Part shown: one piece after another, positions 1 to 50,552 of the stretch
Position numbering within the stretch: position 1 is the stretch's first letter
How the letters are laid out: every line of letters begins with the position of its first letter
Source: Shigella phage SH6
Length of the DNA stretch: 50,552 nt
Sequence record: KX828710
Direction: 5' to 3' (one strand)
Made by a program: the position numbers and the translations under genes
The notes under the pieces: generated by a model
Told to the model about the DNA's origin: nothing
Databases searched by the model: none
Seen by the model: the letters and a program-made list of their open reading frames with translations, nothing else

Positions 1-5
1 GACAA

Positions 6-581
6 ATGAAAACTCAGCTTAAAGAAGTAACGGAATTTGAACTCAATCTGCCGGACTACATTCGCAAGGCGATTGAGAAGCACCAATCAGGGAATCATTT
101 CGCAATCACCGGAAACCAGATGGTAGCAATCTACGTGCATGAGCAGGCCGAGATTGTAAAGGTCACTCAGAATGTTGAGCTAACCGAGGAACAGATTGAT
201 GATGCCATCGCTAACGAGTACATCTCGCGCTCAGCCTGGTTGCTTGAACGACTCACGGCGTCGTATGTGTCCAATATCATCAAGCGACACATGCTCAAGG
301 TTCACAATAAGGCCGTGTCGGTTCGAATCAATCGCGATCCAATTGAAGGTGTAATCATATCCATCACCGAACTTGAAGGAGAGGAAGCAGACAAGGTCAT
401 ATGCGAAGCAAAACAGGGCAAGAGAGGCCGGAAGCGCAAGAGCATAGCCGATGTGTTCAATGCGAAGGTTGAGGCGTTCAGAATCGATCTGAGAGAGTTT
501 GAAGGTAGCAATATCTCAGTATCGGATCTCAATAAACTGGTGGAGCAATTCCGCGCGCATTTACTGGATGAGGAGAAGTAA
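6..581 (+). CDS. hypothetical early protein (191 aa)
   Basis: ORF track; ATG at 6 with GAGG RBS at the window end (circular junction); no motif recognised. Confidence 0.55.
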   Translation: MKTQLKEVTEFELNLPDYIRKAIEKHQSGNHFAITGNQMVAIYVHEQAEIVKVTQNVELTEEQIDDAIANEYISRSAWLLERLTASYVSNIIKRHMLKVHNKAVSVRINRDPIEGVIISITELEGEEADKVICEAKQGKRGRKRKSIADVFNAKVEAFRIDLREFEGSNISVSDLNKLVEQFRAHLLDEEK

Positions 582-583
582 TT

Positions 584-823
584 ATGAGCAAGATTAAGCA
601 TGACGCCCTGAAAGGTATCTTGATGCGACTAAACCCAGGCGAAGCATTCCAGCTTAACCCCGAGACGTTTGGATTCAATGGTGATTATCGTACAACCTTC
701 GAATTTGTCCGGTATGTAAAGAAAGAGTTTGGATTCGAAGTTATTCACGCAGGTCTTATCAATGGCATTCAGACGTTCATCTTTAAGCCAAATGAGATTC
801 GCTGCTTCACGCTGATGAAATAG
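584..823 (+). CDS. hypothetical protein (79 aa)
   Basis: ORF track; starts 3 nt after previous stop; stop TAG is first triplet of cassette motif. Confidence 0.55.
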   Translation: MSKIKHDALKGILMRLNPGEAFQLNPETFGFNGDYRTTFEFVRYVKKEFGFEVIHAGLINGIQTFIFKPNEIRCFTLMK

Positions 824-863
824 CACTTTTTGTTAAAACCGGATCGGGATAACCTGGTATAGT
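821..863 (+). promoter_or_regulatory. intergenic cassette (palindrome + hairpin + TATAGT) upstream of 895..1089
   Basis: TAGCACTTTTTGTTAAAAC; TGgTATAGT 22 nt after TTGTTA inside hairpin GGGATAAC/GTTATCCC. Confidence 0.5.
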
Positions 864-894
864 TATCCCATCGACAACGAATGAGGAAACGAAG

Positions 895-1089
895 ATGGAA
901 ACGCAAATTGACGTAGTGGTTGTTCAGCGCGACTCAACTCATGAAAAGGGTCTATTCAAGAAAGGAACCGAAATTACAATCGATCTTGAGGATATGGTTG
1001 CGTATCACTCGGGTCTTACCTGGAACGTGGTGCGCGTTGGCAGCGACTACAAACTCAAAGGCTTTAACACTTACTTTGCGGAGGCTTAA
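895..1089 (+). CDS. hypothetical protein (64 aa)
   Basis: ORF track; preceded by cassette and GAGGAAACGAAG RBS. Confidence 0.55.
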   Translation: METQIDVVVVQRDSTHEKGLFKKGTEITIDLEDMVAYHSGLTWNVVRVGSDYKLKGFNTYFAEA

Positions 1090-1091
1090 TC

Positions 1092-1559
1092 ATGACGACC
1101 ATTACCGTATTTCTGGCTAAAGATGAATTGGACGGCGAAATGTCATTCTTCGCGTTCGAGCATAAAACAGGATCGCACTGGCACATGTACACTCATTACA
1201 CGGTCATCGCAATTGAGGCTTACGACGGCGATTTCACTAGCAAGCTGAGTAATTTTATTGAAGCCGTTAAGTCTAGCGAGGGCTGCGAGTGGAAAGAAGA
1301 TCATGAAGTTATGCGAATGTATGAGATGATCAATCCGGTTCGCCTTGAGTCTTTCGAGCTTGGTTCTGATGTGACCATTAAGGTGAGAAATGCGGGTGAG
1401 TTGTTGTCGGGGATGCGTGTGCTGACTGGTTACTCTGGCCGTAAAGTGTGGCGCACTGTATCTAAGATTCGCCAGCGATCGGCAACATGCTACAGCGTAT
1501 TCTTTGAAGATGGCTGGAATATGATGTCAGGAAGTGAAGTGAAGTATCTCACCAAATAG
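1092..1559 (+). CDS. hypothetical protein (155 aa)
   Basis: ORF track; ATGA overlap with upstream gene; ends at cassette motif. Confidence 0.55.
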   Translation: MTTITVFLAKDELDGEMSFFAFEHKTGSHWHMYTHYTVIAIEAYDGDFTSKLSNFIEAVKSSEGCEWKEDHEVMRMYEMINPVRLESFELGSDVTIKVRNAGELLSGMRVLTGYSGRKVWRTVSKIRQRSATCYSVFFEDGWNMMSGSEVKYLTK

Positions 1560-1599
1560 CACGAATTGTTAAAACAGGATCGGGGTATATTGCTATAGT
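1557..1599 (+). promoter_or_regulatory. intergenic cassette upstream of 1638..1868
   Basis: TAGCACGAATTGTTAAAAC; TGcTATAGT at +22; GGGG/CCCC hairpin. Confidence 0.5.
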
Positions 1600-1637
1600 T
1601 ACCCCATTGAAACGAGATACCAATCAGAGGATTCACC

Positions 1638-1868
1638 ATGTCAATCGTCAAGAACCAGCAAGCCATCGATTCAACCAATAACAACCGCTTTGCTATTTTT
1701 ATCACATCGATAGGTCGCCGCTTTGCAGTCAAAGCCGTACCGAGCGGATACAAAACATACATGGAAGATAACGGAAAGTGGGTATGGTGCGAAAACCTTG
1801 CAAACTTCCTGGTCTGGAACGCAGACCTCCAGGGCTTTGACGATATCAGCACTTTAATTGAGGAATAA
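1638..1868 (+). CDS. hypothetical protein (76 aa)
   Basis: ORF track; cassette plus CCAATCAGAGG RBS upstream. Confidence 0.55.
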   Translation: MSIVKNQQAIDSTNNNRFAIFITSIGRRFAVKAVPSGYKTYMEDNGKWVWCENLANFLVWNADLQGFDDISTLIEE

Positions 1869-1874
1869 ATAATC

Positions 1875-2102
1875 ATGCCACGTTACAGCAACCTAACTCA
1901 ACTAACCCGCGTCAACGGGCACATGATCCCGGCAAAATCCACTCACTACGCAATGGGCGCAAAACACGGAGTCTATTTCAAGTGGCGCGGTCAATGGAAC
2001 TTCACAGCTGTGAATAATTTCTACATGCGAGTTCCAGGTGATGACCCGCAATCTGTCGTAGAAAACTCAATCGGTGACAACAAGATCGAGGTACTAAAAT
2101 GA
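1875..2102 (+). CDS. hypothetical protein (75 aa)
   Basis: ORF track; RBS-like AGGAATAAATAATC upstream. Confidence 0.5.
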   Translation: MPRYSNLTQLTRVNGHMIPAKSTHYAMGAKHGVYFKWRGQWNFTAVNNFYMRVPGDDPQSVVENSIGDNKIEVLK

Positions 2103-2209
2103 ACTTTAATACAGTAGCGCTATGGTCTGCCGTCTGGTTCTTCTGCATGGGTCACGTCATGGTCGGCATCGTGGTAATGCTTCTCCTGTGTGCTGGGGCG
2201 TTCGAATGA
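2099..2209 (+). CDS. putative small hydrophobic membrane peptide (36 aa)
   Basis: Own translation MNFNTVALWSAVWFFCMGHVMVGIVVMLLLCAGAFE; ATGA overlap with upstream stop; below the ORF-track size cutoff. Confidence 0.25.
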   Translation: MNFNTVALWSAVWFFCMGHVMVGIVVMLLLCAGAFE

Positions 2210-2379
2210 TGCGCATTCTAATTTGCATGATGGCGGCAGTCGCCATAACTATCCTGGTTGTGTCCGTCTGTGGAGAGGTAAAAGAGCGATGCCATGAAAC
2301 CGGGAACCAGGTTACTACGTTCGTGATGGTCGGCAACGTATTGCTACCAATCACATCAAATGAAATCACTTGCGAATAG
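2206..2379 (+). CDS. putative small membrane protein (57 aa)
   Basis: Internal ATG of track ORF 2122..2379 (MMRILICMMAAVAITILVVSV...), one predicted TM helix; start uncertain. Confidence 0.35.
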   Translation: MMRILICMMAAVAITILVVSVCGEVKERCHETGNQVTTFVMVGNVLLPITSNEITCE

Positions 2380-2388
2380 GATTTAACA

Positions 2389-2580
2389 ATGGCTGATTTT
2401 ATGCACCAAATGATTGCAGTATTCAAAGGCAGCGATGACCATGAAGTAAAAGAGTGCTTTACTGTCAACAAGCCTTATAACGCATCGCTAACCAGCTTCG
2501 GGAATATCTCATTGCTTGATGATAACGGCGACCCCTGGGTATTCGACGAAGACACTGATTGCTTCGAAATTAAAGAATAG
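2389..2580 (+). CDS. hypothetical protein (63 aa)
   Basis: ORF track; ends at cassette motif TAG. Confidence 0.5.
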   Translation: MADFMHQMIAVFKGSDDHEVKECFTVNKPYNASLTSFGNISLLDDNGDPWVFDEDTDCFEIKE

Positions 2581-2620
2581 CACTTTTTGTTAAAACTCAA
2601 TTCCGGGGTTGCGATATAGT
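2578..2620 (+). promoter_or_regulatory. intergenic cassette upstream of 2652..3140
   Basis: TAGCACTTTTTGTTAAAAC; TATAGT at +22 inside GGGGTT/AACCCC hairpin. Confidence 0.5.
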
Positions 2621-2651
2621 AACCCCAACAACAACGAACGAGGACGATATA

Positions 2652-3140
2652 ATGAAAATCAAATTACTTTGCACTGGCGGTTACAAGGGATTTACCAGAG
2701 ATCTGGAAGCAGATCCTATCGTGGTTGACGCGGTGAAGTGTGATTCCAGTACTGGAGGATACCGTGTTAAGGTTGACGACCTGGTAAAAGCTGGCGTGTA
2801 CGATCTGGATTATGGACTTTCGGTTAGCTCGGTAGTCGGTCCGGCAGACTTCAACGAGAAGGACGGAACGATGTTCTTCTTCGAATGGGAAGTCCAGGCA
2901 AATCCTAAGCCGCGCAAGGTTCGACTTCTCAATAATGGCGGCTACCCGATGCGCTCGGGGTATGAGAACCGCACGTTCCCGGTTATCGTTGATTTTGAAG
3001 AAATCACCGCGCACTTAGCTTATATCAACGGTGAACATCTTAATGCTGTTGGATTCGTGGGAGGTATGAATCAAGAGGCGCTATGCTTCTTCCATTGTAA
3101 AGCCGAGCCGTTCGATATTGAGTGCGAGTTAGTCTACTAA
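2652..3140 (+). CDS. hypothetical protein (162 aa)
   Basis: ORF track; cassette upstream. Confidence 0.55.
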   Translation: MKIKLLCTGGYKGFTRDLEADPIVVDAVKCDSSTGGYRVKVDDLVKAGVYDLDYGLSVSSVVGPADFNEKDGTMFFFEWEVQANPKPRKVRLLNNGGYPMRSGYENRTFPVIVDFEEITAHLAYINGEHLNAVGFVGGMNQEALCFFHCKAEPFDIECELVY

Positions 3141-3181
3141 GCACGAATTGTTAAAAGGGGTTTTGGCCTGACTGGTATAAT
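3138..3181 (+). promoter_or_regulatory. intergenic cassette upstream of 3212..3718
   Basis: TAAGCACGAATTGTTAAAAG; TGgTATAAT at +22. Confidence 0.5.
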
Positions 3182-3211
3182 CCCCACATAAACCACTAAG
3201 AGGAAAGCATC

Positions 3212-3718
3212 ATGTTAAAATTAGAAGACGTAAAATTCCCGATTAAATTTATCAGCCTGGGTTGCGGTGAAATCACGTTCAACAATGAAGATAATGGTGT
3301 ATGGGCAACGGAAGAAGTATCACAACTTAAATTGGATTGGTTTATAAATCGGCACAATGAAGTAAATCCTGAAAACTCAGCTAAGAAGGATTGCCATTAC
3401 ATTATGAGTGGCAATAAGGATGTGTACGGCACGTATGATGCCTGGAAAACTGGTCGAGCCATCTTCAACGCCGCAAAGTCAGAAATTAAGCCTATGCTGC
3501 AATGCACTCAGATCGAGAACATGCCATTGAGCGCGACGCTAAAAGGTGTCCAGCTTGATGGTAAATCTTGGCTTGAAATCACCGCTACACCGAAGACGAT
3601 CGAGGTGCATGACGATATTATCACGTTGTTATTGCATTACGGCGGCTTTAAGCACAAGACGGTATCAGGTGAAATCAGCATTAAGCGCGGAACACTTGTA
3701 CGCTATGAGGTGAAATAA
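3212..3718 (+). CDS. hypothetical protein (168 aa)
   Basis: ORF track; cassette and AGAGGAAAG RBS upstream. Confidence 0.55.
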   Translation: MLKLEDVKFPIKFISLGCGEITFNNEDNGVWATEEVSQLKLDWFINRHNEVNPENSAKKDCHYIMSGNKDVYGTYDAWKTGRAIFNAAKSEIKPMLQCTQIENMPLSATLKGVQLDGKSWLEITATPKTIEVHDDIITLLLHYGGFKHKTVSGEISIKRGTLVRYEVK

Positions 3719-3867
3719 TGGCTGCATGGGTTTTGATTATCTTGATGAGTACCGGGCCGGATCACGTATACATGGAAAGTCAGCAATCATGCAATAAGGC
3801 TAGGGAAGCAATCGCAGAGAACAAGCCGTTCGGATATGAAGTAAAAACGATGTGCGTTAAACGATAG
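3718..3867 (+). CDS. putative small exported/membrane protein (49 aa)
   Basis: Own translation MAAWVLIILMSTGPDHVYMESQQSCNKAREAIAENKPFGYEVKTMCVKR; TAATG overlap; ends exactly at cassette motif. Confidence 0.35.
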   Translation: MAAWVLIILMSTGPDHVYMESQQSCNKAREAIAENKPFGYEVKTMCVKR

Positions 3868-3907
3868 CACGAATTGCTAAACCTTCCGCAAGGCCATTTG
3901 ATATAGT
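3865..3907 (+). promoter_or_regulatory. intergenic cassette upstream of 3948..4154
   Basis: TAGCACGAATTGCTAAACC; TGaTATAGT at +22 in hairpin AAGGCCA/TGGCCTT. Confidence 0.5.
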
Positions 3908-3947
3908 GGCCTTATTGAAGCAAGGCAACCAATCAGAGGAATCAGCT

Positions 3948-4154
3948 ATGGCTACACAACTCACTCAGTGGCAGATTTACGACAAGGCATCACGCCTACG
4001 CGAATCACTTCGCGGACTGACGCCGAACGACCGCATGGAGATTATCGGTCACGCATTGCACGAACTCACGCCGCCGGACGTAACCTATCATTCATGCGGC
4101 AATAAATTCTGGAACGTGACATTCGAGGTAAAGAAAGATGAGCAAAACTCATAA
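3948..4154 (+). CDS. hypothetical protein (68 aa)
   Basis: ATG at residue 15 of track ORF 3906..4154, preceded by CCAATCAGAGGAATC RBS. Confidence 0.5.
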   Translation: MATQLTQWQIYDKASRLRESLRGLTPNDRMEIIGHALHELTPPDVTYHSCGNKFWNVTFEVKKDEQNS

Positions 4155-4425
4155 GTTAAAAATCGCCCAGATACATTTCATCGGAGTAATGAATGGGACT
4201 AAAACGGCAGAGTTCCGCGTCAATGACCGAAACTTCCAGCCCGGCGATATCCTTGAGCTACGCGAGTTCGATCGTGACGAATTTACCGGGTGGGAAGTTC
4301 ACGCCAGGGTGTCCGATGTTACAGATGTGACACCATACATCAATCGCGGGTATGACGAGCAAGAATGCGACTTCACGCAATACGTGATGTTATCAATCAA
4401 ACCTTACAGGAAGGTTAGACCATGA
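4138..4425 (+). CDS. ASCH/DUF3850-like (PUA-fold) protein
   Basis: N-terminus KLKIAQIHFIGVMNGTKTAEFRVNDRNFQPGDILELREF matches the DUF3850/ASCH pattern as I recall it. Confidence 0.5.
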   Translation: MSKTHKLKIAQIHFIGVMNGTKTAEFRVNDRNFQPGDILELREFDRDEFTGWEVHARVSDVTDVTPYINRGYDEQECDFTQYVMLSIKPYRKVRP

Positions 4426-5060
4426 AATTTGAATGCGTATCAAGTATCGGATCTGGTTTTAAGTACGGCAAAATCTACGAAGGCGCTCGCGTCAATGACG
4501 ACAGCTTCGTTATAGTTGATGAGTACGGTAGTAACGTGAACGTTGTACGGCGTCACGAATATCAGGAAATTTTCCTGCCTTATGGCGGTAGCTCAAAATA
4601 TATCTTCCATCGAATCGTGGATGGTGTTAAATTTAACGACGTAATCGAAGCAATCAACCAACTGCATAATAAAGAGGTAAGATTTATGAAATTCGAATGT
4701 ATCAGTGATAACACCAAAAAATTTACCGTTGGCAAAATCTACGACGTGCCTACTGAGCACGCAAAGCACACTGTAGCGCTGACCGACGACACGGGCCGAC
4801 ACCGCATTGCAACCGTAACTCATAATGGCGAAGGCCTTCGTTGGAACAGTGGCGGCACTAAGTTCGCAACTTTCGGTAAGAAGCGCAATCGCACTTTCCG
4901 CGTCAACGGCAAGATCAACACCAGCAAGATTAGCAACGTCAAGCCTATTAATGTTGACCGCAAGCCAGCAATGAAGTTTGAAGAGAAAGCAGACTTGTCT
5001 GGCCTAGCTATCGCTCTTGTTCTCCTTGTCGCTTCGATTTCGCTGATGTTCATCATGTAA
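4422..5060 (+). CDS. membrane-anchored protein with two tandem MKFEC...GKIY repeats
   Basis: Internal duplication (MKFECVSS..FKYGKIYEG / MKFECISD..FTVGKIYDV); C-terminal hydrophobic helix LSGLAIALVLLVASISLMFIM. Confidence 0.55.
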   Translation: MKFECVSSIGSGFKYGKIYEGARVNDDSFVIVDEYGSNVNVVRRHEYQEIFLPYGGSSKYIFHRIVDGVKFNDVIEAINQLHNKEVRFMKFECISDNTKKFTVGKIYDVPTEHAKHTVALTDDTGRHRIATVTHNGEGLRWNSGGTKFATFGKKRNRTFRVNGKINTSKISNVKPINVDRKPAMKFEEKADLSGLAIALVLLVASISLMFIM

Positions 5061-5067
5061 TTTTAAC

Positions 5068-5100
5068 GGGGAATCGACTCTGAGCGGTTCCCCTTTCTTT
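5068..5100 (+). terminator. rho-independent terminator
   Basis: GGGGAA..TTCCCC hairpin followed by TTTCTTTT. Confidence 0.55.
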
Positions 5101-5113
5101 TGGAGAAAACACT

Positions 5114-5224
5114 ATGCCAGACTTTTCTAACTGGAATAACGAGCCGCCATCATTTCAGGAGTTGCTATTCTGCCTCCTAGTCCTGACATTATCTCTTAAG
5201 GGTGTTTTATGGCTACTATCATGA
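5114..5224 (+). CDS. possible small hydrophobic peptide (36 aa)
   Basis: Own translation MPDFSNWNNEPPSFQELLFCLLVLTLSLKGVLWLLS; GGAG RBS; after terminator; speculative. Confidence 0.2.
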   Translation: MPDFSNWNNEPPSFQELLFCLLVLTLSLKGVLWLLS

Positions 5225-5427
5225 CAGCAGAAGATGCAGCGCGTGACGCGGTGGAAGGAATGCGCCCAAACACCTCCAGAATCGCACACTACTACAAATC
5301 TGAGGTGTCGGCAGTGCAATTGGTCCACGAAATTTTAAGGCTCCCACAAGTCGATTCAGCGCGCGTGGTGACGTGCTTAAAAAATTATTTTTGCATCACT
5401 ATTAAAACGAATAGCACGAATTGCTAA
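5209..5427 (+). CDS. hypothetical protein (72 aa)
   Basis: ORF track; ends at cassette motif. Confidence 0.45.
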   Translation: MATIMTAEDAARDAVEGMRPNTSRIAHYYKSEVSAVQLVHEILRLPQVDSARVVTCLKNYFCITIKTNSTNC

Positions 5428-5454
5428 AACCTATCAAGGGGAACGCGCTATGAT
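5412..5454 (+). promoter_or_regulatory. intergenic cassette upstream of 5485..5931
   Basis: TAGCACGAATTGCTAAAAC; TATGAT at +22 in GGGGAA/TTCCCC hairpin. Confidence 0.5.
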
Positions 5455-5484
5455 TCCCCTACACTAAAAAACGAGGGAACACTC

Positions 5485-5931
5485 ATGAAACATTTGATTT
5501 GCATTGAAACACCTAACGACCAGTACACTCTTCATGGCCTGGGTGTGTTCAAAGGTCACTACATTACCGCAGGAATTTACGATGCTCGTCGCGGAGATGG
5601 CGATCTAATGATTACGTCAAAAGAAGTAAATCCGTACATTATGCAGAATCTTGGCAATAACGAATATATGGCCTACGGCTGCAACGCGGTGTATAAGCAT
5701 ATCAAGATCCGCAAGCGTGTTGTGCGTGCATTCAAGAAGATTGCAATGAAATACTGGAAAATGAGCAAGAAAGATGCCGGACGTTGGGCGCGCAACGTTG
5801 CAGATTCATACTTCTATCGTAACGGCGAATCCTGCTACTTTCTGATCGATGAACTTATGGAAAACTACGGTGGCGACTTCAGCCAGGATAGCTTTGATGG
5901 CTGGGCCGACTATGAGATCAGTTGCTGGTAA
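5485..5931 (+). CDS. hypothetical protein (148 aa)
   Basis: ORF track; cassette and RBS upstream. Confidence 0.55.
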   Translation: MKHLICIETPNDQYTLHGLGVFKGHYITAGIYDARRGDGDLMITSKEVNPYIMQNLGNNEYMAYGCNAVYKHIKIRKRVVRAFKKIAMKYWKMSKKDAGRWARNVADSYFYRNGESCYFLIDELMENYGGDFSQDSFDGWADYEISCW

Positions 5932-5932
5932 T

Positions 5933-5974
5933 AGCACGAATTGCTAAAACTTGCTCAAGGGCATTTGTTAGAAT
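5933..5974 (+). promoter_or_regulatory. intergenic cassette upstream of 6015..6548
   Basis: TAGCACGAATTGCTAAAAC; TGtTAGAAT at +22 in GGGCATT/AATGCCC hairpin. Confidence 0.5.
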
Positions 5975-6014
5975 GCCCTTCGTTGAGTTAAGCAACCAAT
6001 CAGAGGAATAAATC

Positions 6015-6548
6015 ATGGATAAAATTACCATTTGGGGCCAGACAATCAACCTGTTTCTCGGCACGCGCCGCGTAGCAATCTTTGACTTTGACGGAACACT
6101 TAGCGATGGATCTGGTCGACTTCACCTGCTACCTACAAAGGATTTGCACTTAACTGAAAGCTGGTCCGAGTTTAACCGCGCGGCAATATTTGACAACCCT
6201 ATCCAAAGCACGATCGATGTGATGAACTCTATGTTTGCCGCTGGATATCATGTAATAATTTTAACCGGGCGAAGTGATGAGGTGCGTTACGCATCTGAGT
6301 TATGGCTTAAGCATCACGGCGCTCGATATGATTACTTAGTCATGCGACCGCATACCGACAACCGCAAAGACACGGTAATGAAAGAAGAGGCGGTGCGCGC
6401 GATCGGCATTGATAACATTCTGGCGGCTTGGGATGACTCGCCGCAAATTATTCCATTATTCAGATCGCTTGGGATAACCACTTACGCTGTAGTTGACTAT
6501 GGCGATAACGTTCACAATCATTTAAAATCTCACGGGGTAGATGAATGA
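6015..6548 (+). CDS. HAD-superfamily phosphatase (nucleotidase / polynucleotide 3'-phosphatase-like)
   Basis: HAD motif I FDFDGTL, motif III-like ILTGRS, motif IV AAWDDSP. Confidence 0.6.
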   Translation: MDKITIWGQTINLFLGTRRVAIFDFDGTLSDGSGRLHLLPTKDLHLTESWSEFNRAAIFDNPIQSTIDVMNSMFAAGYHVIILTGRSDEVRYASELWLKHHGARYDYLVMRPHTDNRKDTVMKEEAVRAIGIDNILAAWDDSPQIIPLFRSLGITTYAVVDYGDNVHNHLKSHGVDE

Positions 6549-6656
6549 ACCTATACGAATTTATTGCAGCGCATCCGGTATTAACGGTTATCATTCTGCT
6601 AATCATCAATCACACCATCATCAATGTGGCAAAATTATTTTTAGGGAGATACTGAC

Positions 6657-7229
6657 ATGAAAACAGCTATCATTTTAAACGGTGCGCCTGGCGCGGGAAA
6701 AGACACTATAGGGTGCATCCTGGCTGACACTTACGATCATGTAGCGCTACGCAGCTTTAAAGCTCCAATGTTTGAGATTGCCCGAGCAATCTTGGGTGAG
6801 ACTAATTTCGAGTATTTCATGTTCTTGTATGAGGACCGTCGCTATAAAGAAGAGCCAGCATCAATCCTGAATGGTAAAAGCCCGCGCCAGTTTATGATCT
6901 GGATTAGCGAGGAGGTCATCAAGCCGCAGTTCGGAAATCGCTTCTTCGGTATGCGAGCGGAAAGCAAGGTGAAAGAGTCGCACTCCCTTTCGGTATTTAC
7001 TGACGGTGGATTCAAAGATGAGATCCTACAAATGATTGAGGGTGATATCCAGGTTAAGCTATGTCGAATCCATCGCAACGGTTGCAGCTTTGATAACGAC
7101 AGCCGAGACTATATCTATCTTGACGACATGATCGGGGTTAACGGTTATCAGGAATGTGACTTCTTTTCTGTCGAAGGTCATCCAGAAATTACCGCTCAGC
7201 ACATAGCCGCCACGTTCATCAATAAATAG
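6657..7229 (+). CDS. deoxynucleoside monophosphate kinase-like P-loop kinase
   Basis: Walker A GAPGAGKDT and NGKSP motif, both resembling T4 gp1-type dNMP kinase. Confidence 0.55.
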   Translation: MKTAIILNGAPGAGKDTIGCILADTYDHVALRSFKAPMFEIARAILGETNFEYFMFLYEDRRYKEEPASILNGKSPRQFMIWISEEVIKPQFGNRFFGMRAESKVKESHSLSVFTDGGFKDEILQMIEGDIQVKLCRIHRNGCSFDNDSRDYIYLDDMIGVNGYQECDFFSVEGHPEITAQHIAATFINK

Positions 7230-7269
7230 CACTAATTGCTAAAACGTCGGTGGGGTGATTTGATATAGT
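7227..7269 (+). promoter_or_regulatory. intergenic cassette upstream of 7302..7511
   Basis: TAGCACTAATTGCTAAAAC (perfect TAGCA-N5-TGCTA palindrome); TGaTATAGT at +22. Confidence 0.5.
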
Positions 7270-7301
7270 TACCTCATCGACAACGAAGAGAGAAAATCGA
7301 A

Positions 7302-7511
7302 ATGATGGTATCAACTGATAAGTTTTTCACTTGCACTAAAACTTCTGAAGTATTCGAACTGGCTCATACTGATAATGGTGACTTCATGCATGACGGTTGC
7401 GACGTTTTCATTGAAGTGAAAGAAAGCGACTATGACGACGGAGTTTATTATAACCCGGCAGTGAACACTCAGTTTTTTACCCCGATCGAAGAGGAAGGAG
7501 AAGAAGCATGA
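7302..7511 (+). CDS. hypothetical protein (69 aa)
   Basis: ORF track; cassette upstream. Confidence 0.5.
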   Translation: MMVSTDKFFTCTKTSEVFELAHTDNGDFMHDGCDVFIEVKESDYDDGVYYNPAVNTQFFTPIEEEGEEA

Positions 7512-7852
7512 TCACGATTAACCTGTCAGATAAACAAGCGCGTGAAATCCTCGACACTATCGGTGAACAACTTCACGTAAAAGGCGCTACCGCTGAGATT
7601 CTTAACCAGATCGAAAGACAGCTAACCCCGGCATCAACGAATCAATCTGAGTTTGCAGCCTGGAAGAGCGAGCGAATCCTGCCAAATATCATCAAGGCAT
7701 GGAAGCGCAAGCATAAAAAAGAAATTAACGTTGAGGATTTATTCACCGATGAATTAAGTCCTTCAAAGGTTGCTAAATATCAGTTGCGATACATGGAGTT
7801 GGTTTTCAATCAGGTTTTAGGTGTTAATTCTTCATTTGGGAGAGGTAAGTAA
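7508..7852 (+). CDS. hypothetical protein (114 aa)
   Basis: ORF track; ATGA overlap. Confidence 0.5.
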   Translation: MITINLSDKQAREILDTIGEQLHVKGATAEILNQIERQLTPASTNQSEFAAWKSERILPNIIKAWKRKHKKEINVEDLFTDELSPSKVAKYQLRYMELVFNQVLGVNSSFGRGK

Positions 7853-8082
7853 TGTTCGGTTTAAGCGAAGCGGAGTGGAATGTTGTAAAGCGTGCCGCGA
7901 AAGAATTAAACAAATTCGTCAGCGGAATGAAGAAAGAAGATCGGAAAAACGACAAGATTATGATTGACGTAATTTCGACTCACCATAAAAAGGTCGAGCT
8001 ACTCATTGACCGCTACAAATTTGTCTGGACTGCCGGGTATATTGCAGGGCGCGTAGGTAACAAAGAAGGGGATTACGAATAA
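7852..8082 (+). CDS. hypothetical protein (76 aa)
   Basis: ORF track; stop/start overlap. Confidence 0.5.
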   Translation: MFGLSEAEWNVVKRAAKELNKFVSGMKKEDRKNDKIMIDVISTHHKKVELLIDRYKFVWTAGYIAGRVGNKEGDYE

Positions 8083-8285
8083 TGGCTAATTTACCGAAGA
8101 AAGGCAATCAGGTTCGGTGTGTCACCTCACGCAATGGAGATGCTTTCTCAGCTGGGTGCGCGTACGACGTAGAAAAAGTCAGTAAGTCAAAGAGGCTTGT
8201 ATTCGTGTACGGCGACGATGGAAACCTGCATGAGATTGATTACCCACAGGATGTGACTAATGGTCAATTCGAAATTAATGATTGA
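8082..8285 (+). CDS. hypothetical protein (67 aa), possible member of KC..Y.V..DDxG small-domain family
   Basis: ORF track; VRCVTS..FSAGCAYDVEK..VFVYGDDGN resembles repeats in 4422..5060. Confidence 0.5.
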   Translation: MANLPKKGNQVRCVTSRNGDAFSAGCAYDVEKVSKSKRLVFVYGDDGNLHEIDYPQDVTNGQFEIND

Positions 8286-8449
8286 CCTAAATCCCTGAGC
8301 GGTGATAGTATTAATCCCGTAGACAGACGAGGCGCAGTTAGGCGCAACGCGTGAGACGATTCTCACACTTCCAGCTAACAAGCTCGGTTGCATAGTGGTT
8401 AAGCAACGCCGTAGACCCGTAAGCGGCAAAAATTCAAGAGGATTGCATA

Positions 8450-8611
8450 ATGCAAAACACTAAAGATGAATCAGTCAAAATTGAAATTAAAGTAACTCGC
8501 AACGGTGAAACAACTCGTTATAAAAAACGATTAAATCCTGGCGAGGCTGTTATTGGTCGCATTGCTGGCGTTATGATTAAGGCGCAGGAAGATGAAGCGA
8601 TTCAAAGTTAA
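8450..8611 (+). CDS. possible small protein (53 aa)
   Basis: Own translation MQNTKDESVKIEIKVTRNGETTRYKKRLNPGEAVIGRIAGVMIKAQEDEAIQS; AAGAGGATT RBS; below track cutoff. Confidence 0.35.
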   Translation: MQNTKDESVKIEIKVTRNGETTRYKKRLNPGEAVIGRIAGVMIKAQEDEAIQS

Positions 8612-8777
8612 ATTAATTATTCGAAAGATGGGTATGTTTTGCCAGTCGTGCAAACAATCTTTCGAAACCGAGTTATCGGCAACCAGTCAGACAGAAGCCA
8701 TCACGAAAGCGAAGAAACTTTCCGGCGCCAATCTTGACACACACAAAATAAACATTGAATTAATCAAGGAGATTTAA
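8592..8777 (+). CDS. hypothetical protein (61 aa; start uncertain)
   Basis: ORF track; overlaps end of 8450..8611 in another frame. Confidence 0.4.
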   Translation: MKRFKVKLIIRKMGMFCQSCKQSFETELSATSQTEAITKAKKLSGANLDTHKINIELIKEI

Positions 8778-8778
8778 C

Positions 8779-9006
8779 ATGACTATTTTTTTATTGATTC
8801 TTGCTGGTATCGTTATTTTTGGTGCTGGCTTGTTTGCTGGCTTCGTACTTATTGCGGCAATGATGGCGATGGAAGCGAAAGATAAAACTGGCGTATGGCT
8901 GACATACTCACCTAAGAAGGACCAATGGGAAATGATTGGCGACCTTGCGCACTGTTACTCTAAAGCACGATTGCACCACAAAGGCATTAAACGACGATTA
9001 TCGTGA
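8779..9006 (+). CDS. small membrane protein (75 aa)
   Basis: N-terminal hydrophobic stretch IFLLILAGIVIFGAGLFAGFVLIAAMMAM; followed by terminator. Confidence 0.5.
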   Translation: MTIFLLILAGIVIFGAGLFAGFVLIAAMMAMEAKDKTGVWLTYSPKKDQWEMIGDLAHCYSKARLHHKGIKRRLS

Positions 9007-9016
9007 TAAACACTAA

Positions 9017-9037
9017 CCCGCTTCGGCGGGTTTTTTT
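9017..9037 (+). terminator. rho-independent terminator ending early region
   Basis: CCCGCTTCGGCGGG hairpin + TTTTTTT. Confidence 0.7.
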
Positions 9038-9039
9038 AT

Positions 9040-9076
9040 GCCTGCAATATGGTAAAATAGCACTAAATGTTAAACG
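9040..9076 (+). promoter_or_regulatory. variant cassette / putative promoter of packaging operon
   Basis: TGgTAAAAT extended -10-like element followed by TAGCACTAAATGTTAAAC and terS RBS; just after terminator. Confidence 0.4.
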
Positions 9077-9090
9077 AAGAGGATGGATTT

Positions 9091-9615
9091 ATGAGTGAAC
9101 CTAAGAACGCTCCCGTAGTACAGGGAGGTAATTTCAAAGAGCTATACAAGAAAAAGTTTGGCACTGTACTCGCAAAAAACCGGGCGATGACGCCAGAGCA
9201 ACTATTCGATCTGTCAGTTAAGTATTTCGAATGGGCCGAGGACAACGCAATCAAGGCGTCAGAATCAGCCAGCTTTCAAGGTGGCGTTTATGAATCGCTT
9301 GTTCATAAGCCGCGCGTCTTCACCTGGACCGGATACCGACTGTTCATCGGTGCAAGCGAGGCCGCAATCATTAAGTGGAAGCGAGAGGAAGAATACAGTG
9401 AGGTTATGGAGTTTGTGGAATCGGTAATCAACGAGCAAAAATTCCAGCTTGCCGCCAACGGTGTTATTAATGCCTCCTTTATCGGTAAGGATCTCGGAAT
9501 CGATAAGCCAGCCTCAATCAATATCGAAAACTCGTCAGCTTCCGCATCGACAGTAGTCGCCACTACTGAGGATGCAATGAAGGACGCAGTAAATAGCATT
9601 CTTGACATGCTTTAA
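9091..9615 (+). CDS. terS: terminase small subunit (putative)
   Basis: Immediately upstream of large terminase; ~175 aa; ATG at residue 9 of track ORF with GAGGATGG RBS. Confidence 0.6.
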   Translation: MSEPKNAPVVQGGNFKELYKKKFGTVLAKNRAMTPEQLFDLSVKYFEWAEDNAIKASESASFQGGVYESLVHKPRVFTWTGYRLFIGASEAAIIKWKREEEYSEVMEFVESVINEQKFQLAANGVINASFIGKDLGIDKPASINIENSSASASTVVATTEDAMKDAVNSILDML

Positions 9616-9654
9616 CGTTACGGGCGCGCGAGCGCCCACATGGGAGACTTAATC

Positions 9655-11223
9655 ATGATTCAATGGGAAGACCTTAACGCAACGCAGAAGTTAGCGATCA
9701 AGAAAATGAGCGAGGCCAATTTCGAAAAAATGATTCGGATCTGGTTCCAGCTTATGCAGGCGCAGCAGTTCCAGCCTAACTGGCATCACCTTTACCTATG
9801 TCACGAAGTGGAGGAAATAATTGCAGGCCGACGCGGTAACACTATCTTTAACGTCACGCCAGGTTCCGGTAAAACTGAAGTGTTCTCAATTCACCTTCCG
9901 GTGTACGCAATGCTTAAGTGTAAAAAGGTGCGAAACCTTAACGTGTCGTTTGCCGACAGCTTGGTTAAGCGTAACAGTAAGCGTGTCCGTGAGATTATCA
10001 GCAGCAACGAATTTCAAGAGTTATGGCCTTGCAAGTTCGGTACATCGAAAGACGAGGAGATGCAGGTTCTTAACGAAGACGGAAAGGTTTGGTTTGAGTT
10101 GATATCAGCTGCGGCTGGAGGTCGTATTACAGGTTCTCGTGGTGGCTACATGATGCCGGGATTCTCCGGGATGGTAATGCTCGACGATATCGACAAGCCT
10201 GATGATATGTTCTCAAAGGTTAAGCGTGAGCGTACGCACATGCTATTGAAAAACACCATCCGTTCCCGTCGTATGCATAACGAGACTCCTATTATTGCAA
10301 TTCAGCAACGACTACATGCTCAGGATTCAACCTGGTTCATGATGAATGGCGGGATGGGTATTGAGTTTGACCAAATCTCAATACCGGCGCTGGTGACGGA
10401 AGAATACGGAAAGACACTTCCTGATTGGTTGCAGCCTTACTTTGAGCGTGATGTTTTATCGTCTGAGTATGTAGAATTGGATGGCGTTAAGCATTACTCT
10501 TTTTGGCCCAGCAAGGAAAGCGTTCACGACCTGTTAGCTCTTCGAGAAGCGGACCAGTATACCTTTGACTCTCAGTATCAGCAGAAGCCGATCGCGCTTG
10601 GTGGCTCCGTGTTCAATTCGGAGTGGTGGACTTATTACGGCAGCAGCCTTGACGCTGATGAGCCGGATCCGGGTAAATATGATTACCGTTTTATCACCGC
10701 TGATACCGCTCAGAAGACAGGTGAGCTAAACGACTACACAGTCTTTTGTTTATGGGGTAAGAAAAACGATAAGGTTTACTTTATCGACGGTATTCGCGGA
10801 AAGTGGGAAGCGCCGGATATGGAGAAGCAATTTACCGCTTTCGTCAACCAGGCATGGAGGCACAATAAATCAATGGGGGTGCTTCGTAAAATATATGTGG
10901 AAGATAAGGCGAGTGGTACGGGCTTAATCCAGAATCTAAGGAAAAAGACTCCGATATCCATCACTCCATTGCAGCGTAACAAAGACAAAGTTACCCGAGC
11001 TATGGATGCCCAGCCAGTTATTAAAGCCGGGCGCGTGGTTCTGCCAGAAGAGCACCCCATGCTTGCGGAAATTATCGCGGAACATAGCGCGTTCACTTAC
11101 GATGACACGCATCCGCACGACGATATTGTCGATAACTTCATGGACGCTGCAAACATTGAACTACTGACAATTGACGATCCTATCGAGAGAATGAAGCGAC
11201 TCGCCGGGATGGTTAAGCGGTAA
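9655..11223 (+). CDS. terL: terminase large subunit
   Basis: ~520 aa, Walker A TPGSGKTEV, directly upstream of portal. Confidence 0.8.
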   Translation: MIQWEDLNATQKLAIKKMSEANFEKMIRIWFQLMQAQQFQPNWHHLYLCHEVEEIIAGRRGNTIFNVTPGSGKTEVFSIHLPVYAMLKCKKVRNLNVSFADSLVKRNSKRVREIISSNEFQELWPCKFGTSKDEEMQVLNEDGKVWFELISAAAGGRITGSRGGYMMPGFSGMVMLDDIDKPDDMFSKVKRERTHMLLKNTIRSRRMHNETPIIAIQQRLHAQDSTWFMMNGGMGIEFDQISIPALVTEEYGKTLPDWLQPYFERDVLSSEYVELDGVKHYSFWPSKESVHDLLALREADQYTFDSQYQQKPIALGGSVFNSEWWTYYGSSLDADEPDPGKYDYRFITADTAQKTGELNDYTVFCLWGKKNDKVYFIDGIRGKWEAPDMEKQFTAFVNQAWRHNKSMGVLRKIYVEDKASGTGLIQNLRKKTPISITPLQRNKDKVTRAMDAQPVIKAGRVVLPEEHPMLAEIIAEHSAFTYDDTHPHDDIVDNFMDAANIELLTIDDPIERMKRLAGMVKR

Positions 11224-11277
11224 TAAATGAGATATAATCAGGGCTGTCAATTGACGGCCCTTTTTATTGGAGGAAAC

Positions 11278-12561
11278 ATGAAAATTGTTAAGCATGATGG
11301 ATATAACGATATTTTTAACGGCGGTGCAGACGGATCGCCTAAGCCATTCTTTATGTCTGATGCATCATATCACGTCGGTTCTTTCTACAACGACAACGCA
11401 ACCGCGAAGCGAATTGTGGATGTTATACCGGAAGAGATGGTGACGGCTGGTTTTAAAATGTCAGGCGTTAAGGATGAAAAAGAGTTCAAGTCTTTATGGG
11501 ATAGCTACAAACTTGATTCAAGTCTGGTGGATCTTCTTTGTTGGGCGCGACTTTACGGTGGCGCGGCGATGGTGGCAATCATCAAAGACAACCGGATGTT
11601 AACCAGTCAGGCAAAGCCTGGAGCCAAACTTGAAGGCGTCCGAGTTTACGATCGATTTGCTATCACTGTTGAAAAGCGAGTCACCAATGCAAGATCCCCT
11701 CGCTATGGTGAGCCTGAAATTTACAAGGTATCCCCTGGCGACAATATGCAGCCGTATCTGATTCATCACTCAAGAGTCTTTATTGCTGATGGTGAACGAG
11801 TAACGCAACAGGCAAGAAAGCAGAATCAAGGATGGGGAGCTTCGGTATTGAACAAGTCACTGATTGATGCAATCTGTGACTATGATTACTGTGAATCTCT
11901 TGCTACTCAGATCTTGCGACGTAAGCAACAGGCTGTATGGAAGGTCAAAGGTCTTGCTGAAATGTGTGATGATGATGATGCTCAGTATGCCGCGCGACTG
12001 CGACTTGCTCAGGTTGATGATAACTCCGGCGTAGGCCGTGCGATCGGTATCGATGCTGAGACTGAGGAATATGATGTTCTCAACTCTGATATCAGCGGAG
12101 TTCCTGAGTTCTTATCAAGCAAGATGGACCGCATCGTCTCCCTATCCGGGATTCATGAGATTATCATCAAGAATAAGAACGTAGGCGGCGTATCAGCGAG
12201 CCAAAACACAGCGCTTGAGACTTTCTATAAGCTAGTCGATCGCAAGCGCGAGGAAGATTACAGGCCGCTTCTTGAGTTCTTGTTGCCGTTCATTGTTGAT
12301 GAGGAAGAGTGGTCGATCGAGTTTGAGCCTTTGTCTGTTCCGAGTAAGAAAGAGGAATCAGAGATCACGAAGAATAACGTTGAGTCAGTCACGAAGGCTA
12401 TCACTGAGCAAATCATCGATCTGGAAGAAGCTCGCGACACGTTGCGATCCATTGCCCCTGAGTTCAAACTCAAGGATGGTAATAACATCAACATTCGCGA
12501 ACAGGAAGAAACAACCGAACCGGAGCCGGGATTAGGGGAGAAGTTAGAAGATGAAAATTAA
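11278..12561 (+). CDS. portal protein
   Basis: ~430 aa after terL; acidic C-terminus; GGAGGAAAC RBS before internal ATG. Confidence 0.75.
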   Translation: MKIVKHDGYNDIFNGGADGSPKPFFMSDASYHVGSFYNDNATAKRIVDVIPEEMVTAGFKMSGVKDEKEFKSLWDSYKLDSSLVDLLCWARLYGGAAMVAIIKDNRMLTSQAKPGAKLEGVRVYDRFAITVEKRVTNARSPRYGEPEIYKVSPGDNMQPYLIHHSRVFIADGERVTQQARKQNQGWGASVLNKSLIDAICDYDYCESLATQILRRKQQAVWKVKGLAEMCDDDDAQYAARLRLAQVDDNSGVGRAIGIDAETEEYDVLNSDISGVPEFLSSKMDRIVSLSGIHEIIIKNKNVGGVSASQNTALETFYKLVDRKREEDYRPLLEFLLPFIVDEEEWSIEFEPLSVPSKKEESEITKNNVESVTKAITEQIIDLEEARDTLRSIAPEFKLKDGNNINIREQEETTEPEPGLGEKLEDEN

Positions 12562-13312
12562 TGGCGTTGCAACACAGTGGCGCTATCCTGAAATGAGCGA
12601 GCGCGCAATGTCGCGCTCCCTACAGGATGTTGCAGCCAAACTAACTGAAAAAATGCGTGACGAATTAAAGCCGATGAAATTTGACGCTACCGACGAAGAG
12701 ATAGATCAGACAGAAAGGTCGTTGCTTGATTACGTCGAATCACTCATCGCTCCGATTATTGGTTCTCTATCATCCGTTGCGCTCACGATCTATAAATTCA
12801 ACTCTAAGCAGTGGCTGCGTATCGCTCGCAATGCTGGAGGTAAGAAGAATCAAGCTGTTATGCTACTTGCCCTGATTGGTCCTACCGCTGCCGAAAGCTG
12901 GTACTCGGGTCAATACAATCTGTGGCGATCGCAGGTGACTACTTCTATCAGGAAATTTGCCGCCAACATGGTTACTGATTTCACTGATAAACTTCGTGCG
13001 GCATCCGGTCAGGGTAAAAGCAAGGATTTTGTTGTTGAACTGGCTAAGGAGCGGTTTGGTATTTACCGAAGCTGGGCCAAAAACAGGGCGTCTGGAATTG
13101 TCGGAACATGGAACAGTAGACTGATGCGGCAGCGCATAAAAGACGCTGGTGTATCTTACTATTTCTGGCGCGGGGTGATGGATTTACGCGAACGTGAAAA
13201 ACATGTAAGATGGGAAGGTAAGCGCATAGCGGTAGATTCCGATCACGTATTCCCGGGTGAAGAATACAACTGCCGCTGTTGGGCTGTTCCAGACTTTTCT
13301 ACAGGAGATTAA
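12551..13312 (+). CDS. head morphogenesis protein (Mu F / SPP1 gp7-like)
   Basis: Position after portal; C-terminal PGEEYNCRCW motif. Confidence 0.65.
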   Translation: MKINGVATQWRYPEMSERAMSRSLQDVAAKLTEKMRDELKPMKFDATDEEIDQTERSLLDYVESLIAPIIGSLSSVALTIYKFNSKQWLRIARNAGGKKNQAVMLLALIGPTAAESWYSGQYNLWRSQVTTSIRKFAANMVTDFTDKLRAASGQGKSKDFVVELAKERFGIYRSWAKNRASGIVGTWNSRLMRQRIKDAGVSYYFWRGVMDLREREKHVRWEGKRIAVDSDHVFPGEEYNCRCWAVPDFSTGD

Positions 13313-13314
13313 AA

Positions 13315-14427
13315 ATGAAGGCAAAGCAAAGATTCGATTCAGTAAAAATCAAGGCGCACTTTGATGATAACGGTTTTTTAGTTGACCGCCCAATCGTGGC
13401 GCGAATCGGCGCTCAGGTTTACAAAACGCCGCACGGCGATCGAGTTGAGTTCCGTCCGGCGTCCGAAGTTTTCAAGCAAGATTCCTTGCAAAGTTTTGCA
13501 GGCAAGCCGATCACAGTCGGTCACGTAACGGTGACACCCCAAAATGCTAAGGACGTTGTTGTCGGATCGTGTGCTGGCGCTGGTATTGCTTCAGGGGTTG
13601 GCGTTGAAGTTCCTTTGAGTATTTACAGCGACTACGCGATCAGCAAAGCTAAAGCGAAGGAGGCCGGGGAATTATCTGTAGGGTATACGTCGGTAGATAT
13701 TGATAAGCCCGGCTGGGGTTCAAATGAGACTGGAGAATATATCTTCGAAGAGGATATGAAACAGGACGAAGCGCCGCCTGAAGGTTGGGTGAAATTCGAC
13801 GCGGTACAGACTAATATCAAGGTCAACCATATCGCCCTAGTTTTTAAAGGTCGTGCGGGAATTGCTAAATTAAATCTTGATGCCGAACAGGAGTTCCCGT
13901 ATGATAATAACGTTCAATTAACTAACGAGGACAAGCAAATGAAAAAAATTAAGATCGACTCAGTTGATGTGGAAGTAACCGAAGAAGTTGCAAACCATAT
14001 CGAAAAATTAACCGCGCAGATTGCCACCATTCAGGGTAAAGCTGATGGCTTTGAAGCTGAGCGCGATGCGCTTAAGGTTAAGATTGACTCTCTGCCGGAA
14101 CTTGTGAAGGCCGAGGTAGAGAAGCAAAAAGCCGATGCCGCCGCACGCGCAGAAGTTACCGCAGTAGCAGAAACCGCAGGCGTCAAACATGATGGTCTTG
14201 ATATCAAAGACGTCAAGATTGCCGTAGTTAAAGCCATGCTTGATAAAGATGTTAGTGAAAAATCAGACGCATATATCGACGCTATGTTTGATGTTGCTAA
14301 AGATTCTGATATCATGGCTATTCAGCGTAAAGCAGTAAAAGGCGACTCTATCGAAGGCGGTAAGCCGGAAGAGAAAAACGACGCCGCGCCTGTTACGCCA
14401 AATTCACGTTTAAGCAAAGTAATGTAA
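13315..14427 (+). CDS. putative prohead scaffolding protein (possibly fused protease)
   Basis: Position; Ala/Lys/Glu-rich predicted coiled-coil C-terminal half; ATG at 13315 with AGGAG RBS. Confidence 0.5.
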   Translation: MKAKQRFDSVKIKAHFDDNGFLVDRPIVARIGAQVYKTPHGDRVEFRPASEVFKQDSLQSFAGKPITVGHVTVTPQNAKDVVVGSCAGAGIASGVGVEVPLSIYSDYAISKAKAKEAGELSVGYTSVDIDKPGWGSNETGEYIFEEDMKQDEAPPEGWVKFDAVQTNIKVNHIALVFKGRAGIAKLNLDAEQEFPYDNNVQLTNEDKQMKKIKIDSVDVEVTEEVANHIEKLTAQIATIQGKADGFEAERDALKVKIDSLPELVKAEVEKQKADAAARAEVTAVAETAGVKHDGLDIKDVKIAVVKAMLDKDVSEKSDAYIDAMFDVAKDSDIMAIQRKAVKGDSIEGGKPEEKNDAAPVTPNSRLSKVM

Positions 14428-14438
14428 GGGGAAATATC

Positions 14439-14915
14439 ATGGCACAAATTAATGCATCTTATCAGCGAGATATGGCGATTGCGCTTCCGGGTATGGTTGC
14501 GGACACTTCAAAGTACAATATTGACGGCGCTTGTGTCGTTAATGAAGGTGATGTTCTTGTTGGCGCTGCCGTACAAGTTGTTCAAGCTCAGGCGGTTGAT
14601 GGTCATAAGTTGGTTAAGGCTCTTACTACCGGAACCACTCCTTACGGCGTGGCAATCCGATCTCACTGGCAGACTGTTAACGCTCAAAATCAGATGGTTT
14701 ACGAAGATGGCGGCGCTATCAACGTGATGACTTCAGGCCGAGTATGGATGCTTTCCAAATCCACCGATGCACCAACTTTCGGCTCTGCCGTTAAACTTGA
14801 TGTTGATGGTCAAGAGAAATCTGATGGCACAATCGAAACAACCTGGACCTACGCTGGTGGCTGGACTAAATACAAAGATATTCAGCTTGTTGAGGTTCAG
14901 TTGCATCAACTGTAA
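14439..14915 (+). CDS. putative head structural/decoration protein
   Basis: Paralogue of next gene (shared N-terminus ..DTSxYNIDGACV..G.AVQVV..); between scaffold and capsid genes. Confidence 0.5.
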   Translation: MAQINASYQRDMAIALPGMVADTSKYNIDGACVVNEGDVLVGAAVQVVQAQAVDGHKLVKALTTGTTPYGVAIRSHWQTVNAQNQMVYEDGGAINVMTSGRVWMLSKSTDAPTFGSAVKLDVDGQEKSDGTIETTWTYAGGWTKYKDIQLVEVQLHQL

Positions 14916-14931
14916 TTAGCGTTTAATATGG

Positions 14932-14964
14932 GGACTATCCTTTTTTTGGATAGTCCTTTTTTTA
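14932..14964 (+). terminator. rho-independent terminator
   Basis: GGACTATCC/GGATAGTCC hairpin + TTTTTTT. Confidence 0.6.
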
Positions 14965-14977
14965 TGGAGAAATCATT

Positions 14978-15745
14978 ATGGCTTACGAAAATTTGTTCTT
15001 GCGCCCCGCGTGTCCGGGAAATCTTTCTGATACTTCAACCTACAATATTGATGGCGCTTGTGTGGCTCAAGGTGACATTGATTTCGGCGCGGCGGTTCAG
15101 GTTGTCGGCATCGTTGATGGTGTAAAAGTCGTCAAAGTACTTTCAGATGGCGGGACTCCTTACGGTATCGCTTTCCGTTCTCAATATGAACACCTGAGCG
15201 GTAAAATTCTCGACGGCGAAGTTTGCAACGTCGTTTCTCACGGTCGCATGTGGGCGCTTACTTCTCTTGATGAGGCTCCCGGCTTGTTCTCAAAGTTGCA
15301 GTTTGGATCTGGTGGAGTTGTTACTGGTGGGTCTGGTTCCGCAGGATGGACCTTTGCTGGCGGCTTTGTTAAGCATGAAGATGGCTACATTATTGAGGTT
15401 CAGGTGAAACAAAATGCTTTCATCGTTCCACCGCCGCCGCCCCCTGTCGTTCTTGTTGAATCCGCTACAATCACCACTGACAAGGAAAGTCCTCAGCCAA
15501 ACAATGTTACGATCCAGTGTGTAGCTAATGTTATTCCAGCTAATGCAACTGATAAGACTGGCAAGTGGTCAATCGACGCTACCAATATCGCCACTGTCGA
15601 TCCTGACTCAGGTCTTGTAACTCCTGCTGGTGGAGAATCGGTCGGTGATTTCAATATCACCTGGACGGCTAATGATGCCAGCAAGACGACGGCAACCATT
15701 GCTTATCGCGTAGAAGCAGTGCCAACGCCAGAGGTTGATGTATAA
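14978..15745 (+). CDS. putative head structural/decoration protein with C-terminal Ig-like domain
   Basis: Paralogue of 14439..14915 plus PPPPPP linker and Big_2-like C-terminal domain. Confidence 0.5.
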   Translation: MAYENLFLRPACPGNLSDTSTYNIDGACVAQGDIDFGAAVQVVGIVDGVKVVKVLSDGGTPYGIAFRSQYEHLSGKILDGEVCNVVSHGRMWALTSLDEAPGLFSKLQFGSGGVVTGGSGSAGWTFAGGFVKHEDGYIIEVQVKQNAFIVPPPPPPVVLVESATITTDKESPQPNNVTIQCVANVIPANATDKTGKWSIDATNIATVDPDSGLVTPAGGESVGDFNITWTANDASKTTATIAYRVEAVPTPEVDV

Positions 15746-15757
15746 CATAAAAACACT

Positions 15758-15785
15758 TTGACGCTTTAACAAAAAGTGCTATTAT
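15758..15785 (+). promoter_or_regulatory. candidate sigma70 promoter upstream of major capsid gene (overlaps reverse-oriented cassette half-motif)
   Basis: TTGACG-N16-TATTAT; spacer contains TTAACAAAAAGTGCTAT, the reverse complement of the cassette motif. Confidence 0.4.
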
Positions 15786-15788
15786 TGA

Positions 15789-15817
15789 AGCCGTGAACAT
15801 AATCACGGCTTTTTTTA
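15789..15817 (+). terminator. hairpin + T-run upstream of major capsid gene (terminator or attenuator)
   Basis: GCCGTGA..TCACGGC hairpin + TTTTTTT. Confidence 0.5.
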
Positions 15818-15837
15818 TTAACTACGGAGAAGTAATC

Positions 15838-16797
15838 ATGACTACTAAAAAATTTGATGAAGCAGATAAAAGCAATGTTGAAATGTATCTGATCCAGGCT
15901 GGCGTAAAACAGGATGCAGCCGCAACGATGGGTATCTGGACCGCTCAGGAACTACACCGCATCAAAAGCCAGTCCTATGAAGAAGATTACCCAGTCGGGT
16001 CCGCTCTACGCGTATTCCCTGTTACAACCGATCTTTCTCCGACTGATAAGACGTTTGAATACATGACCTTTGACAAGGTTGGTACGGCTCAGATTATCGC
16101 AGACTACACCGACGATCTTCCGCTGGTTGACGCCCTGGGTACTTCTGAGTTTGGCAAGGTGTTCCGTCTTGGTAACGCGTATCTGATCTCAATCGACGAA
16201 ATCAAAGCAGGTCAGGCAACTGGTCGCCCACTGTCAACCCGTAAGGCAAGTGCGTGCCAGTTGGCGCATGATCAGCTTGTTAACCGCCTGGTGTTCAAAG
16301 GTTCCGCGCCGCACAAGATTGTATCCGTGTTCAATCATCCGAACATCACCAAAATTACCTCCGGTAAGTGGATGGATGGCGCAACTCAGAAACCGGAAAC
16401 GGCTGAAGCGGAATTGACTCAGGCAATCGAAACCATCGAGACGATTACTCGCGGCCAGCACCGAGCTACCAACATTCTGATCCCGCCGTCCATGCGTAAG
16501 GTGCTGGCGATTCGTATGCCTGAGACTACCATGTCTTATCTGGACTATTTCAAGTCTCAGAACTCCGGTATCGAAATCGACTCTATCGCAGAACTTGAAG
16601 ATATCGACGGCGCTGGAACTAAAGGTGTGCTGGTGTACGAAAAGAATCCGATGAACATGTCCATCGAGATCCCGGAAGCATTCAACATGCTGCCAGCGCA
16701 GCCGAAAGACTTGCACTTCAAAGTGCCTTGCACTTCCAAGTGCACTGGACTTACAATTTATCGCCCGATGACTATTGTCTTAATCACTGGCGTGTAA
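15838..16797 (+). CDS. major capsid protein
   Basis: ~320 aa, position in head module, strong ACGGAGAAG RBS; own terminator downstream. Confidence 0.7.
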   Translation: MTTKKFDEADKSNVEMYLIQAGVKQDAAATMGIWTAQELHRIKSQSYEEDYPVGSALRVFPVTTDLSPTDKTFEYMTFDKVGTAQIIADYTDDLPLVDALGTSEFGKVFRLGNAYLISIDEIKAGQATGRPLSTRKASACQLAHDQLVNRLVFKGSAPHKIVSVFNHPNITKITSGKWMDGATQKPETAEAELTQAIETIETITRGQHRATNILIPPSMRKVLAIRMPETTMSYLDYFKSQNSGIEIDSIAELEDIDGAGTKGVLVYEKNPMNMSIEIPEAFNMLPAQPKDLHFKVPCTSKCTGLTIYRPMTIVLITGV

Positions 16798-16804
16798 TAT
16801 TATA

Positions 16805-16832
16805 GGGGCTAACTTAGTTAGTCCCTTTTTTA
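16805..16832 (+). terminator. rho-independent terminator after major capsid gene
   Basis: GGGGCTAAC..GTTAGTCCC hairpin + TTTTTT. Confidence 0.6.
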
Positions 16833-16846
16833 TTGGAGAAATCAAA

Positions 16847-17134
16847 ATGGCTAAAGAAAAAACTGTTGTTATCGTAAACGTTGGTGTAGCTCTTCAGATG
16901 TTCCGTCTTGAAGATGGTTCCTTTGCTAAAGTTCTTCCAGATGAAGAGGTCACTCTTCCGGCGTCCGCTCTTGATTTACCTGGACTGCGTTGCTTAATTG
17001 CTCGCGAAGAAATCGAAGTTAAAGACGACAGTGCAACCAACCGCAAAATCCGAGATGAAATGGCTAAAATTAAAAAGCCCGATCCGTGGGATAAAATGAG
17101 CGTAAAAGAGCTTGAGGACGGCGGCGAATATTAA
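16847..17134 (+). CDS. hypothetical structural-module protein (95 aa)
   Basis: ORF track; flanked by terminators. Confidence 0.5.
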   Translation: MAKEKTVVIVNVGVALQMFRLEDGSFAKVLPDEEVTLPASALDLPGLRCLIAREEIEVKDDSATNRKIRDEMAKIKKPDPWDKMSVKELEDGGEY

Positions 17135-17139
17135 TCATC

Positions 17140-17166
17140 AAGGCGCTCATGTAGCGCCTTTTTTTA
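17140..17166 (+). terminator. rho-independent terminator
   Basis: AAGGCGCT..AGCGCCTT hairpin + TTTTTTT. Confidence 0.65.
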
Positions 17167-17178
17167 TGGGGGTAAATT

Positions 17179-17589
17179 ATGAATCAAGAAACTTTAATTG
17201 CAGTTATTGAGCAAATGCGAAAGCTGGTTCCGGCACTTCGTAAGGTTCCAGACGAAACGCTTTATTCGTGGGTAGAAATGGCTGAGCTATTTGTATGCCA
17301 GAAGACCTTTAAAGATGCATACGTCAAGGCGCTTGCTCTTTATGCATTGCACCTTGCTTTCCTTGATGGGGCGCTAAAAGGTGAAGATGAGGATCTTGAA
17401 TCGTACTCACGACGCGTTACGTCATTTTCCCTGAGCGGTGAATTTAGCCAGACTTTCGGAGAGGTGACGAAGAACCAGTCAGGAAACATGATGCTTTCGA
17501 CGCCGTGGGGTAAGATGTTCGAACAGCTTAAGGCGCGACGACGTGGTCGATTCGCATTAATGACAGGACTCCGTGGAGGATGCCACTAA
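17179..17589 (+). CDS. putative head-tail connector/adaptor
   Basis: Size and position between capsid and tail genes. Confidence 0.45.
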   Translation: MNQETLIAVIEQMRKLVPALRKVPDETLYSWVEMAELFVCQKTFKDAYVKALALYALHLAFLDGALKGEDEDLESYSRRVTSFSLSGEFSQTFGEVTKNQSGNMMLSTPWGKMFEQLKARRRGRFALMTGLRGGCH

Positions 17590-17960
17590 TGAACTACTCG
17601 CAGATTGAAAGGATGGCTCGCAAAGGCGTTGCTTTCTTCACCGATCCGTCAAGACCTATGAACCTGATAAAACAAGGTGAATACGGATATGATGAAAACG
17701 GATTTGAGATCCCACCAATGGAACAGGTTATTCCAATATCCGGCGCGACGCGAAGGCCGAACGCGCGTGAGATTGACGGTGAAACTATCCGCGCCTCAGA
17801 TATTTTGGGGATCTTCAATAATGATCATGAAATAAACGAAGGTGACTATATAGAGATTGATGGCATTCGTCATGTTGTCGTTGATGCTCGCCCGGTTCAG
17901 GCGTCACTGGAACCAGTCGCCTATCGTCCAGTATTGCGGAGGGTATCAGTCGGTGGCTAA
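17580..17960 (+). CDS. putative head-tail joining protein
   Basis: Size and position; overlapping start. Confidence 0.45.
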   Translation: MPLMNYSQIERMARKGVAFFTDPSRPMNLIKQGEYGYDENGFEIPPMEQVIPISGATRRPNAREIDGETIRASDILGIFNNDHEINEGDYIEIDGIRHVVVDARPVQASLEPVAYRPVLRRVSVGG

Positions 17961-18396
17961 TTATCAGATTCGTAGATTTCAAGGCGAGATTGATGCGTGG
18001 ATTAAGGCCGCTGAAAGCACGTTAGAACATGCCATTGAAATATTCGTAAGGGATGTTCACGACGCTCTTGTTAGCCGCTCCCCTGTTGATACAGGTCGAT
18101 TCAAGGGTAACTGGCAGATAACTTTTAACGAAATCCCTAACCACGCATTAAACCGATACGATAAAACTGGCGGCGTCGTCAGAGGTGAGGAACAGGCCAA
18201 AACTTATGGCATGTTCAGCCGTGGCGGCGCGATAACATCCGTTCACTTTTCAAACATGTTGATTTATGCAAACGCTCTTGAGTATGGTCATTCACAACAA
18301 GCGCCGAGCGGCGTTGTCGGCCTTGTGGCATTAAGGCTGAGATCATATATGGCTGACGCAATCAAGCAGGCAAGGAGACAGCAAAATGCACTATGA
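17953..18396 (+). CDS. putative neck/tail component
   Basis: GTG at 17953 with GGAGGG RBS overlapping upstream stop; track ORF 17857..18396 would otherwise overlap heavily. Confidence 0.45.
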   Translation: MANYQIRRFQGEIDAWIKAAESTLEHAIEIFVRDVHDALVSRSPVDTGRFKGNWQITFNEIPNHALNRYDKTGGVVRGEEQAKTYGMFSRGGAITSVHFSNMLIYANALEYGHSQQAPSGVVGLVALRLRSYMADAIKQARRQQNAL

Positions 18397-18784
18397 GTTA
18401 TCAGCGGCGGCGCGAGCCGCTTTTCTATCAAAGTACAGAGACTTTCCTCACTACATGGAAAACAGAAATTTCACACCGCCGAAGGATGGCGGGATGTGGC
18501 TGAGGTTCAACTACATTGAAGGGGATACGCTTTATCTATCCATTGACAGAAAGTGTAAATCTTACATCGCAATCGTTCAGATCGGCGTAGTGTTCCCGCC
18601 AGGATCAGGAGTTGATGAGGCAAGATTGAAAGCAAAAGAGATTGCTGATTTTTTCAAAGATGGTAAAATGCTTAACGTTGGTTATATTTTCGAGGGTGCA
18701 ATCGTGCATCAAATTGTTAAACATGAAAGCGGATGGATGATTCCGGTTCGCTTTACAGTACGAGTAGACACAAAGGAGACTTAA
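18386..18784 (+). CDS. putative tail completion/terminator protein
   Basis: Size and position immediately upstream of major tail protein. Confidence 0.45.
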   Translation: MHYELSAAARAAFLSKYRDFPHYMENRNFTPPKDGGMWLRFNYIEGDTLYLSIDRKCKSYIAIVQIGVVFPPGSGVDEARLKAKEIADFFKDGKMLNVGYIFEGAIVHQIVKHESGWMIPVRFTVRVDTKET

Positions 18785-18786
18785 TT

Positions 18787-19455
18787 ATGCACTTACCAAA
18801 TGGCGCACAAATTTTCGTGGAAACCTCTCGCGGGGTAGAGGTTGAGGCAACCGCTATCACTAACGCAGAAAATCCTGTTGCTACAGTTGCATCTAAGGGA
18901 GACTTGGTAAAAGGCGATTACGTTATTGTAACTCAGTCAACCTGGGCCAAGATGGTCAGTCGAGTGCTAATTGTTACTGACGCTCAGGAAACAAGCATCA
19001 CTCTAGCTGGGATTGACACCTCTGATACTCTTGTTTTCCCGGCTGGCGGTACGATGAGCTTTGCAAAAATTACTGGCTGGACTGAGATTCCTTGCGTACA
19101 GGAGATTGGTCAGGACGGCGGCGAGCAGCAGTATTACACTTATCAGTGTTTGTCCGACGATAAAGAGCAGCAGATCCCAACGTTTAAATCTGCGGTATCG
19201 CTAACGTACACTTTCGCGCACGAATTTGATAACCCGATCTACCCGATTCTGCGTAAGCTGGATTCGTCTGGTCAGGTAACAGCGGTTCGAATGTACGTGC
19301 CGAAAGCGAGCGAAATGCGTATGTGGGCTGGCATCTTGTCGTTTAACGATATCCCATCCACACAGGTTAACGAAATGGAAACGGTGGAACTCGCCGTATC
19401 CCTGAAAGGTGACTTTACTTTCATTTCCTCCACTCTGGCATCGCCTGGCGCTTAA
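18787..19455 (+). CDS. major tail protein
   Basis: ~220 aa, AAGGAGAC RBS, position upstream of G/G-T chaperone and tape measure; terminator downstream. Confidence 0.65.
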   Translation: MHLPNGAQIFVETSRGVEVEATAITNAENPVATVASKGDLVKGDYVIVTQSTWAKMVSRVLIVTDAQETSITLAGIDTSDTLVFPAGGTMSFAKITGWTEIPCVQEIGQDGGEQQYYTYQCLSDDKEQQIPTFKSAVSLTYTFAHEFDNPIYPILRKLDSSGQVTAVRMYVPKASEMRMWAGILSFNDIPSTQVNEMETVELAVSLKGDFTFISSTLASPGA

Positions 19456-19465
19456 ATACAATCCA

Positions 19466-19495
19466 TAGGGGGCTTGCGCCCCCTTATTCATTTCT
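19466..19495 (+). terminator. terminator-like hairpin after major tail gene
   Basis: GGGGGC TTGC GCCCCC hairpin; weak T-run. Confidence 0.45.
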
Positions 19496-19568
19496 GTAAA
19501 ATCATCCTATCAACTTTATTCGATTAACTTTTAACAAAAAGTGCTATCAACCAATCAGGAGAAACATC

Positions 19569-19886
19569 ATGGCTAAATTCAATTTCGTGTTGGGCCAGCT
19601 TCCAGACTTCAAACTCCCGGTGACGTTCACCATGCCAAACGGCGAGGATGCGACTATTATTTTTACAGTACGCCACCTTTCCAGTAAAGAAGTGCAAGAT
19701 ATGTATGCGAAGCAGGGCGAAATGAATGATAGCGATTTCATCACTAAGATCGCATCAGGATGGAATCTGGAAGAAGAATTTAACGAAGAGAATGCGCGTA
19801 AACTGGTACAGTATTATCCTTCCGCAGCGTACAATCTGACGGCAACTTACATCAAGGCGCTCGCCGGACACCGCGCAAAAAACTAA
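19569..19886 (+). CDS. tail assembly chaperone (lambda gpG-like)
   Basis: ~105 aa acidic protein immediately upstream of tape measure; slippery heptamer at its 3' end. Confidence 0.7.
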   Translation: MAKFNFVLGQLPDFKLPVTFTMPNGEDATIIFTVRHLSSKEVQDMYAKQGEMNDSDFITKIASGWNLEEEFNEENARKLVQYYPSAAYNLTATYIKALAGHRAKN

Positions 19887-20203
19887 AAAGGGCGGTTTAT
19901 CTGTTATATCAGAAACCGCCGACAGAAGAGCAATTGCGATCGGTTGGCCTCAGTCTTTCTGACTATGAAGATGAGGAACCGGAAACGATAATCGGCGATG
20001 CTGAAATGGTGAAGGCGTGGAATGTTTTTACGTCAATGCTCACTCAGTGGAGAAGTTCAGGCGCTGGAGCTTATGGTCTTGACTATAATGTTTTGCCTAT
20101 GTTGTTCAAAATCTATAAAATAGAAGATGAAGAACTGGCATTGCAGGACGTTAGGATCATGGAAGCGAAAGCGCTTGAAATGATTGCTAAGCAAAACAAC
20201 TAA
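19569..20203 (+). CDS. tail assembly chaperone G-T fusion (via programmed -1 frameshift at 19877-19883)
   Basis: -1 frame is open from the A_AAA_AAC heptamer to 20203 (track ORF 19934..20203); 8-bp hairpin 7 nt downstream. Confidence 0.6.
19877..19920 (+). other. programmed -1 ribosomal frameshift site (slippery heptamer A_AAA_AAC + stimulatory hairpin)
   Basis: Heptamer 19877-19883 just before G stop codon; 8-bp stem GGCGGTTT/AAACCGCC at 19891-19920. Confidence 0.6.
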
Positions 20204-20226
20204 GCCGCCGTTTGGCGGTTTTTTCG
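20204..20226 (+). terminator. rho-independent terminator after G-T
   Basis: GCCGCC GTTT GGCGGT hairpin + TTTTTT. Confidence 0.6.
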
Positions 20227-20241
20227 TATATAGGGGGTTAT

Positions 20242-23115
20242 ATGGTTGATAAGGTAGCAGGTCTGTCGCTTGACGTTGATGTGTCAACAGTGCAGCGCGC
20301 CGTCAAGTCACTGAAAGAGTTTTCAAAGGCCAACGACCAGGCCGCTGATTCTATGGGTTCTTTAATCAATGAGTCAGAGGTTGCAAAACAGAAGGCCAAA
20401 GAACACGCTGAACAACTAAAGCGCCAGAGAAAAGAGTATGAGGCCGTGGAGAAGGCAATCGATCCTACAGTATCAAAAATGGAAAGGTTGAAGATTGCAT
20501 CTCAGCAGCTTGATAAACTCTGGCAGCAGGGAGTCGTTCCAGATGAGACATTTTTCCGTTTGGGTGAAATGCTGGATCTGCAAAACGCAAAACTTGCTCG
20601 CAGCCGGGCCATGCTGACGGAAGAAGGTCAGGCAGCATTGCAGGAAGCGAAAGCAAAAGAGCAGGCGGCAGCACGCAGCAAGGCGTTCATGGATGCCCTG
20701 AATGGTCAAGTTAACGCGATCGGCAAGACTCATGCTGAATTGATGGAACTGAAAGCGGCTGAGCTTGGACTTTCGAATGAGGCAGCGCCACTGATCGCCA
20801 AACTGAAAGAGCAGGGACGAGCAATGAATGCCGCAGGTATTAGTGCAGGGCAATATAGGCAGGCAATGAGAATGCTTCCCGCACAGATTACCGACGTCGT
20901 TACATCTCTTGCGTCAGGTATGCCAGTTTGGATGGTTGCTATCCAGCAAGGTGGTCAAATAAAGGACTCGTTTGGCGGGATCGGGAATACGTTTAAGGTA
21001 TTGCTCAGCTATATTAATCCGGTCACAGTTGGTGTTGGTGTTCTTGTCGGATCTTTAGGTCTTCTGGCGAAAGCTGGTTATGACTCTTACAAGTCAATAA
21101 CTGACATTCAGAATGCGCTTATTGAGACTGGCGGTTATGCAGGTGTTACGGCTGAAGAGCTTGATTCAGTGTCTAAAAAGATCGCGCAGACAAGCAACTC
21201 AACCATTGGGAGTATTCGCGAGATTGTAACGGAGTTGGCGAGTTCTGGTAAGTACACCCGCGAGCAGATCCAGAACATCACTAAGGCTACCGCAGAGTGG
21301 TCAGCGTCAACAGGAAAATCAGCAAGTCAAATTATTTCTGAGTTCGACAAAATCGCAAGCGATCCGGTAAAAGGTCTGAAGAAGTTAAACGAGCAGTATA
21401 ATTTCCTTGAAAAAGGGCAGCTTACCTATATCGATACATTAAGCCGGACGAAAGGTGAAACTGAGGCAGTATCTGAAGCAACGAAATTATTCGCCGACGT
21501 AATGGAAAAGCGAATGAAGTTGATCGCGGATAATGCTACCCCTCTGGAAAAAATGTGGAACGATATTAAACAATGGGCTTCGGACGCGTGGGGATGGGTG
21601 GGTGATCATACACTTGGGGCGCTAAACCTGATTATCGACGTTGTTCAGGGTACAGTGATTCAGGTTAAAATGATTCTTGCGAAGGGTGATGAGTACATCT
21701 CAAACTTTATCGCCTCAGCCATAAAGGCAACTCAGTCACTGCCTGGAATGAGTGATTTCGGCGCTGATGTACTGAAGGAGCAGGAGAATATTGTAAAAAG
21801 TTCTCGCGACAACTACGATCAGTTAGCTTCAGAGCTTGACGCTATTAACGCTCGTGTAGAAAAAGGCGAGATGGGATACATTGAAGCAATGAGGCAGCGT
21901 CGCACCCTTGAAAAGCAGTACAGTGAGGAAACTAAGGAGGCAATAAGGAAAGAAGCAGAAGAGATCGAGAAGCGAAACCGAGAACGAAATAAGCAGTCGA
22001 AAATTGTACGCTCACCGACAGAGCAATTCGACAAGGAGTTAATTTCACTCAAGGCTCAACTTAAGGTATTGCAAGAGCACAAGGAGATCGGGCAAAAACT
22101 TTCCGCACAGAGAAAAGCGCTGTTTACGACCGAGGCGACGATTGCTGTTCTTCGTGAAGCCAGTTCCAAGCGTCAGTTGTCTGCGGAAGAAAAAGCATTG
22201 TTGGCAAGTCAGGAGAAGGTTGTAGAACTTGCTAAACAGAAGGCTGAGATTGGCGATCAGATTGTCAAGCAACAGCAGTTGAACGCACTTACCGACAAAT
22301 CACTGAAGTTTGTCAATGAGATGACGGCGGCGACGGAACAGCTTAACGCTTCACGAGGTCTTAGTACTCGCGAAATGGAACGACAAGCTGAACTAGCTAA
22401 AATCACCACTGATTACATCAACTCCGGCGGCAGCGAAGGAGACGAGAAGCTTCAGAACATGATTAAGGCGCAAAATGATTACTACGCTGCGGAAGATGCC
22501 AAGCGGGCTGACTGGTTGGCAGGTGCTGAAAGTGCTTTTGCTGATTACGGCGATTCTGCAATGGATATGTATGGTAACGTATATGATATCGCGTCAAGTT
22601 CACTTAACGGAATGAGTGATATGATGACTCAATTCCTGACTACAGGTAAGGCAAACTTTGAGGACTTTGCGAAAAACATCATTAGCATGATTATTAAGAT
22701 GATTGCTCAGATGGTAATATTCAATACGATCTCTGGCATGATGGGTGGTAAAACATGGAGTTTTGCAGGTGGATTGACTTCCGGCGCTTCTGCGGCATCA
22801 CAGACAACTCCTACGCCTGCCGCATCTGGTTTTAGGTCTTTATCTTCAGGTGTCGCCGTTACCTCGCTTGCTGCCGCTGCGGGTAGTGTTGCAACCTCTG
22901 GATTTAACGCATCTAAATCAGCACCGAAGGCAGTAAACCATTCAGGAGGTGGAACGGTCGTTGACGTTAGCGGAATGGAGGTGAAAGTTGACAACGGTTC
23001 AGATCCGAGGGGGATTTCTCAGGGTGTAGAAATGATGTTCAAAAAAATGATTCGTGAGTCTTGTTCGCAGGGCGGCGAGGTTTATAATTACATTCAGGAA
23101 AAAACAGGAGGTTAA
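20242..23115 (+). CDS. tail tape measure protein
   Basis: ~960 aa, coiled-coil-rich, hydrophobic/Gly-rich C-terminal segment; ATG at 20242 after terminator with AGGGGG RBS. Confidence 0.85.
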
Positions 23116-23117
23116 TA

Positions 23118-23471
23118 ATGGCGACACTTGACACTTTCGGTTGGTGTACGCAGGTTCAAGGGGGCGGCGGCTCCCTTACCACTACCAATAATGACCGCTC
23201 AATACAGTTTGGTAACGGCTACATGCAGCTTGCATCGTCTGGATTTAACACCACTCGACGCGAGTATTCAGTTGTCTATGCCGGGGAAGATTTCATGGCT
23301 GTTTACGACTTCTGTGACTCTCACCGCATTAAGCCGTTCGCATGGACGCCGCCGGACGGTAAGATCGGGATATGGGTAGTAAAGCCTAACAGTTTGGGAG
23401 CGAAGCCAGTATCGCGCGACGTGATGGAGATTAACGTAACGTTTATGGAGCAATTTACATCTATGGAGTAA
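23118..23471 (+). CDS. minor tail protein (lambda gpM-like)
   Basis: ~117 aa immediately after tape measure; conserved gene order M-L-K-I-J. Confidence 0.6.
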   Translation: MATLDTFGWCTQVQGGGGSLTTTNNDRSIQFGNGYMQLASSGFNTTRREYSVVYAGEDFMAVYDFCDSHRIKPFAWTPPDGKIGIWVVKPNSLGAKPVSRDVMEINVTFMEQFTSME

Positions 23472-23485
23472 CGCCATATAACAAA

Positions 23486-23509
23486 AGCCCGCCTTGCGCG
23501 GGTTTTTTT
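23486..23509 (+). terminator. rho-independent terminator
   Basis: CCCGCCTTGCGCGGG + TTTTTTT; identical hairpin at 25667. Confidence 0.65.
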
Positions 23510-23550
23510 GTAGCTGTAGAATGGTTGCAGACAAACAAGAGGAAAAATCA

Positions 23551-24333
23551 ATGAGCGAAAACAAAAAACTGTATGATGAAGAAAGCGGAAAGAGCCTGTT
23601 TCACAACTGCCTTCAATCACTATATCCGGGAGAGATAATCACTCTCATCGAAGTTGATGGTAGTAAGTTCGGCGCTCAGGTGTACCGATTCCACGGTGAG
23701 AATATCCAGTACACTCCAGAAGAAATCATGCAGGCCCAGCAAACTGGAACGCTACCGCCGAAGGAAATTACATTCCGTGGCGAGAAATACGGGGCGCGAC
23801 CTTTTGGTATATCCGGGATCTCGTTTGATAGTTCCGGAAAGGCAACAAAACCACAATTAACGGTGGCAAACATTGATAGTCGAGTATCTGCGATGATTCG
23901 TGCATATAACGGACTAATGCAAGCTAAGGTGACTATCTGGATAACTCAGCGTGAGCTTATTAACTCCGATGGCTCAATCGCTGATGGAGCTTACCGTAAA
24001 CTGGTATACTATATCGAGCGTCCGAACTATGTTGATAAAAGCGTTGCGCGATTCGATCTCACATCACCTTACGATATGGACGGCATCATGATCCCGTCTC
24101 GACTCACACAAAGCGTATGCTATTGGGCGCAAAGGGGGTGGTATAAAACAGGGAAAGGCTGCGGATACAACGGGCAAAATGGTTACTTCGATAAAGACAA
24201 TAATCCTGTAGACGATCCGTCGCTGGATTTTTGCCCGGGAACGGTAACGGCCTGCCGCCTGAGATTCGGCGCAAACAATGAATTGGATTTTGGCGGTTGC
24301 GCTGTCGCTTCATTACAGAGGAAAAATCAATGA
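23551..24333 (+). CDS. minor tail protein (lambda gpL-like)
   Basis: ~260 aa, position; Cys cluster near C-terminus; GAGGAAAAATCA RBS. Confidence 0.6.
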   Translation: MSENKKLYDEESGKSLFHNCLQSLYPGEIITLIEVDGSKFGAQVYRFHGENIQYTPEEIMQAQQTGTLPPKEITFRGEKYGARPFGISGISFDSSGKATKPQLTVANIDSRVSAMIRAYNGLMQAKVTIWITQRELINSDGSIADGAYRKLVYYIERPNYVDKSVARFDLTSPYDMDGIMIPSRLTQSVCYWAQRGWYKTGKGCGYNGQNGYFDKDNNPVDDPSLDFCPGTVTACRLRFGANNELDFGGCAVASLQRKNQ

Positions 24334-25064
24334 TTAGTGCAAAAATTAAACTTGAAATTATGACTCACGCTCAGGAGGAATACCCCCGCGAATGCTGCGG
24401 GGTAGTCACCCAAAAGGGCCGCGTGCAAAAATACCATCGCATTGATAATGTGCATCGTGATCCCGAGAATCATTTCATGATGGATGCTGTACAATACGCT
24501 TGCATTGAGGACGATGCGGAATCAACAACAATAGCAATTGTTCACAGCCACACAGGAGACGGGGCTACAACTCTACCAAGCGCTCACGATACGTGCATGT
24601 GCAACGAGATGGAAGTTACCTGGATTATTGTTAGCGTGCCGGAAGGGGATATGCGATTTGTGAAGCCGGAGAAATTGCCTCTGATTGGTCGTCCGTGGTC
24701 ATTAGGATCATTCGACTGTTACGGTCTTGTTATGGCGTGGCACAAAGAGCACGGCGTAGAATTGCGCGATCGCCGATTGAATTTTGAATGGTGGAAACCT
24801 GAGTACGGAATTAATCTCTATCAGGATTATTACAAGCAGGATGGCTTCGTTGAGATTCCAGATCAGAATAATCCGTCATTCGGTGATATGGTAATCATGC
24901 AGATAGGGCAAAACGTTCCGGTATGGAACCATGCAGGGATTTACCTGGGAGATAATCAGATCTTGCATCATGCCTTCGGCAAGCTATCTCGTCGTGATAT
25001 TTATTCCGGATGGTATCAGGATCATACTGTTTTAATCGTTCGCCATAAGGATCTTAAATTATGA
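24330..25064 (+). CDS. tail assembly protein K-like (MPN/JAMM + NlpC/P60)
   Basis: HSHTGDGATTLPSAHD (JAMM-like) and Cys-containing NlpC/P60-like C-terminal half; position. Confidence 0.65.
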   Translation: MISAKIKLEIMTHAQEEYPRECCGVVTQKGRVQKYHRIDNVHRDPENHFMMDAVQYACIEDDAESTTIAIVHSHTGDGATTLPSAHDTCMCNEMEVTWIIVSVPEGDMRFVKPEKLPLIGRPWSLGSFDCYGLVMAWHKEHGVELRDRRLNFEWWKPEYGINLYQDYYKQDGFVEIPDQNNPSFGDMVIMQIGQNVPVWNHAGIYLGDNQILHHAFGKLSRRDIYSGWYQDHTVLIVRHKDLKL

Positions 25065-25660
25065 ATGATGTAAAAGTAATTAAATTGTCAGGTTCACTTG
25101 GGAGACGCTTCGGCGTCTTTCACCGTTACGCTGTTGACTCTTACCCGGAAGCCATACGGGCGCTATCCAGTCAGGTGGACGGATTTAAAGAATACATGCA
25201 AAGCGAGGTAGGATCTCGTAGCAAGTTTGCAATATTTGTGGATGGCGTTAACGTGGGACACCATGAAGAGGAAAAATTCAAGTGCGCGAAAGAGATAAGA
25301 ATCGTACCGATCCCTACTGGCTCTAAGACGGGAGGTCTATTCCAGGTTGTATTGGGCGCGGCAATTATGGTTGCGGCATTCTATACTGGCGGCGCTTCTC
25401 TGGCTTTAATGGGCACAATGTCCTCGTCTCTGTTTATGATGGGCGGCGCTATGGTGCTGGGCGGTGTGATGCAGATGATTTCACCGCAGCCGGGTGGCGC
25501 AAACTTTGAAGTTCAATCAAGCAAGAATAAACCTTCGTACGCGTTCGGCGGTGCTGTCAATACGACGGCGGCGGGATACCCTCTCCCGGTCCCGTATGGA
25601 TATCGCGCCGGAGGTGGCGCAACTTTCTCAGCAGGTTCTTATGCTGAGGATATGAGTTAA
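25061..25660 (+). CDS. tail assembly protein I-like
   Basis: ~200 aa with Gly/Ala-rich hydrophobic C-terminal half; between K and J homologues. Confidence 0.55.
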   Translation: MNDVKVIKLSGSLGRRFGVFHRYAVDSYPEAIRALSSQVDGFKEYMQSEVGSRSKFAIFVDGVNVGHHEEEKFKCAKEIRIVPIPTGSKTGGLFQVVLGAAIMVAAFYTGGASLALMGTMSSSLFMMGGAMVLGGVMQMISPQPGGANFEVQSSKNKPSYAFGGAVNTTAAGYPLPVPYGYRAGGGATFSAGSYAEDMS

Positions 25661-25666
25661 AATTAA

Positions 25667-25689
25667 CCCGCCTTGCGCGGGTTTTTTTT
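25667..25689 (+). terminator. rho-independent terminator
   Basis: CCCGCCTTGCGCGGG + TTTTTTTT. Confidence 0.65.
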
Positions 25690-25693
25690 CGAC

Positions 25694-25704
25694 TGTATAA
25701 TGGG
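25694..25704 (+). promoter_or_regulatory. candidate -10 element (TGTATAATGG) downstream of terminator, upstream of J gene
   Basis: TATAAT hexamer; similar TGTAGAATGG after the identical terminator at 23511..23521. Confidence 0.3.
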
Positions 25705-25737
25705 TCCACCGATAAATAGCACAAAAAGGTAAACATC

Positions 25738-28700
25738 ATGATTCAAAAAGTGATAAGCGGATCTAAAGGTGGGTCACAGAAGCCTCATAACCCAGTTGAG
25801 ATGGAAGACAATCTAATCTCAATCAACAAAATCAAGATCCTGTTGGCTGTATCTGATGGTGAAATTGACGAAACATTCAGCCTAAAGCAGTTGATGTTTA
25901 ACTCAGTCCCGGTGCAAAACGAGGATGGATCGTTCAACTTCGAAGGGGTAAATGCTGAGTTCAGGCCGGGAACTCAGACGCAGGAATACATCAAGGGCAT
26001 GGAAGATAGCTCCAGTGAGGTAACTGTAAATCGTGAGGTTACTACCGATAACCCATACACGATCTCAGTAACCAACAAAACGCTGTCGGCAATCCGTATC
26101 AAAATGTTCATGCCTCGCGGCGTGCGAATTGAAAGTAACGGCGATAAAAACGGCGTTCGCGTTGAGTACGAAGTGCAACAAGCGGTTGATGGCGGTTCGT
26201 TTGAGACTGTTCTTACTGACGTAATCGAAGGCAAAACAATGTCAGGTTATGATCGAAGCCGTCGCGTAAACCTTCCGAACTTCAACAATCAGGTAATATT
26301 CAGAGTTGTTCGAAAGACTCCTGACTCCAGTGACTCGAATGTAGTTGATGCAATTCAGGTGAAAAGCTATGCCGAGGTGATTGATGCCAAATTCCGATAC
26401 CCTCTGACTGGTCTTCTTTTCGTAGAGTTCGATTCGAAGATGTTCCCCAACCAGTTACCTACGATCTCAATTCGTAAGCGTTGGAAGATTGTAAACGTTC
26501 CGTCGAACTACGATCCAGAATCGCGAACATACAACGGCAATTGGGATGGCACTTTCAAAAAAGCATGGACGAATAATCCGGCGTGGGTTCTTTATGACCT
26601 GATGATTAATCAGCGTTACGGCCTGGATCAGAAAGAGCTTGGTATCGCTGTCGATAAATGGGCGCTCTACGAGGCTGCGCAATATTGCGATCAGATGGTT
26701 CCTGATGGGAAGGGCGGGACGGAGCCTCGATACCTTTGCGACGTGATAATCCAGTCTCAGACTGACGCTTACAAGGTTATTCGAGATATTTGCTCAATCT
26801 TTCGAGGTATGAGTTTTTGGAATGGCGAAAGCATTTCGGTAATCATAGACAGGCCGCGCGAACCTGCGTACATCTTCACTAACGACAACGTTGTTAATGG
26901 TGACTTCTCCTACACGTTCGCAAGCGAAAAGAGCATGTACACGACGTGTAATGTGATGTTTGATGATGAACAAAACATGTATCAACAGGACGTTGAGCCA
27001 GTATTCGATCGTGAGGCTACTCTACGGTTCGGGAACAACGTAACGAGCATTACAGCGATCGGGTGCACTCGACGCAGCGAGGCTAACCGACGTGGGCGAT
27101 GGATTCTGAAAACGAACCTCCGCAGCACTACGGTAAACTTCGCTACCGGACTGGAAGGGATGATTCCGACAATCGGAGACGTGGTGGCAATATCTGATAA
27201 CTTCTGGTCAAGTAACTTGACGATGAACCTGTCAGGGCGATTGCTCGAAGTGTCAGGTAGTCAGATTTTCCTGCCGTTCCGCGTTGATGCTCGCGCAGGT
27301 GACTTTATTATCGTAAATAAGCCAGATGGCAAGCCCGTGAAGCGCACAATCTCAAGTGTTAGTGCGGATGGTAAGACCATAGAGATTAACATCGGCTTTG
27401 GCTTTCCTGTGAAGCCTAACACGGTATTCGCAATCGACCGCACCGACCTTGCGTTGCAGCAGTACGTAGTGACAAAAATCGACAAGGGCGATGATGATGA
27501 GGAATTTACCTACAAAATCACGGCGGTGGAGTACGATCCTAACAAGTACGATGAGATTGATTACGGAGTTAACATCGACGACAGACCGACGAGCATCGTT
27601 GAGCCAGATCAGATCCCTAGACCGGAAAACGTGCAAGTGTCCTCAGAGTCGAGAATCGTCCAGGGGATGAGCGTAGAAACGATGATTGTTAGCTGGGATA
27701 AAGTGCCGTACGCAGTTTTCTACGATGTCCAGTGGCGAAAGGATAACGGCAACTGGCAAAATGTACCGCAGACAGCAAACAAAGAGGTATACGTTGAAGG
27801 TATTTATGCTGGCAACTATCAGGTTCGCGTGCGCTCCGTCGCTGGTTCGGGCACGACTTCAGGATGGTCAAATATCGTCGCGGCAACGTTGACGGGTAAA
27901 CAGGGTGAACCGGGCAGACCGATTAACCTCACAGCTACGGATGATGTTGTTTTTGGTATCCGTACAAAATGGGGGTTCTCTGATGGTTCTGGAGATACAG
28001 CCTATACAGAGTTGCAACAGTCACCGGATGGAACAGTGGATAACGCAAGTTTGCTTTCTTTGATTCCGTATCCGCAGCACGAGTATTATCACTCACCGAT
28101 GCCTGGAGGGAATATTGTGTGGTATCGGGTAAGGACGGTTGACAGGATCGGTAACGTGTCTCAGTGGACTGATTTTGTCAGAGGTATGGCATCAACAAAC
28201 GTTGACGATATCATTGGGGAGATTTCTGTCGATATCGAAAACTCGCCGGGTTACGAGTGGCTTGTTGATAAAGCAACCGACAACGCGGCGCAGAACGCAG
28301 CTAACGCAGAGGCAGCAATAGAAAACGCACTCGCCAATGACAAAGACGCGATCTACATGAAGAAGGAGAACGGAAAACGAAAAGCTGAGTACACGAAATC
28401 ACTGAAACTTATTGCTGATGAGACGCAGGCACGAGTGACGGCGATCGAGCAATTGAAGGCAAGTTTTGGCGATCAGATTAGCGCTAGCAACAGCGAATTG
28501 CGTGAAGTTATCGCAACTGAGACTGGAGCGCTATCGCGTGAAATTGACCAACTCAAGGCAGAGATTGGTGATGATATCCAGGCAAGTTTGACCGATATCA
28601 GAGAGGCTATAGCAAACGAGACTGAGGCGAGAACGCAAGCTGACTTGTCGTTAAGCTCGAGGCTTGGGAATAATGAGGCGGCACTTTCTCAAAAACTTGA

Positions 28701-29187
28701 TTCGTGGAGCAATGCGGATTCGACTGGTGCAATGTACGGCGTCAAGCTCGGTCTGAAGTATAACGGCCAAGAATACAGTGCAGGCATGGCTATGTCTCTG
28801 ATTGGTTCCGGAGCTGCGGTTAAGGCGCAGATTTTGTTTGAGGCATCACGATTTGCCATCATGACTGGAATGAATGGTCAGACTCAGTACCCATTCGTTG
28901 TTGAGAATGGCCAGGTTATTCTAAGTAGCGCGATCATCAAGGATGGATTTATTACTAACGCCATGATTGGTAACGCGATTCAGTCTAACAATTGGGATGG
29001 AAATCAAGGGTGGCATATTAACAAGAATGGTGCAGCTTACTTCATGAACGCAACCGTAAGGGGTGCTTTGTATGCAGATAACGGATCGTTTGCATTCAAC
29101 GGGACAAACAATACGGTTCAGATAAACAATAACGGGATCACGGTTAACCTACCTAACGGGGGCCGAGTGGTTGTTGGTGTCTGGTAA
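25738..29187 (+). CDS. central tail fibre / host specificity protein (lambda gpJ-like)
   Basis: 1149 aa, fibronectin-III-like region (VQWRKDNGNWQ..YQVRVRSV), position after I; terminator downstream. Confidence 0.8.
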   Translation: MIQKVISGSKGGSQKPHNPVEMEDNLISINKIKILLAVSDGEIDETFSLKQLMFNSVPVQNEDGSFNFEGVNAEFRPGTQTQEYIKGMEDSSSEVTVNREVTTDNPYTISVTNKTLSAIRIKMFMPRGVRIESNGDKNGVRVEYEVQQAVDGGSFETVLTDVIEGKTMSGYDRSRRVNLPNFNNQVIFRVVRKTPDSSDSNVVDAIQVKSYAEVIDAKFRYPLTGLLFVEFDSKMFPNQLPTISIRKRWKIVNVPSNYDPESRTYNGNWDGTFKKAWTNNPAWVLYDLMINQRYGLDQKELGIAVDKWALYEAAQYCDQMVPDGKGGTEPRYLCDVIIQSQTDAYKVIRDICSIFRGMSFWNGESISVIIDRPREPAYIFTNDNVVNGDFSYTFASEKSMYTTCNVMFDDEQNMYQQDVEPVFDREATLRFGNNVTSITAIGCTRRSEANRRGRWILKTNLRSTTVNFATGLEGMIPTIGDVVAISDNFWSSNLTMNLSGRLLEVSGSQIFLPFRVDARAGDFIIVNKPDGKPVKRTISSVSADGKTIEINIGFGFPVKPNTVFAIDRTDLALQQYVVTKIDKGDDDEEFTYKITAVEYDPNKYDEIDYGVNIDDRPTSIVEPDQIPRPENVQVSSESRIVQGMSVETMIVSWDKVPYAVFYDVQWRKDNGNWQNVPQTANKEVYVEGIYAGNYQVRVRSVAGSGTTSGWSNIVAATLTGKQGEPGRPINLTATDDVVFGIRTKWGFSDGSGDTAYTELQQSPDGTVDNASLLSLIPYPQHEYYHSPMPGGNIVWYRVRTVDRIGNVSQWTDFVRGMASTNVDDIIGEISVDIENSPGYEWLVDKATDNAAQNAANAEAAIENALANDKDAIYMKKENGKRKAEYTKSLKLIADETQARVTAIEQLKASFGDQISASNSELREVIATETGALSREIDQLKAEIGDDIQASLTDIREAIANETEARTQADLSLSSRLGNNEAALSQKLDSWSNADSTGAMYGVKLGLKYNGQEYSAGMAMSLIGSGAAVKAQILFEASRFAIMTGMNGQTQYPFVVENGQVILSSAIIKDGFITNAMIGNAIQSNNWDGNQGWHINKNGAAYFMNATVRGALYADNGSFAFNGTNNTVQINNNGITVNLPNGGRVVVGVW

Positions 29188-29189
29188 CA

Positions 29190-29217
29190 GAAAGGGGCCG
29201 ATTGGCCCCTTTTTTTA
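29190..29217. terminator. bidirectional terminator between J (+) and RBP (-)
   Basis: AGGGGCC GATT GGCCCCT hairpin flanked by A-run and T-run. Confidence 0.65.
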
Positions 29218-30171
29218 ATACATGTTCGGAGTGAAAGGGATTGGCATTGAAATGTTTATATTGAAGGGGAATCGCGCTCCGCTTTTGGTGGAATAGTTAC
29301 CAACTCTTGTTCCGGGGGCGCTTCTCACGTTACCGCCGCTCATACACACGCCCTTGTATCGAATGTTATTATATCCACCTGTAACTCTGCATATTGTACC
29401 CGTTCTAAGTATTGGGAAAAATCCACCACACCACTGCCACCCGTCATTTATCGCCATAGTCCCACCGAGAACAAAAGGACGTCGAACGCTTGAGAAAACG
29501 ATCTGACCAGCAGGATTGCTCATAGTGATTCCCGGTCCGGGAGGTGGTGGGGTGTTATTAAATATTACGAGTTGAACGTATACGCTCGCGCCAACGTCAT
29601 CAATACCGTTATAGTTTGCGTCTCTGCACCATATTGTATTCCCGTCAGATTCCAGTGTTACATTTGGGTTATCCCACATACCGAAAGGAACACCCTGGAC
29701 TGGCAACTGAGCCTGACCGTTAACTTGGATACCTCCAACAAATGCCGCGCTCATCAACCTGGCGTTATTCGGTATCGCCGCGAAGTTCGTTGAATCGCTA
29801 ACAAGTATCCCCTGATTTCCAGACTGAGCGGGGAGAATTTCGTAACAGTTGCCATAAAACCTCATCCTTCTTCCACCATGACCGTTAAAATTACCTACCG
29901 TTATTCTCCCGGTTGAATCATTAACCTTCTGAAAGCTGGTTAAATAATACACCTCCGGGATGTAATCCATATCGTCTATGTAGATAGCCTGAGACGGAAG
30001 GCAAAAAGCGGTAGACCCTGGACTCATTTGCAGACCAAAATCAAAAACCGATCCAGATGAATCAACCCCGTCCGCTTGTATTGGTCCGCACCATGACGGG
30101 GCGCGAAGTCCCGAGGTTATCTCCATTGCCGGACGACCGTCATTTAGATTTATGTATATTCCTTGTCCCAT
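29215..30171 (-). CDS. putative receptor-binding protein
   Basis: Leftward gene just downstream of J locus, co-transcribed with lipoprotein gene; Gly/Asn-rich; assignment by synteny only. Confidence 0.45.
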   Translation of the reverse strand: MGQGIYINLNDGRPAMEITSGLRAPSWCGPIQADGVDSSGSVFDFGLQMSPGSTAFCLPSQAIYIDDMDYIPEVYYLTSFQKVNDSTGRITVGNFNGHGGRRMRFYGNCYEILPAQSGNQGILVSDSTNFAAIPNNARLMSAAFVGGIQVNGQAQLPVQGVPFGMWDNPNVTLESDGNTIWCRDANYNGIDDVGASVYVQLVIFNNTPPPPGPGITMSNPAGQIVFSSVRRPFVLGGTMAINDGWQWCGGFFPILRTGTICRVTGGYNNIRYKGVCMSGGNVRSAPGTRVGNYSTKSGARFPFNINISMPIPFTPNMY

Positions 30172-30173
30172 AA

Positions 30174-30404
30174 TTACCACTCTTTAGTTTTGATTGATAC
30201 TTTTCCGCTGAAGTTACCCTGATCGTCGTCGGATGACAGACCTTTGAATCGCATATCGATTTCGCCAGCCGGAACCTTCTTACCGTCAACGAATCGCATC
30301 ATGCAAGATCCGTAAGCGTAAGTAACGCAGTCTCCATTTTTAAGATTCTGAGCGCAACCAGTCAGGATAAATGCAGCAGCGATAATGGTGATTAACTTTT
30401 TCAT
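30174..30404 (-). CDS. lipoprotein, putative superinfection-exclusion protein (Cor/Llp-like)
   Basis: Signal peptide MKKLITIIAAAFILTGC with lipobox; 76 aa; immediately upstream of putative RBP. Confidence 0.6.
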   Translation of the reverse strand: MKKLITIIAAAFILTGCAQNLKNGDCVTYAYGSCMMRFVDGKKVPAGEIDMRFKGLSSDDDQGNFSGKVSIKTKEW

Positions 30405-30433
30405 TTGTATGTCCTCGTCGTTAGTGTGATTGC

Positions 30434-30462
30434 ATTGTATGTCGCATTTACTTTTATTGCAA
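30434..30462 (-). promoter_or_regulatory. sigma70-type promoter for lipoprotein/RBP operon
   Basis: Minus strand TTGCAA-N17-TACAAT about 25 nt upstream of lipoprotein start. Confidence 0.5.
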
Positions 30463-30514
30463 TAGCACGATTACAATTTTTCGTGTAACGGGTGTCTATT
30501 TTTGTAACCGGAGC

Positions 30515-30625
30515 GGGTGTTACAAAATCCACCCCATACGACCGCAGAAGGATATGATAAAAACTCTATATAATATATATAGATAGATAATATTTAATTT
30601 TAGCTTTATATATATAATTATTGTT
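30515..30625. repeat. AT-rich repeat element copy A (GGGTGTTACAAAAT ... AGATAGATAATAT) with GTTACA/TGTAAC iterons nearby
   Basis: Same two core blocks 66 nt apart as in copy B; lies in divergent intergenic region 30405..30929. Confidence 0.6.
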
Positions 30626-30929
30626 GTGTAACAGTTGTCTATCGTGTAACTGGTGATTTGATTGATTCGTCAAATTTCTATCATATATGTTCAAAATTTA
30701 ATCAATATGGATTCTACTTGTAGCTATCTCTGTATTTCTAAGAAAAATCGGTTACAAGTATTACACAGTAGACATCACATAAAAATAGACTTAAGTCATT
30801 GATTCCGTTAATGCTGGTTGTAACTTGAGCGATATAGACACGCTATTACACACCAATTACATGTATCCGATTGACTAAACGCTGTTAATGGCTATAATGG
30901 ATTCATCGTAAACGAAGGAGATAAACGCA

Positions 30930-31994
30930 ATGTTCCAAGTATTCACATCAAGTCAGCTTTCTAATGACGAGTATCATAGCAACGAAGGTTGGGCGGCAGA
31001 GTATGTAAGCGGTTCTAGCCTTGCAGAAATTTATCAGACTTGCCCGGCTAACTGGCGATTCAAGAAGAACGAGACGACTAAAGCGCTGGAGTTTGGTACT
31101 CAGTCGCACACCAACTTTGAGAGCCGAGATCTGTTTACTGCATCGTATGCTCGTTGTCCGGCTCAGGCAGAGTTTAAAGATCTCATTACTTCGCAGGCGG
31201 CGCTGGCAGCAAAATTAAAATCTTTTGGCCTGAAAGGTACATCCGGTAAGCAGTACCCGGACCTCATCAAAATGATGGTTGATTGTGGCGAAGACCTTAA
31301 CGTTCAATACCTGATTGAACTGATCGCAGAGGCTGAGGCGCGCGCTGAAGGAAAGAAACTCGTCGACGCTGATAAATACGACGCCTGCATGAAGATGAGA
31401 GCTATACTTGAACAGAACCCCGATCATGAAGCGTGCATCAACAGCGAAACAGCGCAGCGTGAAATCTCAATCTTCGGTGAAATATCCGGCGTCAAGGTTA
31501 AGGTTCGACTAGATCATCTTGACTACAAAGAGAATGTACCAGGTCGTGTCCTGACTGGTTATGATGAGAATGGAGATCCGGTATTCGAAGATGTTATTTT
31601 CCCTGAAGCACTGATTATCACTGACTTCAAAACAACAATGAGCGCCAACCCGTTAGAGTTCCCGAGACTGGCATACAATCACGGCTATTACCTGAAGATG
31701 GCATTGCAGCATGACCTGCTACGACGCGCAATCCAGGCTGGAGCCTTTGAAGGTAACTTCCCGGAAGATATTCCGATCGTGGTTCGATTGCTTGCGCAGG
31801 AGAAAAAAGAGCCTTATATCGCACTGGCTTACCGTATGACCATGGAGCAAATCAGGATCGGTCGCAACCAGTACATTAGCGTAGTACACACTTACAAGGC
31901 TTGTTCTGAAATGGATGTTTGGCCTGGGTACGCTGGCGACGCAAGCGAGATCGAACTTGAAACGCCATCATGGGTGCGTTACCAAAATAAGTAA
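30930..31994 (+). CDS. PD-(D/E)xK recombination exonuclease (YqaJ/RecE-like)
   Basis: RLDHLD ... IITDFKTT nuclease motifs; upstream of Erf and SSB. Confidence 0.6.
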   Translation: MFQVFTSSQLSNDEYHSNEGWAAEYVSGSSLAEIYQTCPANWRFKKNETTKALEFGTQSHTNFESRDLFTASYARCPAQAEFKDLITSQAALAAKLKSFGLKGTSGKQYPDLIKMMVDCGEDLNVQYLIELIAEAEARAEGKKLVDADKYDACMKMRAILEQNPDHEACINSETAQREISIFGEISGVKVKVRLDHLDYKENVPGRVLTGYDENGDPVFEDVIFPEALIITDFKTTMSANPLEFPRLAYNHGYYLKMALQHDLLRRAIQAGAFEGNFPEDIPIVVRLLAQEKKEPYIALAYRMTMEQIRIGRNQYISVVHTYKACSEMDVWPGYAGDASEIELETPSWVRYQNK

Positions 31995-32068
31995 ACGGCA
32001 CAAATAGCTAAACAAATAATTAATGAGGTGTTATAATGCACCTCATACACCAATCAGGAGAAGCTAAG

Positions 32069-32716
32069 ATGCAATTATCACCAGAAACAAACGAAATCCT
32101 TCCGGCACTGTTCAATGCTCGAAATAAATTCGCAAAAGCAAAGAAAGACGCAAAAAACAATCACCTGAAAAATTCATACGCAACTCTTGATGCAATGATG
32201 GCAGCTGTTAGCCCGGCGCTAACCGACAACGATATTATGATCCTGCAATCAATGCTTGATACAAGCACGGAAACGACCTTCCATCTTGAGACAATGTTGA
32301 TTCATAAATCCGGGCAGTGGGCCAAATTCTTCATGATGATGCCGATTGCAAAACGCGATCCGCAAGGCGTAGGTTCCGCAATGACGTATGCTCGACGTTA
32401 CTCACTCGCTGCGGCGCTGGGGATTAGCCAGAGTGATGACGATGCTCAGCTTGCAGTGAAATCTGTCAAGGACTGGAAAAAAGAACTTGATGCGTGTGAA
32501 GATATCGAATCACTGAAAGAGGTATGGGCTAACGCTTACCGCCAGACGGATACGGCAAGCAAGTCAATAATTCAGGATCACTACAACGCACTTAAGGCTA
32601 AGTTTGAGATCGGTAAAGCTCGTGGTATTCGCCCGGCGCAACCGGAACAGAAAAAACAGGTTGAAGCAACGAGCGCGAAGCCTGTACAATCTCAATCAAT
32701 CACCAACTTCGAATAA
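32069..32716 (+). CDS. erf: Erf-family single-strand annealing protein
   Basis: GSAMTYARRYSLAAALGI core typical of Erf; ATG with AGGAGAAGC RBS. Confidence 0.7.
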   Translation: MQLSPETNEILPALFNARNKFAKAKKDAKNNHLKNSYATLDAMMAAVSPALTDNDIMILQSMLDTSTETTFHLETMLIHKSGQWAKFFMMMPIAKRDPQGVGSAMTYARRYSLAAALGISQSDDDAQLAVKSVKDWKKELDACEDIESLKEVWANAYRQTDTASKSIIQDHYNALKAKFEIGKARGIRPAQPEQKKQVEATSAKPVQSQSITNFE

Positions 32717-32762
32717 TCATCAGGGCGGCTTCGGTCGCCCATAAAATTTAGGAGAGAAAAAC

Positions 32763-33188
32763 ATGCATATTATCACTGGCGAGATCCGTAAAGAACCAAA
32801 GATTCTGGAACGTAACGGAGGAAATACTTATATCATCGAACTGGCAGAAAGCTACAAACCGCGTGATGGCGATCGAGAATACACCAACTACACATTCTTT
32901 TTTAGCGATGGTGGAAAGCCTGGTCTTGCTGACTGGTATCGTGAGGCTTTTCAAGTTGGGCGAGTCGTGTCGGTATCATGCGAAACATTGAAGATCTCAT
33001 CCCGCGAGCATAACGGAACGGTTTACAATTCATTGCAGGCAGCTGACTTCCCTAGACTGGTATTCAGTCAACGTGGTCAAAGTAACCAGCAACAACTAGC
33101 GCATCAGCAACAAAATCAACGATCTCAACATCAACCACAACCGCAACCAAATCCACAATCAACATTTGACGACGATATCCCATTCTAA
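32763..33188 (+). CDS. ssb: single-stranded DNA-binding protein
   Basis: OB-fold-sized N-terminus, Gln/Pro-rich linker and canonical acidic tip FDDDIPF. Confidence 0.75.
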   Translation: MHIITGEIRKEPKILERNGGNTYIIELAESYKPRDGDREYTNYTFFFSDGGKPGLADWYREAFQVGRVVSVSCETLKISSREHNGTVYNSLQAADFPRLVFSQRGQSNQQQLAHQQQNQRSQHQPQPQPNPQSTFDDDIPF

Positions 33189-33193
33189 TTTTC

Positions 33194-33224
33194 AAAAATA
33201 AGGAGCCTTGCGGCTCCTTTTTTA
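33194..33224. terminator. bidirectional terminator between ssb (+) and tail fibre (-)
   Basis: GGAGCC TTGC GGCTCC hairpin flanked by A-run and T-run. Confidence 0.65.
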
Positions 33225-34901
33225 TTTGCTAATCAATTCTGAAACGATAGTTTTAAGCTCCTCCACTTCCTTTTCAAGAGCTGATACCTTATTTGATTTG
33301 TAAACGAATGCGGCGCATAGGTCCATCAACAGTACGTTACTATCAAGAGAAAGTACATCGTCTGTATACCCGATTTCCTTTCGGTCGACTACAACTTCGT
33401 TCCCTTCCTCGTCCACCCCCTTGATGTCCTCATAAATGGCATGACCAGGCAGCAAGTGCACATATTCTGGGTCAATCATCGCAAGATCCTGTGCAATAAG
33501 GCCGTATCGCTGCACGTCAGAATCTTTATACTTAAACATTGCTGGAAGCCATTGACGAACGCGGTTGTAGCTTTCCTCGCCGTCAGTGTATTGGATTTCT
33601 TTCTTAAGGTCGCGGTCAGATAGCGGCGCTTTCTGGAACTCGTTAACCGAAGGGTTGCCGCTGTTACCGCTAATCAGCCTGCCGTCCGGCAGGAAGCGGA
33701 ATAGCGATTCAGTCATACCATTTTTCCACACGTGGATGCGGTAGTCTGACAAGTGGGTGTCCCCTGCACGAACAATTCCTGCGCGGGTCCAGTCTGCATA
33801 CCACCGATGCATTGTCATCCCCACCCAGTTATCTATCCCATACAGCGCGTTTGACAGACTGGTAGAGTTAGCCTCTAAGGCATTTAACACTACTGACTCG
33901 CCGCCATTCAGGTGCAGCGCACCCAACTTAACCAAACTATCATCACCAACTCCAAGATTAGCGCGCGCCGCCGCTGCCGTTGTTGCTGCCGTGCCGCCTT
34001 TTTCGATGGGTACGGTGTTCTCCGTAGATACAGATCCCAGATCAAGATTAGCACGTGCCTCCGATTTATTTTCCAGCCCTGCAAGATTACCATCCTTAGT
34101 TAAAAGATTATCGGCATTAATGCTATTTGCTGCGTCTTTCGCTTCCTGAGCACTTACCGCCGCCGCATCTTTTGAGCTAACCGCATCATTACGCGCCAAC
34201 TGAGCATCGTTTTTTGCAGAGGTTGCTGTTTGCGCTGCCGCTTGAGCGTCGTTAACGTAAACCGACAAATCTCCCTTTGCGTCATTAATTGCCTGAATAG
34301 CCGACGCCTCTTCCGTGTCGATGTGAGAGATGACAGATGATTCCTTAGAGCCGATATCAGTGATAGCCTGATCTTTTGCGGCATTAATGCCACCGATAGC
34401 CCCGTCAACAATATTCTGTGTCTGATTCTTGATTGAGTTAGTTTCATCGCGTGCAGCGTTGGCGGCGTCACGCGCTAATTCAGCCTGATTTTGCGCAGCT
34501 TGAGAATCAGATTTCGCCTGGTTCACATCAGCAACTATTTGCTCAAGTTTATTCATATCAAGCTGATTTATCAGGTCTATAGCTGCCGCGATCTCAGTCT
34601 CTTTGCTTTGATAGTATCGAAGCGTCTCAGCAACGTTTTGCGCAAGCCCGTTAACGGTTAGTGAATCGCTAAGCAAGATCACATACTTTCCGTCAGCTGC
34701 GGTCTGACCATCCGTAGAGATAGCCTTCATTTCCGTATCGCTCACAATATCGCTGATTACCGCCAGCTTAATCGGTTGCTCCAGGAATACGATAGTTGCA
34801 CCGACTCGAATCAAAGCAAGCTGATCTTTCCATTTTGTGTCTGTTCCGTGAACCGTGCCGTCTGCATCCATTGATGCTGTACCGCGTCTATATAAAGCCA
34901 T
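33222..34901 (-). CDS. tail fibre with C-terminal intramolecular chaperone (S74-like) domain
   Basis: Ala/Asp/Asn-rich shaft; C-terminal SDRDLKKEI..GLIAQD.. chaperone-type domain. Confidence 0.7.
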   Translation of the reverse strand: MALYRRGTASMDADGTVHGTDTKWKDQLALIRVGATIVFLEQPIKLAVISDIVSDTEMKAISTDGQTAADGKYVILLSDSLTVNGLAQNVAETLRYYQSKETEIAAAIDLINQLDMNKLEQIVADVNQAKSDSQAAQNQAELARDAANAARDETNSIKNQTQNIVDGAIGGINAAKDQAITDIGSKESSVISHIDTEEASAIQAINDAKGDLSVYVNDAQAAAQTATSAKNDAQLARNDAVSSKDAAAVSAQEAKDAANSINADNLLTKDGNLAGLENKSEARANLDLGSVSTENTVPIEKGGTAATTAAAARANLGVGDDSLVKLGALHLNGGESVVLNALEANSTSLSNALYGIDNWVGMTMHRWYADWTRAGIVRAGDTHLSDYRIHVWKNGMTESLFRFLPDGRLISGNSGNPSVNEFQKAPLSDRDLKKEIQYTDGEESYNRVRQWLPAMFKYKDSDVQRYGLIAQDLAMIDPEYVHLLPGHAIYEDIKGVDEEGNEVVVDRKEIGYTDDVLSLDSNVLLMDLCAAFVYKSNKVSALEKEVEELKTIVSELISK

Positions 34902-34914
34902 AGTATAAACTCCT

Positions 34915-34966
34915 TAAGTAAATAGCACTAATTGCTAAGCACTGATTTTATCATTGTGCTATGAGT
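34915..34966 (-). promoter_or_regulatory. variant cassette upstream of tail fibre gene
   Basis: Minus strand TAGCACAATGATAAAATC then palindrome GTGCTTAGCAATTAGTGCTA; TAAGGAG RBS. Confidence 0.4.
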
Positions 34967-34979
34967 CTTGCAATGGTCA

Positions 34980-35003
34980 ATAAAAAACCGCCCGAAGGCG
35001 GTT
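34980..35003 (-). terminator. rho-independent terminator after primase gene (minus strand)
   Basis: ACCGCC CGAA GGCGGT hairpin preceded on plus strand by A-run. Confidence 0.55.
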
Positions 35004-35937
35004 AGAGTAGGTCGCTTGCTGAGAATAATTTGGCTTGCATTCCTGAGCGGTATCCTCCGGGGTTCGGTATGATTATTTTTAATTGTCTGTCGTCTGCCAT
35101 GTACAAGGTATCCTTGTCTGAAGGTTCGCACGCTACCCTTACCTCTCGATCACCTTTATACCTGTATGCAACAATTTCGAGGTTTTCAGGGGTGAAGCAG
35201 GCCCATACCTCTTGCTTTGTGTGAAATGCAATATGCTGAGCATCAATCCAGTTAAGGCATAAGTAGATCGCCTTTTCAGTTTTACCAGTCACGGCAACCG
35301 AGCAACTCGTGTATTTCTTCGCATAAAATGACTCTCTTCCTTCTTCATCAATAATCAAAATATTGCAAAACTCATCATCAAGCCCATCCTCGTGCACAAG
35401 TTGACACGGTATAGTGTGAAATACACTCTCTCTTCCATCCTCGCTACGCTTTATACCGACATCGAATGATTCGGTGGGTAGTGACTCAAACACGCTCAAC
35501 GGCGTATTTATACGTTTCTCTGTACGCTCCATAACCTTCATCACCGCCTCATGTTCAGCCATCATGACATTGACACCTGACACCGGAGTCCGGCGCGCTT
35601 TCTTGTTTGCCTTGACGATGTATTCCTGCGGAACCTTTCCGAGAAATCTTCCCAAGATGTTTACGCATTCGCTGTACGGCATACCAGTCAACTTCATCAG
35701 CCAGCCAATACCAGAGTCGTTACCGCATGAGTTGCAGATCGCGCCGCCGTCGCCCGGAGTGTTCAGGTTATCAGTCCAGCGAAAACGGTCTTTACCTCCG
35801 CAGTTGGGGCAAGGTTGGTGCTTCTTATTAAAAACATCATTCGGCAATCCGCAGATTGATTGGAAAGCCTCGCGCCATAACCCCTTCATGTACGGTAAAA
35901 CGTCCTCTTTCTGAAACATCATAAATTCTTCGTTCAC
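35002..35937 (-). CDS. DNA primase (zinc-ribbon type, putative)
   Basis: CPNCGG...CNSCG zinc ribbon near N-terminus; replication module context; GTG start. Confidence 0.55.
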   Translation of the reverse strand: MNEEFMMFQKEDVLPYMKGLWREAFQSICGLPNDVFNKKHQPCPNCGGKDRFRWTDNLNTPGDGGAICNSCGNDSGIGWLMKLTGMPYSECVNILGRFLGKVPQEYIVKANKKARRTPVSGVNVMMAEHEAVMKVMERTEKRINTPLSVFESLPTESFDVGIKRSEDGRESVFHTIPCQLVHEDGLDDEFCNILIIDEEGRESFYAKKYTSCSVAVTGKTEKAIYLCLNWIDAQHIAFHTKQEVWACFTPENLEIVAYRYKGDREVRVACEPSDKDTLYMADDRQLKIIIPNPGGYRSGMQAKLFSASDLL

Positions 35938-35949
35938 TTCCAGATCTCC

Positions 35950-35990
35950 AAAATAAAAAACGCGTAGAAGGATGTTAACCCGCTACGCGT
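35950..35990 (-). terminator. terminator-like hairpin after Cro-like gene (minus strand)
   Basis: ACGCGTAG...CTACGCGT inverted repeat with A-run on plus strand. Confidence 0.45.
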
Positions 35991-35998
35991 CGTTTGTT

Positions 35999-36451
35999 TT
36001 AACTAAAAATGCTATTGGTCGTTCCGATATCTTCCTTCTTCACGACGCGCATAAATTTCTTGTTCTTGCATCGCTTCTCAAGGCACTTGCCGTTACCGTC
36101 AAACTTCAGGTCGAATCGCAACCATGCGGCGCGAAATCCTTTGCACCCCTGTCGGCGGTAAGCACGATGCGCAGCTTCAGCACCTTGCCATGAAATCATA
36201 TTGCGTTCTTTCCAGCCCTGCACCGTCTGATTGCTAACCTTCAGAGCCTTTGCGCAGGCCGCCGGGCCGCCGTAATATTCGATAAGGGCATCAAGTCGCG
36301 CTCGCAGTCCGGCGCGCGTTTCTTCTTTATGAATATAGAAGCCGCAGCGCTGTCGTGGCTTTTTGTCTTTACCGCGTCGTGTTCCGTTGTTACCATTGAT
36401 GTGACGTTTATCGATTTCACCAGTTGACTCCGCGATACGTTGAATACTCAT
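35999..36451 (-). CDS. Cro/YdaS-like HTH DNA-binding protein
   Basis: ACAKALKVSNQTVQGWKERNMISWQGAEAAHRA..LRFD matches YdaS/Cro-type HTH; divergent from helicase gene. Confidence 0.55.
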   Translation of the reverse strand: MSIQRIAESTGEIDKRHINGNNGTRRGKDKKPRQRCGFYIHKEETRAGLRARLDALIEYYGGPAACAKALKVSNQTVQGWKERNMISWQGAEAAHRAYRRQGCKGFRAAWLRFDLKFDGNGKCLEKRCKNKKFMRVVKKEDIGTTNSIFS

Positions 36452-36464
36452 CTTGATTCTCCTA

Positions 36465-36507
36465 TAGCACTTTTTGCTAAAAACGTTTACTGTATGCCGT
36501 GTATTAT
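36465..36507 (+). promoter_or_regulatory. intergenic cassette upstream of helicase gene
   Basis: TAGCACTTTTTGCTAAAAAC; TATTAT at +22 in hairpin CGTTTAC/GTAAACG. Confidence 0.5.
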
Positions 36508-36516
36508 AGCGTAAAC
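36484..36516. promoter_or_regulatory. divergent overlapping -10 elements in hairpin between Cro-like gene and helicase gene
   Basis: Inverted repeat CGTTTAC..GTAAACG with central TATTATA: TATTAT on plus, TATAAT on minus. Confidence 0.45.
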
Positions 36517-36544
36517 GTTACAACGATTCAAAGGATTAATAGAC

Positions 36545-38563
36545 GTGACAATGAACATTAAAAAGCAGATTGCATTACTTGGCGAGGACTACATAAAGCG
36601 AACTCAGGAGCGATTTACTGTTGGTGAGGTTATTCCTTATCCGTACCAGGTTGTTGCTTATGCTGAGATCGCGAAACGCCTATCAAATTACGAGCATCCA
36701 TTCTTTGTTAAAGCGTCGGTGTCTGCGGGTAAGACCATCATTTTTGCTATGGTTGCAAAGCAGTGTCAGAAAATGGGCTTAAAAATGCTTGTGCTGGCCC
36801 GTCAGGGTGAGATTGTCGATCAGGATAGCGAAGAGATCGACAACTTCGGCGTTACTAACTCAATATTCTCAGCCTCATTAGGTATTAAGTCCTGCTATTT
36901 TCCGATCGTGGTAGGCTCCGAGGGTACGGTTGCAAATGGCCTCGACAATGAGCTTGCTGATTTCGTCCCGCATGTAATTGGGATCGACGAATGTCACCAG
37001 GTGGATTGGGAAGACCTTGCGCAAGCCATTGAGGGCAAGGAAACAATGGAACAAATGAGGGGCGAGAAGGGAAAAATCATCATGGATGGAGATATTCCCA
37101 TGATTGGTAATGATGGAAAACCTTTGTTTGGGACTAAGCGCAGTCAGTACACGATCGTAATCATGGAAATGATGCGGCGCTGTAAAAAGGTTCACGGTCA
37201 CGATCTCAGAATATTTGGTATGACTGGATCTGAATTTCGTGGCGTAGTTCCTATTCTGGTAGAGAATCCGAAAGCATTGGGATTCTGGCGTGAGCGAGTA
37301 ACTGATATCGACACAAACTATCTGATTGAGTTCGGTTCTGTTGTGCCGACAATATTCGGTTCAACAGACGGAGTTCATTACGATCTGGATAAGTTCAAGG
37401 CGTCGAGCGAGGACGGAGTGCAGGACTTTACAGAGAAAGACATGAAGGCTATGGAAGATGAGATCCTTCATGATAAATCTCTTACTCAGCGAATCATGCA
37501 AATGGTTGCCAAAAAGGCTGAAGAGCGTAACGCGGTACTGATTACATGTGCTGGTGTGCGCCACTGCAAAGAGGCAGCGGCAGCACTTCCTCCGGGAAGC
37601 ACCTATGCAATTATTACTGGCGACACAGACAACAAAACGCGCAAGAAGATTCTTGACGATGTAAGGGCCGGAAAAATTAAATACACCTTTCAGGTAATGG
37701 CGCTCACTACTGGCGTTAACGTTCCAAATTGGGATTTCAGTGTCATACTCCGCAAGATAGGGTCGCTCACGCTGTTGATTCAACTCTTGGGTAGGGGTAT
37801 GCGTCTGCTTAAATCCTGGCAGGTTGCTGAGGGAATGGTTAAGCAGGACCATCTGGTATGGGATTTCGCAGGTACGATGGATGAGTTGGGTCAGCTTTAT
37901 TTCGATCCGATACTTGAGCAGGCGCAATTCCAAAAGCGTTTCGAAAACGGCAAAGATCCGAAAACATGTCCGAAATGCGGTTGCGTAAATAGCTTCTATG
38001 CTCGACGATGCGTTAATGTCATTGATGGTGAGCGTTGCGATCATTTCTGGACTTCTCAGATTTGTGAGGACCAGGTTGACGAGCGCACCGGAAAAATCCT
38101 TGTTAAAGGATGCGGCGCAGAGAATGACGTTGTGGCCCGAGTCTGTCGTTGCTGTGATGTTTCGCTTGTCGATCCTAACCTGAAGTTATCCGGTAAGGCG
38201 TACACTAAGAATGACTGGTATGAAGTAAAGAATTTTGAGGTTACGCTAACCAAAAACCAGAAAGGCATAATATACAAATACACTCTTATTAACGATGATG
38301 GTGATGAGTTCAAGGCGTATGAAAAATTCTTCCCCGAGTCTGACTCTAAGATTTGCGGTACGCTATGGAAAACTAAAGGTGTATTGCCACACGTATCAGA
38401 TCCTAAAATGCGCCGATACTTTATCGGAATGAAGAGCGCCATCAAGATTTTGCAATACTCACATCATATTGCTCACCCGGTGCGCGTAACTCATCGTCGC
38501 AACCAGAAGAAAGAAGATATTATCTCACGAAAAGACTTTGGTATGGAGGATATCCCGGAATGA
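36545..38563 (+). CDS. ATP-dependent DNA helicase (DEAD/DEAH-box superfamily 2) with C-terminal zinc ribbons
   Basis: Walker A SAGKTIIF, DECH box, CPKCGC..C..C and CGAEN..CRCC clusters. Confidence 0.75.
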   Translation: MTMNIKKQIALLGEDYIKRTQERFTVGEVIPYPYQVVAYAEIAKRLSNYEHPFFVKASVSAGKTIIFAMVAKQCQKMGLKMLVLARQGEIVDQDSEEIDNFGVTNSIFSASLGIKSCYFPIVVGSEGTVANGLDNELADFVPHVIGIDECHQVDWEDLAQAIEGKETMEQMRGEKGKIIMDGDIPMIGNDGKPLFGTKRSQYTIVIMEMMRRCKKVHGHDLRIFGMTGSEFRGVVPILVENPKALGFWRERVTDIDTNYLIEFGSVVPTIFGSTDGVHYDLDKFKASSEDGVQDFTEKDMKAMEDEILHDKSLTQRIMQMVAKKAEERNAVLITCAGVRHCKEAAAALPPGSTYAIITGDTDNKTRKKILDDVRAGKIKYTFQVMALTTGVNVPNWDFSVILRKIGSLTLLIQLLGRGMRLLKSWQVAEGMVKQDHLVWDFAGTMDELGQLYFDPILEQAQFQKRFENGKDPKTCPKCGCVNSFYARRCVNVIDGERCDHFWTSQICEDQVDERTGKILVKGCGAENDVVARVCRCCDVSLVDPNLKLSGKAYTKNDWYEVKNFEVTLTKNQKGIIYKYTLINDDGDEFKAYEKFFPESDSKICGTLWKTKGVLPHVSDPKMRRYFIGMKSAIKILQYSHHIAHPVRVTHRRNQKKEDIISRKDFGMEDIPE

Positions 38564-38976
38564 TTACAGACAAAGGTGATTATTTAGAATTTTACGAGAG
38601 AGATCCGAGCGACACTCGAAAGGAGGACGCTCATCAGGTGGATTGTGTATCTTGGCTGAAATACAATTTTCCTCACCTTCTATTTTGGCACACCGTCAAT
38701 GAGGGTGAAAAAACAATCACATCGGCGCTCAGGGATGAGCAGTCCGGATTACTTAAAGGTGTGTCAGACTTCGTTATCCTGATTGGTATTAACTCACGCT
38801 ACCCGTTCGCAGCTATCGAACTCAAGCGGGTTAATAAGTCAGGCAAAGGAAAGGCGTCACCAGTCAGTGATAAGCAGAAGGAGTTTCTCCGAAAGGTCCG
38901 AGAACGTGGCGGCTTCCCTGCTGTCGCATACGGATTCGAACAGTTCAAAGTCGCAATTTACGAATTGATGAAATAG
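38560..38976 (+). CDS. VRR-NUC domain nuclease
   Basis: VSDFVILI..AAIELKR..S..Q pattern of VRR-NUC (PD-(D/E)xK). Confidence 0.65.
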   Translation: MITDKGDYLEFYERDPSDTRKEDAHQVDCVSWLKYNFPHLLFWHTVNEGEKTITSALRDEQSGLLKGVSDFVILIGINSRYPFAAIELKRVNKSGKGKASPVSDKQKEFLRKVRERGGFPAVAYGFEQFKVAIYELMK

Positions 38977-39016
38977 CACTTTTTGTTAAAACTGCCGGAA
39001 TGGAATCTGGCATTAT
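38974..39016 (+). promoter_or_regulatory. intergenic cassette upstream of dam
   Basis: TAGCACTTTTTGTTAAAAC; TGgCATTAT at +22; near-identical inverted copy at 48640..48711. Confidence 0.5.
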
Positions 39017-39043
39017 TACCTCACCGAAACGAGAGGACTAAAG

Positions 39044-39757
39044 ATGAAAGACTTTAATGATATTGAAACCATCGACTTTGCAGAGACTGGGTGCTCATTC
39101 ACTCGCGAAGCAATAGCATCAGGCGGTTATTATCAGGCGTTAAAAACGCCAACATGCAAAGAGATTTCAGGTCGTCGATATAAGGGTACAAACACACCTG
39201 ACGCAGTTCGTGATTTATGGTCAACTCCACGAGAGGTTATTGCATACCTTGAGGGTCGGTACGGAAAATACGATCTCGACGCTGCGGCAAGCGAAGAAAA
39301 TAAAGTTTGCGATAAGTTCTACTCCCAAGAAACAAACTGCTTAAAACGTTGGTGGGGTAAGAATAAGCACGTTTGGTTAAACCCTCCTTATAGCCGACCT
39401 GATATATTCGTCAAGAAGGCTATTGAGCAAATGGAGCACAACAACCAGATCGATATACTGTTACCAGCCGATAACTCTACGGCGTGGTTTACTGAGGCGC
39501 GGCAGAACGCAGCTGAAATCATCTGGATTGAAGCGGACTTGACTGAGGATGTTGACGGAAATGAATACGCACGATCCGGTCGTCTGGCCTTCATATCCGG
39601 TGAAACTGGAAAGGCCGTAGATGGCAATAACAAAGGTTCGGTAATTTTTATTATGCGCGAACTTAAAGAAGGTGAGGTGCAACAGACTCACTACATCCCA
39701 ATCACAAGCATTTGCCCTTCGGTGAAAAACAAACGAGCAAAGGTGAGAAAAGTATGA
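39044..39757 (+). CDS. dam: DNA N6-adenine methyltransferase (phage Dam type)
   Basis: DLDAAAS and WLNPPYS motifs. Confidence 0.8.
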   Translation: MKDFNDIETIDFAETGCSFTREAIASGGYYQALKTPTCKEISGRRYKGTNTPDAVRDLWSTPREVIAYLEGRYGKYDLDAAASEENKVCDKFYSQETNCLKRWWGKNKHVWLNPPYSRPDIFVKKAIEQMEHNNQIDILLPADNSTAWFTEARQNAAEIIWIEADLTEDVDGNEYARSGRLAFISGETGKAVDGNNKGSVIFIMRELKEGEVQQTHYIPITSICPSVKNKRAKVRKV

Positions 39758-40005
39758 TGAGCGAAAAAATTGTTCCTGTTAAATTAACTGAGCAAGGTTT
39801 ATGGCTTCTTTATCGCGCTACGTGCTGCGAGATTATGGAGCGAAACGGATTGACTCAGGATGTTATTGGTTGCGATCTGTGGGAGTTCACTAGCTCTCTT
39901 GATATGTCTTTCGAAGAGATAAAGAATGAATACATTGAGAATTGGCCCTCAATCATCCAAAAAGACGTAGAAGAACTTTCTTCTGAGATAATCACACAGC
40001 ACTAA
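39754..40005 (+). CDS. hypothetical protein (83 aa)
   Basis: ATG at residue 15 of track ORF 39712..40005; ATGA overlap with dam. Confidence 0.5.
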   Translation: MMSEKIVPVKLTEQGLWLLYRATCCEIMERNGLTQDVIGCDLWEFTSSLDMSFEEIKNEYIENWPSIIQKDVEELSSEIITQH

Positions 40006-40039
40006 TTGCTAAAACTACCCGGCGAAAGTCGGGTATAGT
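39996..40039 (+). promoter_or_regulatory. intergenic cassette upstream of 40072..40281
   Basis: AGCACTAATTGCTAAAAC; TATAGT at +22 in hairpin. Confidence 0.5.
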
Positions 40040-40071
40040 TATTTCATAGAAACAAAATGAGGAATCAGAAG

Positions 40072-40281
40072 ATGGCACGCATTAACGCAAACTTTTTCAA
40101 TATCGCTCAACAGTCCGCAAAAATGGCTGTTCATATCACTGACAAGAAAGGCGGCAACTTTGATTGGGATATTGCTATGAACTTCCTTAAAATGGCTTAT
40201 TACCTCTGCTCAGTCAAAGATGTTGAATGTTTTATTGAAAGCGTGGAGAAATTAACTAATGCTGATAAAAAAACAAGGTAA
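40072..40281 (+). CDS. hypothetical protein (69 aa)
   Basis: Internal ATG of track ORF 40057..40281 with GAGGAATCAGAAG RBS; cassette upstream. Confidence 0.5.
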   Translation: MARINANFFNIAQQSAKMAVHITDKKGGNFDWDIAMNFLKMAYYLCSVKDVECFIESVEKLTNADKKTR

Positions 40282-40531
40282 GCGCGAGGTTTGGGAGCAC
40301 GCAAAGGAATGCGGCATCTCAGACGATATAGCATTAATTGCTAAATACTTTGATATAAAGGATGTTAGCATTATCTCAAACGGCAAGATTTCATTTATGG
40401 AAGATATGCCGAGAAAAATGCACAGAGTTCCAGCAACTCCATCACTTGAGTTTTATCGTGAAGAAGGAAAGAGAATTGAACGAGAACGAAAGGCAACAAA
40501 AAACAGTAAGTCTTCCTGGCTTAAACATTAA
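40259..40531 (+). CDS. hypothetical protein (90 aa)
   Basis: ORF track; overlaps next frame. Confidence 0.45.
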   Translation: MLIKKQGKREVWEHAKECGISDDIALIAKYFDIKDVSIISNGKISFMEDMPRKMHRVPATPSLEFYREEGKRIERERKATKNSKSSWLKH

Positions 40532-40763
40532 CTCAGATAACTACCAGACCATATGGATCGGAAAGAAGCAGGTTAAGAAAATCCCTTTCTCTGATTGGTT
40601 GCCTCCTGACTTCGTTAACGTGCTTTGCACTATTGGGATCGAGCAAGAGTTGCATATAGGTTATTACTCACCAGGTAGAAACAGTATGATGCTTGAGGTT
40701 GATGGAAAACTGGTTGAGTTTAAATCTTCAGATCTAGGATTCTGGTTAAAGGCTGTGGCATGA
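40362..40763 (+). CDS. hypothetical reading frame (protein-like only from ~40540); possible continuation of 40259..40531 by +1 frameshift or sequencing indel
   Basis: Track ORF; no canonical start codon after 40531 in this frame. Confidence 0.3.
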   Translation: MLALSQTARFHLWKICREKCTEFQQLHHLSFIVKKERELNENERQQKTVSLPGLNINSDNYQTIWIGKKQVKKIPFSDWLPPDFVNVLCTIGIEQELHIGYYSPGRNSMMLEVDGKLVEFKSSDLGFWLKAVA

Positions 40764-40841
40764 TACTTTATTTTGCTGTAGTATTAACACCGCTAATTTC
40801 ATTTTCAGTAATGTATTTCATTATCATGTAAGGATTAAAAT

Positions 40842-41993
40842 ATGTCACAAGCTAAAATCACTACCGAGCAACTTATCGAAGAACGTATGAACGGACTTAC
40901 ACTTCGCGAGATCGCGGAAAAGTACGGTATGCACATTCGCACTGTCGAGGCGCGTCACGCAAAACTTGCAAAAGAAGGCCACTTCCACGGTAACGAGCAT
41001 GTTGCTAAAAACGTGCCGGAAGGCTTCATGGTAAAAGGCACTTCTACGATGATTCGCGGCGATGGGACTGAGGTAGTTCGCTGGGTTAAGACCGATCAGG
41101 ACCGTGAGAAGATTGCGGCAATGATGGAAGCTGCGCGTATTGCATTCTGTGAAGACCTGCCGCGAGCAAAGCCAACCGAGCTACTAACCTCGCAAGGGCT
41201 TACGACAGCGATGGGTAAGCTGGCACTCTATCCGGTATTCGATCTCCATATTGGCGCGCTTGCTCATAAGCATGAATGCGGTGAGAACTATTCCACCGAC
41301 GTAGCGGAAAAAGTGCTTAGCGACTTCTTTAATTACGCGATCGATATTGCGCCGAACGCAGAGAAGGCTGTTCTGTTAATCGGCGGCGACTTCCTTCACT
41401 CTGACGGCCTTGACGCTGTTACCCCGGCAAGTGGTCACGTTCTAGATCAGGATTCACGATATGCGAAATTGGTGCATGTAGCGATTCGTTCGGTGCGTCG
41501 CGCCATCGACAAAATGCTTATGAAACACAAAGAAGTCGAGGTCCAAGTTATCGAAGGGAACCACGATCAGTCTGGGATGATTTGGCTGCGAGCTGCAATG
41601 TCGGCATATTATGAAGACGAGCCGCGAGTATTCGTTGACGTTAGTCCTATGATTCTGCATAAGACTCGTTGGGGAAATACCTTGTTGGGATACACTCACG
41701 GGCACACTATGAAAAAGGCAGACACGCGACTTGCAGCAATGGCGGCAGATTTCCGATCAGACTTCGGCGAGAGCAAGTATGTGTATACTCATAGTGGTCA
41801 CTGGCATCACCAGACAATCACTGAGCACTCGCTTGGTATTGATGAAGTACACGGTCAGTTAGGCGCGAAAGACGCATACGCAGCACGCGGAGGGTGGCGC
41901 TCATATCGCCAGGCGGCTGTAATTGTTTACGATAAGCAGTTTGGGGAAATCGGTCGATTCATCTACCGTCCAGAAATGACAGGATCGCACTAA
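40842..41993 (+). CDS. calcineurin-like metallophosphoesterase (Mre11/SbcD-like motifs) with N-terminal HTH
   Basis: Motifs DLHIG, GGDFLH, GNHD, plus His-rich C-terminus; N-terminal LTLREIAEKYGMHIRTVEARHAKL HTH. Confidence 0.6.
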   Translation: MSQAKITTEQLIEERMNGLTLREIAEKYGMHIRTVEARHAKLAKEGHFHGNEHVAKNVPEGFMVKGTSTMIRGDGTEVVRWVKTDQDREKIAAMMEAARIAFCEDLPRAKPTELLTSQGLTTAMGKLALYPVFDLHIGALAHKHECGENYSTDVAEKVLSDFFNYAIDIAPNAEKAVLLIGGDFLHSDGLDAVTPASGHVLDQDSRYAKLVHVAIRSVRRAIDKMLMKHKEVEVQVIEGNHDQSGMIWLRAAMSAYYEDEPRVFVDVSPMILHKTRWGNTLLGYTHGHTMKKADTRLAAMAADFRSDFGESKYVYTHSGHWHHQTITEHSLGIDEVHGQLGAKDAYAARGGWRSYRQAAVIVYDKQFGEIGRFIYRPEMTGSH

Positions 41994-42027
41994 TTGATAA
42001 AAATGCCCGAAGGGATTCGGGTATAGT
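41985..42027 (+). promoter_or_regulatory. intergenic cassette (variant) upstream of 42057..42233
   Basis: GCACTAATTGATAAAAA variant; TATAGT at +22 in CCCGAA/TTCGGG hairpin. Confidence 0.45.
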
Positions 42028-42056
42028 AACCACATCGAAAACAAAGAGGCTATATC

Positions 42057-42233
42057 ATGAAGCTAGTTAAGTGCATCCGAAATGACTCCAAAACACTTCC
42101 ATTCCGTGTAAATCAGATCTATAGTGTTGGTTATGATTTCGGTGGGGGATTATTTGAGATTTACGACGGGAGAGGTTCAGCAATCCAGACTCCTCTGAAC
42201 GGTAGCTATCTGGAATTTATTGCGATAGATTAA
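42057..42233 (+). CDS. small protein (58 aa), member of KC..F.V..IY..DG domain family
   Basis: Own translation MKLVKCIRNDSKTLPFRVNQIYSVGYDFGGGLFEIYDGRGS...; cassette and AAGAGG RBS upstream. Confidence 0.45.
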   Translation: MKLVKCIRNDSKTLPFRVNQIYSVGYDFGGGLFEIYDGRGSAIQTPLNGSYLEFIAID

Positions 42234-42255
42234 CAATATCATTCATCACCTTACA

Positions 42256-42286
42256 GGCTGGCATGGTTTACATGCTGGCCTTTTTG
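42256..42286 (+). terminator. terminator-like hairpin before lysis cassette
   Basis: Imperfect GGCTGGCATG..CATGCTGGCC hairpin + TTTTT. Confidence 0.4.
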
Positions 42287-42351
42287 CGTTGTATCAAGTA
42301 AATTTGAAGGTTAAAATCGACTCACTTGTTCAAAAAATATATGGTGAGATT

Positions 42352-42567
42352 ATGAAAGAGTTTTTAACGGCTGCCACGTCAAGCACTGGCGGTGCTTCGT
42401 TGGTAGGGGCGGCGACAGGGCAACTTTATATTGCTGGCGCTACATTCATTTGCTTTCTGCTTTTTGGTGCCTGGGGAGCGTACTGGAAGTATCGTGATAG
42501 TAAGGCAATTCAGGAAGCGTTAAACGATGGCGATCTAAATAAGGCGCTTAAGATCAGGGGGAGATAA
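42352..42567 (+). CDS. holin
   Basis: 71 aa with hydrophobic TM segment and charged C-terminus; directly upstream of endolysin; ATG at residue 22 of track ORF. Confidence 0.65.
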
Positions 42568-43055
42568 TGAGTTTAAAAAATAACGTTATAGGCGCATCGA
42601 TCGGGGCCGCTTTGACGTTGACACCTACCCTACTGGAACGAATCGAAGGTATAGAATACGAGGTTTATTACGATATCGCCGGAGTCCCTACCGTATGCAG
42701 CGGAATAACCGGGCCGGACGTAATACCCGGTAAGAAATACACTAAGCGAGAATGCGATGCATTGCTGATAAAACATATCGGCGTCGCTCAGCGATACGTC
42801 GACAAGAAGGTAAAGGTTGACATCCCGGTAACTATGCGAGCATCACTGTATAGCTTCACTTTCAACGTCGGGACTGGCGCGTTCGGATCTTCTACAATGC
42901 TTAAGCTAATAAATCAGAGTAAGCACAAGGAAGCGTGCAATCAGTTATGGCGATGGGTGTACTACTACAACCCAAAAACCAAAAAGCGCGAAGTGTCTAG
43001 AGGACTCAAGAACCGACGCGCTGAAGAATACGCGTATTGCGTTAAGGAATTATGA
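42567..43055 (+). CDS. endolysin (phage lysozyme, GH24-like)
   Basis: N-terminal [22 protein letters not shown] lysozyme signature; 162 aa. Confidence 0.8.
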
Positions 43056-43456
43056 TGAAACTGGAGAAAACGTGCATTGCGATTGCAGTGGCTGTTGGTG
43101 TTATTTCCCTATCAGGTTGCTCGACGGCATCTGCCCTGAGCGGTTTAATCGGATCTAAACCTGAAGTTACAGCGCAAATCGGAGAGGAGAACACAAAGCA
43201 ATTAGCAGGAGTAACCGCAAAATCCGAAGATAAACGAGATGTTAAAGTTGAAAAGTCCAATGTAGGAAAGGTTGACTCTTCCGTGAAGAAGTCAATTGAA
43301 GTGTCAACCATTCAGGCCAACACGGTTAACGCTGAAAGCATCACAGTAACAAAACCGGAAAGCTGGTACGATACTATCGTTGGCTGGACTCTCGTTTTTA
43401 TTGGTCTATTGCTTGTTTGTTTTTCACTTCGTAAGTACGAAAAAAAGGAGGCGTAA
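43052..43456 (+). CDS. unimolecular spanin (T1 gp11-type)
   Basis: Lipoprotein signal with lipobox LSGC and C-terminal TM helix [13 protein letters not shown] in one polypeptide. Confidence 0.7.
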
Positions 43457-43470
43457 GCCTCCTTTCTTTT
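43439..43470. terminator. bidirectional terminator between spanin (+) and leftward gene block (-)
   Basis: AGGAGGC GTAA GCCTCCT hairpin flanked by AAAAAA and TTTCTTTT. Confidence 0.65.
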
Positions 43471-43684
43471 ATGCATCAGCCCACATGTAACTTTCGTTCG
43501 TGAGTTTTGCGTATTCGCGAACTTCAATCTCGCAGGTGTCGCCGTACATCTCAGCGACCTTCTTCTCGTTCGCTACCGCCGTTTCTTCATTCCATCCATC
43601 AGCCTTGTTGTAAAGGGTAGGAATCTCACTGCTAGTGCCGTTAGAGTGGTTGTAAACGCGAACTACTAAAAATTTGTTAGCCAT
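43469..43684 (-). CDS. hypothetical protein (71 aa)
   Basis: Internal ATG of track ORF 43469..43810 with GAAGGAAAGC RBS and cassette upstream. Confidence 0.5.
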   Translation of the reverse strand: MANKFLVVRVYNHSNGTSSEIPTLYNKADGWNEETAVANEKKVAEMYGDTCEIEVREYAKLTNESYMWADA

Positions 43685-43721
43685 GATGCTTTCCTTCAGG
43701 TCGTTTCGTTTCGATGAAACA

Positions 43722-43765
43722 AATATACCCGATACGAGATCGGGTGTTTTAACAAAAAGTGCTAT
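43722..43765 (-). promoter_or_regulatory. intergenic cassette (minus orientation) upstream of 43469..43684
   Basis: Minus strand ATAGCACTTTTTGTTAAAAC; TATATT at +22; CATCGAAACGA leader. Confidence 0.5.
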
Positions 43766-43873
43766 TTGTATCTTTTGACATGGAGAAGCAACTCCCCCTC
43801 CTGGTCGCAAAGATTATGCTCACTGTCGCCGCTGGCCCTCATTGAAGTGAGCAGCAGGCTCAACAATCCTTGT

Positions 43874-44281
43874 TCAAATTCTTCTTTCGTAAGCTGGAGT
43901 CTTGCGCACAATTCGACGTTCCGATCTATCAACGTTTCTACGTTCGCCAAACAAGTCTTCATCACTCATTTCTCCAATGTGCATCATTTCCCACGTATAT
44001 CGATTGTTGTAGCCATCAATACACATCAGCTTCATCATTACCGGGCGCTTGATCTTTCCCTTGCACCAGTAAAACCCATCCCTGCAATCAAGATAACCCT
44101 CAGTTACACAGCGTGAGCAAAACTCCTTAGATAGCGCGCTTGTAAATTCACGGCGAGTCATTCCGGCGGCCTTAGCAAATCGCTCACTTTCCTTGTGGGC
44201 GTATATAAATTTCGCTATGTGCTGTCGCGTGTATTTGTCGTAACCTTCGCAGAACCTGAAAAGATCTAAAAGAAGAAGCAT
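43874..44281 (-). CDS. hypothetical Cys-rich protein (135 aa)
   Basis: ORF track; CSRCVTEGYLDCRDGFYWC cluster; coupled to upstream gene. Confidence 0.5.
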   Translation of the reverse strand: MLLLLDLFRFCEGYDKYTRQHIAKFIYAHKESERFAKAAGMTRREFTSALSKEFCSRCVTEGYLDCRDGFYWCKGKIKRPVMMKLMCIDGYNNRYTWEMMHIGEMSDEDLFGERRNVDRSERRIVRKTPAYERRI

Positions 44282-44285
44282 ATCA

Positions 44286-45857
44286 TTAACCCATCAGTCG
44301 AGGATTGATGAAAACAATATCATCAATACGGCAAGTGTAGTTCATCTCTTCGAGCGTGATCAGCAGGCTGTCGATTCGCTCAGATACTTTCTGCTGACCG
44401 TTGAACGGCGTAACGTTCCGGCACTTTGCAACAATACTATGAATAGGTGCGCGGCCTTTGTTCTTCTTCGCGATCTCAGTGATAACATCAATCAGCTTAC
44501 GAGATTCAGCCTCATCACCAGCATACCCGGCAGCGCTGGCAGACGACAGATAAGTCCTGGAAAGCTCATTGAAAATCATGATTGCTTCCTGCATTGTTTC
44601 AAGGTCAATCTCACGGTTGGAACGGTTCGGTGATTCACCCTCCCAATTCTTGATCGTGTGGAGAACTGAAGCAATACGCAAGGCATGCTTATCGAACTTG
44701 CCTAGATGACCGCGTAGCATTGAGTGAGAGTATTTTCCCCCGGCTGCGAAATCCGGCTCCATCGCCTGACGCGCAAGGTTTAATTCACGCATAGCATTGC
44801 GGCTTACAGAGAGAACAATGTTATCCTCCTTCATAATGTTGTGCACGAGTCGATAATATTTACTCACCAACCCTCGATCGACTTCCTTATACAGCGCATC
44901 ACCATTTTCATCGCAAAGAATACGAGTACCTAAAAGCGGTTCCTCGCGAACCAGGAGGAAACGCTCAGATACACCGATGCCGCGCTGGCCTGCGTCCATG
45001 ATACCCTTGATTGTTTCATCCTGCGCAATGACGCAGATCGAACCGACTGGGCAAAGAGATAAGTTGTTGTCCTGATTTGAACGCGCAACCTCCATATGGT
45101 TTTTATCCCACGCCTTGAGGATAAGCTCGCTGTTTGATTTCTTATCAGAGCCGCCATAAGTCAGGCCAAGCAATGTATTTATTGCCGTTGCCTCATCAGA
45201 GATTACTGAGAAATGACCTTGAACAGCGGCTACTTTCGCAAGACCTTCCGGTGTAGGATCTGATACCGCAAAAACAATATCAGCCATCTTCTTGATCTTC
45301 TCTTCAAGTTTTTCCTTGTCCTCGTAGAGCGCCGCCGTCGTGTTACCCTTCGGATCGTTTTTGATTTCCTTCTCGACCTGACGTAGCTGACTGGTTAAAC
45401 GGATGCGCTCCTTTTTTCGCTCTTCATTCAGCCGCTGAATCTCCGCACGCATAGGTGTAATCGCCGCTGAGTTAATCGCCGATTTACCTGTTGAAGGTGG
45501 CTGGCTAATCACCATATAAAGAGCGGTCGGCTGCTCTTCTCCGTGATATTGCACCCAAAACTTCCCGAGCATCGCGGCTGAGATGCACCCAATGAAATGA
45601 GCGTACGCAGACGAAACAGGGAACTGTACAGACTCAGCCTTTGCTTTTGCATATTCGAATACCAGGTTATCGCCACCTAACGAAATCAGCGGGAACTTAT
45701 CGTTTCCACTGTTGATATCGATCGGATCTTGCCAAAACGAAACTGAATCCCCATAGCTGTTTTCACGAATTGCGATCGCCACCGGATTAACTCCAGTGCT
45801 ATTTGCGATCTCAATAATCTGTTGGTAATTCAGTTTTGGCTTAATATTAAACATCAC
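44286..45857 (-). CDS. P-loop NTPase, putative replication-associated protein
   Basis: Walker A-like QPPSTGKSA; 523 aa; cassette upstream. Confidence 0.5.
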   Translation of the reverse strand: MMFNIKPKLNYQQIIEIANSTGVNPVAIAIRENSYGDSVSFWQDPIDINSGNDKFPLISLGGDNLVFEYAKAKAESVQFPVSSAYAHFIGCISAAMLGKFWVQYHGEEQPTALYMVISQPPSTGKSAINSAAITPMRAEIQRLNEERKKERIRLTSQLRQVEKEIKNDPKGNTTAALYEDKEKLEEKIKKMADIVFAVSDPTPEGLAKVAAVQGHFSVISDEATAINTLLGLTYGGSDKKSNSELILKAWDKNHMEVARSNQDNNLSLCPVGSICVIAQDETIKGIMDAGQRGIGVSERFLLVREEPLLGTRILCDENGDALYKEVDRGLVSKYYRLVHNIMKEDNIVLSVSRNAMRELNLARQAMEPDFAAGGKYSHSMLRGHLGKFDKHALRIASVLHTIKNWEGESPNRSNREIDLETMQEAIMIFNELSRTYLSSASAAGYAGDEAESRKLIDVITEIAKKNKGRAPIHSIVAKCRNVTPFNGQQKVSERIDSLLITLEEMNYTCRIDDIVFINPRLMG

Positions 45858-45884
45858 AATAAACTCCTTAGTTGACGGTGTGAA

Positions 45885-45927
45885 TGATACACCGCCAATG
45901 GTACACGCGTTTTACAAAAAGTGCTAT
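45885..45927 (-). promoter_or_regulatory. intergenic cassette (minus) upstream of 44286..45857
   Basis: Minus strand ATAGCACTTTTTGTAAAAC; TATCAT at +22; AAGGAG RBS. Confidence 0.5.
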
Positions 45928-45930
45928 TGG

Positions 45931-46356
45931 TTATAAGTATTTGGCCTCAAAGGTTGTGCCGTCTGCGATACTAAAACCCACCTCTTCGCGGAATAAGGTC
46001 CAGCGGCATCCGTCCTCATCAAAGATGTAACCAGCTACGCCGCCAAGAGCGCGACCGCTTTCTACCTGGTAACGCTTTCCAACCTTGAATGATTTTTTCA
46101 TCGGGTTGCGATGGTCAAGTCCGGTGCACTTGAGCGTCTTTGTTTTCAACTCGGTGAACTTCGCGAAGAAGATTTCATCAGATCCGTGAATATGTAATTC
46201 ATCATGCTTTTCAAGTTTTAAATACTTCCCGCACTTTAACTTTACTTCGCGAGTACCATCATAGCGCTCACGACCTTTATACAGATTGTTTACTTCGAAT
46301 CCTGTGATTTTGTCTGCGGAAGTGCATTTCAGTTTGATTGATTTCATTGCATTCAC
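45931..46356 (-). CDS. hypothetical protein with two KC..F.V..Y repeats
   Basis: IKLKCTSADKITGFEVNNLY and KTLKCTGL..FKVGKRYQV repeats. Confidence 0.5.
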   Translation of the reverse strand: MNAMKSIKLKCTSADKITGFEVNNLYKGRERYDGTREVKLKCGKYLKLEKHDELHIHGSDEIFFAKFTELKTKTLKCTGLDHRNPMKKSFKVGKRYQVESGRALGGVAGYIFDEDGCRWTLFREEVGFSIADGTTFEAKYL

Positions 46357-46383
46357 TCCTGATTGGTTATCTTGAATAAGGCC

Positions 46384-46427
46384 ACTTTATCAAATGACCT
46401 TACGGCAATATTAACAAATCGTGCTAT
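46384..46427 (-). promoter_or_regulatory. intergenic cassette (minus) upstream of 45931..46356
   Basis: Minus strand ATAGCACGATTTGTTAA; TGaTAAAGT at +22; CCAATCAGGAG RBS. Confidence 0.5.
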
Positions 46428-46637
46428 TTACCAGGGAATGTAATCGTCGTCATTATCATCAATATCATCGCCGGGCATCTCAAAGTTAGGATCGTACTCG
46501 CTTTCAGTATCCATATCCATATCACCAAGAGCCTCATCAAGTGTTATTTCTTTATATGCGACCTTGATGCACCACTCGGCACTAAGCCCGGCATCAAGTG
46601 CTGCAAAATAACGAGTCCAGAAATTATCTTGTTCCAT
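46428..46637 (-). CDS. small highly acidic protein with SSB-tail-like C-terminus
   Basis: 69 aa, C-terminus ..DDIDDNDDDYIPW resembling SSB tip DDDIPF. Confidence 0.5.
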   Translation of the reverse strand: MEQDNFWTRYFAALDAGLSAEWCIKVAYKEITLDEALGDMDMDTESEYDPNFEMPGDDIDDNDDDYIPW

Positions 46638-46640
46638 TAA

Positions 46641-46865
46641 TTAGCTCCACGAATTAATGTAAATCGAGTTAGCCTCAAGCGTTGCACGAACATCCGCATC
46701 TGTTGCATTTATCAGTAGAGAGCCTGGCACGCTTCCGATAACACTATTTCCGTTACGTGTCTTAGTTACCGTCATTGAAATAAAGCCTGAAGACTTATCC
46801 ATCTTGATAACGACGCGGCCTTTCGCGTTCAGGTGCTTGATGATATTCTCAACTTTAATGCTCAT
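46641..46865 (-). CDS. hypothetical protein (74 aa)
   Basis: Internal ATG of track ORF 46641..46910; cassette upstream. Confidence 0.5.
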   Translation of the reverse strand: MSIKVENIIKHLNAKGRVVIKMDKSSGFISMTVTKTRNGNSVIGSVPGSLLINATDADVRATLEANSIYINSWS

Positions 46866-46899
46866 TTTTAATTCCTTTATTTCGTTTGGTGTGGGAGTA

Positions 46900-46946
46900 A
46901 TATATATCACTCCCGATCGTATGTCTTTAGCAATTCGTGCTATTAG
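46900..46946 (-). promoter_or_regulatory. intergenic cassette (minus) upstream of 46641..46865
   Basis: Minus strand TAGCACGAATTGCTAAAG; A/T-rich -10-like TATATA at about +22. Confidence 0.45.
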
Positions 46947-47086
46947 TACTCAGAAATTACCTTGCACTCCTTGATAGTGCCGCCGAGAACTACCTTTTGC
47001 ATCATTGCTTTTTGATGGCTATCGTAAACACGAACATTTTTTACACTGTTAAATTTACCCGTATAGAAAGTGTGAATATAAATCAT
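46943..47086 (-). CDS. possible small protein (47 aa)
   Basis: Own translation MIYIHTFYTGKFNSVKNVRVYDSHQKAMMQKVVLGGTIKECKVISEY; ATGA overlap with upstream gene. Confidence 0.3.
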   Translation of the reverse strand: MIYIHTFYTGKFNSVKNVRVYDSHQKAMMQKVVLGGTIKECKVISEY

Positions 47087-47403
47087 TTTTTGCCGTCCCA
47101 AGTTTGATACGCCGTCACCAGGTTAATACTATGATTGAACTCATCAATGCTAAGAGATCCGATTCGAACCAGTTCTTTGTTATGCTTGATATCAATCATC
47201 CGGCTATATGGATGGCCTGGCAAATACTTGAACAGTCGCTTGCTGTCGGCAATATCTGCGTTGATTCCGTAGAATCGACCCACCGCCGCCTTAACGCGCT
47301 CCATGATGTTTTTTTCGTGGATTGCTGCCGCGTTATTCAGTGCCACAACCGTGCTTCCGTTAATCTTCGGTGACTTCGTTGTGATTTTGTAAGTGTGGTT
47401 CAT
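47083..47403 (-). CDS. hypothetical protein (106 aa)
   Basis: ORF track; GGAGGA RBS. Confidence 0.5.
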   Translation of the reverse strand: MNHTYKITTKSPKINGSTVVALNNAAAIHEKNIMERVKAAVGRFYGINADIADSKRLFKYLPGHPYSRMIDIKHNKELVRIGSLSIDEFNHSINLVTAYQTWDGKK

Positions 47404-47418
47404 TATTCCTCCAACCAG

Positions 47419-47619
47419 TCAGGATAGCTTTCTCGCTTCATCAATGATAACAGGCTCGAGACGCTCAAGTCGAACGCGGAATGTGTTCATAAATCCCTCG
47501 TTGTTCTTAAGTAGTTCGAATGCGTCTGTAGCTTCAATGGCGCTACCACCCATATAGGCAATTACTTTTTTCTGAGTCTTACGTGAGATCGCCACTACGC
47601 GGTAAATATTATCACTCAT
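47419..47619 (-). CDS. hypothetical protein (66 aa)
   Basis: Internal ATG of track ORF 47419..47637 with AGAGG RBS. Confidence 0.5.
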   Translation of the reverse strand: MSDNIYRVVAISRKTQKKVIAYMGGSAIEATDAFELLKNNEGFMNTFRVRLERLEPVIIDEARKLS

Positions 47620-47983
47620 ACAATGCCTCTTTAACACGATCCGCTACACATGAGTTAACGGTGATTGAATAGTTAGCCACGCCCCATAATGCAATATTGC
47701 CAAGCTCGGTACGCATTGATGGATTGTTTAGCTGAATGATTGTCTCGCCAGTATCTTTATCGACGAAGCGAGACACGCCAGAATGGTCAACCACGCGCGT
47801 TACGCGGTTAACACACTCCATTGCATCACTTACACCGTAATAAGCGCTTAGGGCGGCTCTCACAGCCTTCTCTTGCTTGTTGTAAATCTTGCGCGCGATG
47901 CTCTCGATCGCAACGTGCTCTTTCTCGTCAGTCTGAATTGCAGTGCTGGCTGAGAAGTCCAGGTCAGTGAACTGATTAAGCAT
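47612..47983 (-). CDS. hypothetical protein (123 aa)
   Basis: Internal ATG of track ORF 47612..48007 with GAGGG RBS. Confidence 0.5.
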   Translation of the reverse strand: MLNQFTDLDFSASTAIQTDEKEHVAIESIARKIYNKQEKAVRAALSAYYGVSDAMECVNRVTRVVDHSGVSRFVDKDTGETIIQLNNPSMRTELGNIALWGVANYSITVNSCVADRVKEALYE

Positions 47984-47987
47984 ATAA

Positions 47988-48218
47988 TTACCCTCTGAAA
48001 CTATCAATAGTGTCGTTGATGTATTTCACTTGCGCCTCTACGTCAGACGTGGCGATGTACTGGAATGTATCGTAATCCTCCCGCAAGTCCACAAGCTCGA
48101 CCTTAGTATGATGCTCTTTAAGCCCTCCCATGTGACCGTAATGTGTGCGGTAGACAATGAATCCCTCGTCATTGGCGCGCTGGATTGCTTTCTTTAATCC
48201 AGGGTGTTTGATTGCCAT
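47988..48218 (-). CDS. hypothetical protein (76 aa)
   Basis: ORF track; cassette and CAGGAG RBS upstream. Confidence 0.5.
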   Translation of the reverse strand: MAIKHPGLKKAIQRANDEGFIVYRTHYGHMGGLKEHHTKVELVDLREDYDTFQYIATSDVEAQVKYINDTIDSFRG

Positions 48219-48250
48219 ATGGTGATTCTCCTGATTGGTTGATGTTGTTT

Positions 48251-48296
48251 ACTATACCCCGATTCCCTTCGGGGCGTTTAGCAATTCGTGCTATTA
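48251..48296 (-). promoter_or_regulatory. intergenic cassette (minus) upstream of 47988..48218
   Basis: Minus strand TAGCACGAATTGCTAAAC; TATAGT at +22 in CCCCGAAGGG hairpin. Confidence 0.5.
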
Positions 48297-48629
48297 ATCG
48301 ATATCGAACTCAGCGGCATATGCTTTCTTGAAGCCAGCTTCACGCATGGTGCGCTTGCTGATTTTTCGCGGGAATTTGTAATGACTGTTAGGTTTAACCC
48401 ACCAGAAGCAGGCAGTCTCGCGAACAATTTCATATTTACCGTAACGGGTGAAGATGTCACGTTCATCGTCAGGCTGGTTAACACAGGTAAGGAATTTAGC
48501 TGCTTTGTCTTCAGTTTTGATTTCTTCCCATACGAAAGAATCCATACCGTTAACCTTGCAAGCTACCATGATGTACTCAACGCCGTTTTCGATTTTGATG
48601 ATTTCGTTACCGCGATTTTCGTATTTCAT
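48294..48629 (-). CDS. hypothetical protein (111 aa)
   Basis: Internal ATG of track ORF 48294..48701 with CAGGAG RBS; cassette upstream. Confidence 0.5.
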   Translation of the reverse strand: MKYENRGNEIIKIENGVEYIMVACKVNGMDSFVWEEIKTEDKAAKFLTCVNQPDDERDIFTRYGKYEIVRETACFWWVKPNSHYKFPRKISKRTMREAGFKKAYAAEFDID

Positions 48630-48667
48630 TTCCCTACTCCTGATGTGTATCTCGTTTCGATGAAGTA

Positions 48668-48711
48668 ATAATGCCAGATTCCATTCCGGCAGTTTTAACA
48701 AAAAGTGCTAT
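48668..48711 (-). promoter_or_regulatory. intergenic cassette (minus) upstream of 48294..48629
   Basis: ~60 nt near-identical to plus-strand cassette at 38974..39035. Confidence 0.5.
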
Positions 48712-48897
48712 TTAGAATTTTACTTCCTCAACAAGCTCAACCTTTTTGCACCCCAGGCGATAGGAGTCGCCGAACAACAATAACCCCATAAATTCATCTT
48801 TGGTTATTGACTCCTTACCAACTGTTCTAAGCTCTCCGTTGTGAACTACAGTATCGCCGATCTTGATTTCTGATTTATGCACTAATTTCGTTTTCAT
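48712..48897 (-). CDS. hypothetical protein (61 aa)
   Basis: ORF track; coupled to upstream gene. Confidence 0.45.
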   Translation of the reverse strand: MKTKLVHKSEIKIGDTVVHNGELRTVGKESITKDEFMGLLLFGDSYRLGCKKVELVEEVKF

Positions 48898-48912
48898 TTG
48901 CTAGCCCGTTAA

Positions 48913-49098
48913 TTAAAAGAATGCTACATAGTTTGCAATGCCTTTGGCGTCGTCGTTAGGCATTGCTTTGACAGCAAGGTCGTAACCCGCTTCTACCTTT
49001 TGCTTTGCTGATTCTTCGTTGTACCCACAAATAACCAGAATTTTAACTACGTTTTCTTTGTTCAGAACTTTAAGGTCTTTAGTGATGCGACGTGCCAT
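48913..49098 (-). CDS. hypothetical protein (61 aa)
   Basis: Internal ATG of track ORF 48913..49113; cassette upstream. Confidence 0.45.
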   Translation of the reverse strand: MARRITKDLKVLNKENVVKILVICGYNEESAKQKVEAGYDLAVKAMPNDDAKGIANYVAFF

Positions 49099-49131
49099 TT
49101 TGTTTTTCCTCAATCTCGTTTCGATGAGGTA

Positions 49132-49175
49132 ATTATGCCAAATCGCACCGATCTGGTTTTAACAAAAAGTGCTAT
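49132..49175 (-). promoter_or_regulatory. intergenic cassette (minus) upstream of 48913..49098
   Basis: Minus strand ATAGCACTTTTTGTTAAAAC; CATAAT at +22; CATCGAAACGAGA leader. Confidence 0.5.
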
Positions 49176-49863
49176 TTGCGATCGCTTTGAAAAATCCACG
49201 CGGCGACAGGGATCGTATCAGCTTCGTTTTGGCAGACTTGCCGCCTAACTTGCTGTGCTGCGCAGAGTACCCGTCAGGCAGGTTTACAGGTTTTCTTTCC
49301 GGCATAACGAAGTCGTCAGAGGTCCACAGACAAGTTTTCTTAGGGTAAGCATCGCGCGGCGCAATATACATCGGGAACCAGGGATGAGCGTCATTCTCCG
49401 GAAGATAGCCGCCATACTCCCAGGGATTGAAGGAGTGATTTGGTTTTCTCCATGCAGACGACAGGACGCTCACCGGATTCTCAATGATGTAAGTCACGCC
49501 CAGTGCGTCGCCAATGTTCGCAGCAATCCTTGCGGTGGCAACAGCCTTCTCCTGGAATAACGGATCGCGCTCACGCTTACTTGCAAAGTGACTAGCACCA
49601 CTAACAGCCAGGTCAGTGCATGGAGGAAAGGCCATGATGAAATCCGGCTTGCCATACACACCAGCGATAGCATCACGTTCGAACTTCTCATCAATGAAGA
49701 CGTTCACATACTCAATGTTCGGATGCTCTACCCTGGCGTTATACTTCGCATAATCTCCGTGATCGGCTCCGTCAAAGTTGAAGCACATCACCTTATGACC
49801 TTGCCTTGCCAGTTCATGACCAGCAAGACCGGAACCGTCGAATAGCGACCAAATTAATTTCAT
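49159..49863 (-). CDS. compact DNA (cytosine-5)-methyltransferase-like protein
   Basis: Motif I LFDGSG, motif IV FPPCTD, motif VI IIENPV in canonical order; only 234 aa. Confidence 0.5.
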   Translation of the reverse strand: MKLIWSLFDGSGLAGHELARQGHKVMCFNFDGADHGDYAKYNARVEHPNIEYVNVFIDEKFERDAIAGVYGKPDFIMAFPPCTDLAVSGASHFASKRERDPLFQEKAVATARIAANIGDALGVTYIIENPVSVLSSAWRKPNHSFNPWEYGGYLPENDAHPWFPMYIAPRDAYPKKTCLWTSDDFVMPERKPVNLPDGYSAQHSKLGGKSAKTKLIRSLSPRGFFKAIANSTFC

Positions 49864-49897
49864 CGTGACTCCCTCTTCTGATTGGTTTATGGCCCGA

Positions 49898-49941
49898 ACT
49901 ATACCCTGACAACTTGGTCAAGTCGTTAGCAAAAAATGCTA
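49898..49941 (-). promoter_or_regulatory. intergenic cassette (minus) upstream of C5-MTase-like gene
   Basis: Minus strand TAGCATTTTTTGCTAACGAC (perfect palindrome); TATAGT ~23 nt downstream. Confidence 0.5.
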
Positions 49942-50192
49942 TTCCAATAATTGCTCATTATTCCATCAATAATGGAATAGGTGGAATAATTTTGATTGCG
50001 ATTGATTGCAAATGATGAAACGTGATTATTGCATGATGTGCAACGGTTGGTTGATTTGTTGCTGAGAATGCAATGATTGCGAGAGGGGGGATCTAGTGTT
50101 ACCCGGTTCGCCTGGTGGTCATCTCCATTCTTAGCAAAACGTGCTATTCGTCTATGCGGTAGTTGTAATTGTCGTAATAGTTGTATACCATC

Positions 50193-50300
50193 AGGGGTGT
50201 TACAAAATGGCCCGAGAATCGATAGGCCTATAGATAATAAAATATCTATATATAATAATAAGATAGATAATATATATTTATTTATTTATTATATTATATA
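50193..50300. repeat. AT-rich repeat element copy B (GGGTGTTACAAAAT ... AGATAGATAATAT)
   Basis: Direct repeat of copy A; lies in divergent region between leftward block and early region. Confidence 0.6.
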
Positions 50301-50552
50301 TTGGCATGTAATCGGCGTAATAGGTGCAACCGCATTTTTGGAGGGTGGCATATATTTCAGGGTGCATAGTATAGAAAACATACTATTCCGCGCGCAAAAA
50401 TAGATGTGCGTACTTTTTTAGAAAAAGTCGGTTGCATCGGTTGCACTGGTTACAAAAATAAAAAATGCAGCTATAGACATTGACAGCTCTAGCCTGGTAG
50501 CTGTAACATGTTTTTCGAGGTGGCAAGTTACGCCCATAGACAACGAGGTATA

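Follow-up and report, generated by a model that had tools for sequence, protein, structure and literature searches.

An intergenic cassette repeated along the genome of Shigella phage SH6 probably switches on early genes and acts as a gene-swapping crossover point

Intergenic direct repeats of 21 nt have been described in the phages TLS, T1, Rtp and Rogue1 (German, Kropinski and Misra 2024, PMC11447400, which cites the T1 genome paper of 2004). These repeats have the consensus aaATAGCACnnnTTGnTAAAA, occur in 18-21 copies per genome oriented with transcription, lie ∼76 nt 5' of start codons and fall into TTT, GAA and AAA subgroups (PMC11447400). In that study the 21-mer was treated alone, was not called part of a promoter, and its function was listed as an open question. 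A second system, the PeSL (promoter-early stem-loop) cassettes, is known from the T4-type phages RB49, phi1, PST and nt-1 (Arbiol et al. 2010, PMC2839356; Comeau et al. 2014, PMC4122927). PeSLs are intergenic units with the stop codon of the upstream gene at the 5' end, a sigma-70-type promoter, and a Shine-Dalgarno sequence plus ATG at the 3' end, and their stem-loop lies mostly between the -35 and -10 or overlaps the -10. They are concentrated among small accessory genes and used for crossovers, and their promoter and terminator activities have been demonstrated experimentally (PMC2839356).

Here we analysed a window of 50,552 nt, the sequence of Shigella phage SH6 (KX828710), a Tunavirus that is ∼93% identical to T1. 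The block that recurs in this window is the published 21-nt repeat, and is therefore already described for this phage group; the TLS promoters P01, P51 and P57 each correspond exactly to an element of SH6, as do the odd repeat copies DR7 and DR10. New beyond the published description (PMC11447400) are an extended -10 in fixed register, a CA start context, a hairpin that lies within the cassette in one of two registers, the stop codons that the block supplies, and evidence for recombination.

Block copies and complete cassettes in SH6

The block, aaATAGCAC-N3-TTG(C/T)TAAAAc, is present in 27 copies between 821 and 50146 (15 on the plus and 12 on the minus strand), against ∼1 by chance. With up to 2 mismatches, the pattern TAGCA-N5-TGYTA-AAAC gave 25 matches in the window versus 0.93 expected, and 0 of 100 shuffles contained as many. 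Two of these matches are palindromic self-hits on the opposite strand, while a weight-matrix scan contributed the further copies 34923+, 41985+, 45926- and 49941-. An earlier note on this sequence had counted at least 22 copies of a recurring module; about 20 of the 27 block copies now prove to be complete cassettes, and 49941, where that note had ended its range, is a genuine copy in the weight-matrix scan. A complete cassette consists, in order, of the block, a GC-rich hairpin, a -10 hexamer, the CA start context, a short leader, a Shine-Dalgarno sequence and the start codon.

The hairpin claimed previously is borne out by a mean folding energy of -11.3 kcal/mol for cassettes versus -5.3 kcal/mol for shuffles, by stems that reach 6 bp or more in 76% of instances, and by z-scores against dinucleotide shuffles that are negative for 19 of 20 window cassettes. 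On the plus strand of the left arm, complete cassettes lie at 818..894 (block 821, ATG 895, z -2.3; hairpin GGGATAAC/GTTATCCC around TGgTATAGT, then the leader), 1554..1637 (block 1557, hairpin GGGGTA/TACCCC, TGcTATAGT, ribosome-binding module ACCAATCAGAGG, ATG 1638), 2575..2651 (hairpin GGGGTTGC/GTAACCCC, ATG 2652, z -5.2), 3136..3211 (degenerate block AAGCAC, TGgTATAAT, ATG 3212), 3862..3947 (hairpin AAGGCCATT/AGTGGCCTT, TGaTATAGT, ACCAATCAGAGG, ATG 3948, z -4.0) and 5409..5484 (hairpin AGGGGAA/TTCCCCT, -10 TATGAT, ATG 5485). Two more precede the polynucleotide kinase gene (5929..6014; hairpin AAGGGCATT/AATGCCCTT, ATG 6015, z -4.4) and head ∼7 small genes (7224..7301; 15-bp stem, -22.4 kcal/mol, z -6.1).

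Further along, plus-strand cassettes stand before the helicase gene (36462..36544; TLS counterpart P57/DR11) and, in complete form, before the Dam methylase gene (38971..39043; hairpin entirely within the spacer), at 39994..40071 (spacer hairpin ACCCGGC-GAAA-GTCGGGT ending at T-12, z -3.7) and at 41982..42056 (degenerate block TCGCAC...TTGATA). The remaining cassettes are on the minus strand. The first one of the right arm precedes a methyltransferase-like gene and has its -10 displaced by 1 nt (49864..49944), and another, whose block has lost 1 nt, lies upstream of the gene for a 523-aa ATPase (45858..45929). Complete cassettes occupy 43685..43767 (spacer hairpin; right boundary of a segment that T1 lacks), 46348..46429 (12-bp stem, -10 TAAAGT, ACCAATCAGGAG, z -3.5), 46866..46945 (hairpin GGGAGTGAT/ATTACTCCC, z -4.2), 48219..48296 (spacer hairpin, ACCAATCAGGAG), 48630..48713 (a near-copy of the Dam cassette 38974+) and 49099..49177.

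The cassette is incomplete at ∼7 of the 27 block copies. Bare blocks occur at 9055..9076 (+), directly past the terminator 9015-9032 and ∼20 nt 5' of the small terminase start; at 19525..19549 (-), directly next to the ribosome-binding site that serves the tape-measure chaperone gene; and at 50125..50149 (-), in the ∼600-bp control region between the divergent arms. At 34920..34941 (+) the block is kept in 8 orthologues and the -10 position is not. The copy at 35938..36017 (-; block 36014-), upstream of the primase GTG at 35937, has a cassette-like layout, but here the -10 position lies inside a true intrinsic terminator with stem and T-run; its TLS counterpart is DR10/T57. The copy at 40326..40347 (+) has no convincing -10. 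Bare copies, 50125..50149 among them, are kept in orthologues despite diverged flanks, and because block-only copies are conserved in this way the block may well have a function independent of the promoter.

Two generalisations of the earlier note do not hold. The module is not always oriented with the downstream gene: the copies 15781-, 19546- (among late genes) and 34923+ (among minus-strand genes) are antisense to the genes that flank them, 9058+ and 50146- are bare, and 40329+ lies within an open reading frame. Nor is each accessory gene a self-contained unit of cassette and reading frame, with ∼20 cassettes for ∼55 non-structural genes and with several cassettes heading operons or essential replication genes (helicase, Dam). 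The proposal that the motif supplies stop codons fared better: in at least 19 of 27 copies the upstream gene ends within or at the block, its stop codon being the TAG of aTAGCAC in 8 and the TAA of TTGnTAA in 6. Likewise, the proposed ribosome-binding module ACCAATCAGRRG was found 18 times versus 0.78 expected. The leader CATCGAMAACGAGA, by comparison, is conserved only loosely and not strictly as had been stated: with up to 2 mismatches allowed it gave 3 matches, a number no higher than expected by chance, and it appears in the weight matrix as a weak 'AtcgAAAc'.

Promoter core and the role of the block

When 472 unique instances from T1-like phages were aligned without gaps, column conservation was high at G-14 (0.83), A-11 (0.87) and T-7 (0.86), followed by A+1 (0.79), T-12 (0.67) and C-1 (0.66). 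The fixed columns G-14, A-11 and T-7 are the signature of a sigma-70 extended -10 element, and their ordering follows the hierarchy known for sigma-70. Only 42-45% of instances have T-15, and many copies carry G-14 alone. The previously noted distance of exactly 22 nt from TTGYTA to the -10-like hexamer was recovered in 359 of the 472 instances (76%), with 21-23 nt in 409 (87%) and a 17-bp spacer in only 1. At 16-18 bp spacing, 93% of instances had no -35 match better than 3/6. A 22-bp spacer is beyond the range in which sigma-70 contacts both elements, which excludes TTGYTA as a working -35; the block therefore sits at -52 to -31, with its centre near -42. We infer that the cassettes are extended -10 promoters without a -35 that carry a conserved upstream docking element, and on these alignments they likely act as promoters. 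A two-hexamer promoter scan of the window flagged none of them, which is why annotation overlooks them. The same architecture was found in close and distant relatives, including Vibrio phage Vc1; in the searchable literature we found no 5'- or 3'-end maps for members of the Drexlerviridae.

Canonical promoters number only ∼5 in the window. That of the major capsid gene (15758..15786, +; TTGACG-16-TATTAT) has the reverse-complemented block (15781-) as its spacer, an arrangement conserved in TLS (DR7/T35) and Vibrio phage Vc1. Three others, which correspond to TLS P01, P51 and P57, serve the first left-arm gene (50480..50552, +; TTGACA-18-TAACAT, spacer hairpin, CATAGACAACGAGG leader, ATG at window position 6), the recE-like module (30871..30929, +; TTGACT-16-TATAAT, leader CATCGtAAACGA) and the gene for a conserved Cro-like regulator (-35 at 36531, -; TTGAAT-17-TATAAT), the last overlapping back to back with the helicase cassette. 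The first two of these three carry a cassette-type leader without the block.

The account that we favour, and consider rather probable, has four layers and would make each complete cassette a compact, portable expression unit for non-structural, early-class genes. Its core would be a host sigma-70 extended -10 promoter (TGn-TATAGT, C-1/A+1 start) without a usable -35. The 21-bp block, a quasi-dyad TAGCA/TGCTA centred near -42, would replace the -35 in single-base register as a docking site through which RNA polymerase is recruited or regulated, in the manner of a class II activator site. The GC-rich stem-loop in read-through transcripts could serve as attenuator or 3'-end stabiliser, whereas locally initiated transcripts would begin directly past it, so that neighbouring units would be insulated. 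Finally, the block offers stop codons in two frames to the upstream gene, and leader and Shine-Dalgarno sequence serve the downstream gene. Read in this way, the 21-base repeat that T1 researchers listed as unexplained acquires a testable meaning.

We lean slightly towards a dedicated protein binding the block. The leading candidate is the Cro-like regulator, encoded beside one block and expressed from a rare canonical promoter; if it binds, the cassettes would form a second, factor-dependent tier of early transcription. The block is invariant although the recognition helix of the regulator varies (SNQTV versus CCVRL in Vc1), which argues against a simple helix-turn-helix readout. Alternatively, the near-invariance of the block across hosts could reflect direct recognition by conserved host machinery.

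The Cro fold of the protein encoded beside the block also suits a repressor. The block would then be an operator, either an early-gene shut-off site or, as in mycobacteriophage L5, a 'stoperator' at which elongating polymerase is halted, and the promoter would fire unaided right after injection, the block not activating it. An extended -10 promoter with a 5/6 hexamer can function without a -35. The motif is asymmetric, intergenic and oriented with transcription, block-only copies are conserved, and binding to the reversed block in the capsid-promoter spacer and in the regulator-gene leader would repress. Stoperators were suggested by the authors of the TLS paper (PMC11447400). A roadblock, however, needs no single-base distance to the -10, yet that distance is held in 76-87% of the 472 instances, and in a promoter that has no -35 a site at -52 to -31 is further upstream than the core contacts, which is a classic position for activation and not for occlusion. 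We therefore regard repression as unlikely.

We think it similarly doubtful that host RNA polymerase reads the block directly as an UP-like or sigma-region-4 docking element, which would make the cassettes strong constitutive early promoters in need of no extra factor. Near-invariance both in a Vibrio phage and across phage subfamilies with protein identities of only 45-60% fits constraint from host machinery that is itself highly conserved; TTG never varies, and TTGYTA agrees with TTGACA at 4/6 positions. A resemblance to UP elements was pointed out by the TLS authors (PMC11447400), but the invariant TAGCAC contains GC where the UP consensus is an A/T tract. Moreover, block-only copies are conserved far from any -10, no promoter of the cassette design was found in representative bacterial chromosomes, and the 22-bp spacer exceeds the reach of sigma-70 to both elements.

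As for the hairpin, 107 instances have the end of its 3' arm at -1 and 60 have it at -12, so that it would be present only in transcripts arriving from upstream; we give equal weight to its acting on such transcripts and to its not doing so. Its sequences are highly diverse (194 distinct arms), and the sense strand folds better than the antisense strand by 1.4 kcal/mol. The cassette hairpins in the window have no T-tail and were not called as intrinsic terminators in the scan. Substitutions in orthologous stems displayed no clear compensatory bias (single changes: 33 kept versus 72 broken; double changes: 7 kept versus 4 broken). The strand asymmetry of 1.4 kcal/mol, the location of copies on the transcribed strand, and the succession of a conserved linear box and a hairpin, as in lambda boxA/boxB, would suit block and hairpin forming an RNA-level signal in read-through transcripts, for nut-like antitermination or processing. 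This is very improbable: the columns conserved past the block are sigma-70 -10 positions at a fixed distance, for which there is no RNA-level reason, the hairpin floats between two registers with loops that are not conserved, an Rfam search was without match, and no upstream transcript is obvious for the first cassette of either arm.

The host regulator Lrp usually acts through site arrays, not through one site at -42. That the block is a single Lrp site coupling early phage transcription to host physiology is the least probable reading: although Lrp is conserved in enterobacteria and Vibrio and the block matches its E. coli SELEX consensus YAGHAWATTWTDCTR (quoted in PMC5554404) at 11-14 of 15 positions (mean 11.8 versus 6.0 for random sequence; P(≥12) ∼9e-4 per site), this match is post hoc among many possible consensus sequences and not significant after correction, the degenerate consensus leaves the invariant C-46, C-44 and TAAAA unexplained, a lone site at -42 is unlike the usual arrays, and representative bacterial chromosomes yielded no host promoter of this design.

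Cassettes as sites of exchange

Of 52 breakpoint clusters, 20 fall within cassettes, which occupy 3.9% of the window; the agreement between breakpoints and cassette positions for which the earlier note proposed a check was found. The excess at cassette junctions over tight gene junctions is only ∼2-fold. Where two window cassettes lie on either side of a two-gene indel, T1 has one cassette that is a hybrid of both, and orthologous cassettes are chimeric. Within SH6, the cassettes 38974+ and 48710-, 10 kb apart, are identical at 61 of 63 positions. T1 carries HNH gene insertions at the cassette 41982..42056 (+) and immediately upstream of the cassette 45858..45929 (-). The hybrid and chimeric cassettes, together with the cassette-bounded indels relative to T1, point to recombination between cassettes, and we consider it likely that these are recombination substrates. 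With ∼60 bp common to the copies, they could serve as homologous crossover points at which genes are deleted, inserted and re-paired.

Comparison with known systems

The stoperators of mycobacteriophage L5 and the SH6 blocks are both numerous, short, asymmetric sites in one orientation relative to transcription and in short intergenic gaps. Stoperators have no fixed register to promoter elements, however, whereas the SH6 block is locked to the -10 hexamer, and they act during lysogeny while T1-like phages are virulent. Class II activator-dependent promoters (CRP/FNR at -41.5; Mu Mor and C; lambda CII) resemble the cassettes in their poor or missing -35, their good or extended -10 and their partial-dyad site of ∼15-20 bp in fixed register near -42. 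The SH6 block differs in being asymmetric in its flanks and half-site conservation, and in a density of ∼20 copies per 50 kb that far exceeds that of any host regulon.

The closest functional analogue is the PeSL cassettes, and the resemblance drawn in the earlier note holds for all sequence-level features but not for the promoter type. PeSL promoters have consensus -35 and -10 elements and an AT-rich upstream tract, whereas SH6 cassettes have no -35 and a GC-containing, invariant block 5 bp further upstream. The sequences are unrelated, SH6 is a siphovirus of another phage family, and PeSL promoter, terminator and minicircle activities have been demonstrated by experiment. Both, on the other hand, are intergenic units of 60-100 bp with an upstream stop codon, a sigma-70-type promoter, a stem-loop and a Shine-Dalgarno/ATG end; both cluster among small accessory genes, and in both the indels between related genomes cross over inside the units.

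The repeated block and its predicted promoter core

The recurrent cassette described in the earlier note is real and was largely read correctly. The core pattern of its 21-bp block (TAGCAC-N3-TTGYTA, where Y is C or T, with short flanks) has 25 matches in the window against 0.93 expected, and a weight matrix built from relatives added four degenerate copies; with two palindromic self-hits on the opposite strand set aside, this gives 27 copies, 15 on the plus and 12 on the minus strand, which we name by position and strand. A gapless print-out shows, besides the block, a -10-like hexamer in the same column in 17-20 copies. The stop codon of the upstream gene was said to lie often within the motif, and it is indeed supplied by the TAG of aTAGCAC (eight times) or the TAA of TTGnTAA (six times), with a TAA immediately 5' of the block as a third form. 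Two claims had gone too far: the leader CATCGAMAACGAGA is conserved only loosely, and the cassettes are not always oriented with the downstream gene, as three copies (15781-, 19546- and 34923+) run antisense to the genes around them. At 9058+ and 50146- the block stands alone, and 40329+ lies within an ORF.

The 21-nt block is already published and is not categorically new. It agrees with the consensus aaATAGCACnnnTTGnTAAAA of the direct repeat of phages T1 and TLS, and the TLS list is identical in sequence. That repeat reads with transcription ∼76 nt 5' of start codons, as do 20 of the 27 window copies; in the window cassettes the block lies 49 nt from +1, and from this predicted start site it is another 20-34 nt to the start codon, which is preceded by a Shine-Dalgarno sequence. 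Consensus, copy number, orientation and start-codon distance in the TLS paper are the same as in the window, similar repeats are listed there for T1, Rtp and Rogue1, and the fixed -10, the hairpin and recombination are absent from it (PMC11447400). The TLS element DR7 is also an antisense copy, like the three in the window.

Scanned with the block, IMG/VR gave 120 loci (∼1.08 Mb of T1-like phage DNA) with 472 unique instances. Aligned on the block without gaps, these carry a sigma-70 signature (G-14 0.83, T-12 0.67, A-11 0.87, T-10 0.73, T-7 0.86) followed by a start context of C-1 (0.66) and A+1 (0.79). This is an extended -10 element, i.e. TGn plus a hexamer with A-11 and T-7, in which G-14 is found in 83% and the full TG in 42% of instances. 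The hexamer lies 22 bp past TTGYTA, the 3' part of the block, in 76% of instances and 21-23 bp past it in 87%. Because of this 22-bp spacer TTGYTA is excluded as an ordinary -35: a distance of 17 bp occurs in just 1 of the 472 instances, an A at the second base 17 bp 3' of TTGYTA in only 8%, and in 93% the best -35 match at canonical spacing reaches at most 3/6. The block spans -52 to -31, with the centre of its partial dyad TAGCA-N5-TGCTA near -42; class II activator-dependent promoters have a protein-binding site near -41.5 in place of a -35. The same figures were obtained separately in close relatives and in 55 distant loci, and exact blocks and whole cassettes are retained in Vibrio phage Vc1, which diverges most among the family members compared.

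A conventional two-hexamer scan called none of the cassettes, which explains why they are unannotated in GenBank records, the curated T1 record included. Other sigma factors do not fit. The sigma-54 consensus TGGCAC-N5-TTGC has an invariant GG and GC 12 bp apart, and TAGCAC-N3-TTGC of the block has no GG and a spacing that is 2 bp too short; on inspection, neither the block nor CCCCAT has the spacings and invariant bases expected of a sigma-54, sigma-32 or sigma-28 promoter. A second repeated module, ACCAATCAGRRG, has 18 matches in the window against 0.78 expected (sites include 1619, 3928, 5995, 19550, 32049, 46356-, 48228- and 49875-); it forms the ribosome-binding region within cassettes, is also present at cassette-less late or recombination genes, and may enhance translation.

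T1-like phages (Drexlerviridae) are among the commonest isolated coliphages and Klebsiella phages, and are known both as fermentation pests and as phage-therapy candidates. To our knowledge their transcription programme is essentially unmapped, and no transcript mapping or transcript-start data for Drexlerviridae were found in the searchable literature. Annotation pipelines give only ∼3 promoters per T1-like genome. If the 'mystery' 21-nt repeat is the 5' half of ∼20 extended -10 promoters, the known promoter count would rise about sevenfold; reading the repeat in this way would explain early-gene expression, and the open question posed in the literature on it becomes directly testable.

A hairpin embedded in the predicted promoter

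The GC-rich hairpin reported in the earlier note was confirmed, since the z-score is negative in 19 of 20 window cassettes, and for 13 of these 19 no more than 5 of 200 dinucleotide-preserving shuffles fold as well. Over the 42 nt from -33 to +9 the mean folding energy is -11.3 kcal/mol versus -5.3 kcal/mol for shuffles, and 76% of instances have a perfect stem of 6 bp or longer. It is the pairing that is conserved and not the sequence, with 194 distinct 5' arms. The stems occupy two registers: in 107 instances the 3' arm ends at -1, so that the -10 is enclosed by the stem, and in 60 it ends at -12, with the stem entirely within the spacer. Judged from these positions, in both registers the hairpin would be missing from transcripts initiated at +1 and present in those arriving from upstream. 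Copy 36014- (TLS elements DR10/T57) has the same layout with a genuine T-run terminator, and at the capsid-gene promoter at 15758 a terminator hairpin lies directly 3' of the promoter, such that transcription would begin inside its 5' arm. The design principle thus appears to be a terminator-like structure concealed within a promoter.

The cassette hairpins are not supported as intrinsic terminators themselves because they have no T-tail: among the copies a T-run is found only at 36014-, and the criterion of a GC-rich stem plus T-run called no cassette hairpin in 1-10 kb. Compensatory bias in orthologous stem substitutions is weak (single substitutions 33 kept versus 72 broken, doubles 7 versus 4), the sense strand is favoured over the antisense strand in folding by only 1.4 kcal/mol, and global column-pair covariation, with an excess of just ∼0.1 per pair because the stems occupy two registers, is uninformative. 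Given the absent T-tail, the unclear compensatory bias and the small strand asymmetry, an attenuator or stabiliser role for the hairpin is an inference, backed by an experimental precedent in the stem-loops of promoter-early stem-loop (PeSL) cassettes of T4-type phages. The Dam site GATC is present in 22% of cassettes versus 15% of shuffles, with a preference for spacer positions -28 and -19, a signal too weak to interpret; the cassette-bearing phages themselves encode a Dam methylase.

Two proposed promoter classes and candidate readers of the block

Sequences matching TTGACA-16/18-TATAAT at 10/12 or better number only seven in the window, five of them intergenic and correctly oriented. These canonical promoters precede the first left-arm gene (50480+), the recE-like gene (30871+), the next recombination gene (32009+), the major capsid gene (15758+) and the gene for a Cro-like regulator (36531-). 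The re-annotation of TLS contained 'unexpectedly only three' sigma-70-like promoters, P01, P51 and P57 (PMC11447400), the positions of which match the first left-arm, recE-like and regulator promoters of the window. The first left-arm and recE-like promoters have a cassette-type leader and a real -35 with no block. The regulator promoter and the helicase cassette stand back to back over one shared -10 region, which places a block in the regulator's own leader. From layout, these features favour a scheme of two classes, with the canonical promoters first to fire and the block promoters second. For the genes behind canonical promoters and first cassettes, informative family matches were limited to a methyltransferase-like protein and DUF7421.

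In the shared region (36452-36544), the helicase uses TATTAT on the plus strand and the regulator TATAAT on the minus strand. Both promoters lie within the long inverted repeat AACGTTTAC...GTAAACGTT, and the block in the regulator mRNA leader adjoins the regulator's Shine-Dalgarno sequence; the arrangement looks like an autoregulatory switch. The major capsid promoter (TTGACG-16-TATTAT, 15758-15786, plus strand) has as its spacer the reverse-complemented block (copy 15781-), which fits there because the reverse complement of TAGCAC, GTGCTA, gives TGn plus TA. This arrangement, which includes the terminator hairpin just 3' of the promoter, is conserved from the window to TLS and Vc1; counterparts of the window copy are TLS DR7 and the copy at 5729 on the minus strand of locus L123.

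A joint reading of these elements would have host sigma-70 polymerase bind the extended -10, with the 21-bp element centred at -42 assisting recruitment through a dedicated phage factor, perhaps the Cro-like regulator acting through its invariant N-terminal arm, perhaps a new protein that repositions sigma-4. Three canonical promoters would fire first and ∼20 block promoters thereafter, in a two-tier early programme; inverted copies of the block, in the capsid-gene promoter and the leader of the regulator gene, would repress, and the promoter-embedded hairpin would act as a terminator seen only by transcripts from upstream. We consider it rather unlikely that this two-tier, family-wide scheme holds with all its parts, and put forward with similar hesitation that the ∼20 block-type promoters would be, under the same reading, a family-wide class previously unrecognised. 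Factor dependence of the block promoters is only putative, as extended -10 promoters are able to fire without help.

Several features favour a dedicated protein. The register between block and -10 is fixed to a single base, and a centre at -42 is the classic position of a class II activator. The block-only copies 34923+, 50146-, 36014- and 9058+ have been kept while their flanks, and even the -10 position, have diverged, and the conserved inverted block in the capsid promoter spacer points in the same direction. The obvious candidate, and the only one, is the 150-aa Cro-like regulator (35999-36451, minus strand), which matches phrog_2856 (a match to P22_Cro is sub-threshold), has a predicted all-alpha structure of the Cro type, resembling Xfaso1 and N15 Cro (mean pLDDT 82), and has homologues in 823 records, confined to T1-like phages. 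The evidence for it is mixed, because its recognition helix varies while the block is constant, yet its N-terminal arm (residues 5-33) is almost invariant. This arm, RIAxSTGEIDKRxINGNNGTRRGKDKKxR, is predicted to be disordered. The family also has a conserved C-terminal module with three Cys, GCKGYRASFCRPDLxFDSNGK...C.

The block could instead be read by conserved host machinery, as its invariance across hosts would suggest, but the full-cassette pattern yields no such promoters in representative bacterial chromosomes; a search for a host regulon of the same design returned scattered singletons in unrelated AT-rich genomes and one phage-like contig. A match of the block to the Lrp consensus was noted but is regarded as post hoc. 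Separately, the 46.7-kb contig NZ_VSMK01000220.1 (L150-L152) of a 'Nitratidesulfovibrio liaohensis' assembly contains five full cassettes and is probably a T1-like phage genome contaminating or co-assembled with that assembly. Being compact and putatively insulated, the cassettes could be reused as parts for expression in phage engineering.

Cassettes as probable recombination sites and their relation to PeSLs

The first 10 kb of the window matched 328 phage records by Megablast, all T1-like Drexlerviridae with best identities of 89-92%, and 43 kb align to phage T1 (AY216660) at 93% (blastn). The gene layout agrees with that of T1: a plus-strand left arm of small genes is followed by structural genes and a recombination module, a minus-strand part with the tail fibre-like gene, primase and regulator, plus-strand replication and lysis genes, and a minus-strand right arm of small genes. 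Rfam and tRNA scans gave no matches. The divergent arms are separated by a ∼600-bp non-coding control region (49945-50552, continuing to position 5) with block 50146- standing alone, a palindromic tract of extreme AT content (50225-50300), three copies of the repeat TTGATTGCGA and a 33-nt inverted repeat (50307-50339 with 50422-50454). The genome ends annotated in T1 correspond to ∼50028 of the window, and the region may be an origin or pac region.

Two window genes that are extra relative to T1 (881-1554) lie exactly between cassettes 821 and 1557, and the single T1 cassette at this place is a hybrid, 821-type in its 5' part and 1557-type in its 3' part, with the crossover in GGATCGGG. Cassettes 2578, 3865, 43764 and 49941 mark ends of further segments that T1 lacks. 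Orthologous cassettes are often chimeric: one 2578 orthologue has an 821-type hairpin, and one 1557 orthologue has a different upstream gene and TTT in place of a GAA triplet. Cassettes 38974+ and 48710-, 10 kb apart on opposite strands with unrelated downstream genes, are identical at 61 of 63 positions. The three HNH endonuclease genes of T1 are missing from the window, their insertion points corresponding to 6484-6655, 41978-42020 and 45928-45933; two of the three coincide with cassettes (41985+ and 45926-). A 1.9-kb segment absent from T1 (47985-49900) contains three cassette-plus-ORF units, among them those of a methyltransferase-like gene (phrog_757) and a DUF7421 protein, and includes a near-copy of the Dam-gene cassette.

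The earlier note had proposed a check of whether gene gain and loss breakpoints coincide with cassette boundaries. Among 26 close relatives, 20 of 52 breakpoint clusters do fall in cassettes, which make up 3.9% of the sequence; measured against tight gene junctions the excess is real but modest, only ∼2-fold: neighbouring genes had lost their linkage in 23% of observations where a block lies at the junction versus 11% at tight junctions, counts that are not phylogenetically independent.

Both the repeat and this kind of element, the PeSL, were already known. As read from sequence, what is new lies in the combination. In this reading an extended -10 promoter is paired with an invariant block displaced upstream, the hairpin within the promoter takes two registers, the promoters form a two-tier set that is kept across subfamilies, and late promoters contain inverted blocks. 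A literature search found no paper tying PeSL-type cassettes to T1-like phages. The likeness to PeSLs drawn in the earlier note is nevertheless apt, as these are the closest functional analogue and agree in nearly all of their architecture save the -35. Unlike PeSLs with their consensus -35 and -10, the window cassettes have a -10 that lacks a -35 at 16-18 bp, TTGYTA being 22 bp distant. Like PeSLs, for which promoter and terminator activity and minicircle formation have been demonstrated (PMC2839356), they contain a stable stem-loop within or overlapping the promoter, are bounded by an upstream stop codon and a downstream Shine-Dalgarno sequence and ATG, and harbour indel and replacement breakpoints between related genomes. 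The idea of regulatory cassettes doubling as recombination modules is thereby extended from T4-type myoviruses to an unrelated siphovirus family, which suggests convergent evolution of portable promoter-hairpin units.

Follow-up and report, generated by a model that had tools for sequence, protein, structure and literature searches.

Five small genes of Shigella phage SH6 encode, as we conclude with high confidence, at least seven copies of one phage-specific SH3-like barrel, which belongs to a superfamily that also comprises the Pfam families DUF7244 and DUF6501. The fold class, both Pfam families and the Gp54 protein of phage Bas11 had already been catalogued; new here are the grouping of genes A, B, D and H with DUF7244, the presence of the family in multiple copies per genome, its doublet, membrane-anchored and long tandem forms, and the structural closeness of the gene A modules to Gp54. 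The window, by which we mean the whole stretch of DNA analysed, comprises the 50,552 nt of record KX828710. SH6 is a T1-like siphophage of the Drexlerviridae, from the genus Tunavirus or close to it; its gene order is that of phage T1, and its positions 3500-9000 show ~93% identity to Escherichia phage CLB_P3 and 88-92% identity to many other phages.

Four of the five genes (A, 4422..5060; B, 45931..46356; C, 42057..42233; D, 8082..8285) had been named in a first-pass annotation of this sequence, and all four open reading frames are indeed present there. The fifth (H, 2389..2580) was absent from its list and is, judged by sequence, probably an additional member. The T1 equivalents of A, B, C and D are ST68, ST7, ST14 and ST58, respectively. 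In case of gene B, the true start is probably the ATG at 46347, giving a protein of 138 aa as for ST7, and not the GTG at 46356. The genes, together with the two modules of gene B, are as follows (R denotes a repeat-derived profile described below):

Gene A, 4422..5060, plus strand: 212 aa; two barrels, a helix, a basic linker and a C-terminal transmembrane (TM) helix; phrog_10580.
Gene B, 45931..46347, minus strand: 138 aa; two modules; basic (pI 9.2, charge +6.8); phrog_2684.
Gene B module 1, 46147..46347, minus strand: hhalign B1-C 72%, A1-B1 61%; R, P 1.4e-6; DUF7244, E 0.011.
Gene B module 2, 45934..46146, minus strand: hhalign A2-B2 67%; R, P 2.3e-8; matches of half length.
Gene C, 42057..42233, plus strand: 58 aa; single module; Pfam DUF7244 (PF23896), 96.2 bits over the full length.
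Gene D, 8082..8285, plus strand: 67 aa; single module in a shorter, five-strand version.
Gene H, 2389..2580, plus strand: 63 aa; probable extra member; hhalign to B1 and to B2, P 3.7e-4; R, P 1.7e-5 and 3.2e-5; phrog_14592, E 7.5e-4.

Genes A to D are kept as open genes across many phage records: the full-length A family comprises 44 protein clusters, and tblastn matches were found in 822 phage records for B, 281 for C and 101 for D. Module 2 of gene B also occurs alone in many phages, as a protein of ~75 aa. Within SH6 the module genes are located in the variable left and right arms, amid small genes without assigned function, and their presence or absence differs among related phages; the earlier description of a family spread over accessory cassettes is thus an apt one. 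In the left-arm genes that were scanned before A and the right-arm genes beside B, a DNA methyltransferase (49159..49863) was the sole assignable gene. The structural module of SH6 (~9.6-30 kb) contains none of the five module genes, which bears on the idea that the modules are virion or assembly-associated proteins. What speaks for this idea are matches of A (E 1e-5), B (E 0.047) and H to phrog_14592, which is labelled 'virion structural protein', together with one relative that is fused to a T4 neck-protein domain and one tandem array with a sub-threshold match to the Phage_attach family. The PHROG label is, however, a putative one for these proteins, and gene A is predicted to be membrane-anchored; we consider a virion role highly improbable.

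Evidence for a single module family

The shared motif was defined from alignments that took in the SH6 modules and further paralogues from T1, IME-JL8, Ec_L1 and Bas11. It opens with K-x-(x)-C in beta1, followed by a variable loop and F-x-x-(G/N)-x-x-Y in beta2, and continues with a hydrophobic strand that ends in a D-(D/E)-x-G turn; after one or two more strands, the last one contains a nearly invariant Phe. The conserved residues occupy core and turn positions (the Cys of beta1, the Phe, Gly and Tyr of beta2, the D-D-x-G hairpin and the Phe of the last strand), and the remaining surface of the module varies between paralogues. The signature of a basic residue plus Cys given in the first-pass annotation recurs in the form K-x-(x)-C, although in 4422..5060 it reads K-F-E-C and not K-C, and the module length of ~45 aa proved too short, with the folded unit spanning ~55-66 aa. 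SH6 carries seven such modules in its five genes (A1, A2, B1, B2, C, D and H), and examination of four further Drexlerviridae genomes gave ~4-6 per genome, which bears out the description of the family as an expanded one.

Identity between paralogues is ~20-30%. Since pairwise BLAST between single modules is weak and clearly significant for A1-A2 only, we assembled database homologues into orthologue-family alignments for A1, A2, B1, B2, C and D and relied on profile comparison. With hhalign, all 15 family pairs align in register, with scores of 17.3-41.1 (P 4e-8 to 5e-3); 30 controls using reversed profiles scored 6.8-15.2 and thus all fell below every real pair. The strongest links are A1-A2 (94.9%), A2-C (92%) and A1-C (81%), followed by those listed above for the modules of gene B, and D is the weakest family (at most 30%). 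These links place two modules each in A and B and one in C, as had been proposed from the sequence alone. When the HMM of each family was searched against the 705 six-frame open reading frames, other members were found among the top non-self matches, with an occasional unrelated frame interleaved among them.

A further comparison used profile R, which was built only from tandem repeats of proteins outside SH6; as these proteins had been recruited via a profile containing the SH6 modules, R provides an intermediate-sequence argument that is not fully independent, although the proteins themselves are genuine and contain internal repeats. R matches A1, A2, B1, B2, C and D with P values of 8e-10, 2e-11, 1e-6, 2e-8, 6e-12 and 3e-11, respectively. 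Searched against 432 open reading frames of the window as single sequences, R returned A, C, D, B and H as its top five (P 1.5e-10 to 3.2e-5), with the next best match at P 1.2e-3 and spanning 7 columns. A strict regular expression for the motif gave 3 matches against 0.05 expected in shuffled sequences. Cross-matches between PHROG families point the same way: A matches phrog_4927, the family of D (E 0.022), phrog_10169 is hit by A as well as by D, and A, B and H share the above-mentioned phrog_14592. By eye, the open reading frame at 5485..5931 is also motif-like; no profile supports its membership, and it was rejected as a candidate.

Structure prediction gave barrels in both models that were made, those of A and D, and the predicted strands of these two independent models coincide with the aligned columns. 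The module of D, which had been put forward as a probable member, is well supported by its match to R, by a model with a pLDDT of 89.6 and by strands that align with those of the A modules. The assignment as SH3-like small beta-barrels follows from 5-6 antiparallel strands, a closed barrel and structural matches to SH3, KOW and Tudor domains; there is no sequence relationship to KOW, Tudor or eukaryotic-type SH3 domains, and the A modules differ from them in an extra sixth strand. Searches of A to D and of a six-module profile against PDB sequences gave nothing meaningful, Gp54 also being undetected by sequence, and a search of NCBIfam gave no matches.

The alternative that a short beta-hairpin motif has recurred by chance in unrelated small proteins could draw on the weak single-module BLAST results and on the false positives obtained with the profile, whose D-x-G hairpin portion is also matched by propeller repeats of the FG-GAP and Kelch types. 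It does not account for 15 of 15 family pairs aligning in register above all 30 reversed controls, for a profile of outside repeats that finds exactly the four open reading frames plus H, or for model strands that fall on the aligned columns, and we regard it as effectively refuted.

Architecture and evolution of gene A

The features of gene A and of its immediate surroundings are:

Module 1 (aa 1-66), 4422..4619, plus strand: six-stranded barrel, the faster-evolving copy.
Inter-module alpha-helix (aa 71-82), 4632..4667, plus strand: taken from the model.
Module 2 (aa 88-150), 4683..4871, plus strand: six-stranded barrel, nearly invariant among orthologues.
Disordered basic linker (aa 153-189), 4878..4988, plus strand: pLDDT below 50; assigned also by charge.
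C-terminal TM helix (tail anchor), 4992..5057, plus strand: Kyte-Doolittle maximum 2.68; model helix 186-211.
Intrinsic terminator, 5068..5093, plus strand: strong, closing the transcription unit of gene A; T1 has an annotated terminator at the homologous site.

Gene A follows a DUF3850/ASCH gene, the stop codon of which it overlaps with its start ATG (ATGA), and the ribosome-binding site AGGAAGG lies ahead of this start. The best AlphaFold2 model has a mean pLDDT of 76.8, with 82-93 for the barrels, and is one of five models that, because of the shallow alignment, spread widely (mean pLDDT 44-77). It shows two barrels, in agreement with the tandem pair claimed for this gene; the strands of module 1 comprise residues 2-8, 18-25, 28-32, 38-45, 50-53 and 60-66. 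The membrane anchor that had been noted at the C-terminus likewise holds up: residues 194-212 of 212 form the only hydrophobic segment of the protein, and the model places a helix over it. Sequence and model together display the features of a tail-anchored protein, namely a single C-terminal TM helix, no signal peptide and a positive flank on its N-terminal side, with a net charge of +7.8 computed for aa 154-190. As the basic linker precedes the TM helix, the positive-inside rule predicts that A is a tail-anchored inner-membrane protein whose two barrels face the cytoplasm. A Foldseek search of A against viral models returned one-barrel-plus-TM relatives (IME-JL8 and Ec_L1) and a DUF7244 protein, together with several coliphage proteins of 63-81 aa at TM-scores of 0.6-0.8; the one-barrel relatives, IME-JL8 gp45 and Ec_L1 Ec46, have the same layout of anchor and linker as A.

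Compared with T1, positions 3933..4673 are an indel: this segment, which holds a small open reading frame, the ASCH gene and module 1 with the inter-module helix, is absent from T1, and T1 ST68 consequently consists of module 2 and the anchor only (124 aa). The ribosome-binding site and start of the T1 gene are retained inside A (AAGAGG and an ATG at 4686), so that a one-barrel isoform of 124 aa, like ST68, may possibly be produced from the internal start.

Selection on the modules was analysed as dN/dS (Nei-Gojobori) among four close phages. For gene A, the values were 0.18 for module 1, 0.07 for module 2, 0.27 for the linker and 0.26 for the TM segment; D gave 0.06, and the module values resemble those of neighbouring genes, which ranged from 0.00 to 0.13. 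Positive selection was looked for among the same four phages and none was found. In pairwise comparisons of 34 full-length A proteins, identity averages 80% in module 1 and 91% in module 2. The family is thus old and divergent between paralogues, with each paralogue conserved. The first-pass annotation had called it diversifying: given paralogues of only ~20-30% identity and orthologue groups under purifying selection (0.06-0.18), this is true between paralogues only.

The exclusion proteins known from lytic phages are, as a rule, small and located in the membrane. Gene A resembles this type in that its product is small and membrane-anchored; the gene belongs to a non-structural arm and is the last of its transcription unit. 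It could in principle encode an inner-membrane protein for superinfection exclusion or for blocking of injection, with its soluble paralogues having unrelated roles. However, A is predicted to be nearly all cytoplasmic and essentially without a periplasmic portion, it lacks similarity to any known exclusion protein, and T1-like phages already possess the Cor exclusion cassette, all of which makes this explanation improbable.

Relationship to DUF7244, DUF6501 and Gp54

Gene C is a full-length member of DUF7244, passing the 27-bit gathering threshold by a wide margin, and its module is linked in register to the A and B families by hhalign. A (14.8 bits) and B (16.2 bits) fall short of this threshold, and D gave no match to DUF7244 at E <= 1; on these scores, A, B and D are separate families that are related to DUF7244 only at the superfamily level. 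C sits between an SbcD-like exonuclease gene and the holin gene, with the holin, endolysin and spanin genes downstream. A DUF7244 protein in an equal position has been described for phage KanT1 as the "standalone SH3" of the Drexlerviridae lysis module, which uses a pinholin and an SAR endolysin; its gene was found in 188 of 522 Drexlerviridae, always beside lysis genes where present, and was proposed, without experiment, to aid the endolysin in a cell-wall role (PMC13164509, published in 2026). The word "paralog" is absent from the text of that paper (PMC13164509). The A1, A2 and B1 modules share the motif and are profile-linked to C, yet A, B and D lie outside the lysis cassette, A and B are doublets and A carries a membrane anchor.

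If the KanT1 proposal were extended to the family, the modules would be cell-wall-binding lysis accessories resembling SH3b domains, to which they are similar in general fold; the constant position of C immediately upstream of the lysis genes (PMC13164509) agrees with this. SH3b endolysin domains differ from the SH6 modules in several respects, though: the SH6 modules have no lysin fusion, none of them matched an SH3b Pfam family even at E <= 1, and those of A are predicted to be cytoplasmic. No member displays a signal peptide or an N-terminal hydrophobic segment for export, the maximum Kyte-Doolittle value over 19 residues being <= 0.39 throughout except for the anchor of A. Pinholin and SAR endolysin systems are not known to release folded cytoplasmic proteins before lysis, and such a system is the one at work here. 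Furthermore, four of the five genes lie in the outer arms, far from the lysis cassette, and relatives in Enterococcus phages are located in the replication module. A lysis role for the modules hence appears very improbable, and with paralogues predicted to be cytoplasmic and scattered along the genome, the cell-wall proposal for DUF7244 itself is weakened.

Relatives outside SH6 were collected by an exhaustive HMMER search with a combined profile, which gave 140 proteins at E <= 1e-3 among 1.84 billion representatives; ~9-15 of these are spurious, being FG-GAP or Kelch propellers whose match is confined to the hairpin half. Many of the 140 contain 2-10 modules in tandem and exceed the DUF6501 threshold, match DUF7244 or do both, and where the source is known it is a phage or a phage-sized contig. 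DUF6501 (PF20111) consists of repeats of ~55-60 aa with (V/I)-K-C, L-T-x-G-K-x-Y-x-V, D-D-x-G and R-F, and the repeat-derived profile R matches all six SH6 modules of A to D. The differences are that DUF6501 proteins have 3-10 repeats and in many cases a coiled coil at the C-terminus, and come mostly from other phage groups, e.g. Enterococcus Herelleviridae. Tandem-array relatives score 38-73 bits against a DUF6501 gathering threshold of 23.8 bits, whereas A to D gave no match to DUF6501 at E <= 1. In Enterococcus phages, such genes occur 2-4 times in 93 records, and tblastn of the tandem-array proteins P0233 and P0211 against the phage collection gave nothing. Our literature search found no paper on DUF6501.

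The solved structure that best matches the A modules is that of Bas11 Gp54 (PDB 9AXB). Like Gp54, the A modules are modelled as six-stranded barrels, and they may also share its long beta1-beta2 loop; F-x-x-G opens beta2 in both, and Gp54 too is a small Drexlerviridae protein encoded amid uncharacterised small genes, near the genome end. Gp54 is non-essential and the direct trigger of the CapRelSJ46 toxin-antitoxin defence: CapRelSJ46 binds directly to its beta2-beta5 face and beta1-beta2 loop, and triggering fails even for close Gp54 homologues (PMC11578894). SH6 possesses a separate orthologue:

Gp54-family gene, 895..1089, plus strand: 64 aa; PF25180, 122.7 bits; phmmer to Bas11 Gp54, E 2e-15.

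Among the tested SH6 open reading frames, this is the only member of PF25180, with no match for A to D at E <= 1. Gp54 also lacks the conserved Cys, and hhalign of its family against all K-C families (the modules described here) and against R was not significant, save for a weak link to B2 (P 0.003); we do not claim homology for this reason. In addition, 9AXB was outside the top 60 matches of the D model, which is more like generic KOW and SH3 barrels than like Gp54. By its likeness in fold to the modelled modules, Gp54 may be considered a structural analogue or a very distant relative of them.

Possible functions of the modules

A tentative reading, which we hold with somewhat less than even confidence, is that the paralogues are non-enzymatic binding modules, each with its own conserved macromolecular target in the host or the phage. 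As adaptors, inhibitors or decoys they would together help the phage to take over the host or to counter its defences, with gene A acting at the membrane with two valencies; early expression is assumed in this scheme from the position of the genes in non-structural arms, and a literature search returned no transcript-timing data for T1-like phages. Consistent with binding modules, no SH6 module is joined to a catalytic domain, the 79 multi-domain relatives show no recurrent partner domain and no consistent enzyme fusion, the orthologues are under purifying selection at the same time as the paralogues differ widely, and presence or absence varies, as with the module 1 segment that T1 lacks. The host sensor CapRelSJ46, which binds Gp54 directly (PMC11578894), offers a precedent by analogy, and by analogy only, since no homology between Gp54 and the K-C modules can be demonstrated. 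We favour host takeover or counter-defence because of the fold, the accessory distribution and this analogy; the host-interaction role that the first-pass annotation had thought typical of such families is, on indirect evidence of this kind, plausible. For the explanation as a whole, comprising the family and its fold, the binding-module mechanism and the topology of A, we would put the chances at about even.

Several members lie beside genes of replication or nucleotide metabolism, an argument against the preferred reading in that it fits a nucleic-acid or replisome role no less well than host takeover. The main rival explanation accordingly holds that the modules are nucleic-acid-binding or replisome-associated barrels, like Sso7d, KOW, Tudor or the SH3 domain of SF1B helicases, that aid phage replication, repair or transcription. 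Gene B is the stronger candidate here: it is basic, and in all five genomes examined (SH6, T1, IME-JL8, Ec_L1 and Bas11) it lies directly upstream of a DUF3987 helicase gene. Module 2 of A is also basic (pI 9.3), the SbcD-like exonuclease gene directly precedes C, Enterococcus phage Revolver encodes a relative with three modules between its DNA primase and dUTPase genes, and the fusions among the relatives include one to a dATP/dGTP diphosphohydrolase and two to DUF3310. On the other hand, the pI values of C, D and H (6.1, 5.2 and 4.2) range from neutral to strongly acidic and would be uncommon for proteins that bind DNA or RNA, A is predicted to be tethered to the membrane, no known nucleic-acid-binding Pfam family was matched, and adjacency to replication genes is weak evidence in small phage genomes. 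For the family as a whole we judge this role unlikely, if a serious contender, and retain binding modules with distinct targets as the preferred reading.

A more far-reaching extension of the binding-module reading, which is speculative and in our estimate quite unlikely, is that K-C and Gp54 barrels represent two branches of one ancient, phage-specific fold family at the interface between host immunity and T1-like (and many other) phages. Each paralogue would then inhibit or act as decoy for a different host sensor or effector, and some, like Gp54, would have become patterns for sensors such as CapRel; A would be a membrane-tethered, bivalent version directed against a membrane-associated defence or takeover target, and the tandem arrays would be multivalent versions.

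The T1-like phages are standard models for phage defence (e.g. in the BASEL collection), yet few of their small non-structural genes have been given a function. Our findings turn five such orphan genes in SH6, together with ~4-6 modules per related genome examined, into one tractable family, connect two Pfam families of uncharacterised function, DUF7244 and DUF6501, and call into question the functional assignment published for the former. The fold of Gp54 has been published as very rare, and a close structural relative of it may be common in T1-like phages. If the modules are binding adaptors, then each paralogue would be a ready probe for a host or phage target.

Gene A and the segment missing from T1

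Phage T1 is without a segment of approximately 741 bp that corresponds to positions 3933..4673 of the window and that contains the following features:

68-aa ORF (phrog_18601)
4138..4425, DUF3850/ASCH-like gene
module 1 and the helix of gene A

The junctions of this segment are bordered by short like sequences (ALLK..NQ). At the downstream end of the ASCH gene, its stop codon partly overlaps the start of gene A (ATGA, in the 4415..4425 region), and this overlap suggests that gene A is translationally coupled to the ASCH gene. Inside gene A (4668..4688) lie an AAGAGG ribosome-binding site and an ATG at 4686, both of which correspond to the start of T1 ST68: judging from the sequence, a 124-aa isoform of gene A could arise from this internal ATG. 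In phage ADB-2, the gene A homologue (923..1324, 133 aa) is annotated as truncated, which may reflect a frameshift or a sequencing error; across the gene A homologue region, ADB-2 and ISF001 exhibit only 85-89% identity to the window.

Neighbours of gene B and a Gp54-family gene

44286..45857 (-), DUF3987-type helicase gene
45931..46347 (-), gene B, directly upstream of the helicase gene
49159..49863 (-), DNA methyltransferase gene (phrog_757), in the right arm, close to its promoter-proximal end
895..1089 (+), Gp54-family gene, 64 aa

The placement of gene B directly upstream of the DUF3987-type helicase recurs in all five genomes compared (the window, T1, IME-JL8, Ec_L1 and Bas11); in some of them the two are separated by an HNH gene or a small gene. 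Among the right-arm genes scanned beside gene B, the DNA methyltransferase is the sole one with an assigned function. The 895..1089 product matches Pfam PF25180 ('Phage antiviral trigger protein Gp54') over its full length (122.7 bits), and it is matched by Gp54 from Bas11 over residues 1-48 (phmmer, E 2e-15); matches to this family were found in 213 phage records (tblastn).

A probable further family member in the window, and relatives in other phages

2389..2580 (+), acidic 63-aa protein (phrog_11551), candidate module
Revolver (Enterococcus phage) 5001..5828, 275-aa protein, three modules and a coiled coil
Bas11 45147..45338, bas11_0071
Bas11 47216..47653, bas11_0079
Ec_L1 13325..13564, Ec25
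Ec_L1 19975..20292, Ec46

The 2389..2580 product, absent from the first-pass annotation's list, is probably the seventh module of the family. The Revolver gene is flanked by DNA primase and dUTPase, and 93 Enterococcus phage records each carry 2-4 genes like it. The related phages Bas11 and Ec_L1 carry additional, divergent paralogues, with bas11_0079 exhibiting an extra C-terminal helical domain and Ec46 a C-terminal TM helix; family membership therefore varies between genomes.

Follow-up and report, generated by a model that had tools for sequence, protein, structure and literature searches.

Repeated intergenic cassettes of the T1-like phage SH6 as probable class II Mar/Sox/Rob-type promoters with an overlaid RNA hairpin

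Introduction

Among the small early genes of Shigella phage SH6 (record KX828710), a 5-bp inverted repeat, TAGCA-N5-TGCTA, stands upstream of a hexamer resembling a -10 element, and the arrangement recurs elsewhere in the genome. What is this repeated unit, and what would read it? An earlier reading of the letters alone (hereafter the sequence-only reading) had proposed activator-dependent extended -10 promoters, switched on together by a dimeric helix-turn-helix (HTH) protein bound to the palindrome near -41, or instead an RNA processing or stability element. Here the whole stretch of 50,552 nucleotides (the window) was analysed, together with related phages.

The window is a T1-like coliphage (Drexlerviridae, Tunavirus) with ~92% identity to JMPW1, IME167 and CLB_P3 by Megablast. 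On the + strand, small early genes occupy positions 1-9000 and structural genes 9.6-29 kb, while 29-50 kb carries, on both strands, replication, methylase and lysis genes together with a second arm of small genes. A repeat of this kind has already been reported: the 21-nt direct repeat aaATAGCACnnnTTGnTAAAA was described in phage TLS and also noted for T1, Rtp and Rogue1 (German, Kropinski, Misra et al. 2024, PMC11447400). In TLS, 18 intergenic copies are oriented with transcription, ~76 nt ahead of start codons, and fall into A/T/G subgroups, and the re-annotation of 2024 gives three sigma70-like intergenic promoters only (PMC11447400). Its authors suggested a stoperator, an enhancer site or an UP element, and left the function of the repeat among their open questions (PMC11447400). 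The 21-nt repeat is not described in some other T1-like genome papers that were compared. In the record of phage AKS96, two promoters are annotated, TTGACA(N23)TATAAT and TTGACA(N29)TATAAT. Literature searches returned neither transcriptomes or start-site maps of T1-like phages nor a link between such phages and the marbox (MarA, SoxS).

Results

A longer, oriented box contains the palindrome

The inverted repeat noticed by the sequence-only reading is real: TAGCA-N5-TGCTA (TAGCANNNNNTGCTA) occurs 11 times in the window against 0.03 copies expected, one of them at 5412-5426, and the -10-like hexamer TATGAT (5449-5454) does begin 30 nt downstream of its centre. It is, however, a subset of a longer, asymmetric and oriented box, aaATAGCACnnWTTGYTAAAAc, of which the window holds ~29 copies. 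Aligned on the conserved core, the copies read aaATAGCACnnnTTGyTAAAAc, followed by a spacer of constant length, tG.TAtaaT, six bases and a conserved A. The same cassettes are found in Klebsiella phage KP36, Erwinia phage Snitter, Rogunavirus AKS96 and 'Vibrio' phage Vc1. A scan of IMG/VR for the box gave multi-copy matches on contigs of ~28-53 kb, mostly ~50 kb, as T1-like genomes predict, and the matches outside contigs of T1-like size are single-copy.

For a family-wide comparison, 350 distinct box contexts from ~126 loci were pooled, and a good -10 hexamer was defined as having A2, T6 and at least 4/6 matches. In 244 of the 350 contexts such a hexamer lies exactly 22 nt past TTGnTA, that is, 18 bp past the 20-bp box, with at most 27 contexts at any other offset. 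Conservation within the box falls on A1, T2, G4, C5, A6, C7, W9, W10, T12, G13, Y14, T15 and A16-A18; position 14 is a pyrimidine in 238 of the 244 cassettes, and positions 9-10 are A/T. The palindrome appears whenever position 14 is C, in 123 of the 244, and is not the conserved unit. Two asymmetries of the box are themselves conserved (C7 against T11, and an AAAA tail without counterpart at the other end), and its orientation relative to the -10 is fixed and never flipped at full cassettes. The two-fold symmetry of a site for a dimeric activator on a dyad, of the CRP/galP1 type, is not a feature of the box. Its palindromic look follows from the partial dyad GCA...TGC of the marbox itself (see below), with n3 = A and Y14 = C.

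Other identities for the box were tried and rejected. The sigma54 consensus is TGGCAC-N5-TTGCW, with its GG and GC dinucleotides exactly 10 bp apart (-24/-12); the box, as TAGCAC-N3-TTGY, has AG for GG and is 2 bp too short. TTGnTA as a displaced -35 would leave a 22-nt spacer, too long for sigma70. The matches to the consensus sequences of Lrp (YAGHAWATTWTDCTR), OxyR/LysR (ATAG-N7-CTAT), IHF and Fis were partial or out of register, and they were dropped, the marbox fitting every conserved position. Stoperators of the Mycobacteriophage L5 type are asymmetric repressor sites that are scattered through transcription units, block elongation and keep no constant relation to a promoter; they do not agree with the fixed 18-bp relation to the -10 hexamer and with the sites lying upstream of predicted starts; the few extra box copies in 5′UTRs could act in a stoperator-like way.

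Cassettes resembling sigma70 promoters that lack a -35

Twenty-one cassettes of the window combine the box, a hexamer, a predicted start, an RBS and a start codon in a single orientation (Table 1); the start codon of the copy at 5411 is the ATG at 5485. The -10 hexamers are TATAGT, TATTAT or CATAAT, with A2 and T6. The statement that most copies carry the extended -10 signature TGnTATAGT was too strong: the exact 9-mer TGNTATAGT occurs 4 times against 0.99 expected, a count that 3 of 100 shuffles reach and that is not significant, and TGn precedes the hexamer in 10 of the 21 window cassettes and in 43% family-wide, with only the G at -14 being near-invariant (87% of cassettes). The copy at 5411 itself reads CGC-TATGAT. 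As for the -35, the absence of a TTGACA-like hexamer 16-18 nt upstream of the -10 was borne out, with 1-4/6 matches in the window (nearly all 2-3) and at most 3/6 in 228 of the 244 cassettes of the family. Downstream, CA stands at -1/+1 in 164 of the 244 cassettes and A at +1 in ~86%, and an RBS and a start codon follow. Numbered from this predicted start, the box is centred at about -40.5, or at -41.5 if the start is one base further, which agrees with the class II position proposed for it. This anatomy is fixed in the window, KP36 and Snitter.

Taken together, the fixed-offset hexamer, the G at -14, the CA start and the absent -35 give the cassettes the appearance of sigma70 promoters that lack a -35. 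Scans of the window for canonical sigma70 promoters found no excess (13 against 19 expected, and 32 against 30); of strong intergenic ones, just two are conspicuous away from the structural region. A scan of the window for canonical terminators found no enrichment.

Table 1. Coordinates of cassettes, further boxes and associated features in the window.
Feature	Position	Strand	Remarks
20-bp box ATAGCACGAATTGCTAAAAC	5411..5430	+	holds palindrome 5412-5426; GCACGAATTGCTAAA is an exact marbox core; PWM score 17.6 bits
-10 hexamer TATGAT	5449..5454	+	18 bp past box; CGC before hexamer (G at -14, no T at -15); predicted start A5461
Hairpin GGGGAA...TTCCCC	5437..5460	+	-10 hexamer in loop and 3′ arm
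Full cassette (box, 18 bp, TGG-TATAGT, A+1)	820..870	+	upstream of ATG 895
Full cassette	1556..1606	+	upstream of ATG 1638
Full cassette	2577..2627	+	upstream of ATG 2652
Full cassette (TGG-TATAAT)	3138..3188	+	upstream of ATG 3212
Full cassette	3864..3914	+	upstream of ATG 3948
Full cassette	5931..5981	+	upstream of ATG 6015, polynucleotide kinase gene
Full cassette	7226..7276	+	upstream of ATG 7302
Cassette, 17-bp spacer, perfect TGT-TATAAT	31995..32044	+	upstream of Erf-like recombinase gene
Helicase-gene cassette (GTG 36545)	36464..36514	+	box in 5′UTR of divergent regulator gene; -10 at 36502-36507
Full cassette	38973..39023	+	upstream of Dam methylase gene, ATG 39044
Full cassette	39996..40046	+	box ACAGCACTAATTGCTAAAAC, then 18 bp, TATAGT; closest to the micF box
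Full cassette	41984..42034	+	upstream of ATG 42057
Full cassette	43715..43765	-	upstream of ATG 43684
Cassette	45877..45927	-	upstream of second helicase gene 44286..45857
Cassette	46377..46427	-	upstream of GTG 46356
Cassette, 19-bp spacer	46892..46943	-	upstream of ATG 46865
Full cassette	48244..48294	-	upstream of ATG 48218
Full cassette	48661..48711	-	upstream of ATG 48629
Full cassette	49125..49175	-	
Cassette, 19-bp spacer	49891..49942	-	upstream of Dcm-like methylase gene, ATG 49863
Degenerate box	35965..36015	-	overlaps regulator stop codon; then true terminator hairpin, then primase gene GTG 35937
Box without downstream -10	9057..9076	+	between late promoter-like -10 and small-terminase RBS; not an activating position
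Degenerate box	25716..25735	+	directly upstream of ATG 25738 (tail-tip/fibre gene), downstream of TATAAT
Reversed late-region box	15763..15782	-	on + strand fills spacer of TTGACG-16-TGC-TATTAT
Reversed box	19528..19547	-	directly upstream of RBS of gene 19569
Cro-like HTH protein, 150 aa	35999..36451	-	family core gene; rival candidate binder of box
Canonical sigma70 promoter TTGAAT-17-TATAAT	36503..36531	-	drives Cro-like gene

Besides the cassettes, the window contains boxes outside activating positions, and these could repress if one factor binds all copies. Late terminator-promoter units stand immediately ahead of the boxes at 9057 and 25716, and these two boxes, like another at 40328, directly precede start codons. 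A further box, at 34922, is directed away from the tail-fibre gene. Erwinia phage Snitter also has a reversed box, in the late region equivalent to that around 15763-15782.

The box matches the marbox, and its geometry is that of micF

MarA, SoxS and Rob, with RamA in Klebsiella and Salmonella, are activators that bind as monomers through two HTH motifs, and the marbox is their site. It is the non-palindromic sequence 5′-gcannwwntgnnaaa-3′ (Grainger laboratory, PMC12052159), and at class II promoters it lies in forward orientation, overlapping the -35 and centred between -36 and -55 (PMC12052159). Such promoters have no recognisable -35, region 4 of sigma being displaced there, and in Salmonella their mean -35 match is 1.9/6 (PMC10268841). 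At micF, the soxbox with its GCAC and CAAA elements is centred at -41.5 (PMC9638938), and RamA binds at ~-41 (PMC8811837).

Exact matches to gcannwwntgnnaaa number 22 in the window against 1.06 expected, and 21 of the 22 are boxes of the ATAGCAY type. When a position weight matrix (PWM) was built from the 53 Salmonella ChIP-seq sites of MarA/SoxS/Rob/RamA printed in PMC10268841, the phage boxes scored 15-18 bits, the training sites themselves having a median of 10.8 and a maximum of 17.3. Real sites near-identical to the phage boxes include GCATTTTTTGCTAAA, GCACTTTTTGCAAAA and CCACGATTTGCTAAA, the last from mar. The E. coli micF promoter, used for calibration, reads ACAGCACTGAATGTCAAAAC, 18 bp, TAGAAT, 7 nt and +1, and both the orientation and the 18-bp distance are as in the phage cassettes. 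In all 21 full cassettes of the window, the box points to the downstream -10 and the start codon. The cassettes have the marbox core, a non-palindromic box in forward orientation, overlap with the -35 position at the micF spacing, and an absent -35 combined with a canonical -10. Every defining feature of a class II marbox promoter that can be looked for in silico is present, and binding of a MarA-type protein is predicted on this ground.

A sense-strand hairpin overlies the predicted promoter

The 40 nt from the 3′ end of the box to 12 nt past the hexamer were folded, and the statistics were taken per sequence because the stem register varies. A folding z-score below -2 was obtained for 194 of the 244 cassettes, against 10 of 200 random 40-mers. 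The stems vary among copies and orthologues, with compensatory changes: the hairpin at 5437-5460 has an orthologue in KP36 that reads GGGGTA...TACCCC. The placing of the hexamer in the loop or 3′ arm had been right for only part of the family, the hexamer being in the loop for 124 (about half), with 71 hairpins wholly upstream of it and 17 overlapping it.

Folding of the sense strand is 2.2 kcal/mol more favourable than that of the antisense, whereas composition-matched shuffles predict the opposite (+1.0; paired p 4e-31), and this excess suggests that the hairpin is selected as a sense single strand. Since the predicted start of a cassette lies at or beyond the 3′ arm, its hairpin would form only in RNA reading through from the upstream gene. 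Annotators usually label such hairpins as terminators. On the sense strand, the next 8 nt contain at least five T after just 25 of 242 hairpins, which means that most are not canonical terminators, although a minority of those wholly upstream of the hexamer were flagged as terminator-like. Scans with Rfam and for tRNAs gave no matches. From the computed selection we infer that the hairpin works, most likely, in transcripts that read through from the gene upstream, its likely roles being 3′-end protection, pausing or weak termination. An RNA-level role of the kind put forward in the sequence-only reading does appear, in addition to a promoter rather than instead of one. Within the ~75-nt intergenic region, only the spacer and the discriminator are free of sequence-specific constraints, which would explain why the hairpin sits there.

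Candidate binding proteins

Two phage genes had been nominated as sources of the binder. The product of 35999..36451 is indeed an HTH protein, of the Cro-like type, and its gene was found in 823 phage records; as a binder of the box it is the weaker rival. The -10 elements of its own promoter (36503-36508, - strand) and of the box-dependent helicase promoter (36502-36507, + strand) overlap, and the box in its 5′UTR adjoins the Shine-Dalgarno sequence, an arrangement kept in KP36 and AKS96, in neither of which the box at this locus is palindromic. It is these overlapping -10 elements, the promoter of the gene and the box in its leader that keep the model of a phage-encoded activator alive as a rival.

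The box is unchanged in the Klebsiella, Erwinia, Rogunavirus and 'Vibrio' phages, yet the Cro-like protein there is only 45-58% identical, its HTH region is the less conserved part, and its putative recognition helix differs among phages. An invariant box beside so variable a protein is more easily explained by a conserved reader in the host. The distant relative Vc1 has the same box, so that co-variation of regulator and box gave no discrimination. A search with the Cro-like sequence against PDB returned nothing useful.

For the other nominee, 40842..41993, nothing ties the gene product to the box. This protein of 383 aa has an N-terminal HTH resembling region 4 of sigma70, which is above the Pfam cut-off in the KP36 orthologue, and a weak match to a metallophosphatase-like domain. 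No homologue of MarA/SoxS was found among 558 six-frame ORFs of the window in a search with MarA and SoxS query sequences.

Discussion

Each cassette is probably a class II Mar/Sox/Rob-type sigma70 promoter with a sense-strand hairpin overlaid on it, as judged from sequence comparison. From the computed match, orientation, spacing and absent -35, we infer the binder, the activation and the starts as follows. The 20-bp box, ATAGCACnnWTTGYTAAAAc, would be a consensus-strength forward marbox at about -50 to -31, taking the place of the -35, with a TATAGT-like -10 hexamer 18 bp downstream, preceded by G at -14 and often by TG. Transcription is predicted to start at the conserved A, 7 nt past the hexamer, and a short leader with the RBS would come next. 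A monomeric host activator of the AraC family with two HTH motifs, for which MarA, SoxS or Rob, plus RamA in Klebsiella, are candidates, would bind the box and contact alpha-CTD and sigma region 4 as at micF, and would switch on together ~21 transcription units of early and DNA-metabolism genes. The 5+5 palindrome would be a by-product of the partial dyad of the marbox, and the GC-rich hairpin a second signal laid over the otherwise unconstrained spacer and discriminator.

In what the sequence-only reading had observed, the palindrome, the hexamer, the absent -35 and the hairpin hold, while the frequency of TGn and the palindrome as the unit do not. Its interpretation fares in a similar manner: a promoter with a site at the class II position was right, the RNA role is an addition, and a dimeric HTH protein on the palindrome is not favoured, given the asymmetry, the fixed orientation and the 123 palindromic boxes in 244, to which a monomeric AraC-family host activator is better suited.

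A dependence on these host proteins raises a difficulty. T1 thrives in ordinary broth; without stress, cells contain little MarA and SoxS, and their Rob, although constitutive, is largely aggregated and inactive, so that reliance on host factors in plain broth needs explaining. Very high affinity of the box, basal activity of the -10, or release of the activator triggered by infection are possibilities. Extended -10-like promoters may fire without an activator, class II marbox promoters of the host such as micF carry no hairpin in their spacer, and a Cro-like protein with its own promoter and a leader box is what would be expected of a phage-encoded master regulator; these points count against a host factor.

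The last point leads to an unlikely alternative, in which a dimer of the 150-aa Cro-like protein (35999..36451) binds TAGCA-N5-TGCTA at ~-42, acts as class II activator of all cassettes and represses its own gene through the leader box. It would account for growth without host stress signals; the half-site centres are 10 bp apart, as HTH dimers expect; and the protein is encoded by a core gene, present in those 823 records, whose promoter belongs to the single pair of strong intergenic sigma70 promoters away from the structural region and whose 5′UTR keeps a box in KP36 and AKS96. Against such a dimer speak the asymmetric conservation and fixed orientation of a box that is palindromic in only half of the cassettes, the non-palindromic copies at the very locus of the regulator in KP36 and AKS96, and an HTH region that is less conserved while the box is invariant across genera; moreover, a 15/15 match to the marbox together with the geometry of micF would have to be put down to convergence.

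Quite unlikely is the proposal that these are constitutive promoters of the extended -10 type, served by unaided host RNA polymerase, with the box as an operator through which a phage protein shuts them off (a 'stoperator', an idea raised by the TLS authors themselves, PMC11447400) or as a decoy that binds up MarA/SoxS/Rob and so dampens the stress regulon of the host. Good -10 hexamers with frequent G at -14 or TG are consistent with it, as are boxes placed where only repression is possible (in the spacer of a late promoter and in 5′UTRs), and ~29 consensus boxes in each genome would be strong competitors of the degenerate marboxes of the host. But an exact 18 bp with a freely varying spacer sequence points to stereospecific contact with RNA polymerase, something that neither a decoy nor a roadblock requires; the box is always forward at full cassettes; and a site at -50 to -31 is badly placed to repress a promoter that makes no use of a -35. 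It is very improbable that the whole unit is an RNA element of polycistronic transcripts (for processing, stability or protein binding) with no promoter at all. The selection of the hairpin on the sense strand, the location of cassettes between co-directional genes and the AU-rich UUGYUAAAAC before the stem, which resembles RNase E contexts, would suit such an element, and yet it leaves unexplained the TAnnnT with G at -14 at a fixed offset and CA 7 nt later, the reversed copies and the exact marbox match, and no Rfam family matches.

If the class II marbox reading is correct, it would give a promoter for nearly every early gene of T1, one of the seven classic T phages, and it names candidate factors in MarA, SoxS, Rob and RamA. 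A virulent phage driven by host stress activators would infect with an efficiency that depends on bile salts, salicylate, oxidants and mar-type resistance mutations, and would titrate the regulon controlling AcrAB-TolC and porins; both effects would be relevant to phage-antibiotic combinations against E. coli and Klebsiella. The boxes outside activating positions, which could repress, lead to a further and unlikely idea, that nearly all early and DNA-metabolism transcription of the T1 family is wired to the Mar/Sox/Rob system of the host through ~20 consensus class II marboxes and that the same factor serves as a timer by titration. Replication would multiply the ~29 boxes per genome until a limited pool of activator is titrated and the early promoters shut, and this titration would also relieve the boxes at repressing positions at late genes and the gene of the Cro-like regulator. 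A phage with such a timer would sense host physiology (bile, oxidants, antibiotics) and drain the multidrug-resistance regulon.

Comparison with known systems

The closest likeness is with the class II MarA/SoxS/Rob/RamA promoters of the host (micF; lpxC P2, lpxL P1, rfaY P1), which share with the phage cassettes a non-palindromic, forward GCAC-N7-AAA, a box over the -35 position near -41, no recognisable -35, and a canonical -10 and start; with micF, the 18 bp from box to -10 are also common. The two sets differ in that ~29 boxes of consensus strength stand on one virulent phage genome while host boxes are degenerate, in that a GC-rich hairpin occupies the spacer and discriminator of the phage cassettes and is absent from micF, and in the tandem arrangement of the phage units, each with a single gene or a short operon. 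Extended -10 promoters of the galP1 type, with CRP at -41.5, resemble the cassettes in the position of the activator and in their reliance on the -10 region. However, CRP binds as a dimer to a true dyad of 22 bp, whereas the phage box is asymmetric and oriented, with TG in only 43%.

Among phages, the middle and late promoters of Mu (Mor/C) and the MotA-dependent middle promoters of T4 likewise combine a good -10 and no -35 with an activator at about -30 to -50, which contacts alpha-CTD or sigma. Those activators are phage-encoded, and their sites, a dyad at ~-43.5 for Mor and a MotA box at -30, are unrelated in sequence to the box described here; a Pfam match to the Mor family was not seen among ten window proteins scanned. 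The box is the same element as the 21-nt repeat of TLS, T1, Rtp and Rogue1, which the TLS paper of 2024 did not tie to a -10 hexamer 18 bp away, to a hairpin or to the marbox. The repeat was already known, and what appears to be new is its reading as a class II marbox promoter with the geometry of micF and an overlaid RNA hairpin.

Divergent promoters and the two HTH proteins

The Cro-like gene, which encodes a helix-turn-helix (HTH) regulator, and the helicase gene are predicted to be transcribed from a pair of opposing promoters. The promoter of the Cro-like gene, on the minus strand, is of the sigma70 type (TTGAAT-17-TATAAT), and its plus-strand partner is the predicted helicase promoter, which depends on the box, the 20-bp marbox-like repeat. 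This divergent arrangement with a shared -10 is also kept in Klebsiella phage KP36 and in the Rogunavirus AKS96. Given the overlap of the two -10 elements, RNA polymerase can only occupy one promoter or the other, never both together; therefore, the box factor, the candidate activator reading the boxes, could act here as a toggle, selecting either the regulator or the replication genes.

Within the Cro-like protein (35999-36451, minus strand), conservation is highest in residues 1-35, a basic, Asn/Gly-rich N-terminal arm (IDKRxxNGNNGTRRGKDKKPRKR) that is disordered in the AlphaFold model (pLDDT ~50) and probably becomes ordered when it binds a partner, for example DNA, RNA or RNA polymerase. 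The 383-aa product of 40842-41993 carries a sigma70-region-4.2-like HTH at its N-terminus, for which the KP36 orthologue scores above the Pfam cut-off. This HTH is joined to a calcineurin-like metallophosphatase domain (a weak match), and the protein carries the annotation 'DNA repair exonuclease' elsewhere.

Coordinates of the features discussed
Feature	Position	Strand	Remark
Divergent promoter pair, predicted	36452-36544	both	face-to-face; -10 base pairs common to both
Late terminator-promoter units (three, related)	9007-9057, 23479-23529, 25658-25708		hairpin with promoter-like hexamers
Reversed consensus boxes	15763-15782, 19528-19547	-	late structural region
Large non-coding region	49950-50510		between two divergent early arms
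Leader motif ACCAATCAG(G/A)AG, examples	1619-1630, 3928-3939, 5995-6006, 19550-19561, 32049-32060, 46356-46367, 48228-48239, 49875-49886

Late region and start codons

Each late terminator-promoter unit combines a GC hairpin and T tract with a -35-like TTGCGC or TTCGGC within the loop and 3′ arm, followed 17 bp later by CAATAT, TAGAAT or TATAAT; a box lies in the 5′UTR after two of the three. For the small-terminase gene, the start assigned by mechanical ORF calling (ATG 9067) falls within a box; a more likely start is the ATG some 24 nt further downstream, which is preceded by an RBS. The first of the reversed boxes overlaps a plus-strand TTGACG-16-TGC-TATTAT. In Erwinia phage Snitter, the corresponding late region also contains a reversed box. 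Such boxes may either repress a sense promoter or give rise to short antisense RNAs. If the plus-strand promoter is real, a start at GTG 15793 would make a capsid-region gene leaderless.

Non-coding region, leaders and box subgroups

The large non-coding region, which may be an origin or an immediate-early control region, contains short tandem repeats (TGATTGCAAA x2.4 and CGGTTGCAC x2.6), a 60-nt AT-only tract of the ATAGATAATA type and the other strong predicted sigma70 promoter (TTGACA-18-TAACAT, 50480-50509), directed to gene 6..581. The tabulated leader motif, which includes the Shine-Dalgarno sequence, has 12 matches versus 0.35 expected, and many predicted starts are followed by a second leader type, ATCGAAACGA. 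Both leader types may serve as signals for translation initiation or stability.

Throughout the window, the central triplet of the box co-varies with position 14: boxes with GAA or TAA mostly have TTGCTA, and those with TTT mostly have TTGTTA. All subgroups conform to the marbox pattern, with W at positions 9-10 and Y at position 14, and they may represent classes that differ in affinity or timing, or no more than lineages of duplicated boxes. These triplet classes correspond to the G/A/T subgroups noted for the repeat of the T1-like phage TLS.

Follow-up and report, generated by a model that had tools for sequence, protein, structure and literature searches.

The phosphatase–kinase locus

In the early region of Shigella phage SH6, a gene for a HAD phosphatase is followed by one for a P-loop kinase. 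Such a pair could serve nucleotide metabolism, or the two proteins could act together like the kinase and phosphatase halves of T4 polynucleotide kinase (Pnkp) and heal cleaved nucleic acid ends. The window analysed here is the whole 50,552-nucleotide stretch of sequence record KX828710. An earlier note on this DNA had favored metabolism but left the question open. Our reading is that the pair most likely processes nucleotides freed from host DNA, not broken nucleic acid ends, with a probability of about 0.6.

The window represents a T1-like Tunavirus with 94–96% identity to phages CLB_P3, SA30RD and LeonhardEuler. The phage carrying both open reading frames (ORFs) belongs to the T1-like Drexlerviridae, and both genes are conserved. 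The two ORFs that the earlier note had described are present at exactly the positions it gave, and the four motifs that it had quoted can all be read in the sequence (Table 1). The pair sits amid small plus-strand ORFs, 5' of the terminase genes (9067, 9640), which is consistent with the proposed placement in the early region. What had been overlooked is that the 108-nt gap between the two genes contains a small hydrophobic ORF that bridges them. Its start overlaps the stop codon of the phosphatase gene (ATGA), and it ends 1 nt ahead of the kinase ATG. The counterpart of this ORF in phage LeonhardEuler is an annotated CDS, bas13_0075. The phosphatase gene, the tiny hydrophobic ORF and the kinase gene probably form a single early transcription unit, as part of the explanation to which the probability above applies.

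Table 1. Features of the phosphatase–kinase unit and of the metallophosphoesterase gene in the window.
Feature	Position (nt)	Strand	Size or residues	Description
Box and hairpin, upstream	5933..5980	+		Conserved box AGCACGAATTGCTAAAAC, then hairpin with -10-like TAGAAT; upstream boundary of the unit
HAD phosphatase ORF	6015..6548	+	177 aa	ATG start
HAD motif FDFDGTL	6081-6101		aa 23-29	
HAD motif AAWDDSP	6423-6443		aa 137-143	
Small hydrophobic ORF	6545..6655	+	36 codons	MNLYEFIAAHPVLTVIILLIINHTIINVAKLFLGRY; bridges the HAD and kinase genes
P-loop kinase ORF	6657..7229	+	190 aa	ATG start
Kinase motif GAPGAGKDT	6681-6707		aa 9-17	Walker A
Kinase motif NGKSP	6870-6884		aa 72-76	
Box and hairpin, downstream	7229..7275	+		Next copy (AGCACTAATTGCTAAAAC ... 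TATAGT); downstream boundary of the unit
Metallophosphoesterase (MPE) ORF	40842..41993	+	383 aa	HTH and metallophosphoesterase domain; phrog_704 ‘DNA repair exonuclease’, 1.1e-157

The HAD phosphatase

The phosphatase has the characteristics of the HAD superfamily, namely motif I (DxDx[TV]), motif II (S/T), motif III (K/R), motif IV (DD) and a Rossmann-like fold, and homologues were found in 2418 phage records. It matches the Pfam family HAD_PNKP (PF25109; E = 1.1e-16, 61.7 bits against a cut-off of 27.6, profile positions 3–141 of 143) and phrog_415 (1.2e-66), which T5 Dmp, a deoxynucleoside 5'-monophosphatase, also matches over its full length (3.6e-57). Its initial assignment as a HAD phosphatase was right. 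The key residues are D24-x-D26-G-T (motif I), R35, R86, R111, D115, K118/D119/K123 and D140-D141. D24, D26, R35, R86, D119, D140 and D141 align with the essential residues of the T4 Pnkp phosphatase, which we take to be D165, D167, R176, R213, D254, D277 and D278. The catalytic residues were also considered as a way to discriminate between 3'- and 5'-phosphatases, but this was rejected because T4 PseT, T5 Dmp and the T1 HAD are all identical at these positions. Judged by its sequence, the protein is related to the phosphatase domain of T4 Pnkp but stands alone, and its clade includes both that domain and T5 Dmp.

The T1 HAD is 27–32% identical to the phosphatase domains of T4 PseT (phrog_505; PDB 1LTQ, 5UJ0) and of Pnkp1 from the Pnkp1-Rnl-Hen1 system (4XRP). 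Unlike PseT, it stands alone, without an AAA_33 Pnk kinase domain, and relative to both proteins it has an additional conserved C-terminal tail (HxHLKSHGV) and a conserved cap insert of ~14 residues (HRLHLLPTKDLHLTESWSEFNRA; pattern HR..LLP..W..FN.A..D). The insert is common to T1-type HADs, P1 Pap and the Krischvirus HAD, partial in T5 Dmp and absent from T4 PseT. T5 Dmp falls into PHROG 415 together with the T1 HAD and agrees with it in the catalytic residues and in some of the cap insert but, unlike it, does not match Pfam HAD_PNKP. When the two are compared by BLASTP, motif I alone aligns (E = 0.055), while hhalign gives an E-value of 8e-4 and a probability of 25% over 82 columns. Pairwise, the T1 HAD is nearer to T4 Pnkp and Pnkp1, in their polynucleotide 3'-phosphatase domains, than to Dmp.

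Two relatives are found in quite different surroundings. P1 Pap (‘putative acid phosphatase’) is 38% identical to the T1 HAD (2e-18), has the same cap insert and lacks a neighboring kinase. Krischvirus GoldenSnicker, a T4-like phage that already has pseT (Pnkp) and rnlA (RNA ligase), encodes an extra T1-type HAD joined onto nrdB, with its start overlapping the nrdB stop codon.

The kinase

The kinase has homologues in 1427 phage records and matches phrog_139 ‘dNMP kinase’ (2.1e-46), the same PHROG that includes T4 gp1 and T5 Dnk, both of which are characterized biochemically. Like those of the HAD, this match lies well outside what chance would produce. It has the gp1-type fold and a Walker A motif of the form G-x-x-x-x-GKD[TF]. 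Its key features are the Walker A sequence G-A-G-K15-D16-T, S75-P-R77, T-D116-G-G-F...E122 and the lid D148-S-R150, and the motifs GKDT, S-x-R and D...E are common to the T1 kinase, T4 gp1 and T5 Dnk. The similarity to gp1 and Dnk reaches past the P-loop, whereas that to T4 Pnk is made up of 25 P-loop columns only. Those BFVD neighbors of the kinase that have names are mostly dNMP kinases and in no case polynucleotide kinases, and its structural neighbors use a phosphate group as the acceptor of the new phosphate, not a hydroxyl. AAA_33, the Pnk-type P-loop kinase domain in Pfam, is absent from both the HAD protein and its partner kinase. The description of this ORF as a dNMP-kinase-like P-loop kinase is thereby upheld, with the fold of gp1 and Dnk and not that of Pnk.

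The T1 kinase differs from T4 gp1 (PDB 1DEK; Pfam DNMK, PF21448) and T5 Dnk in being ~50–60 residues shorter, without the insertion found in T4 and T5. It has no match to Pfam DNMK at E ≤ 0.1; for comparison, T4 gp1 matches at 3e-107 and T5 Dnk at 4e-11, in its C-terminal half only. Where T4 and T5 have D-T-R or D-V-R (D-x-R), the T1-type kinase has an invariant T-D-G-G-F, and a D-S-R lid replaces the T4/T5 lid motif. Since there is no DNMK match, D-x-R is replaced by D-G-G and the lid is D-S-R, the phosphate acceptor of the kinase could differ from that of T4 and T5. Sequence comparison places the protein in a separate subfamily, together with the N4-like, rV5-like and Autographiviridae kinases. 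No bacterial homologues were found in one scan of genome contigs, a weak negative made with a single degenerate pattern.

Synteny, fusions and a metallophosphoesterase

Obligate synteny and natural fusions strongly support the earlier suspicion that the kinase and the phosphatase act jointly. The kinase is found downstream on the same strand in 80/80 HAD loci, with insertions of 0–2 kb between the two, and the HAD is upstream in 68/80 kinase loci, the other 12/80 being without a HAD; these loci are mostly from related Drexlerviridae and are therefore not phylogenetically independent. Occurrences of the pair span Drexlerviridae, Kagunavirus and Autographiviridae. Two natural HAD–kinase fusion proteins (P0218 and P0235) were identified, with a conserved linker in both, and P0218 is present on three contigs. 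In the fusions, the phosphatase precedes the kinase, the reverse of the domain order in T4 Pnkp, and the kinase belongs to a different fold subfamily. P0218 was recovered by exact-sequence look-up, and a search of IMG/VR for its context returned no relative.

A candidate third member of the module is the 383-aa MPE protein, which gives weak matches to the Metallophos and HTH families in Pfam. Its gene is unlinked to the pair in the window but lies directly upstream of it in many other phages. MPE, HAD and kinase are contiguous in 32/80 and 35/80 loci (two locus counts), and the same order is found in K1ind3 and Aeromonas ST21. A 45% identical MPE homologue is encoded immediately after the fusion P0218. 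In Vibrio and Aeromonas Autographiviridae, the order is exonuclease, endonuclease, (MPE, HAD), kinase, and kinase-only loci have replication-module genes as neighbors, namely those for exonuclease, MPE, endonuclease VII and DNA ligase. The T1 MPE was considered as a homologue of the T5 A1 metallophosphatase, but BLASTP shows only the GNHD motif, and the two are regarded as analogous.

In the Vequintavirinae, the kinase is clustered with an NT5C-type HAD nucleotidase, thyA/thyX and RNR. This kinase-adjacent HAD was rejected as a member of the T1-type clade, as hhalign detects no similarity between them and Pfam assigns it to NT5C. It is read as a non-orthologous replacement of the kinase partner.

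Ligases and tRNA genes

A heal-and-seal RNA repair system encodes a ligase together with its healing enzymes, and here the T1 pair differs from T4 PseT and from the Pnkp1 system in having no partner ligase. The annotated genes of a relative with 94% identity include no ligase, and no ligase Pfam domain was found in the larger non-structural ORFs. A phmmer comparison of all window ORFs of at least 40 aa with five phage RNA/DNA ligases gave no match, and there are no tRNA genes in the window. The claim that no ligase is evident thus holds at the sensitivity that these searches can attain. However, the use that the earlier note made of this absence, as an argument for nucleotide metabolism, is weak by itself. 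T1-like phages depend on host replication enzymes, and a host ligase could therefore seal healed DNA nicks.

A possible role in nucleotide salvage

T1 and TLS break down the host genome and reuse its nucleotides, by enzymes that have not been identified (PMC11447400). In T5, the A1 metallophosphatase alone suffices for host DNA degradation, and Dmp handles the resulting dNMPs (bioRxiv 10.64898/2026.04.02.716235). T5 discards host nucleotides where T1 reuses them. The authors of the KanT1 paper independently proposed that both genes of the pair boost the nucleotide supply (PMC13164509). Otherwise, our literature search for assayed T1-type enzymes or an anti-defense role turned up annotation-level statements only.

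The scheme that we favor builds on the observed folds, catalytic motifs, obligate synteny, fusions and gene contexts; from these we infer what the HAD and the kinase act on, which phosphate the phosphatase attacks and whether the two proteins interact physically. The kinase would move the γ-phosphate of ATP to deoxynucleoside 5'-monophosphates, and the dNDPs so made would return material from host DNA breakdown to dNTP synthesis in a phage without a DNA polymerase of its own. The HAD is predicted to be a Mg-dependent phosphatase that forms an aspartyl-phosphate, with D24 as the nucleophile and D26 as the general acid/base, and to act on deoxynucleotide phosphomonoesters. Its targets may be mononucleotides, bisphosphates or fragments left by degradation, which it would strip of 3'-phosphates, or else selected 5'-dNMPs, which it would trim and thereby balance the pool. 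With the MPE as the nuclease upstream in many relatives, the result would be a salvage cassette running from nuclease to phosphatase to kinase, parallel to T5, where A1 and the HAD nucleotidase Dmp (with Dnk) process host DNA. Several points speak against the scheme. The HAD is closer in pairwise sequence to polynucleotide 3'-phosphatases than to T5 Dmp, and the kinase, as a distinct subfamily, could have a different acceptor. A 5'-dNMPase and a dNMP kinase that share a transcript or a polypeptide would create a futile cycle, unless their specificities differ. Moreover, the fusion of a kinase with a phosphatase is exactly the logic of Pnkp and counts against salvage.

Alternative explanations

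The main alternative is an end-healing enzyme that is split or, in some phages, fused; the natural fusions, which recreate a bifunctional kinase/phosphatase, speak for it. Here, the P-loop protein would phosphorylate the 5'-OH ends left where host or anticodon nucleases break DNA or RNA, and the HAD would take off 3'-phosphates or 2',3'-cyclic phosphates, with host ligases (LigA, for DNA nicks) sealing the products; the pair would be an analogue of Pnkp built on a dNMP-kinase fold. That the HAD passes the HAD_PNKP cut-off and keeps all of the T4 catalytic residues in our list fits this idea, as does the MPE that often precedes the pair, since this domain is also used in bacterial Pnkp, and the loss of the D-x-R arginine of the T4/T5 dNMP kinases leaves room for another acceptor. 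We nevertheless consider end-healing unlikely. The kinase has only its P-loop in common with T4 Pnk, without an AAA_33 match, and resembles enzymes that act on phosphates, not hydroxyls; its homologues elsewhere are located in clusters with thyA, RNR and nucleotidase genes; and neither ligase nor tRNA genes were found in the window or its relatives. A phage with a complete Pnkp and RnlA retains a T1-type HAD beside nrdB, and T5 Dmp, within this HAD clade, is a mononucleotidase. Between the two possibilities raised at the outset, the kinase fold, the gene contexts, the HAD at nrdB and the PHROG shared with Dmp thus support metabolism better, and end-healing is weakened.

The two enzymes might instead oppose each other on one small nucleotide, as a rheostat that remodels dNMP and dNTP pools or as a counter-defense that destroys or alters nucleotide-derived immune signals, and not simply salvage nucleotides. 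T5 Dmp remodels dNTP pools and is toxic when expressed by itself, and phages with mutations in it escape Clover, a defense that senses dNTPs; regulatory bifunctional enzymes are built in the same way, with kinase and phosphatase on a single chain, and expression of the module from the early region also fits. This explanation appears quite improbable, as salvage accounts more simply for the association with nucleases and the replication module, and no match to known anti-defense families was found (indirectly, via Pfam, PHROGs and NCBIfam). It is highly improbable that the adjacency is inherited synteny only and that the roles are unrelated, for example, an acid phosphatase like P1 Pap next to an independent dNMP kinase. 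P1 Pap and the Krischvirus HAD indeed have no adjoining kinase, some kinase loci lack the HAD, and T5 dmp and dnk are ~21 kb apart. Against this stand the kinase downstream of every HAD examined in spite of the insertions, the recurrence of the pair in three phage groups and the conserved linker of the two fusion proteins.

Implications

On the salvage reading, the pair is a fairly ordinary, widely mis-annotated module. The HAD protein lacks a kinase domain, yet thousands of phage records name it “polynucleotide kinase” or “3'-phosphatase, 5'-polynucleotide kinase”, and correcting this annotation prevents false inference of RNA repair in T1-like phages. The cassette of MPE, HAD and dNMP-kinase-like protein provides concrete candidates for the long-known host DNA degradation and nucleotide recycling of T1, with the MPE as the candidate nuclease by analogy to T5 A1. 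Because bacterial defenses such as Clover sense phage enzymes that remodel the nucleotide pool, the module is also relevant to the defense field. More tentatively, the pair and the two fusions might represent an unrecognized type of end-healing enzyme, in which a dNMP-kinase fold was recruited as the 5'-kinase partner of a T4-type 3'-phosphatase, or a rheostat with a kinase and a phosphatase for a single nucleotide. If end-healing were true, host ligases and a metallophosphoesterase dedicated to the task would join the pair in mending phage DNA or RNA after cleavage by host defenses.

Boundary elements

The unit is flanked by two copies of a conserved box followed by a hairpin (Table 1), the upstream one of which is probably a promoter or regulatory element. 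These elements were detected by eye and by pattern search, not by standard scans: a consensus sigma-70 scan made no call at the upstream copy, and the counts from sigma-70 and terminator scans around the unit were no better than in shuffled sequence. The pattern search found six copies on the plus strand, where 0.43 would be expected by chance. In alignments, the box is palindromic and invariant, and the hairpin shows five covarying pairs. Phage SA30RD has a ‘terminator’ annotation at the position of the downstream copy.

The adjacent HAD phosphatase and P-loop kinase genes of SH6 are best read as a nucleotide-metabolism module, with a probability of about 0.6. By sequence, both proteins belong to known kinds of enzyme, and the pair was previously annotated in many genomes, in part wrongly. 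A role for the two genes in nucleotide supply has been suggested before, for phage KanT1 (PMC13164509). What is new here is that the "polynucleotide kinase" label of the HAD is shown to be unfounded, that the HAD clade is tied to T5 Dmp and to an nrdB-adjacent HAD, and that a separate D-G-G/D-S-R kinase subfamily is defined. Natural HAD–kinase fusions and a recurrent metallophosphoesterase (MPE)–HAD–kinase cassette are also new.

The Locus

Around the pair, 2.2 kb of sequence match the Escherichia phages CLB_P3, SA30RD and LeonhardEuler (Tunavirus, Drexlerviridae) with 94–96% identity, which makes the window the genome of a T1-like siphovirus. The two genes belong to a series of small + strand ORFs located upstream of the terminase genes (9067 and 9640). 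Both ORFs proposed in an earlier note were confirmed by an ORF check, and the four motifs quoted there (FDFDGTL, AAWDDSP, GAPGAGKDT and NGKSP) were all read at the expected codons. Between the two genes is a small hydrophobic ORF that has an ATGA overlap with the HAD stop codon and ends 1 nt before the kinase ATG, an arrangement that predicts translational coupling to both. Other early + strand ORFs nearby encode a DUF3850/ASCH-like domain (4138–4425; Pfam, 2.2e-15) and a DUF7180 (7508–7852; Pfam, 5.5e-31).

Copies of a two-part intergenic element flank this block. It consists of an invariant palindromic box, TAGCAC[GT]AATTGCTAAAAC, with the inverted repeat TAGCA/TGCTA, followed about 7 nt downstream by a hairpin of 7–9 bp with TGnTATAGT (a TATAGT-like hexamer) in the loop and 3' arm. 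The box occurs six times on the + strand of the window, against 0.43 expected, and alignment of the copies revealed compensatory changes at five stem pairs. Since two boxes bracket them, the HAD, small ORF and kinase look like a single transcription unit. It may serve as an early promoter combined with an operator, as a site of RNA processing or as a terminator; two copies are called terminators in the SA30RD annotation.

Features of the SH6 window and of a Krischvirus relative
Feature	Coordinates	Strand	Remarks
HAD phosphatase	6015-6548	+	177 aa
Hydrophobic ORF	6545-6655	+	36 codons; fills the 108-nt HAD–kinase spacer; annotated in LeonhardEuler
P-loop kinase	6657-7229	+	190 aa
Box + hairpin element	1556-1615	+	pattern search
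Box + hairpin element	3864-3923	+	pattern search
Box + hairpin element	5411-5470	+	pattern search
Box + hairpin element	5931-5990	+	box at 5939; upstream flank of HAD–small ORF–kinase block
Box + hairpin element	7226-7285	+	box at 7234; downstream flank of the same block
Box + hairpin element	39996-40055	+	pattern search
HTH (N-terminal) + MPE protein	40842-41993	+	383 aa; phrog_704 "DNA repair exonuclease"
T1-type stand-alone HAD, Escherichia phage GoldenSnicker (Krischvirus)	L179:3998-4474		start overlaps nrdB stop codon

The HAD Phosphatase

The assignment as a HAD phosphatase is borne out by matches to Pfam HAD_PNKP (61.7 bits, cut-off 27.6; E = 1.1e-16) and phrog_415 (1.2e-66). By sequence, the only solved structures retrieved were a lipid-transfer LNS2 domain and the phosphatase parts of T4 Pnkp (1ltq, 5uj0) and Pnkp1 (4xrp, 1.7e-7). 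Residues 16–159 align to 157–296 of T4 PseT with 27% identity (BLASTP, 7e-10; hhalign, 4.5e-11). Conserved in the family alignments are D24, D26, G27, T28, R35, R86, R111, D115, K118, D119, K123, D140 and D141, with T4 counterparts D165, D167, R176, R213, R246, D250, K253, D254, K258, D277 and D278.

There is no kinase domain in the HAD protein, so the labels "polynucleotide kinase" and "3'-phosphatase, 5'-polynucleotide kinase" are over-annotations. Public records give the kinase-less HAD these names as well as "kinase" and "putative morphogenetic protein", and the mis-annotation among relatives is systematic. The last label probably derives from the pmg genes flanking P1 Pap, a homologue with 38% identity. 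phrog_415 itself is labelled "polynucleotide kinase", yet it includes T5 Dmp, the classical deoxynucleoside 5'-monophosphatase.

Dmp matches phrog_415 over its whole length (3.6e-57), while PseT, which belongs to phrog_505, matches at only 3e-24. Pairwise, Dmp and the HAD align only around motif I, but in a multiple alignment they have all the listed catalytic residues and part of the cap insertion in common, and the catalytic set is thus uninformative about 3'- versus 5'-specificity. Unlike PseT, T1-type HADs contain a strongly conserved stretch inserted behind motif I (HRLHLLPTKDLHLTESWSEFNRA) and, at the C-terminus, a conserved tail (HxHLKSHGV). These features define a clade that also holds P1 Pap and the Krischvirus protein. 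Because of this clade and the likeness to Dmp, the HAD is not simply read as a polynucleotide 3'-phosphatase. The cap insert (residues 35–57) and tail (164–177) are almost invariant; pLDDT is below 50 at 39–50 and 164–177 in the predicted structure, and in a multiple alignment the tail lines up with GPELHG in the linker of the HAD–kinase fusions. Both may be docking or substrate-gating elements.

The Kinase

The proposed dNMP-kinase-like P-loop protein indeed matches phrog_139, "deoxynucleoside monophosphate kinase" (2.1e-46), which also contains T4 gp1 and T5 Dnk; Pfam and NCBIfam gave no significant match. Of the BFVD viral protein structures that match it and carry a name, most are labelled dNMP kinase and none polynucleotide kinase. 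The kinase profile aligns with T5 Dnk over 51 columns (9e-9) and with T4 gp1 over 73 (2e-5), but with T4 PseT over just 25 P-loop columns.

Family invariants are N8, G14-K15-D16, Y58, R77, S84-E85, K89, D116-G-G118-F119, E122 and D148-S149-R150. By eye, S75-P-R77-x-x-M...S-E-E resembles S-P-R-K-M-L...G-T-E of T5 and S-V-R-R-L-M...G-T-D of T4, and the D116...E122 pair has a counterpart in both. However, the T1-type subfamily differs from the T4 and T5 enzymes in not reaching the Pfam DNMK threshold, in having D-G-G in place of D-x-R, and in a D-S-R in the lid. The phage family comprises 4544 representatives (50% identity) at E < 1e-3, and 1427 phage records have the kinase; a single scan of bacterial genomes found none, a weak negative. 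An uncultured-phage protein of 297 aa labelled nucleoside 2-deoxyribosyltransferase (A0A6J5RPH7; BFVD rank 37) matches the kinase model with E = 1.6e-6 and 21% identity, and may be a further fusion of this fold with a nucleotide-metabolism domain.

Coupling of the Two Genes

A T1-type HAD is found upstream on the same strand in 68 of 80 IMG/VR loci retrieved by the kinase profile. In each of the 80 loci retrieved by the HAD profile, the kinase gene follows downstream in the same orientation, either overlapping the HAD gene or separated from it by up to about 2 kb, although these loci are mostly Drexlerviridae and the synteny counts are not independent. The pair is also present in Kagunavirus K1ind3 and an Aeromonas phage of the Autographiviridae. 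Two representatives within the kinase family are single-chain fusions: P0218 (403 aa; HAD_PNKP at 3–142, kinase at 210–394) and P0235 (461 aa; 3–148 and 258–455). They share the linker AAG..M.K.G.F.GPELHG, and P0218 occurs on three contigs of a phage of about 60 kb, which argues that the fusions are real proteins. They have no counterpart of the 36-codon ORF.

Nucleotide Metabolism or End Healing

The earlier note offered nucleotide metabolism and T4 Pnkp-like end healing as alternatives, and kinase relatives, gene contexts and phage biology favour the former. Characterised relatives of the kinase phosphorylate dNMPs, and its next structural neighbour, PMK, likewise phosphorylates a phosphate group. 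Homologues in unrelated phages (35–44% identity) lie in nucleotide or nuclease gene contexts. Vequintavirinae have the kinase, an NT5C-family (5'(3')-deoxyribonucleotidase) HAD, then thyA/thyX and RNR; hhalign detects no similarity between that HAD and the T1-type, so the kinase–nucleotidase pairing recurs with a non-orthologous partner. Vibrio Autographiviridae have the order exonuclease–endonuclease–kinase, and kinase-only loci neighbour exonuclease, MPE, endonuclease VII and DNA ligase genes. T4-like GoldenSnicker encodes pseT and rnlA as well as a T1-type HAD with variant motifs (DLDFT, FEDNP), and this gene content, with the HAD start overlapping the nrdB stop codon, indicates that the clade is not redundant with Pnkp and is associated with dNTP synthesis.

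That the pair is an end-healing enzyme is unlikely, though several observations point that way. In sequence, the HAD resembles the phosphatase domains of T4 Pnkp and Pnkp1 more closely than it does Dmp, the fusions reproduce the logic of Pnkp, and the D-x-R arginine is lost from the kinase subfamily. A 5'-dNMPase fused to a dNMP kinase would also be futile. Within the metabolic reading, a 3'-specific HAD would escape such a cycle; its substrates would be 3'-dNMP, pdNp or 3'-P-blocked fragments. Against end healing, the window has neither ligase nor tRNA genes (annotation of a relative, tRNA, Pfam and phmmer searches), leaving no sealing partner. The missing ligase, already noticed earlier, counts towards metabolism but is not decisive, since nicks in DNA, once healed, could be closed by LigA of the host.

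A still slimmer prospect, drawing on escape from the Clover defence at the T5 Dmp locus, is a role as pool rheostat or in counter-defence. The supposed functional link between HAD and kinase holds up on synteny, fusions and recurrence in other phage groups; mere synteny is a very improbable account of their adjacency.

The Metallophosphoesterase

A phrog_704 protein of 380 aa, with HTH and MPE parts, lies directly upstream of the pair in 32–35 loci per set of 80 and in K1ind3; in Aeromonas phage ST21, a different MPE (phrog_221) takes that position. Fusion P0218 is followed directly downstream by a phrog_704 protein (45% identity). In the window, the MPE gene is distant from the pair, the same arrangement as in KanT1 (PMC13164509). 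T1 and TLS break down the chromosome of their host and recycle its nucleotides, with the responsible enzymes unassigned (PMC11447400). In T5, the A1 metallophosphatase alone suffices to degrade host DNA and Dmp handles dNMPs (bioRxiv 10.64898/2026.04.02.716235). By analogy with A1, the MPE is a candidate for the host-DNA-degrading nuclease of T1.

Follow-up and report, generated by a model that had tools for sequence, protein, structure and literature searches.

The question raised by this locus is why a repeat that belongs to the early promoters of a T1-like phage also lies, in reverse orientation, within the plus-strand late module, once ahead of the major capsid gene (copy 1) and once ahead of the tail assembly chaperone gene (copy 2). 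The DNA analysed here (the window) is a 50,552-nt stretch of Shigella phage SH6 (sequence record KX828710). It represents a T1-like phage (Tunavirus), whose region from 14.5 to 20.5 kb shares 96.7% identity with phage ADB-2 and 96.3% with T1; compared with the ADB-2 record, the start is shifted by approximately 4,270 nt. Plus-strand genes span positions 1 to approximately 29 kb, beginning with small early genes and continuing with terS, terL, portal, head and tail genes, while the remainder comprises a mixed replication block and, after it, an early block on the minus strand. All transcription start sites given below are predictions from -10 positions; a literature search for a transcriptome of any Drexlerviridae phage found none.

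The genes that follow the reversed copies are:

15838–16797, plus strand, major capsid protein gene
19569–19886, plus strand, tail assembly chaperone gene
33222–34901, minus strand, tail-fibre gene (PHROG tail fibre match, E 5e-90)

The 17-mer TTAACAAAAAGTGCTAT was found at 15766–15782 and 19531–19547 without a single mismatch, as reported in the first-pass annotation. Both copies are reversed with respect to the plus-strand late genes, since the motif of the early region reads ATAGCACTTTTTGTTAA on the coding strand. The window harbors eight exact copies of the 17-mer and 18 copies with up to three mismatches (0.19 expected), a number reached by none of 100 shuffled sequences. A third reversed copy (34925–34939), located before the minus-strand tail-fibre gene, was absent from the earlier list. 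Position and orientation of copies 1 and 2 are kept in Drexlerviridae relatives down to 57% capsid identity, and this positional conservation is far above chance.

The repeat and the marbox consensus

The repeat of the window is the same element as the 21-nt direct repeat of phage TLS, for which 18 intergenic copies with the consensus aaATAGCACnnnTTGnTAAAA were described in a re-annotation published in 2024 (PMC11447400). The TLS repeats run along the direction of transcription approximately 76 nt before start codons, and similar repeats were noted in T1 and Rtp by the same authors, who suggested stoperators, enhancers or UP elements and ranked the function of the repeat among the open questions of the field (PMC11447400). 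A homologue of copy 1 is listed in their Table S1 (DR7, negative strand, 5 nt before terminator T35); the paper comments neither on the reversal of DR7 nor on a link to marboxes (PMC11447400). None of the repeats is annotated in the curated T1 record (AY216660).

The 15-mer GCACTTTTTGTTAAA, which consists of the motif and its next base, matches the published E. coli marbox consensus GCAHWWWWTGYYAAA, the binding site of MarA, SoxS and Rob, at 15 of 15 positions. Scanning the window with this consensus yielded 13 sites without a mismatch (0.03 expected) and 27 with no more than one (1.3 expected). Among 26 copies, G1, C2, A3, G10, A13 and A14 are invariant and variation is limited to positions at which the consensus is degenerate; at position 11, 13 of them have T and 12 have C. 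Position 5 is G in seven copies, against W in the consensus, and the mar marbox likewise carries G there. The phage boxes share an A-Y-N prefix with the micF and mar boxes. Both reversed copies fit the asymmetric consensus together with this prefix and belong to the marboxes in this sense, with MarA, SoxS and Rob as candidate binding proteins. Judged from its sequence, the repeat suggests a marbox-type site, asymmetric and 15–20 bp long, for a two-HTH monomer of the MarA/SoxS/Rob/RamA type.

The spacing around the boxes was compared with that of known Mar/Sox/Rob promoters. In the early blocks, the order of elements is ATAGCACTTTTTGTTAA, 18 nt, TGn, a -10 hexamer, a conserved leader, the RBS and the start codon. 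The 22 sense copies consist of a box, 20 ± 1 nt and TAnnnT, with the start codon 52–72 nt downstream and the -10 often extended (TG). An example is given here:

823–868, plus strand, sense cassette with box, 17 nt, TGG, TATAGT and conserved 5' UTR

Class II Mar/Sox/Rob promoters have no -35 element, and their forward boxes cluster near -41. Measured on E. coli K-12, the micF box GCACTGAATGTCAAA is followed by 20 nt and TAGAAT, and its centre lies at -41 from the annotated RNA start. The class II position of the box was found in the 22 sense cassettes and, on the minus strand, for copy 2; copy 1 does not show it. The 17–20 nt between box and -10 either have a variable sequence or fold into a GC-rich hairpin, and nothing resembling TTGACA is located at 17 nt. 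TTGTTA was rejected as a -35 element, the spacer to the -10 being 22 nt in that case. A sigma-54 promoter was considered as well, owing to the resemblance of TAGCAC-N3-TTGC to TGGCAC-N5-TTGC; the phage motif lacks GG, its spacing is too short by 2 nt, and an extended -10 of the sigma-70 type follows at a fixed distance from the box.

Several further features of the sense cassettes were observed. A GC-rich inverted repeat lies between box and -10 or straddles the -10, and differs by copy with compensating changes (GGGATAAC/GTTATCCC, GGGGTA/TACCCC, GGCCA/TGGCC, CCCGA/TCGGG). Such hairpins are located at 823–870, 1559–1610, 2580–2630, 3867–3915, 5414–5460, 41987–42030 and 48277–48235 (minus strand), among others, and are followed by the conserved leader CATCGAAACGA. 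The arrangement looks like a terminator-like hairpin fused into a promoter.

Reversed copies and other boxes at promoters of packaging and virion genes

The region of copy 1, upstream of the capsid gene, contains the following elements:

15739–15747, minus strand, pseudo -10 TGTTATACA at the cassette distance from copy 1, overlapping the Ig-domain stop codon
15749–15785, plus strand, capsid sigma-70 promoter (A5 tract 15749–15753, -35 TTGACG 15758–15763, 16-nt spacer, TG 15777–15778, -10 TATTAT 15780–15785)
15765–15779, minus strand, copy 1 box (15-mer, 15/15 with the marbox consensus)
15787–15816, plus strand, intrinsic terminator hairpin with a 10-bp stem and T-run

Two readings had been offered for this site, a plus-strand TTGACG-N16-TATTAT and an antisense promoter directed into the Ig-domain head protein gene. 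The former was borne out: it matches 10 of 12 promoter positions, TG is present, and the T1 record AY216660 already carries a predicted promoter here. TTG is retained in the -35 of all 40 distinct relatives, and in the -10 T1 is found in 39, A2 in 36 and T6 in 37 of them; the A-tract, the 16-nt spacer and TGC are conserved on the plus strand as well. The last three bases of the -10, which lie outside the repeat, vary (TAT, ATT, CAT, GAT, TCT). The 15-mer of copy 1 is perfect in 34 of the 40 relatives and spans -27 to -13 of the capsid promoter, with its GCAC end over the TG of the extended -10.

A working cassette promoter on the minus strand, antisense to the Ig-domain decoration gene, is improbable in our estimate. 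From copy 1, the minus strand reads 18 nt, TGT and TATACA, so that the distance to TGTTATACA equals the spacing of the cassettes as had been stated; the distance of 22 nt given for it needs correction, as the hexamer starts 21 nt after the 17-mer. Most relatives also keep TGnTA on this strand. This conservation is due to two features that the element overlaps, namely the stop codon and, in the plus-strand promoter, the A-tract; the final T of the hexamer is present in only two of the 40 relatives. In the clade with 57% identity, the antisense element is absent, though the box and the plus-strand promoter are kept there. Since the final T is so rarely found, copy 1 is read here as the spacer and TG of the capsid promoter rather than as an antisense promoter. 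The site had also been called unusual for a structural operon; it is the box overlying the promoter that is unusual, and not in itself the presence of an internal promoter ahead of a major capsid gene.

The capsid promoter is fused to a terminator. The predicted start (15792/15793) lies inside the 5' arm of the hairpin, for which an energy of -15.0 kcal/mol was calculated in read-through RNA versus -5.3 or -3.3 kcal/mol for RNA starting at +7 or +8. Nine lineages with different stems gave -8.5 to -15.7 kcal/mol for read-through and -0.5 to -5.3 kcal/mol for promoter-initiated RNA. In most lineages the hairpin begins 1–4 nt past the -10, and the predicted start is a G after a pyrimidine at +7 or +8. 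As the hairpin is weak in promoter-initiated RNA, it would stop transcripts arriving from upstream and let those of the capsid gene pass. In the 57%-identity clade, the terminator is located upstream of the capsid promoter, which confirms the promoter reading of copy 1. Class I activation of plus-strand genes by the reversed boxes was rejected, as the required starts, 62–72 nt downstream, would fall at or inside coding sequences.

Copy 2 differs from copy 1 in its surroundings. The elements upstream of the tail chaperone gene are:

19467–19494, plus strand, terminator after the major tail (tube) gene
19474–19502, plus strand, promoter of the tail chaperone/tape-measure operon (-35 TTGCGC 19474–19479, 17-nt spacer, -10 TAAAAT 19497–19502)
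19504–19512, minus strand, antisense extended -10 (TGA TAGGAT), 20 nt from the 15-mer, predicted start approximately 19497
19530–19544, minus strand, copy 2 box (15-mer, 15/15 with the consensus), conserved in 27–29 distinct relatives

The first-pass annotation had rightly placed this copy directly before the RBS of the chaperone gene and had overlooked the remainder of the cassette geometry, namely the 18 nt, TGA and TAGGAT (19509–19504) on the minus strand. Among the relatives, TG of this antisense -10 is present in 25 of 28, T1 in 28, A2 in 27 and T6 in 27, with a variable middle; the 18-nt spacer is free in sequence and fixed in length. Copy 2 is a conserved, predicted antisense extended -10 promoter of the class II type. 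Beyond its -10, an invariant block (GATTYTACAG, or CTGTARAATC on the plus strand) is found. The opposing chaperone promoter, with a predicted start at approximately 19509, has the form TTGCGC-N17-TA[AGC]AAT; positions 1, 2, 4, 5 and 6 of its -10 are invariant in all 29 relatives, and the -35 is located at exactly 17 nt in 28 of them. The tube-gene terminator contains this -35 in its loop and 3' arm. The two -10 hexamers (19497–19502, plus; 19509–19504, minus) are 1 nt apart, and two polymerases therefore cannot bind together. Phage TLS, which unlike the window lacks copy 2, keeps the plus-strand promoter (TTGCGT-N17-TAATAT) without the approximately 45-nt block of antisense -10 and box, so this block is an add-on between the late -10 and the RBS. 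The antisense promoter might have served a minus-strand ORF (19201–19491), which was dismissed because relatives do not conserve its start codon. An origin of replication with a T4-like R-loop primer was dismissed too: GC skew tracks transcription, with no inflection near 19.5 kb.

Boxes were found on further late promoters:

9050–9074, plus strand, terS promoter TGgTAAAAT (hexamer 9053–9058) with a perfect forward box at 9060–9074, approximately -5 to +10
34925–34953, minus strand, tail-fibre promoter TGaTAAAAT (34953–34945) with the reversed box at 34925–34939, approximately -1 to +14

TerS is the first late gene, and its box covers the predicted start; in Klebsiella Weberviruses, TGnTATACT is found at the terS position and the box is absent. 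The overlap with core promoter or start is thus common to copy 1, terS and tail fibre, and all four boxes outside the sense class II geometry sit on promoters of packaging or virion genes.

Additional observations concern other loci. A degenerate forward box (13/15) at 25719–25733, the homologue of TLS repeat DR8, lies over the RBS region of the gene for the 1149-aa central tail fibre, downstream of a TTGCGC-N17-TATAAT promoter and upstream of the gene start. Terminator-promoter fusions, with TTGCGC in the loop and 3' arm and 17 nt before TAnAAT, are present at 19474–19502 and 25669–25702, preceding the tail chaperone and central tail-fibre genes. In several relatives (at approximately positions 300–700 of the loci compared), a forward box only 7 nt upstream of TGTATAAT, followed at once by a terminator (GGCTGGA..CCAGCC), overlaps a further late promoter; this box, absent in the window, is probably situated between the terL and portal genes, as judged by where it stands with respect to the capsid gene.

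A proposed switch and its candidate readers

From sequence identity, geometry and conservation of the boxes, we infer a switch in which one box-binding factor would activate the early promoters and block those of the structural genes, the factor most likely being host MarA, SoxS or Rob; we regard this reading as evenly balanced between right and wrong. The approximately 22 sense boxes would be the activator sites in class II promoters that serve the early genes and the replication genes. Boxes in the structural module would be placed where a bound protein interferes with the promoter of the gene itself instead of activating it. Occupancy of copy 1 should exclude sigma-70, because the GCAC end directly covers the TG of that promoter, and bound copy 1 is therefore judged likelier to repress the capsid promoter, in the manner of pbpG, than to activate it. 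Copy 2 would recruit RNA polymerase to the antisense extended -10 promoter; as opposing polymerases are mutually exclusive there, the activator would act as a repressor of the late promoter, and transcription from the antisense promoter would yield a short RNA that extends into the terminator of the tube gene. The terS and tail-fibre boxes over the predicted starts may do the same blocking job. Virion genes would then stay off until occupancy falls, either because replicated phage DNA titrates the factor or because the labile host proteins decay.

A stricter version, in which T1-family virulent phages time their genes through host MarA, SoxS or Rob and the switch operates without any phage regulator, by falling box occupancy, is possible but doubtful. 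In this version, some 22 early promoters would be of the class II marbox type, and every major promoter of the structural genes (terS, capsid, tail chaperone, tail fibre) would have its box in a blocking or opposing position. Here, approximately 27 high-affinity sites per genome would replicate, or the labile host activators would decay; the phage would sense host stress and soak up the activators of efflux-pump expression. In unstressed cells, MarA and SoxS are scarce, while Rob is abundant and largely sequestered. T1 grows well in ordinary culture despite the scarcity of these activators, so activation may be dispensable or the reader may be another one.

An AraC-like ORF was not found in the window by hmmsearch or phmmer at maximum sensitivity (best E 0.45), and Pfam gave no AraC-like match for ten early proteins; a reader of the MarA type would therefore be that of the host. 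About nine cassettes of the T1 type were found in Xanthomonas phage DIBBI (boxes at DIBBI 32055–46625), a T1-related myovirus with capsid, helicase, primase and Dam in common with T1. The gp47 of DIBBI (16383–16793) is a 136-aa protein of the HTH_18/AraC family, similar to MarA in size, a type of gene encoded in only 30 of 50,697 phage records. The best PDB match of gp47 is MarA (1BL0, E 4e-7), followed by RamA, SoxS and Rob. One DIBBI cassette begins at the stop codon of the gp47 gene. The helix-3 contact residues of MarA are not kept in gp47 according to the HMMER alignment, and close relatives of DIBBI infect Pantoea; for both reasons, the support from DIBBI is circumstantial.

The most serious competitor keeps the same logic and assigns the reading of the box to a Cro/P22-C2-like regulator of the phage itself (35999–36451, minus strand; T1 gp56), which would bind as a dimer to the pseudo-dyad TAGCA-N7-TGCTA centred near -41, much as lambda cI does at OR2/PRM. 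We consider it unlikely, and give the host-factor reading about twice its weight. Homologues of gp56 occur in 823 phage records, compared to 907 for the capsid protein, and are nearly universal in the family; the protein matches a PHROG transcriptional regulator (E 1e-76) and, weakly, P22_Cro. The box at 36467 is 12 nt from the RBS of the gp56 gene in a face-to-face promoter pair, the TAGCA/TGCTA dyad is perfect in 10 of 26 copies, and a factor made by the phage would not depend on scarce host activators. Presence or absence does not separate the two candidates, gp56 being near-universal, encoded in Pantoea phage AAS23 and weakly detectable in DIBBI. The half-sites, however, differ in the bases that are invariant at their outer and inner positions (ATAGCAC versus TTARCAA), and in the right half TGTTA and TGCTA are equally frequent, so that an asymmetric reader fits better than a homodimer; the orientation of the box towards the -10 is also fixed in all 22 sense copies. 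Moreover, the predicted recognition helix of gp56 varies by clade (NQTVQGW, LKTVWGW, IQVVQQW, PQAVEEW, KQTINAW, FSGVRSW), whereas T1, TLS, DIBBI and the Klebsiella and Pantoea phages all have one and the same box, and the perfect match to an independent host consensus as well as the micF spacing would be coincidences. If gp56 does read the box, the architecture still stands, with activation at -41, occlusion of the capsid promoter and face-to-face promoters at the tail operon.

Two other readings come from suggestions of the TLS authors (PMC11447400). Boxes acting as orientation-dependent roadblocks to elongating polymerase ("stoperators") would suit their intergenic position and the location of the copy 2, tail-fibre and gp56 boxes just upstream of the RBS and downstream of the predicted start. 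The constant 20-nt spacing in 22 copies and the antisense TGnTAnnnT at copy 2 would be left unexplained by roadblocks, and most boxes lie upstream of the predicted start of their gene. Stoperators of the mycobacteriophage L5 type are asymmetric repressor sites within transcribed DNA that block elongation and keep one orientation towards transcription; compared with them, an orientation bias is present here and the reversed copies break the rule of a single orientation. We regard the roadblock as quite improbable. Still less credence is given to a box that contacts only the alpha subunit in the manner of an UP element, with the reversed copies as functionless relics of cassette shuffling. The A/T-rich centre of the box at -40 to -50 agrees with such a contact, but an UP element is an A/T-rich stretch at -40 to -60 that lacks a conserved G/C core, and in the box the invariant positions are GCAC and TG and not the A/T run. 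As for relics, the reversed copies are kept down to 57% capsid identity, copy 1 being perfect in most relatives, while the flanks vary.

A second face-to-face arrangement was observed at 36451–36545, where a putatively box-dependent helicase promoter (plus strand, TATTAT) opposes the near-consensus gp56 promoter (minus strand, TTGAAT-N17-TATAAT) in a common -10 region. The design is the same as that of copy 2.

The TLS repeat and the predicted capsid promoter of T1 were already known, and literature searches for T1-like phages in connection with marboxes, MarA, SoxS or Rob, or for the motif string, returned only the TLS paper; the marbox reading of the repeat is without a precedent found in the literature. 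It makes the function of a repeat in T1, one of the seven classical T phages, experimentally approachable. If the host-factor switch proposed above is true, a lytic phage would use the antibiotic-stress regulon of its host to switch early genes on and to gate virion genes, which would bear on phage therapy combined with mar/sox-inducing antibiotics and on the titration of efflux and porin regulators by phages. Compact, portable promoter, terminator and switch modules would be supplied as well.

Comparison with known systems

The archetypal class II promoter dependent on Mar/Sox/Rob is micF. Like the sense cassettes and copy 2, it combines a forward GCAC-N7-AAA box with 20 nt to the -10 and has no -35. 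The micF box matches the consensus at 14 of 15 positions compared to 15 of 15 in the phage, and the phage cassettes often add TG. Unlike micF, they contain a GC-rich spacer hairpin and occur approximately 22 times in a 50-kb virulent phage; for copy 2, there is no gene on the same strand that could be expressed.

For copy 1, the closest counterparts are E. coli pbpG, where a marbox over the promoter spacer mediates repression by MarA, SoxS and Rob, and rob, which is reported to be repressed by MarA through steric hindrance. As in these cases, the box of copy 1 lies inside the core promoter between -35 and -10. It differs in that GCAC also covers the TG of the extended -10, in that the promoter is fused to a terminator, and in that repression is a prediction. 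At the sigma-28 promoter flgBP2 of E. coli, MarA bound to the spacer activates by distorting base pairing. The box is likewise in reverse orientation there, at -30 to -16, whereas that of copy 1 is 3 bp closer to the -10 and belongs to a strong sigma-70 extended -10 promoter. Because the spacer marbox of flgBP2 activates, the sign of regulation is not readable from the position of a box alone, and we infer it for copy 1.

Competing promoter pairs are represented by lambda PR/PRM with cI, pR/pL of coliphage 186 and pIN/pOUT of IS10. Copy 2 and the helicase/gp56 region are proposed to resemble such pairs, in that a bound protein would favour one direction and exclude the other. Copy 2 differs from them in that the activated promoter lacks a coding target and the regulator may be a stress activator of the host. 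The PeSL elements of T4 (promoter-early stem-loop) are short repeated units of promoter and hairpin between small early genes, an arrangement shared by the cassettes described here; they are unrelated in sequence and, unlike the cassettes, carry no marbox-like activator site.
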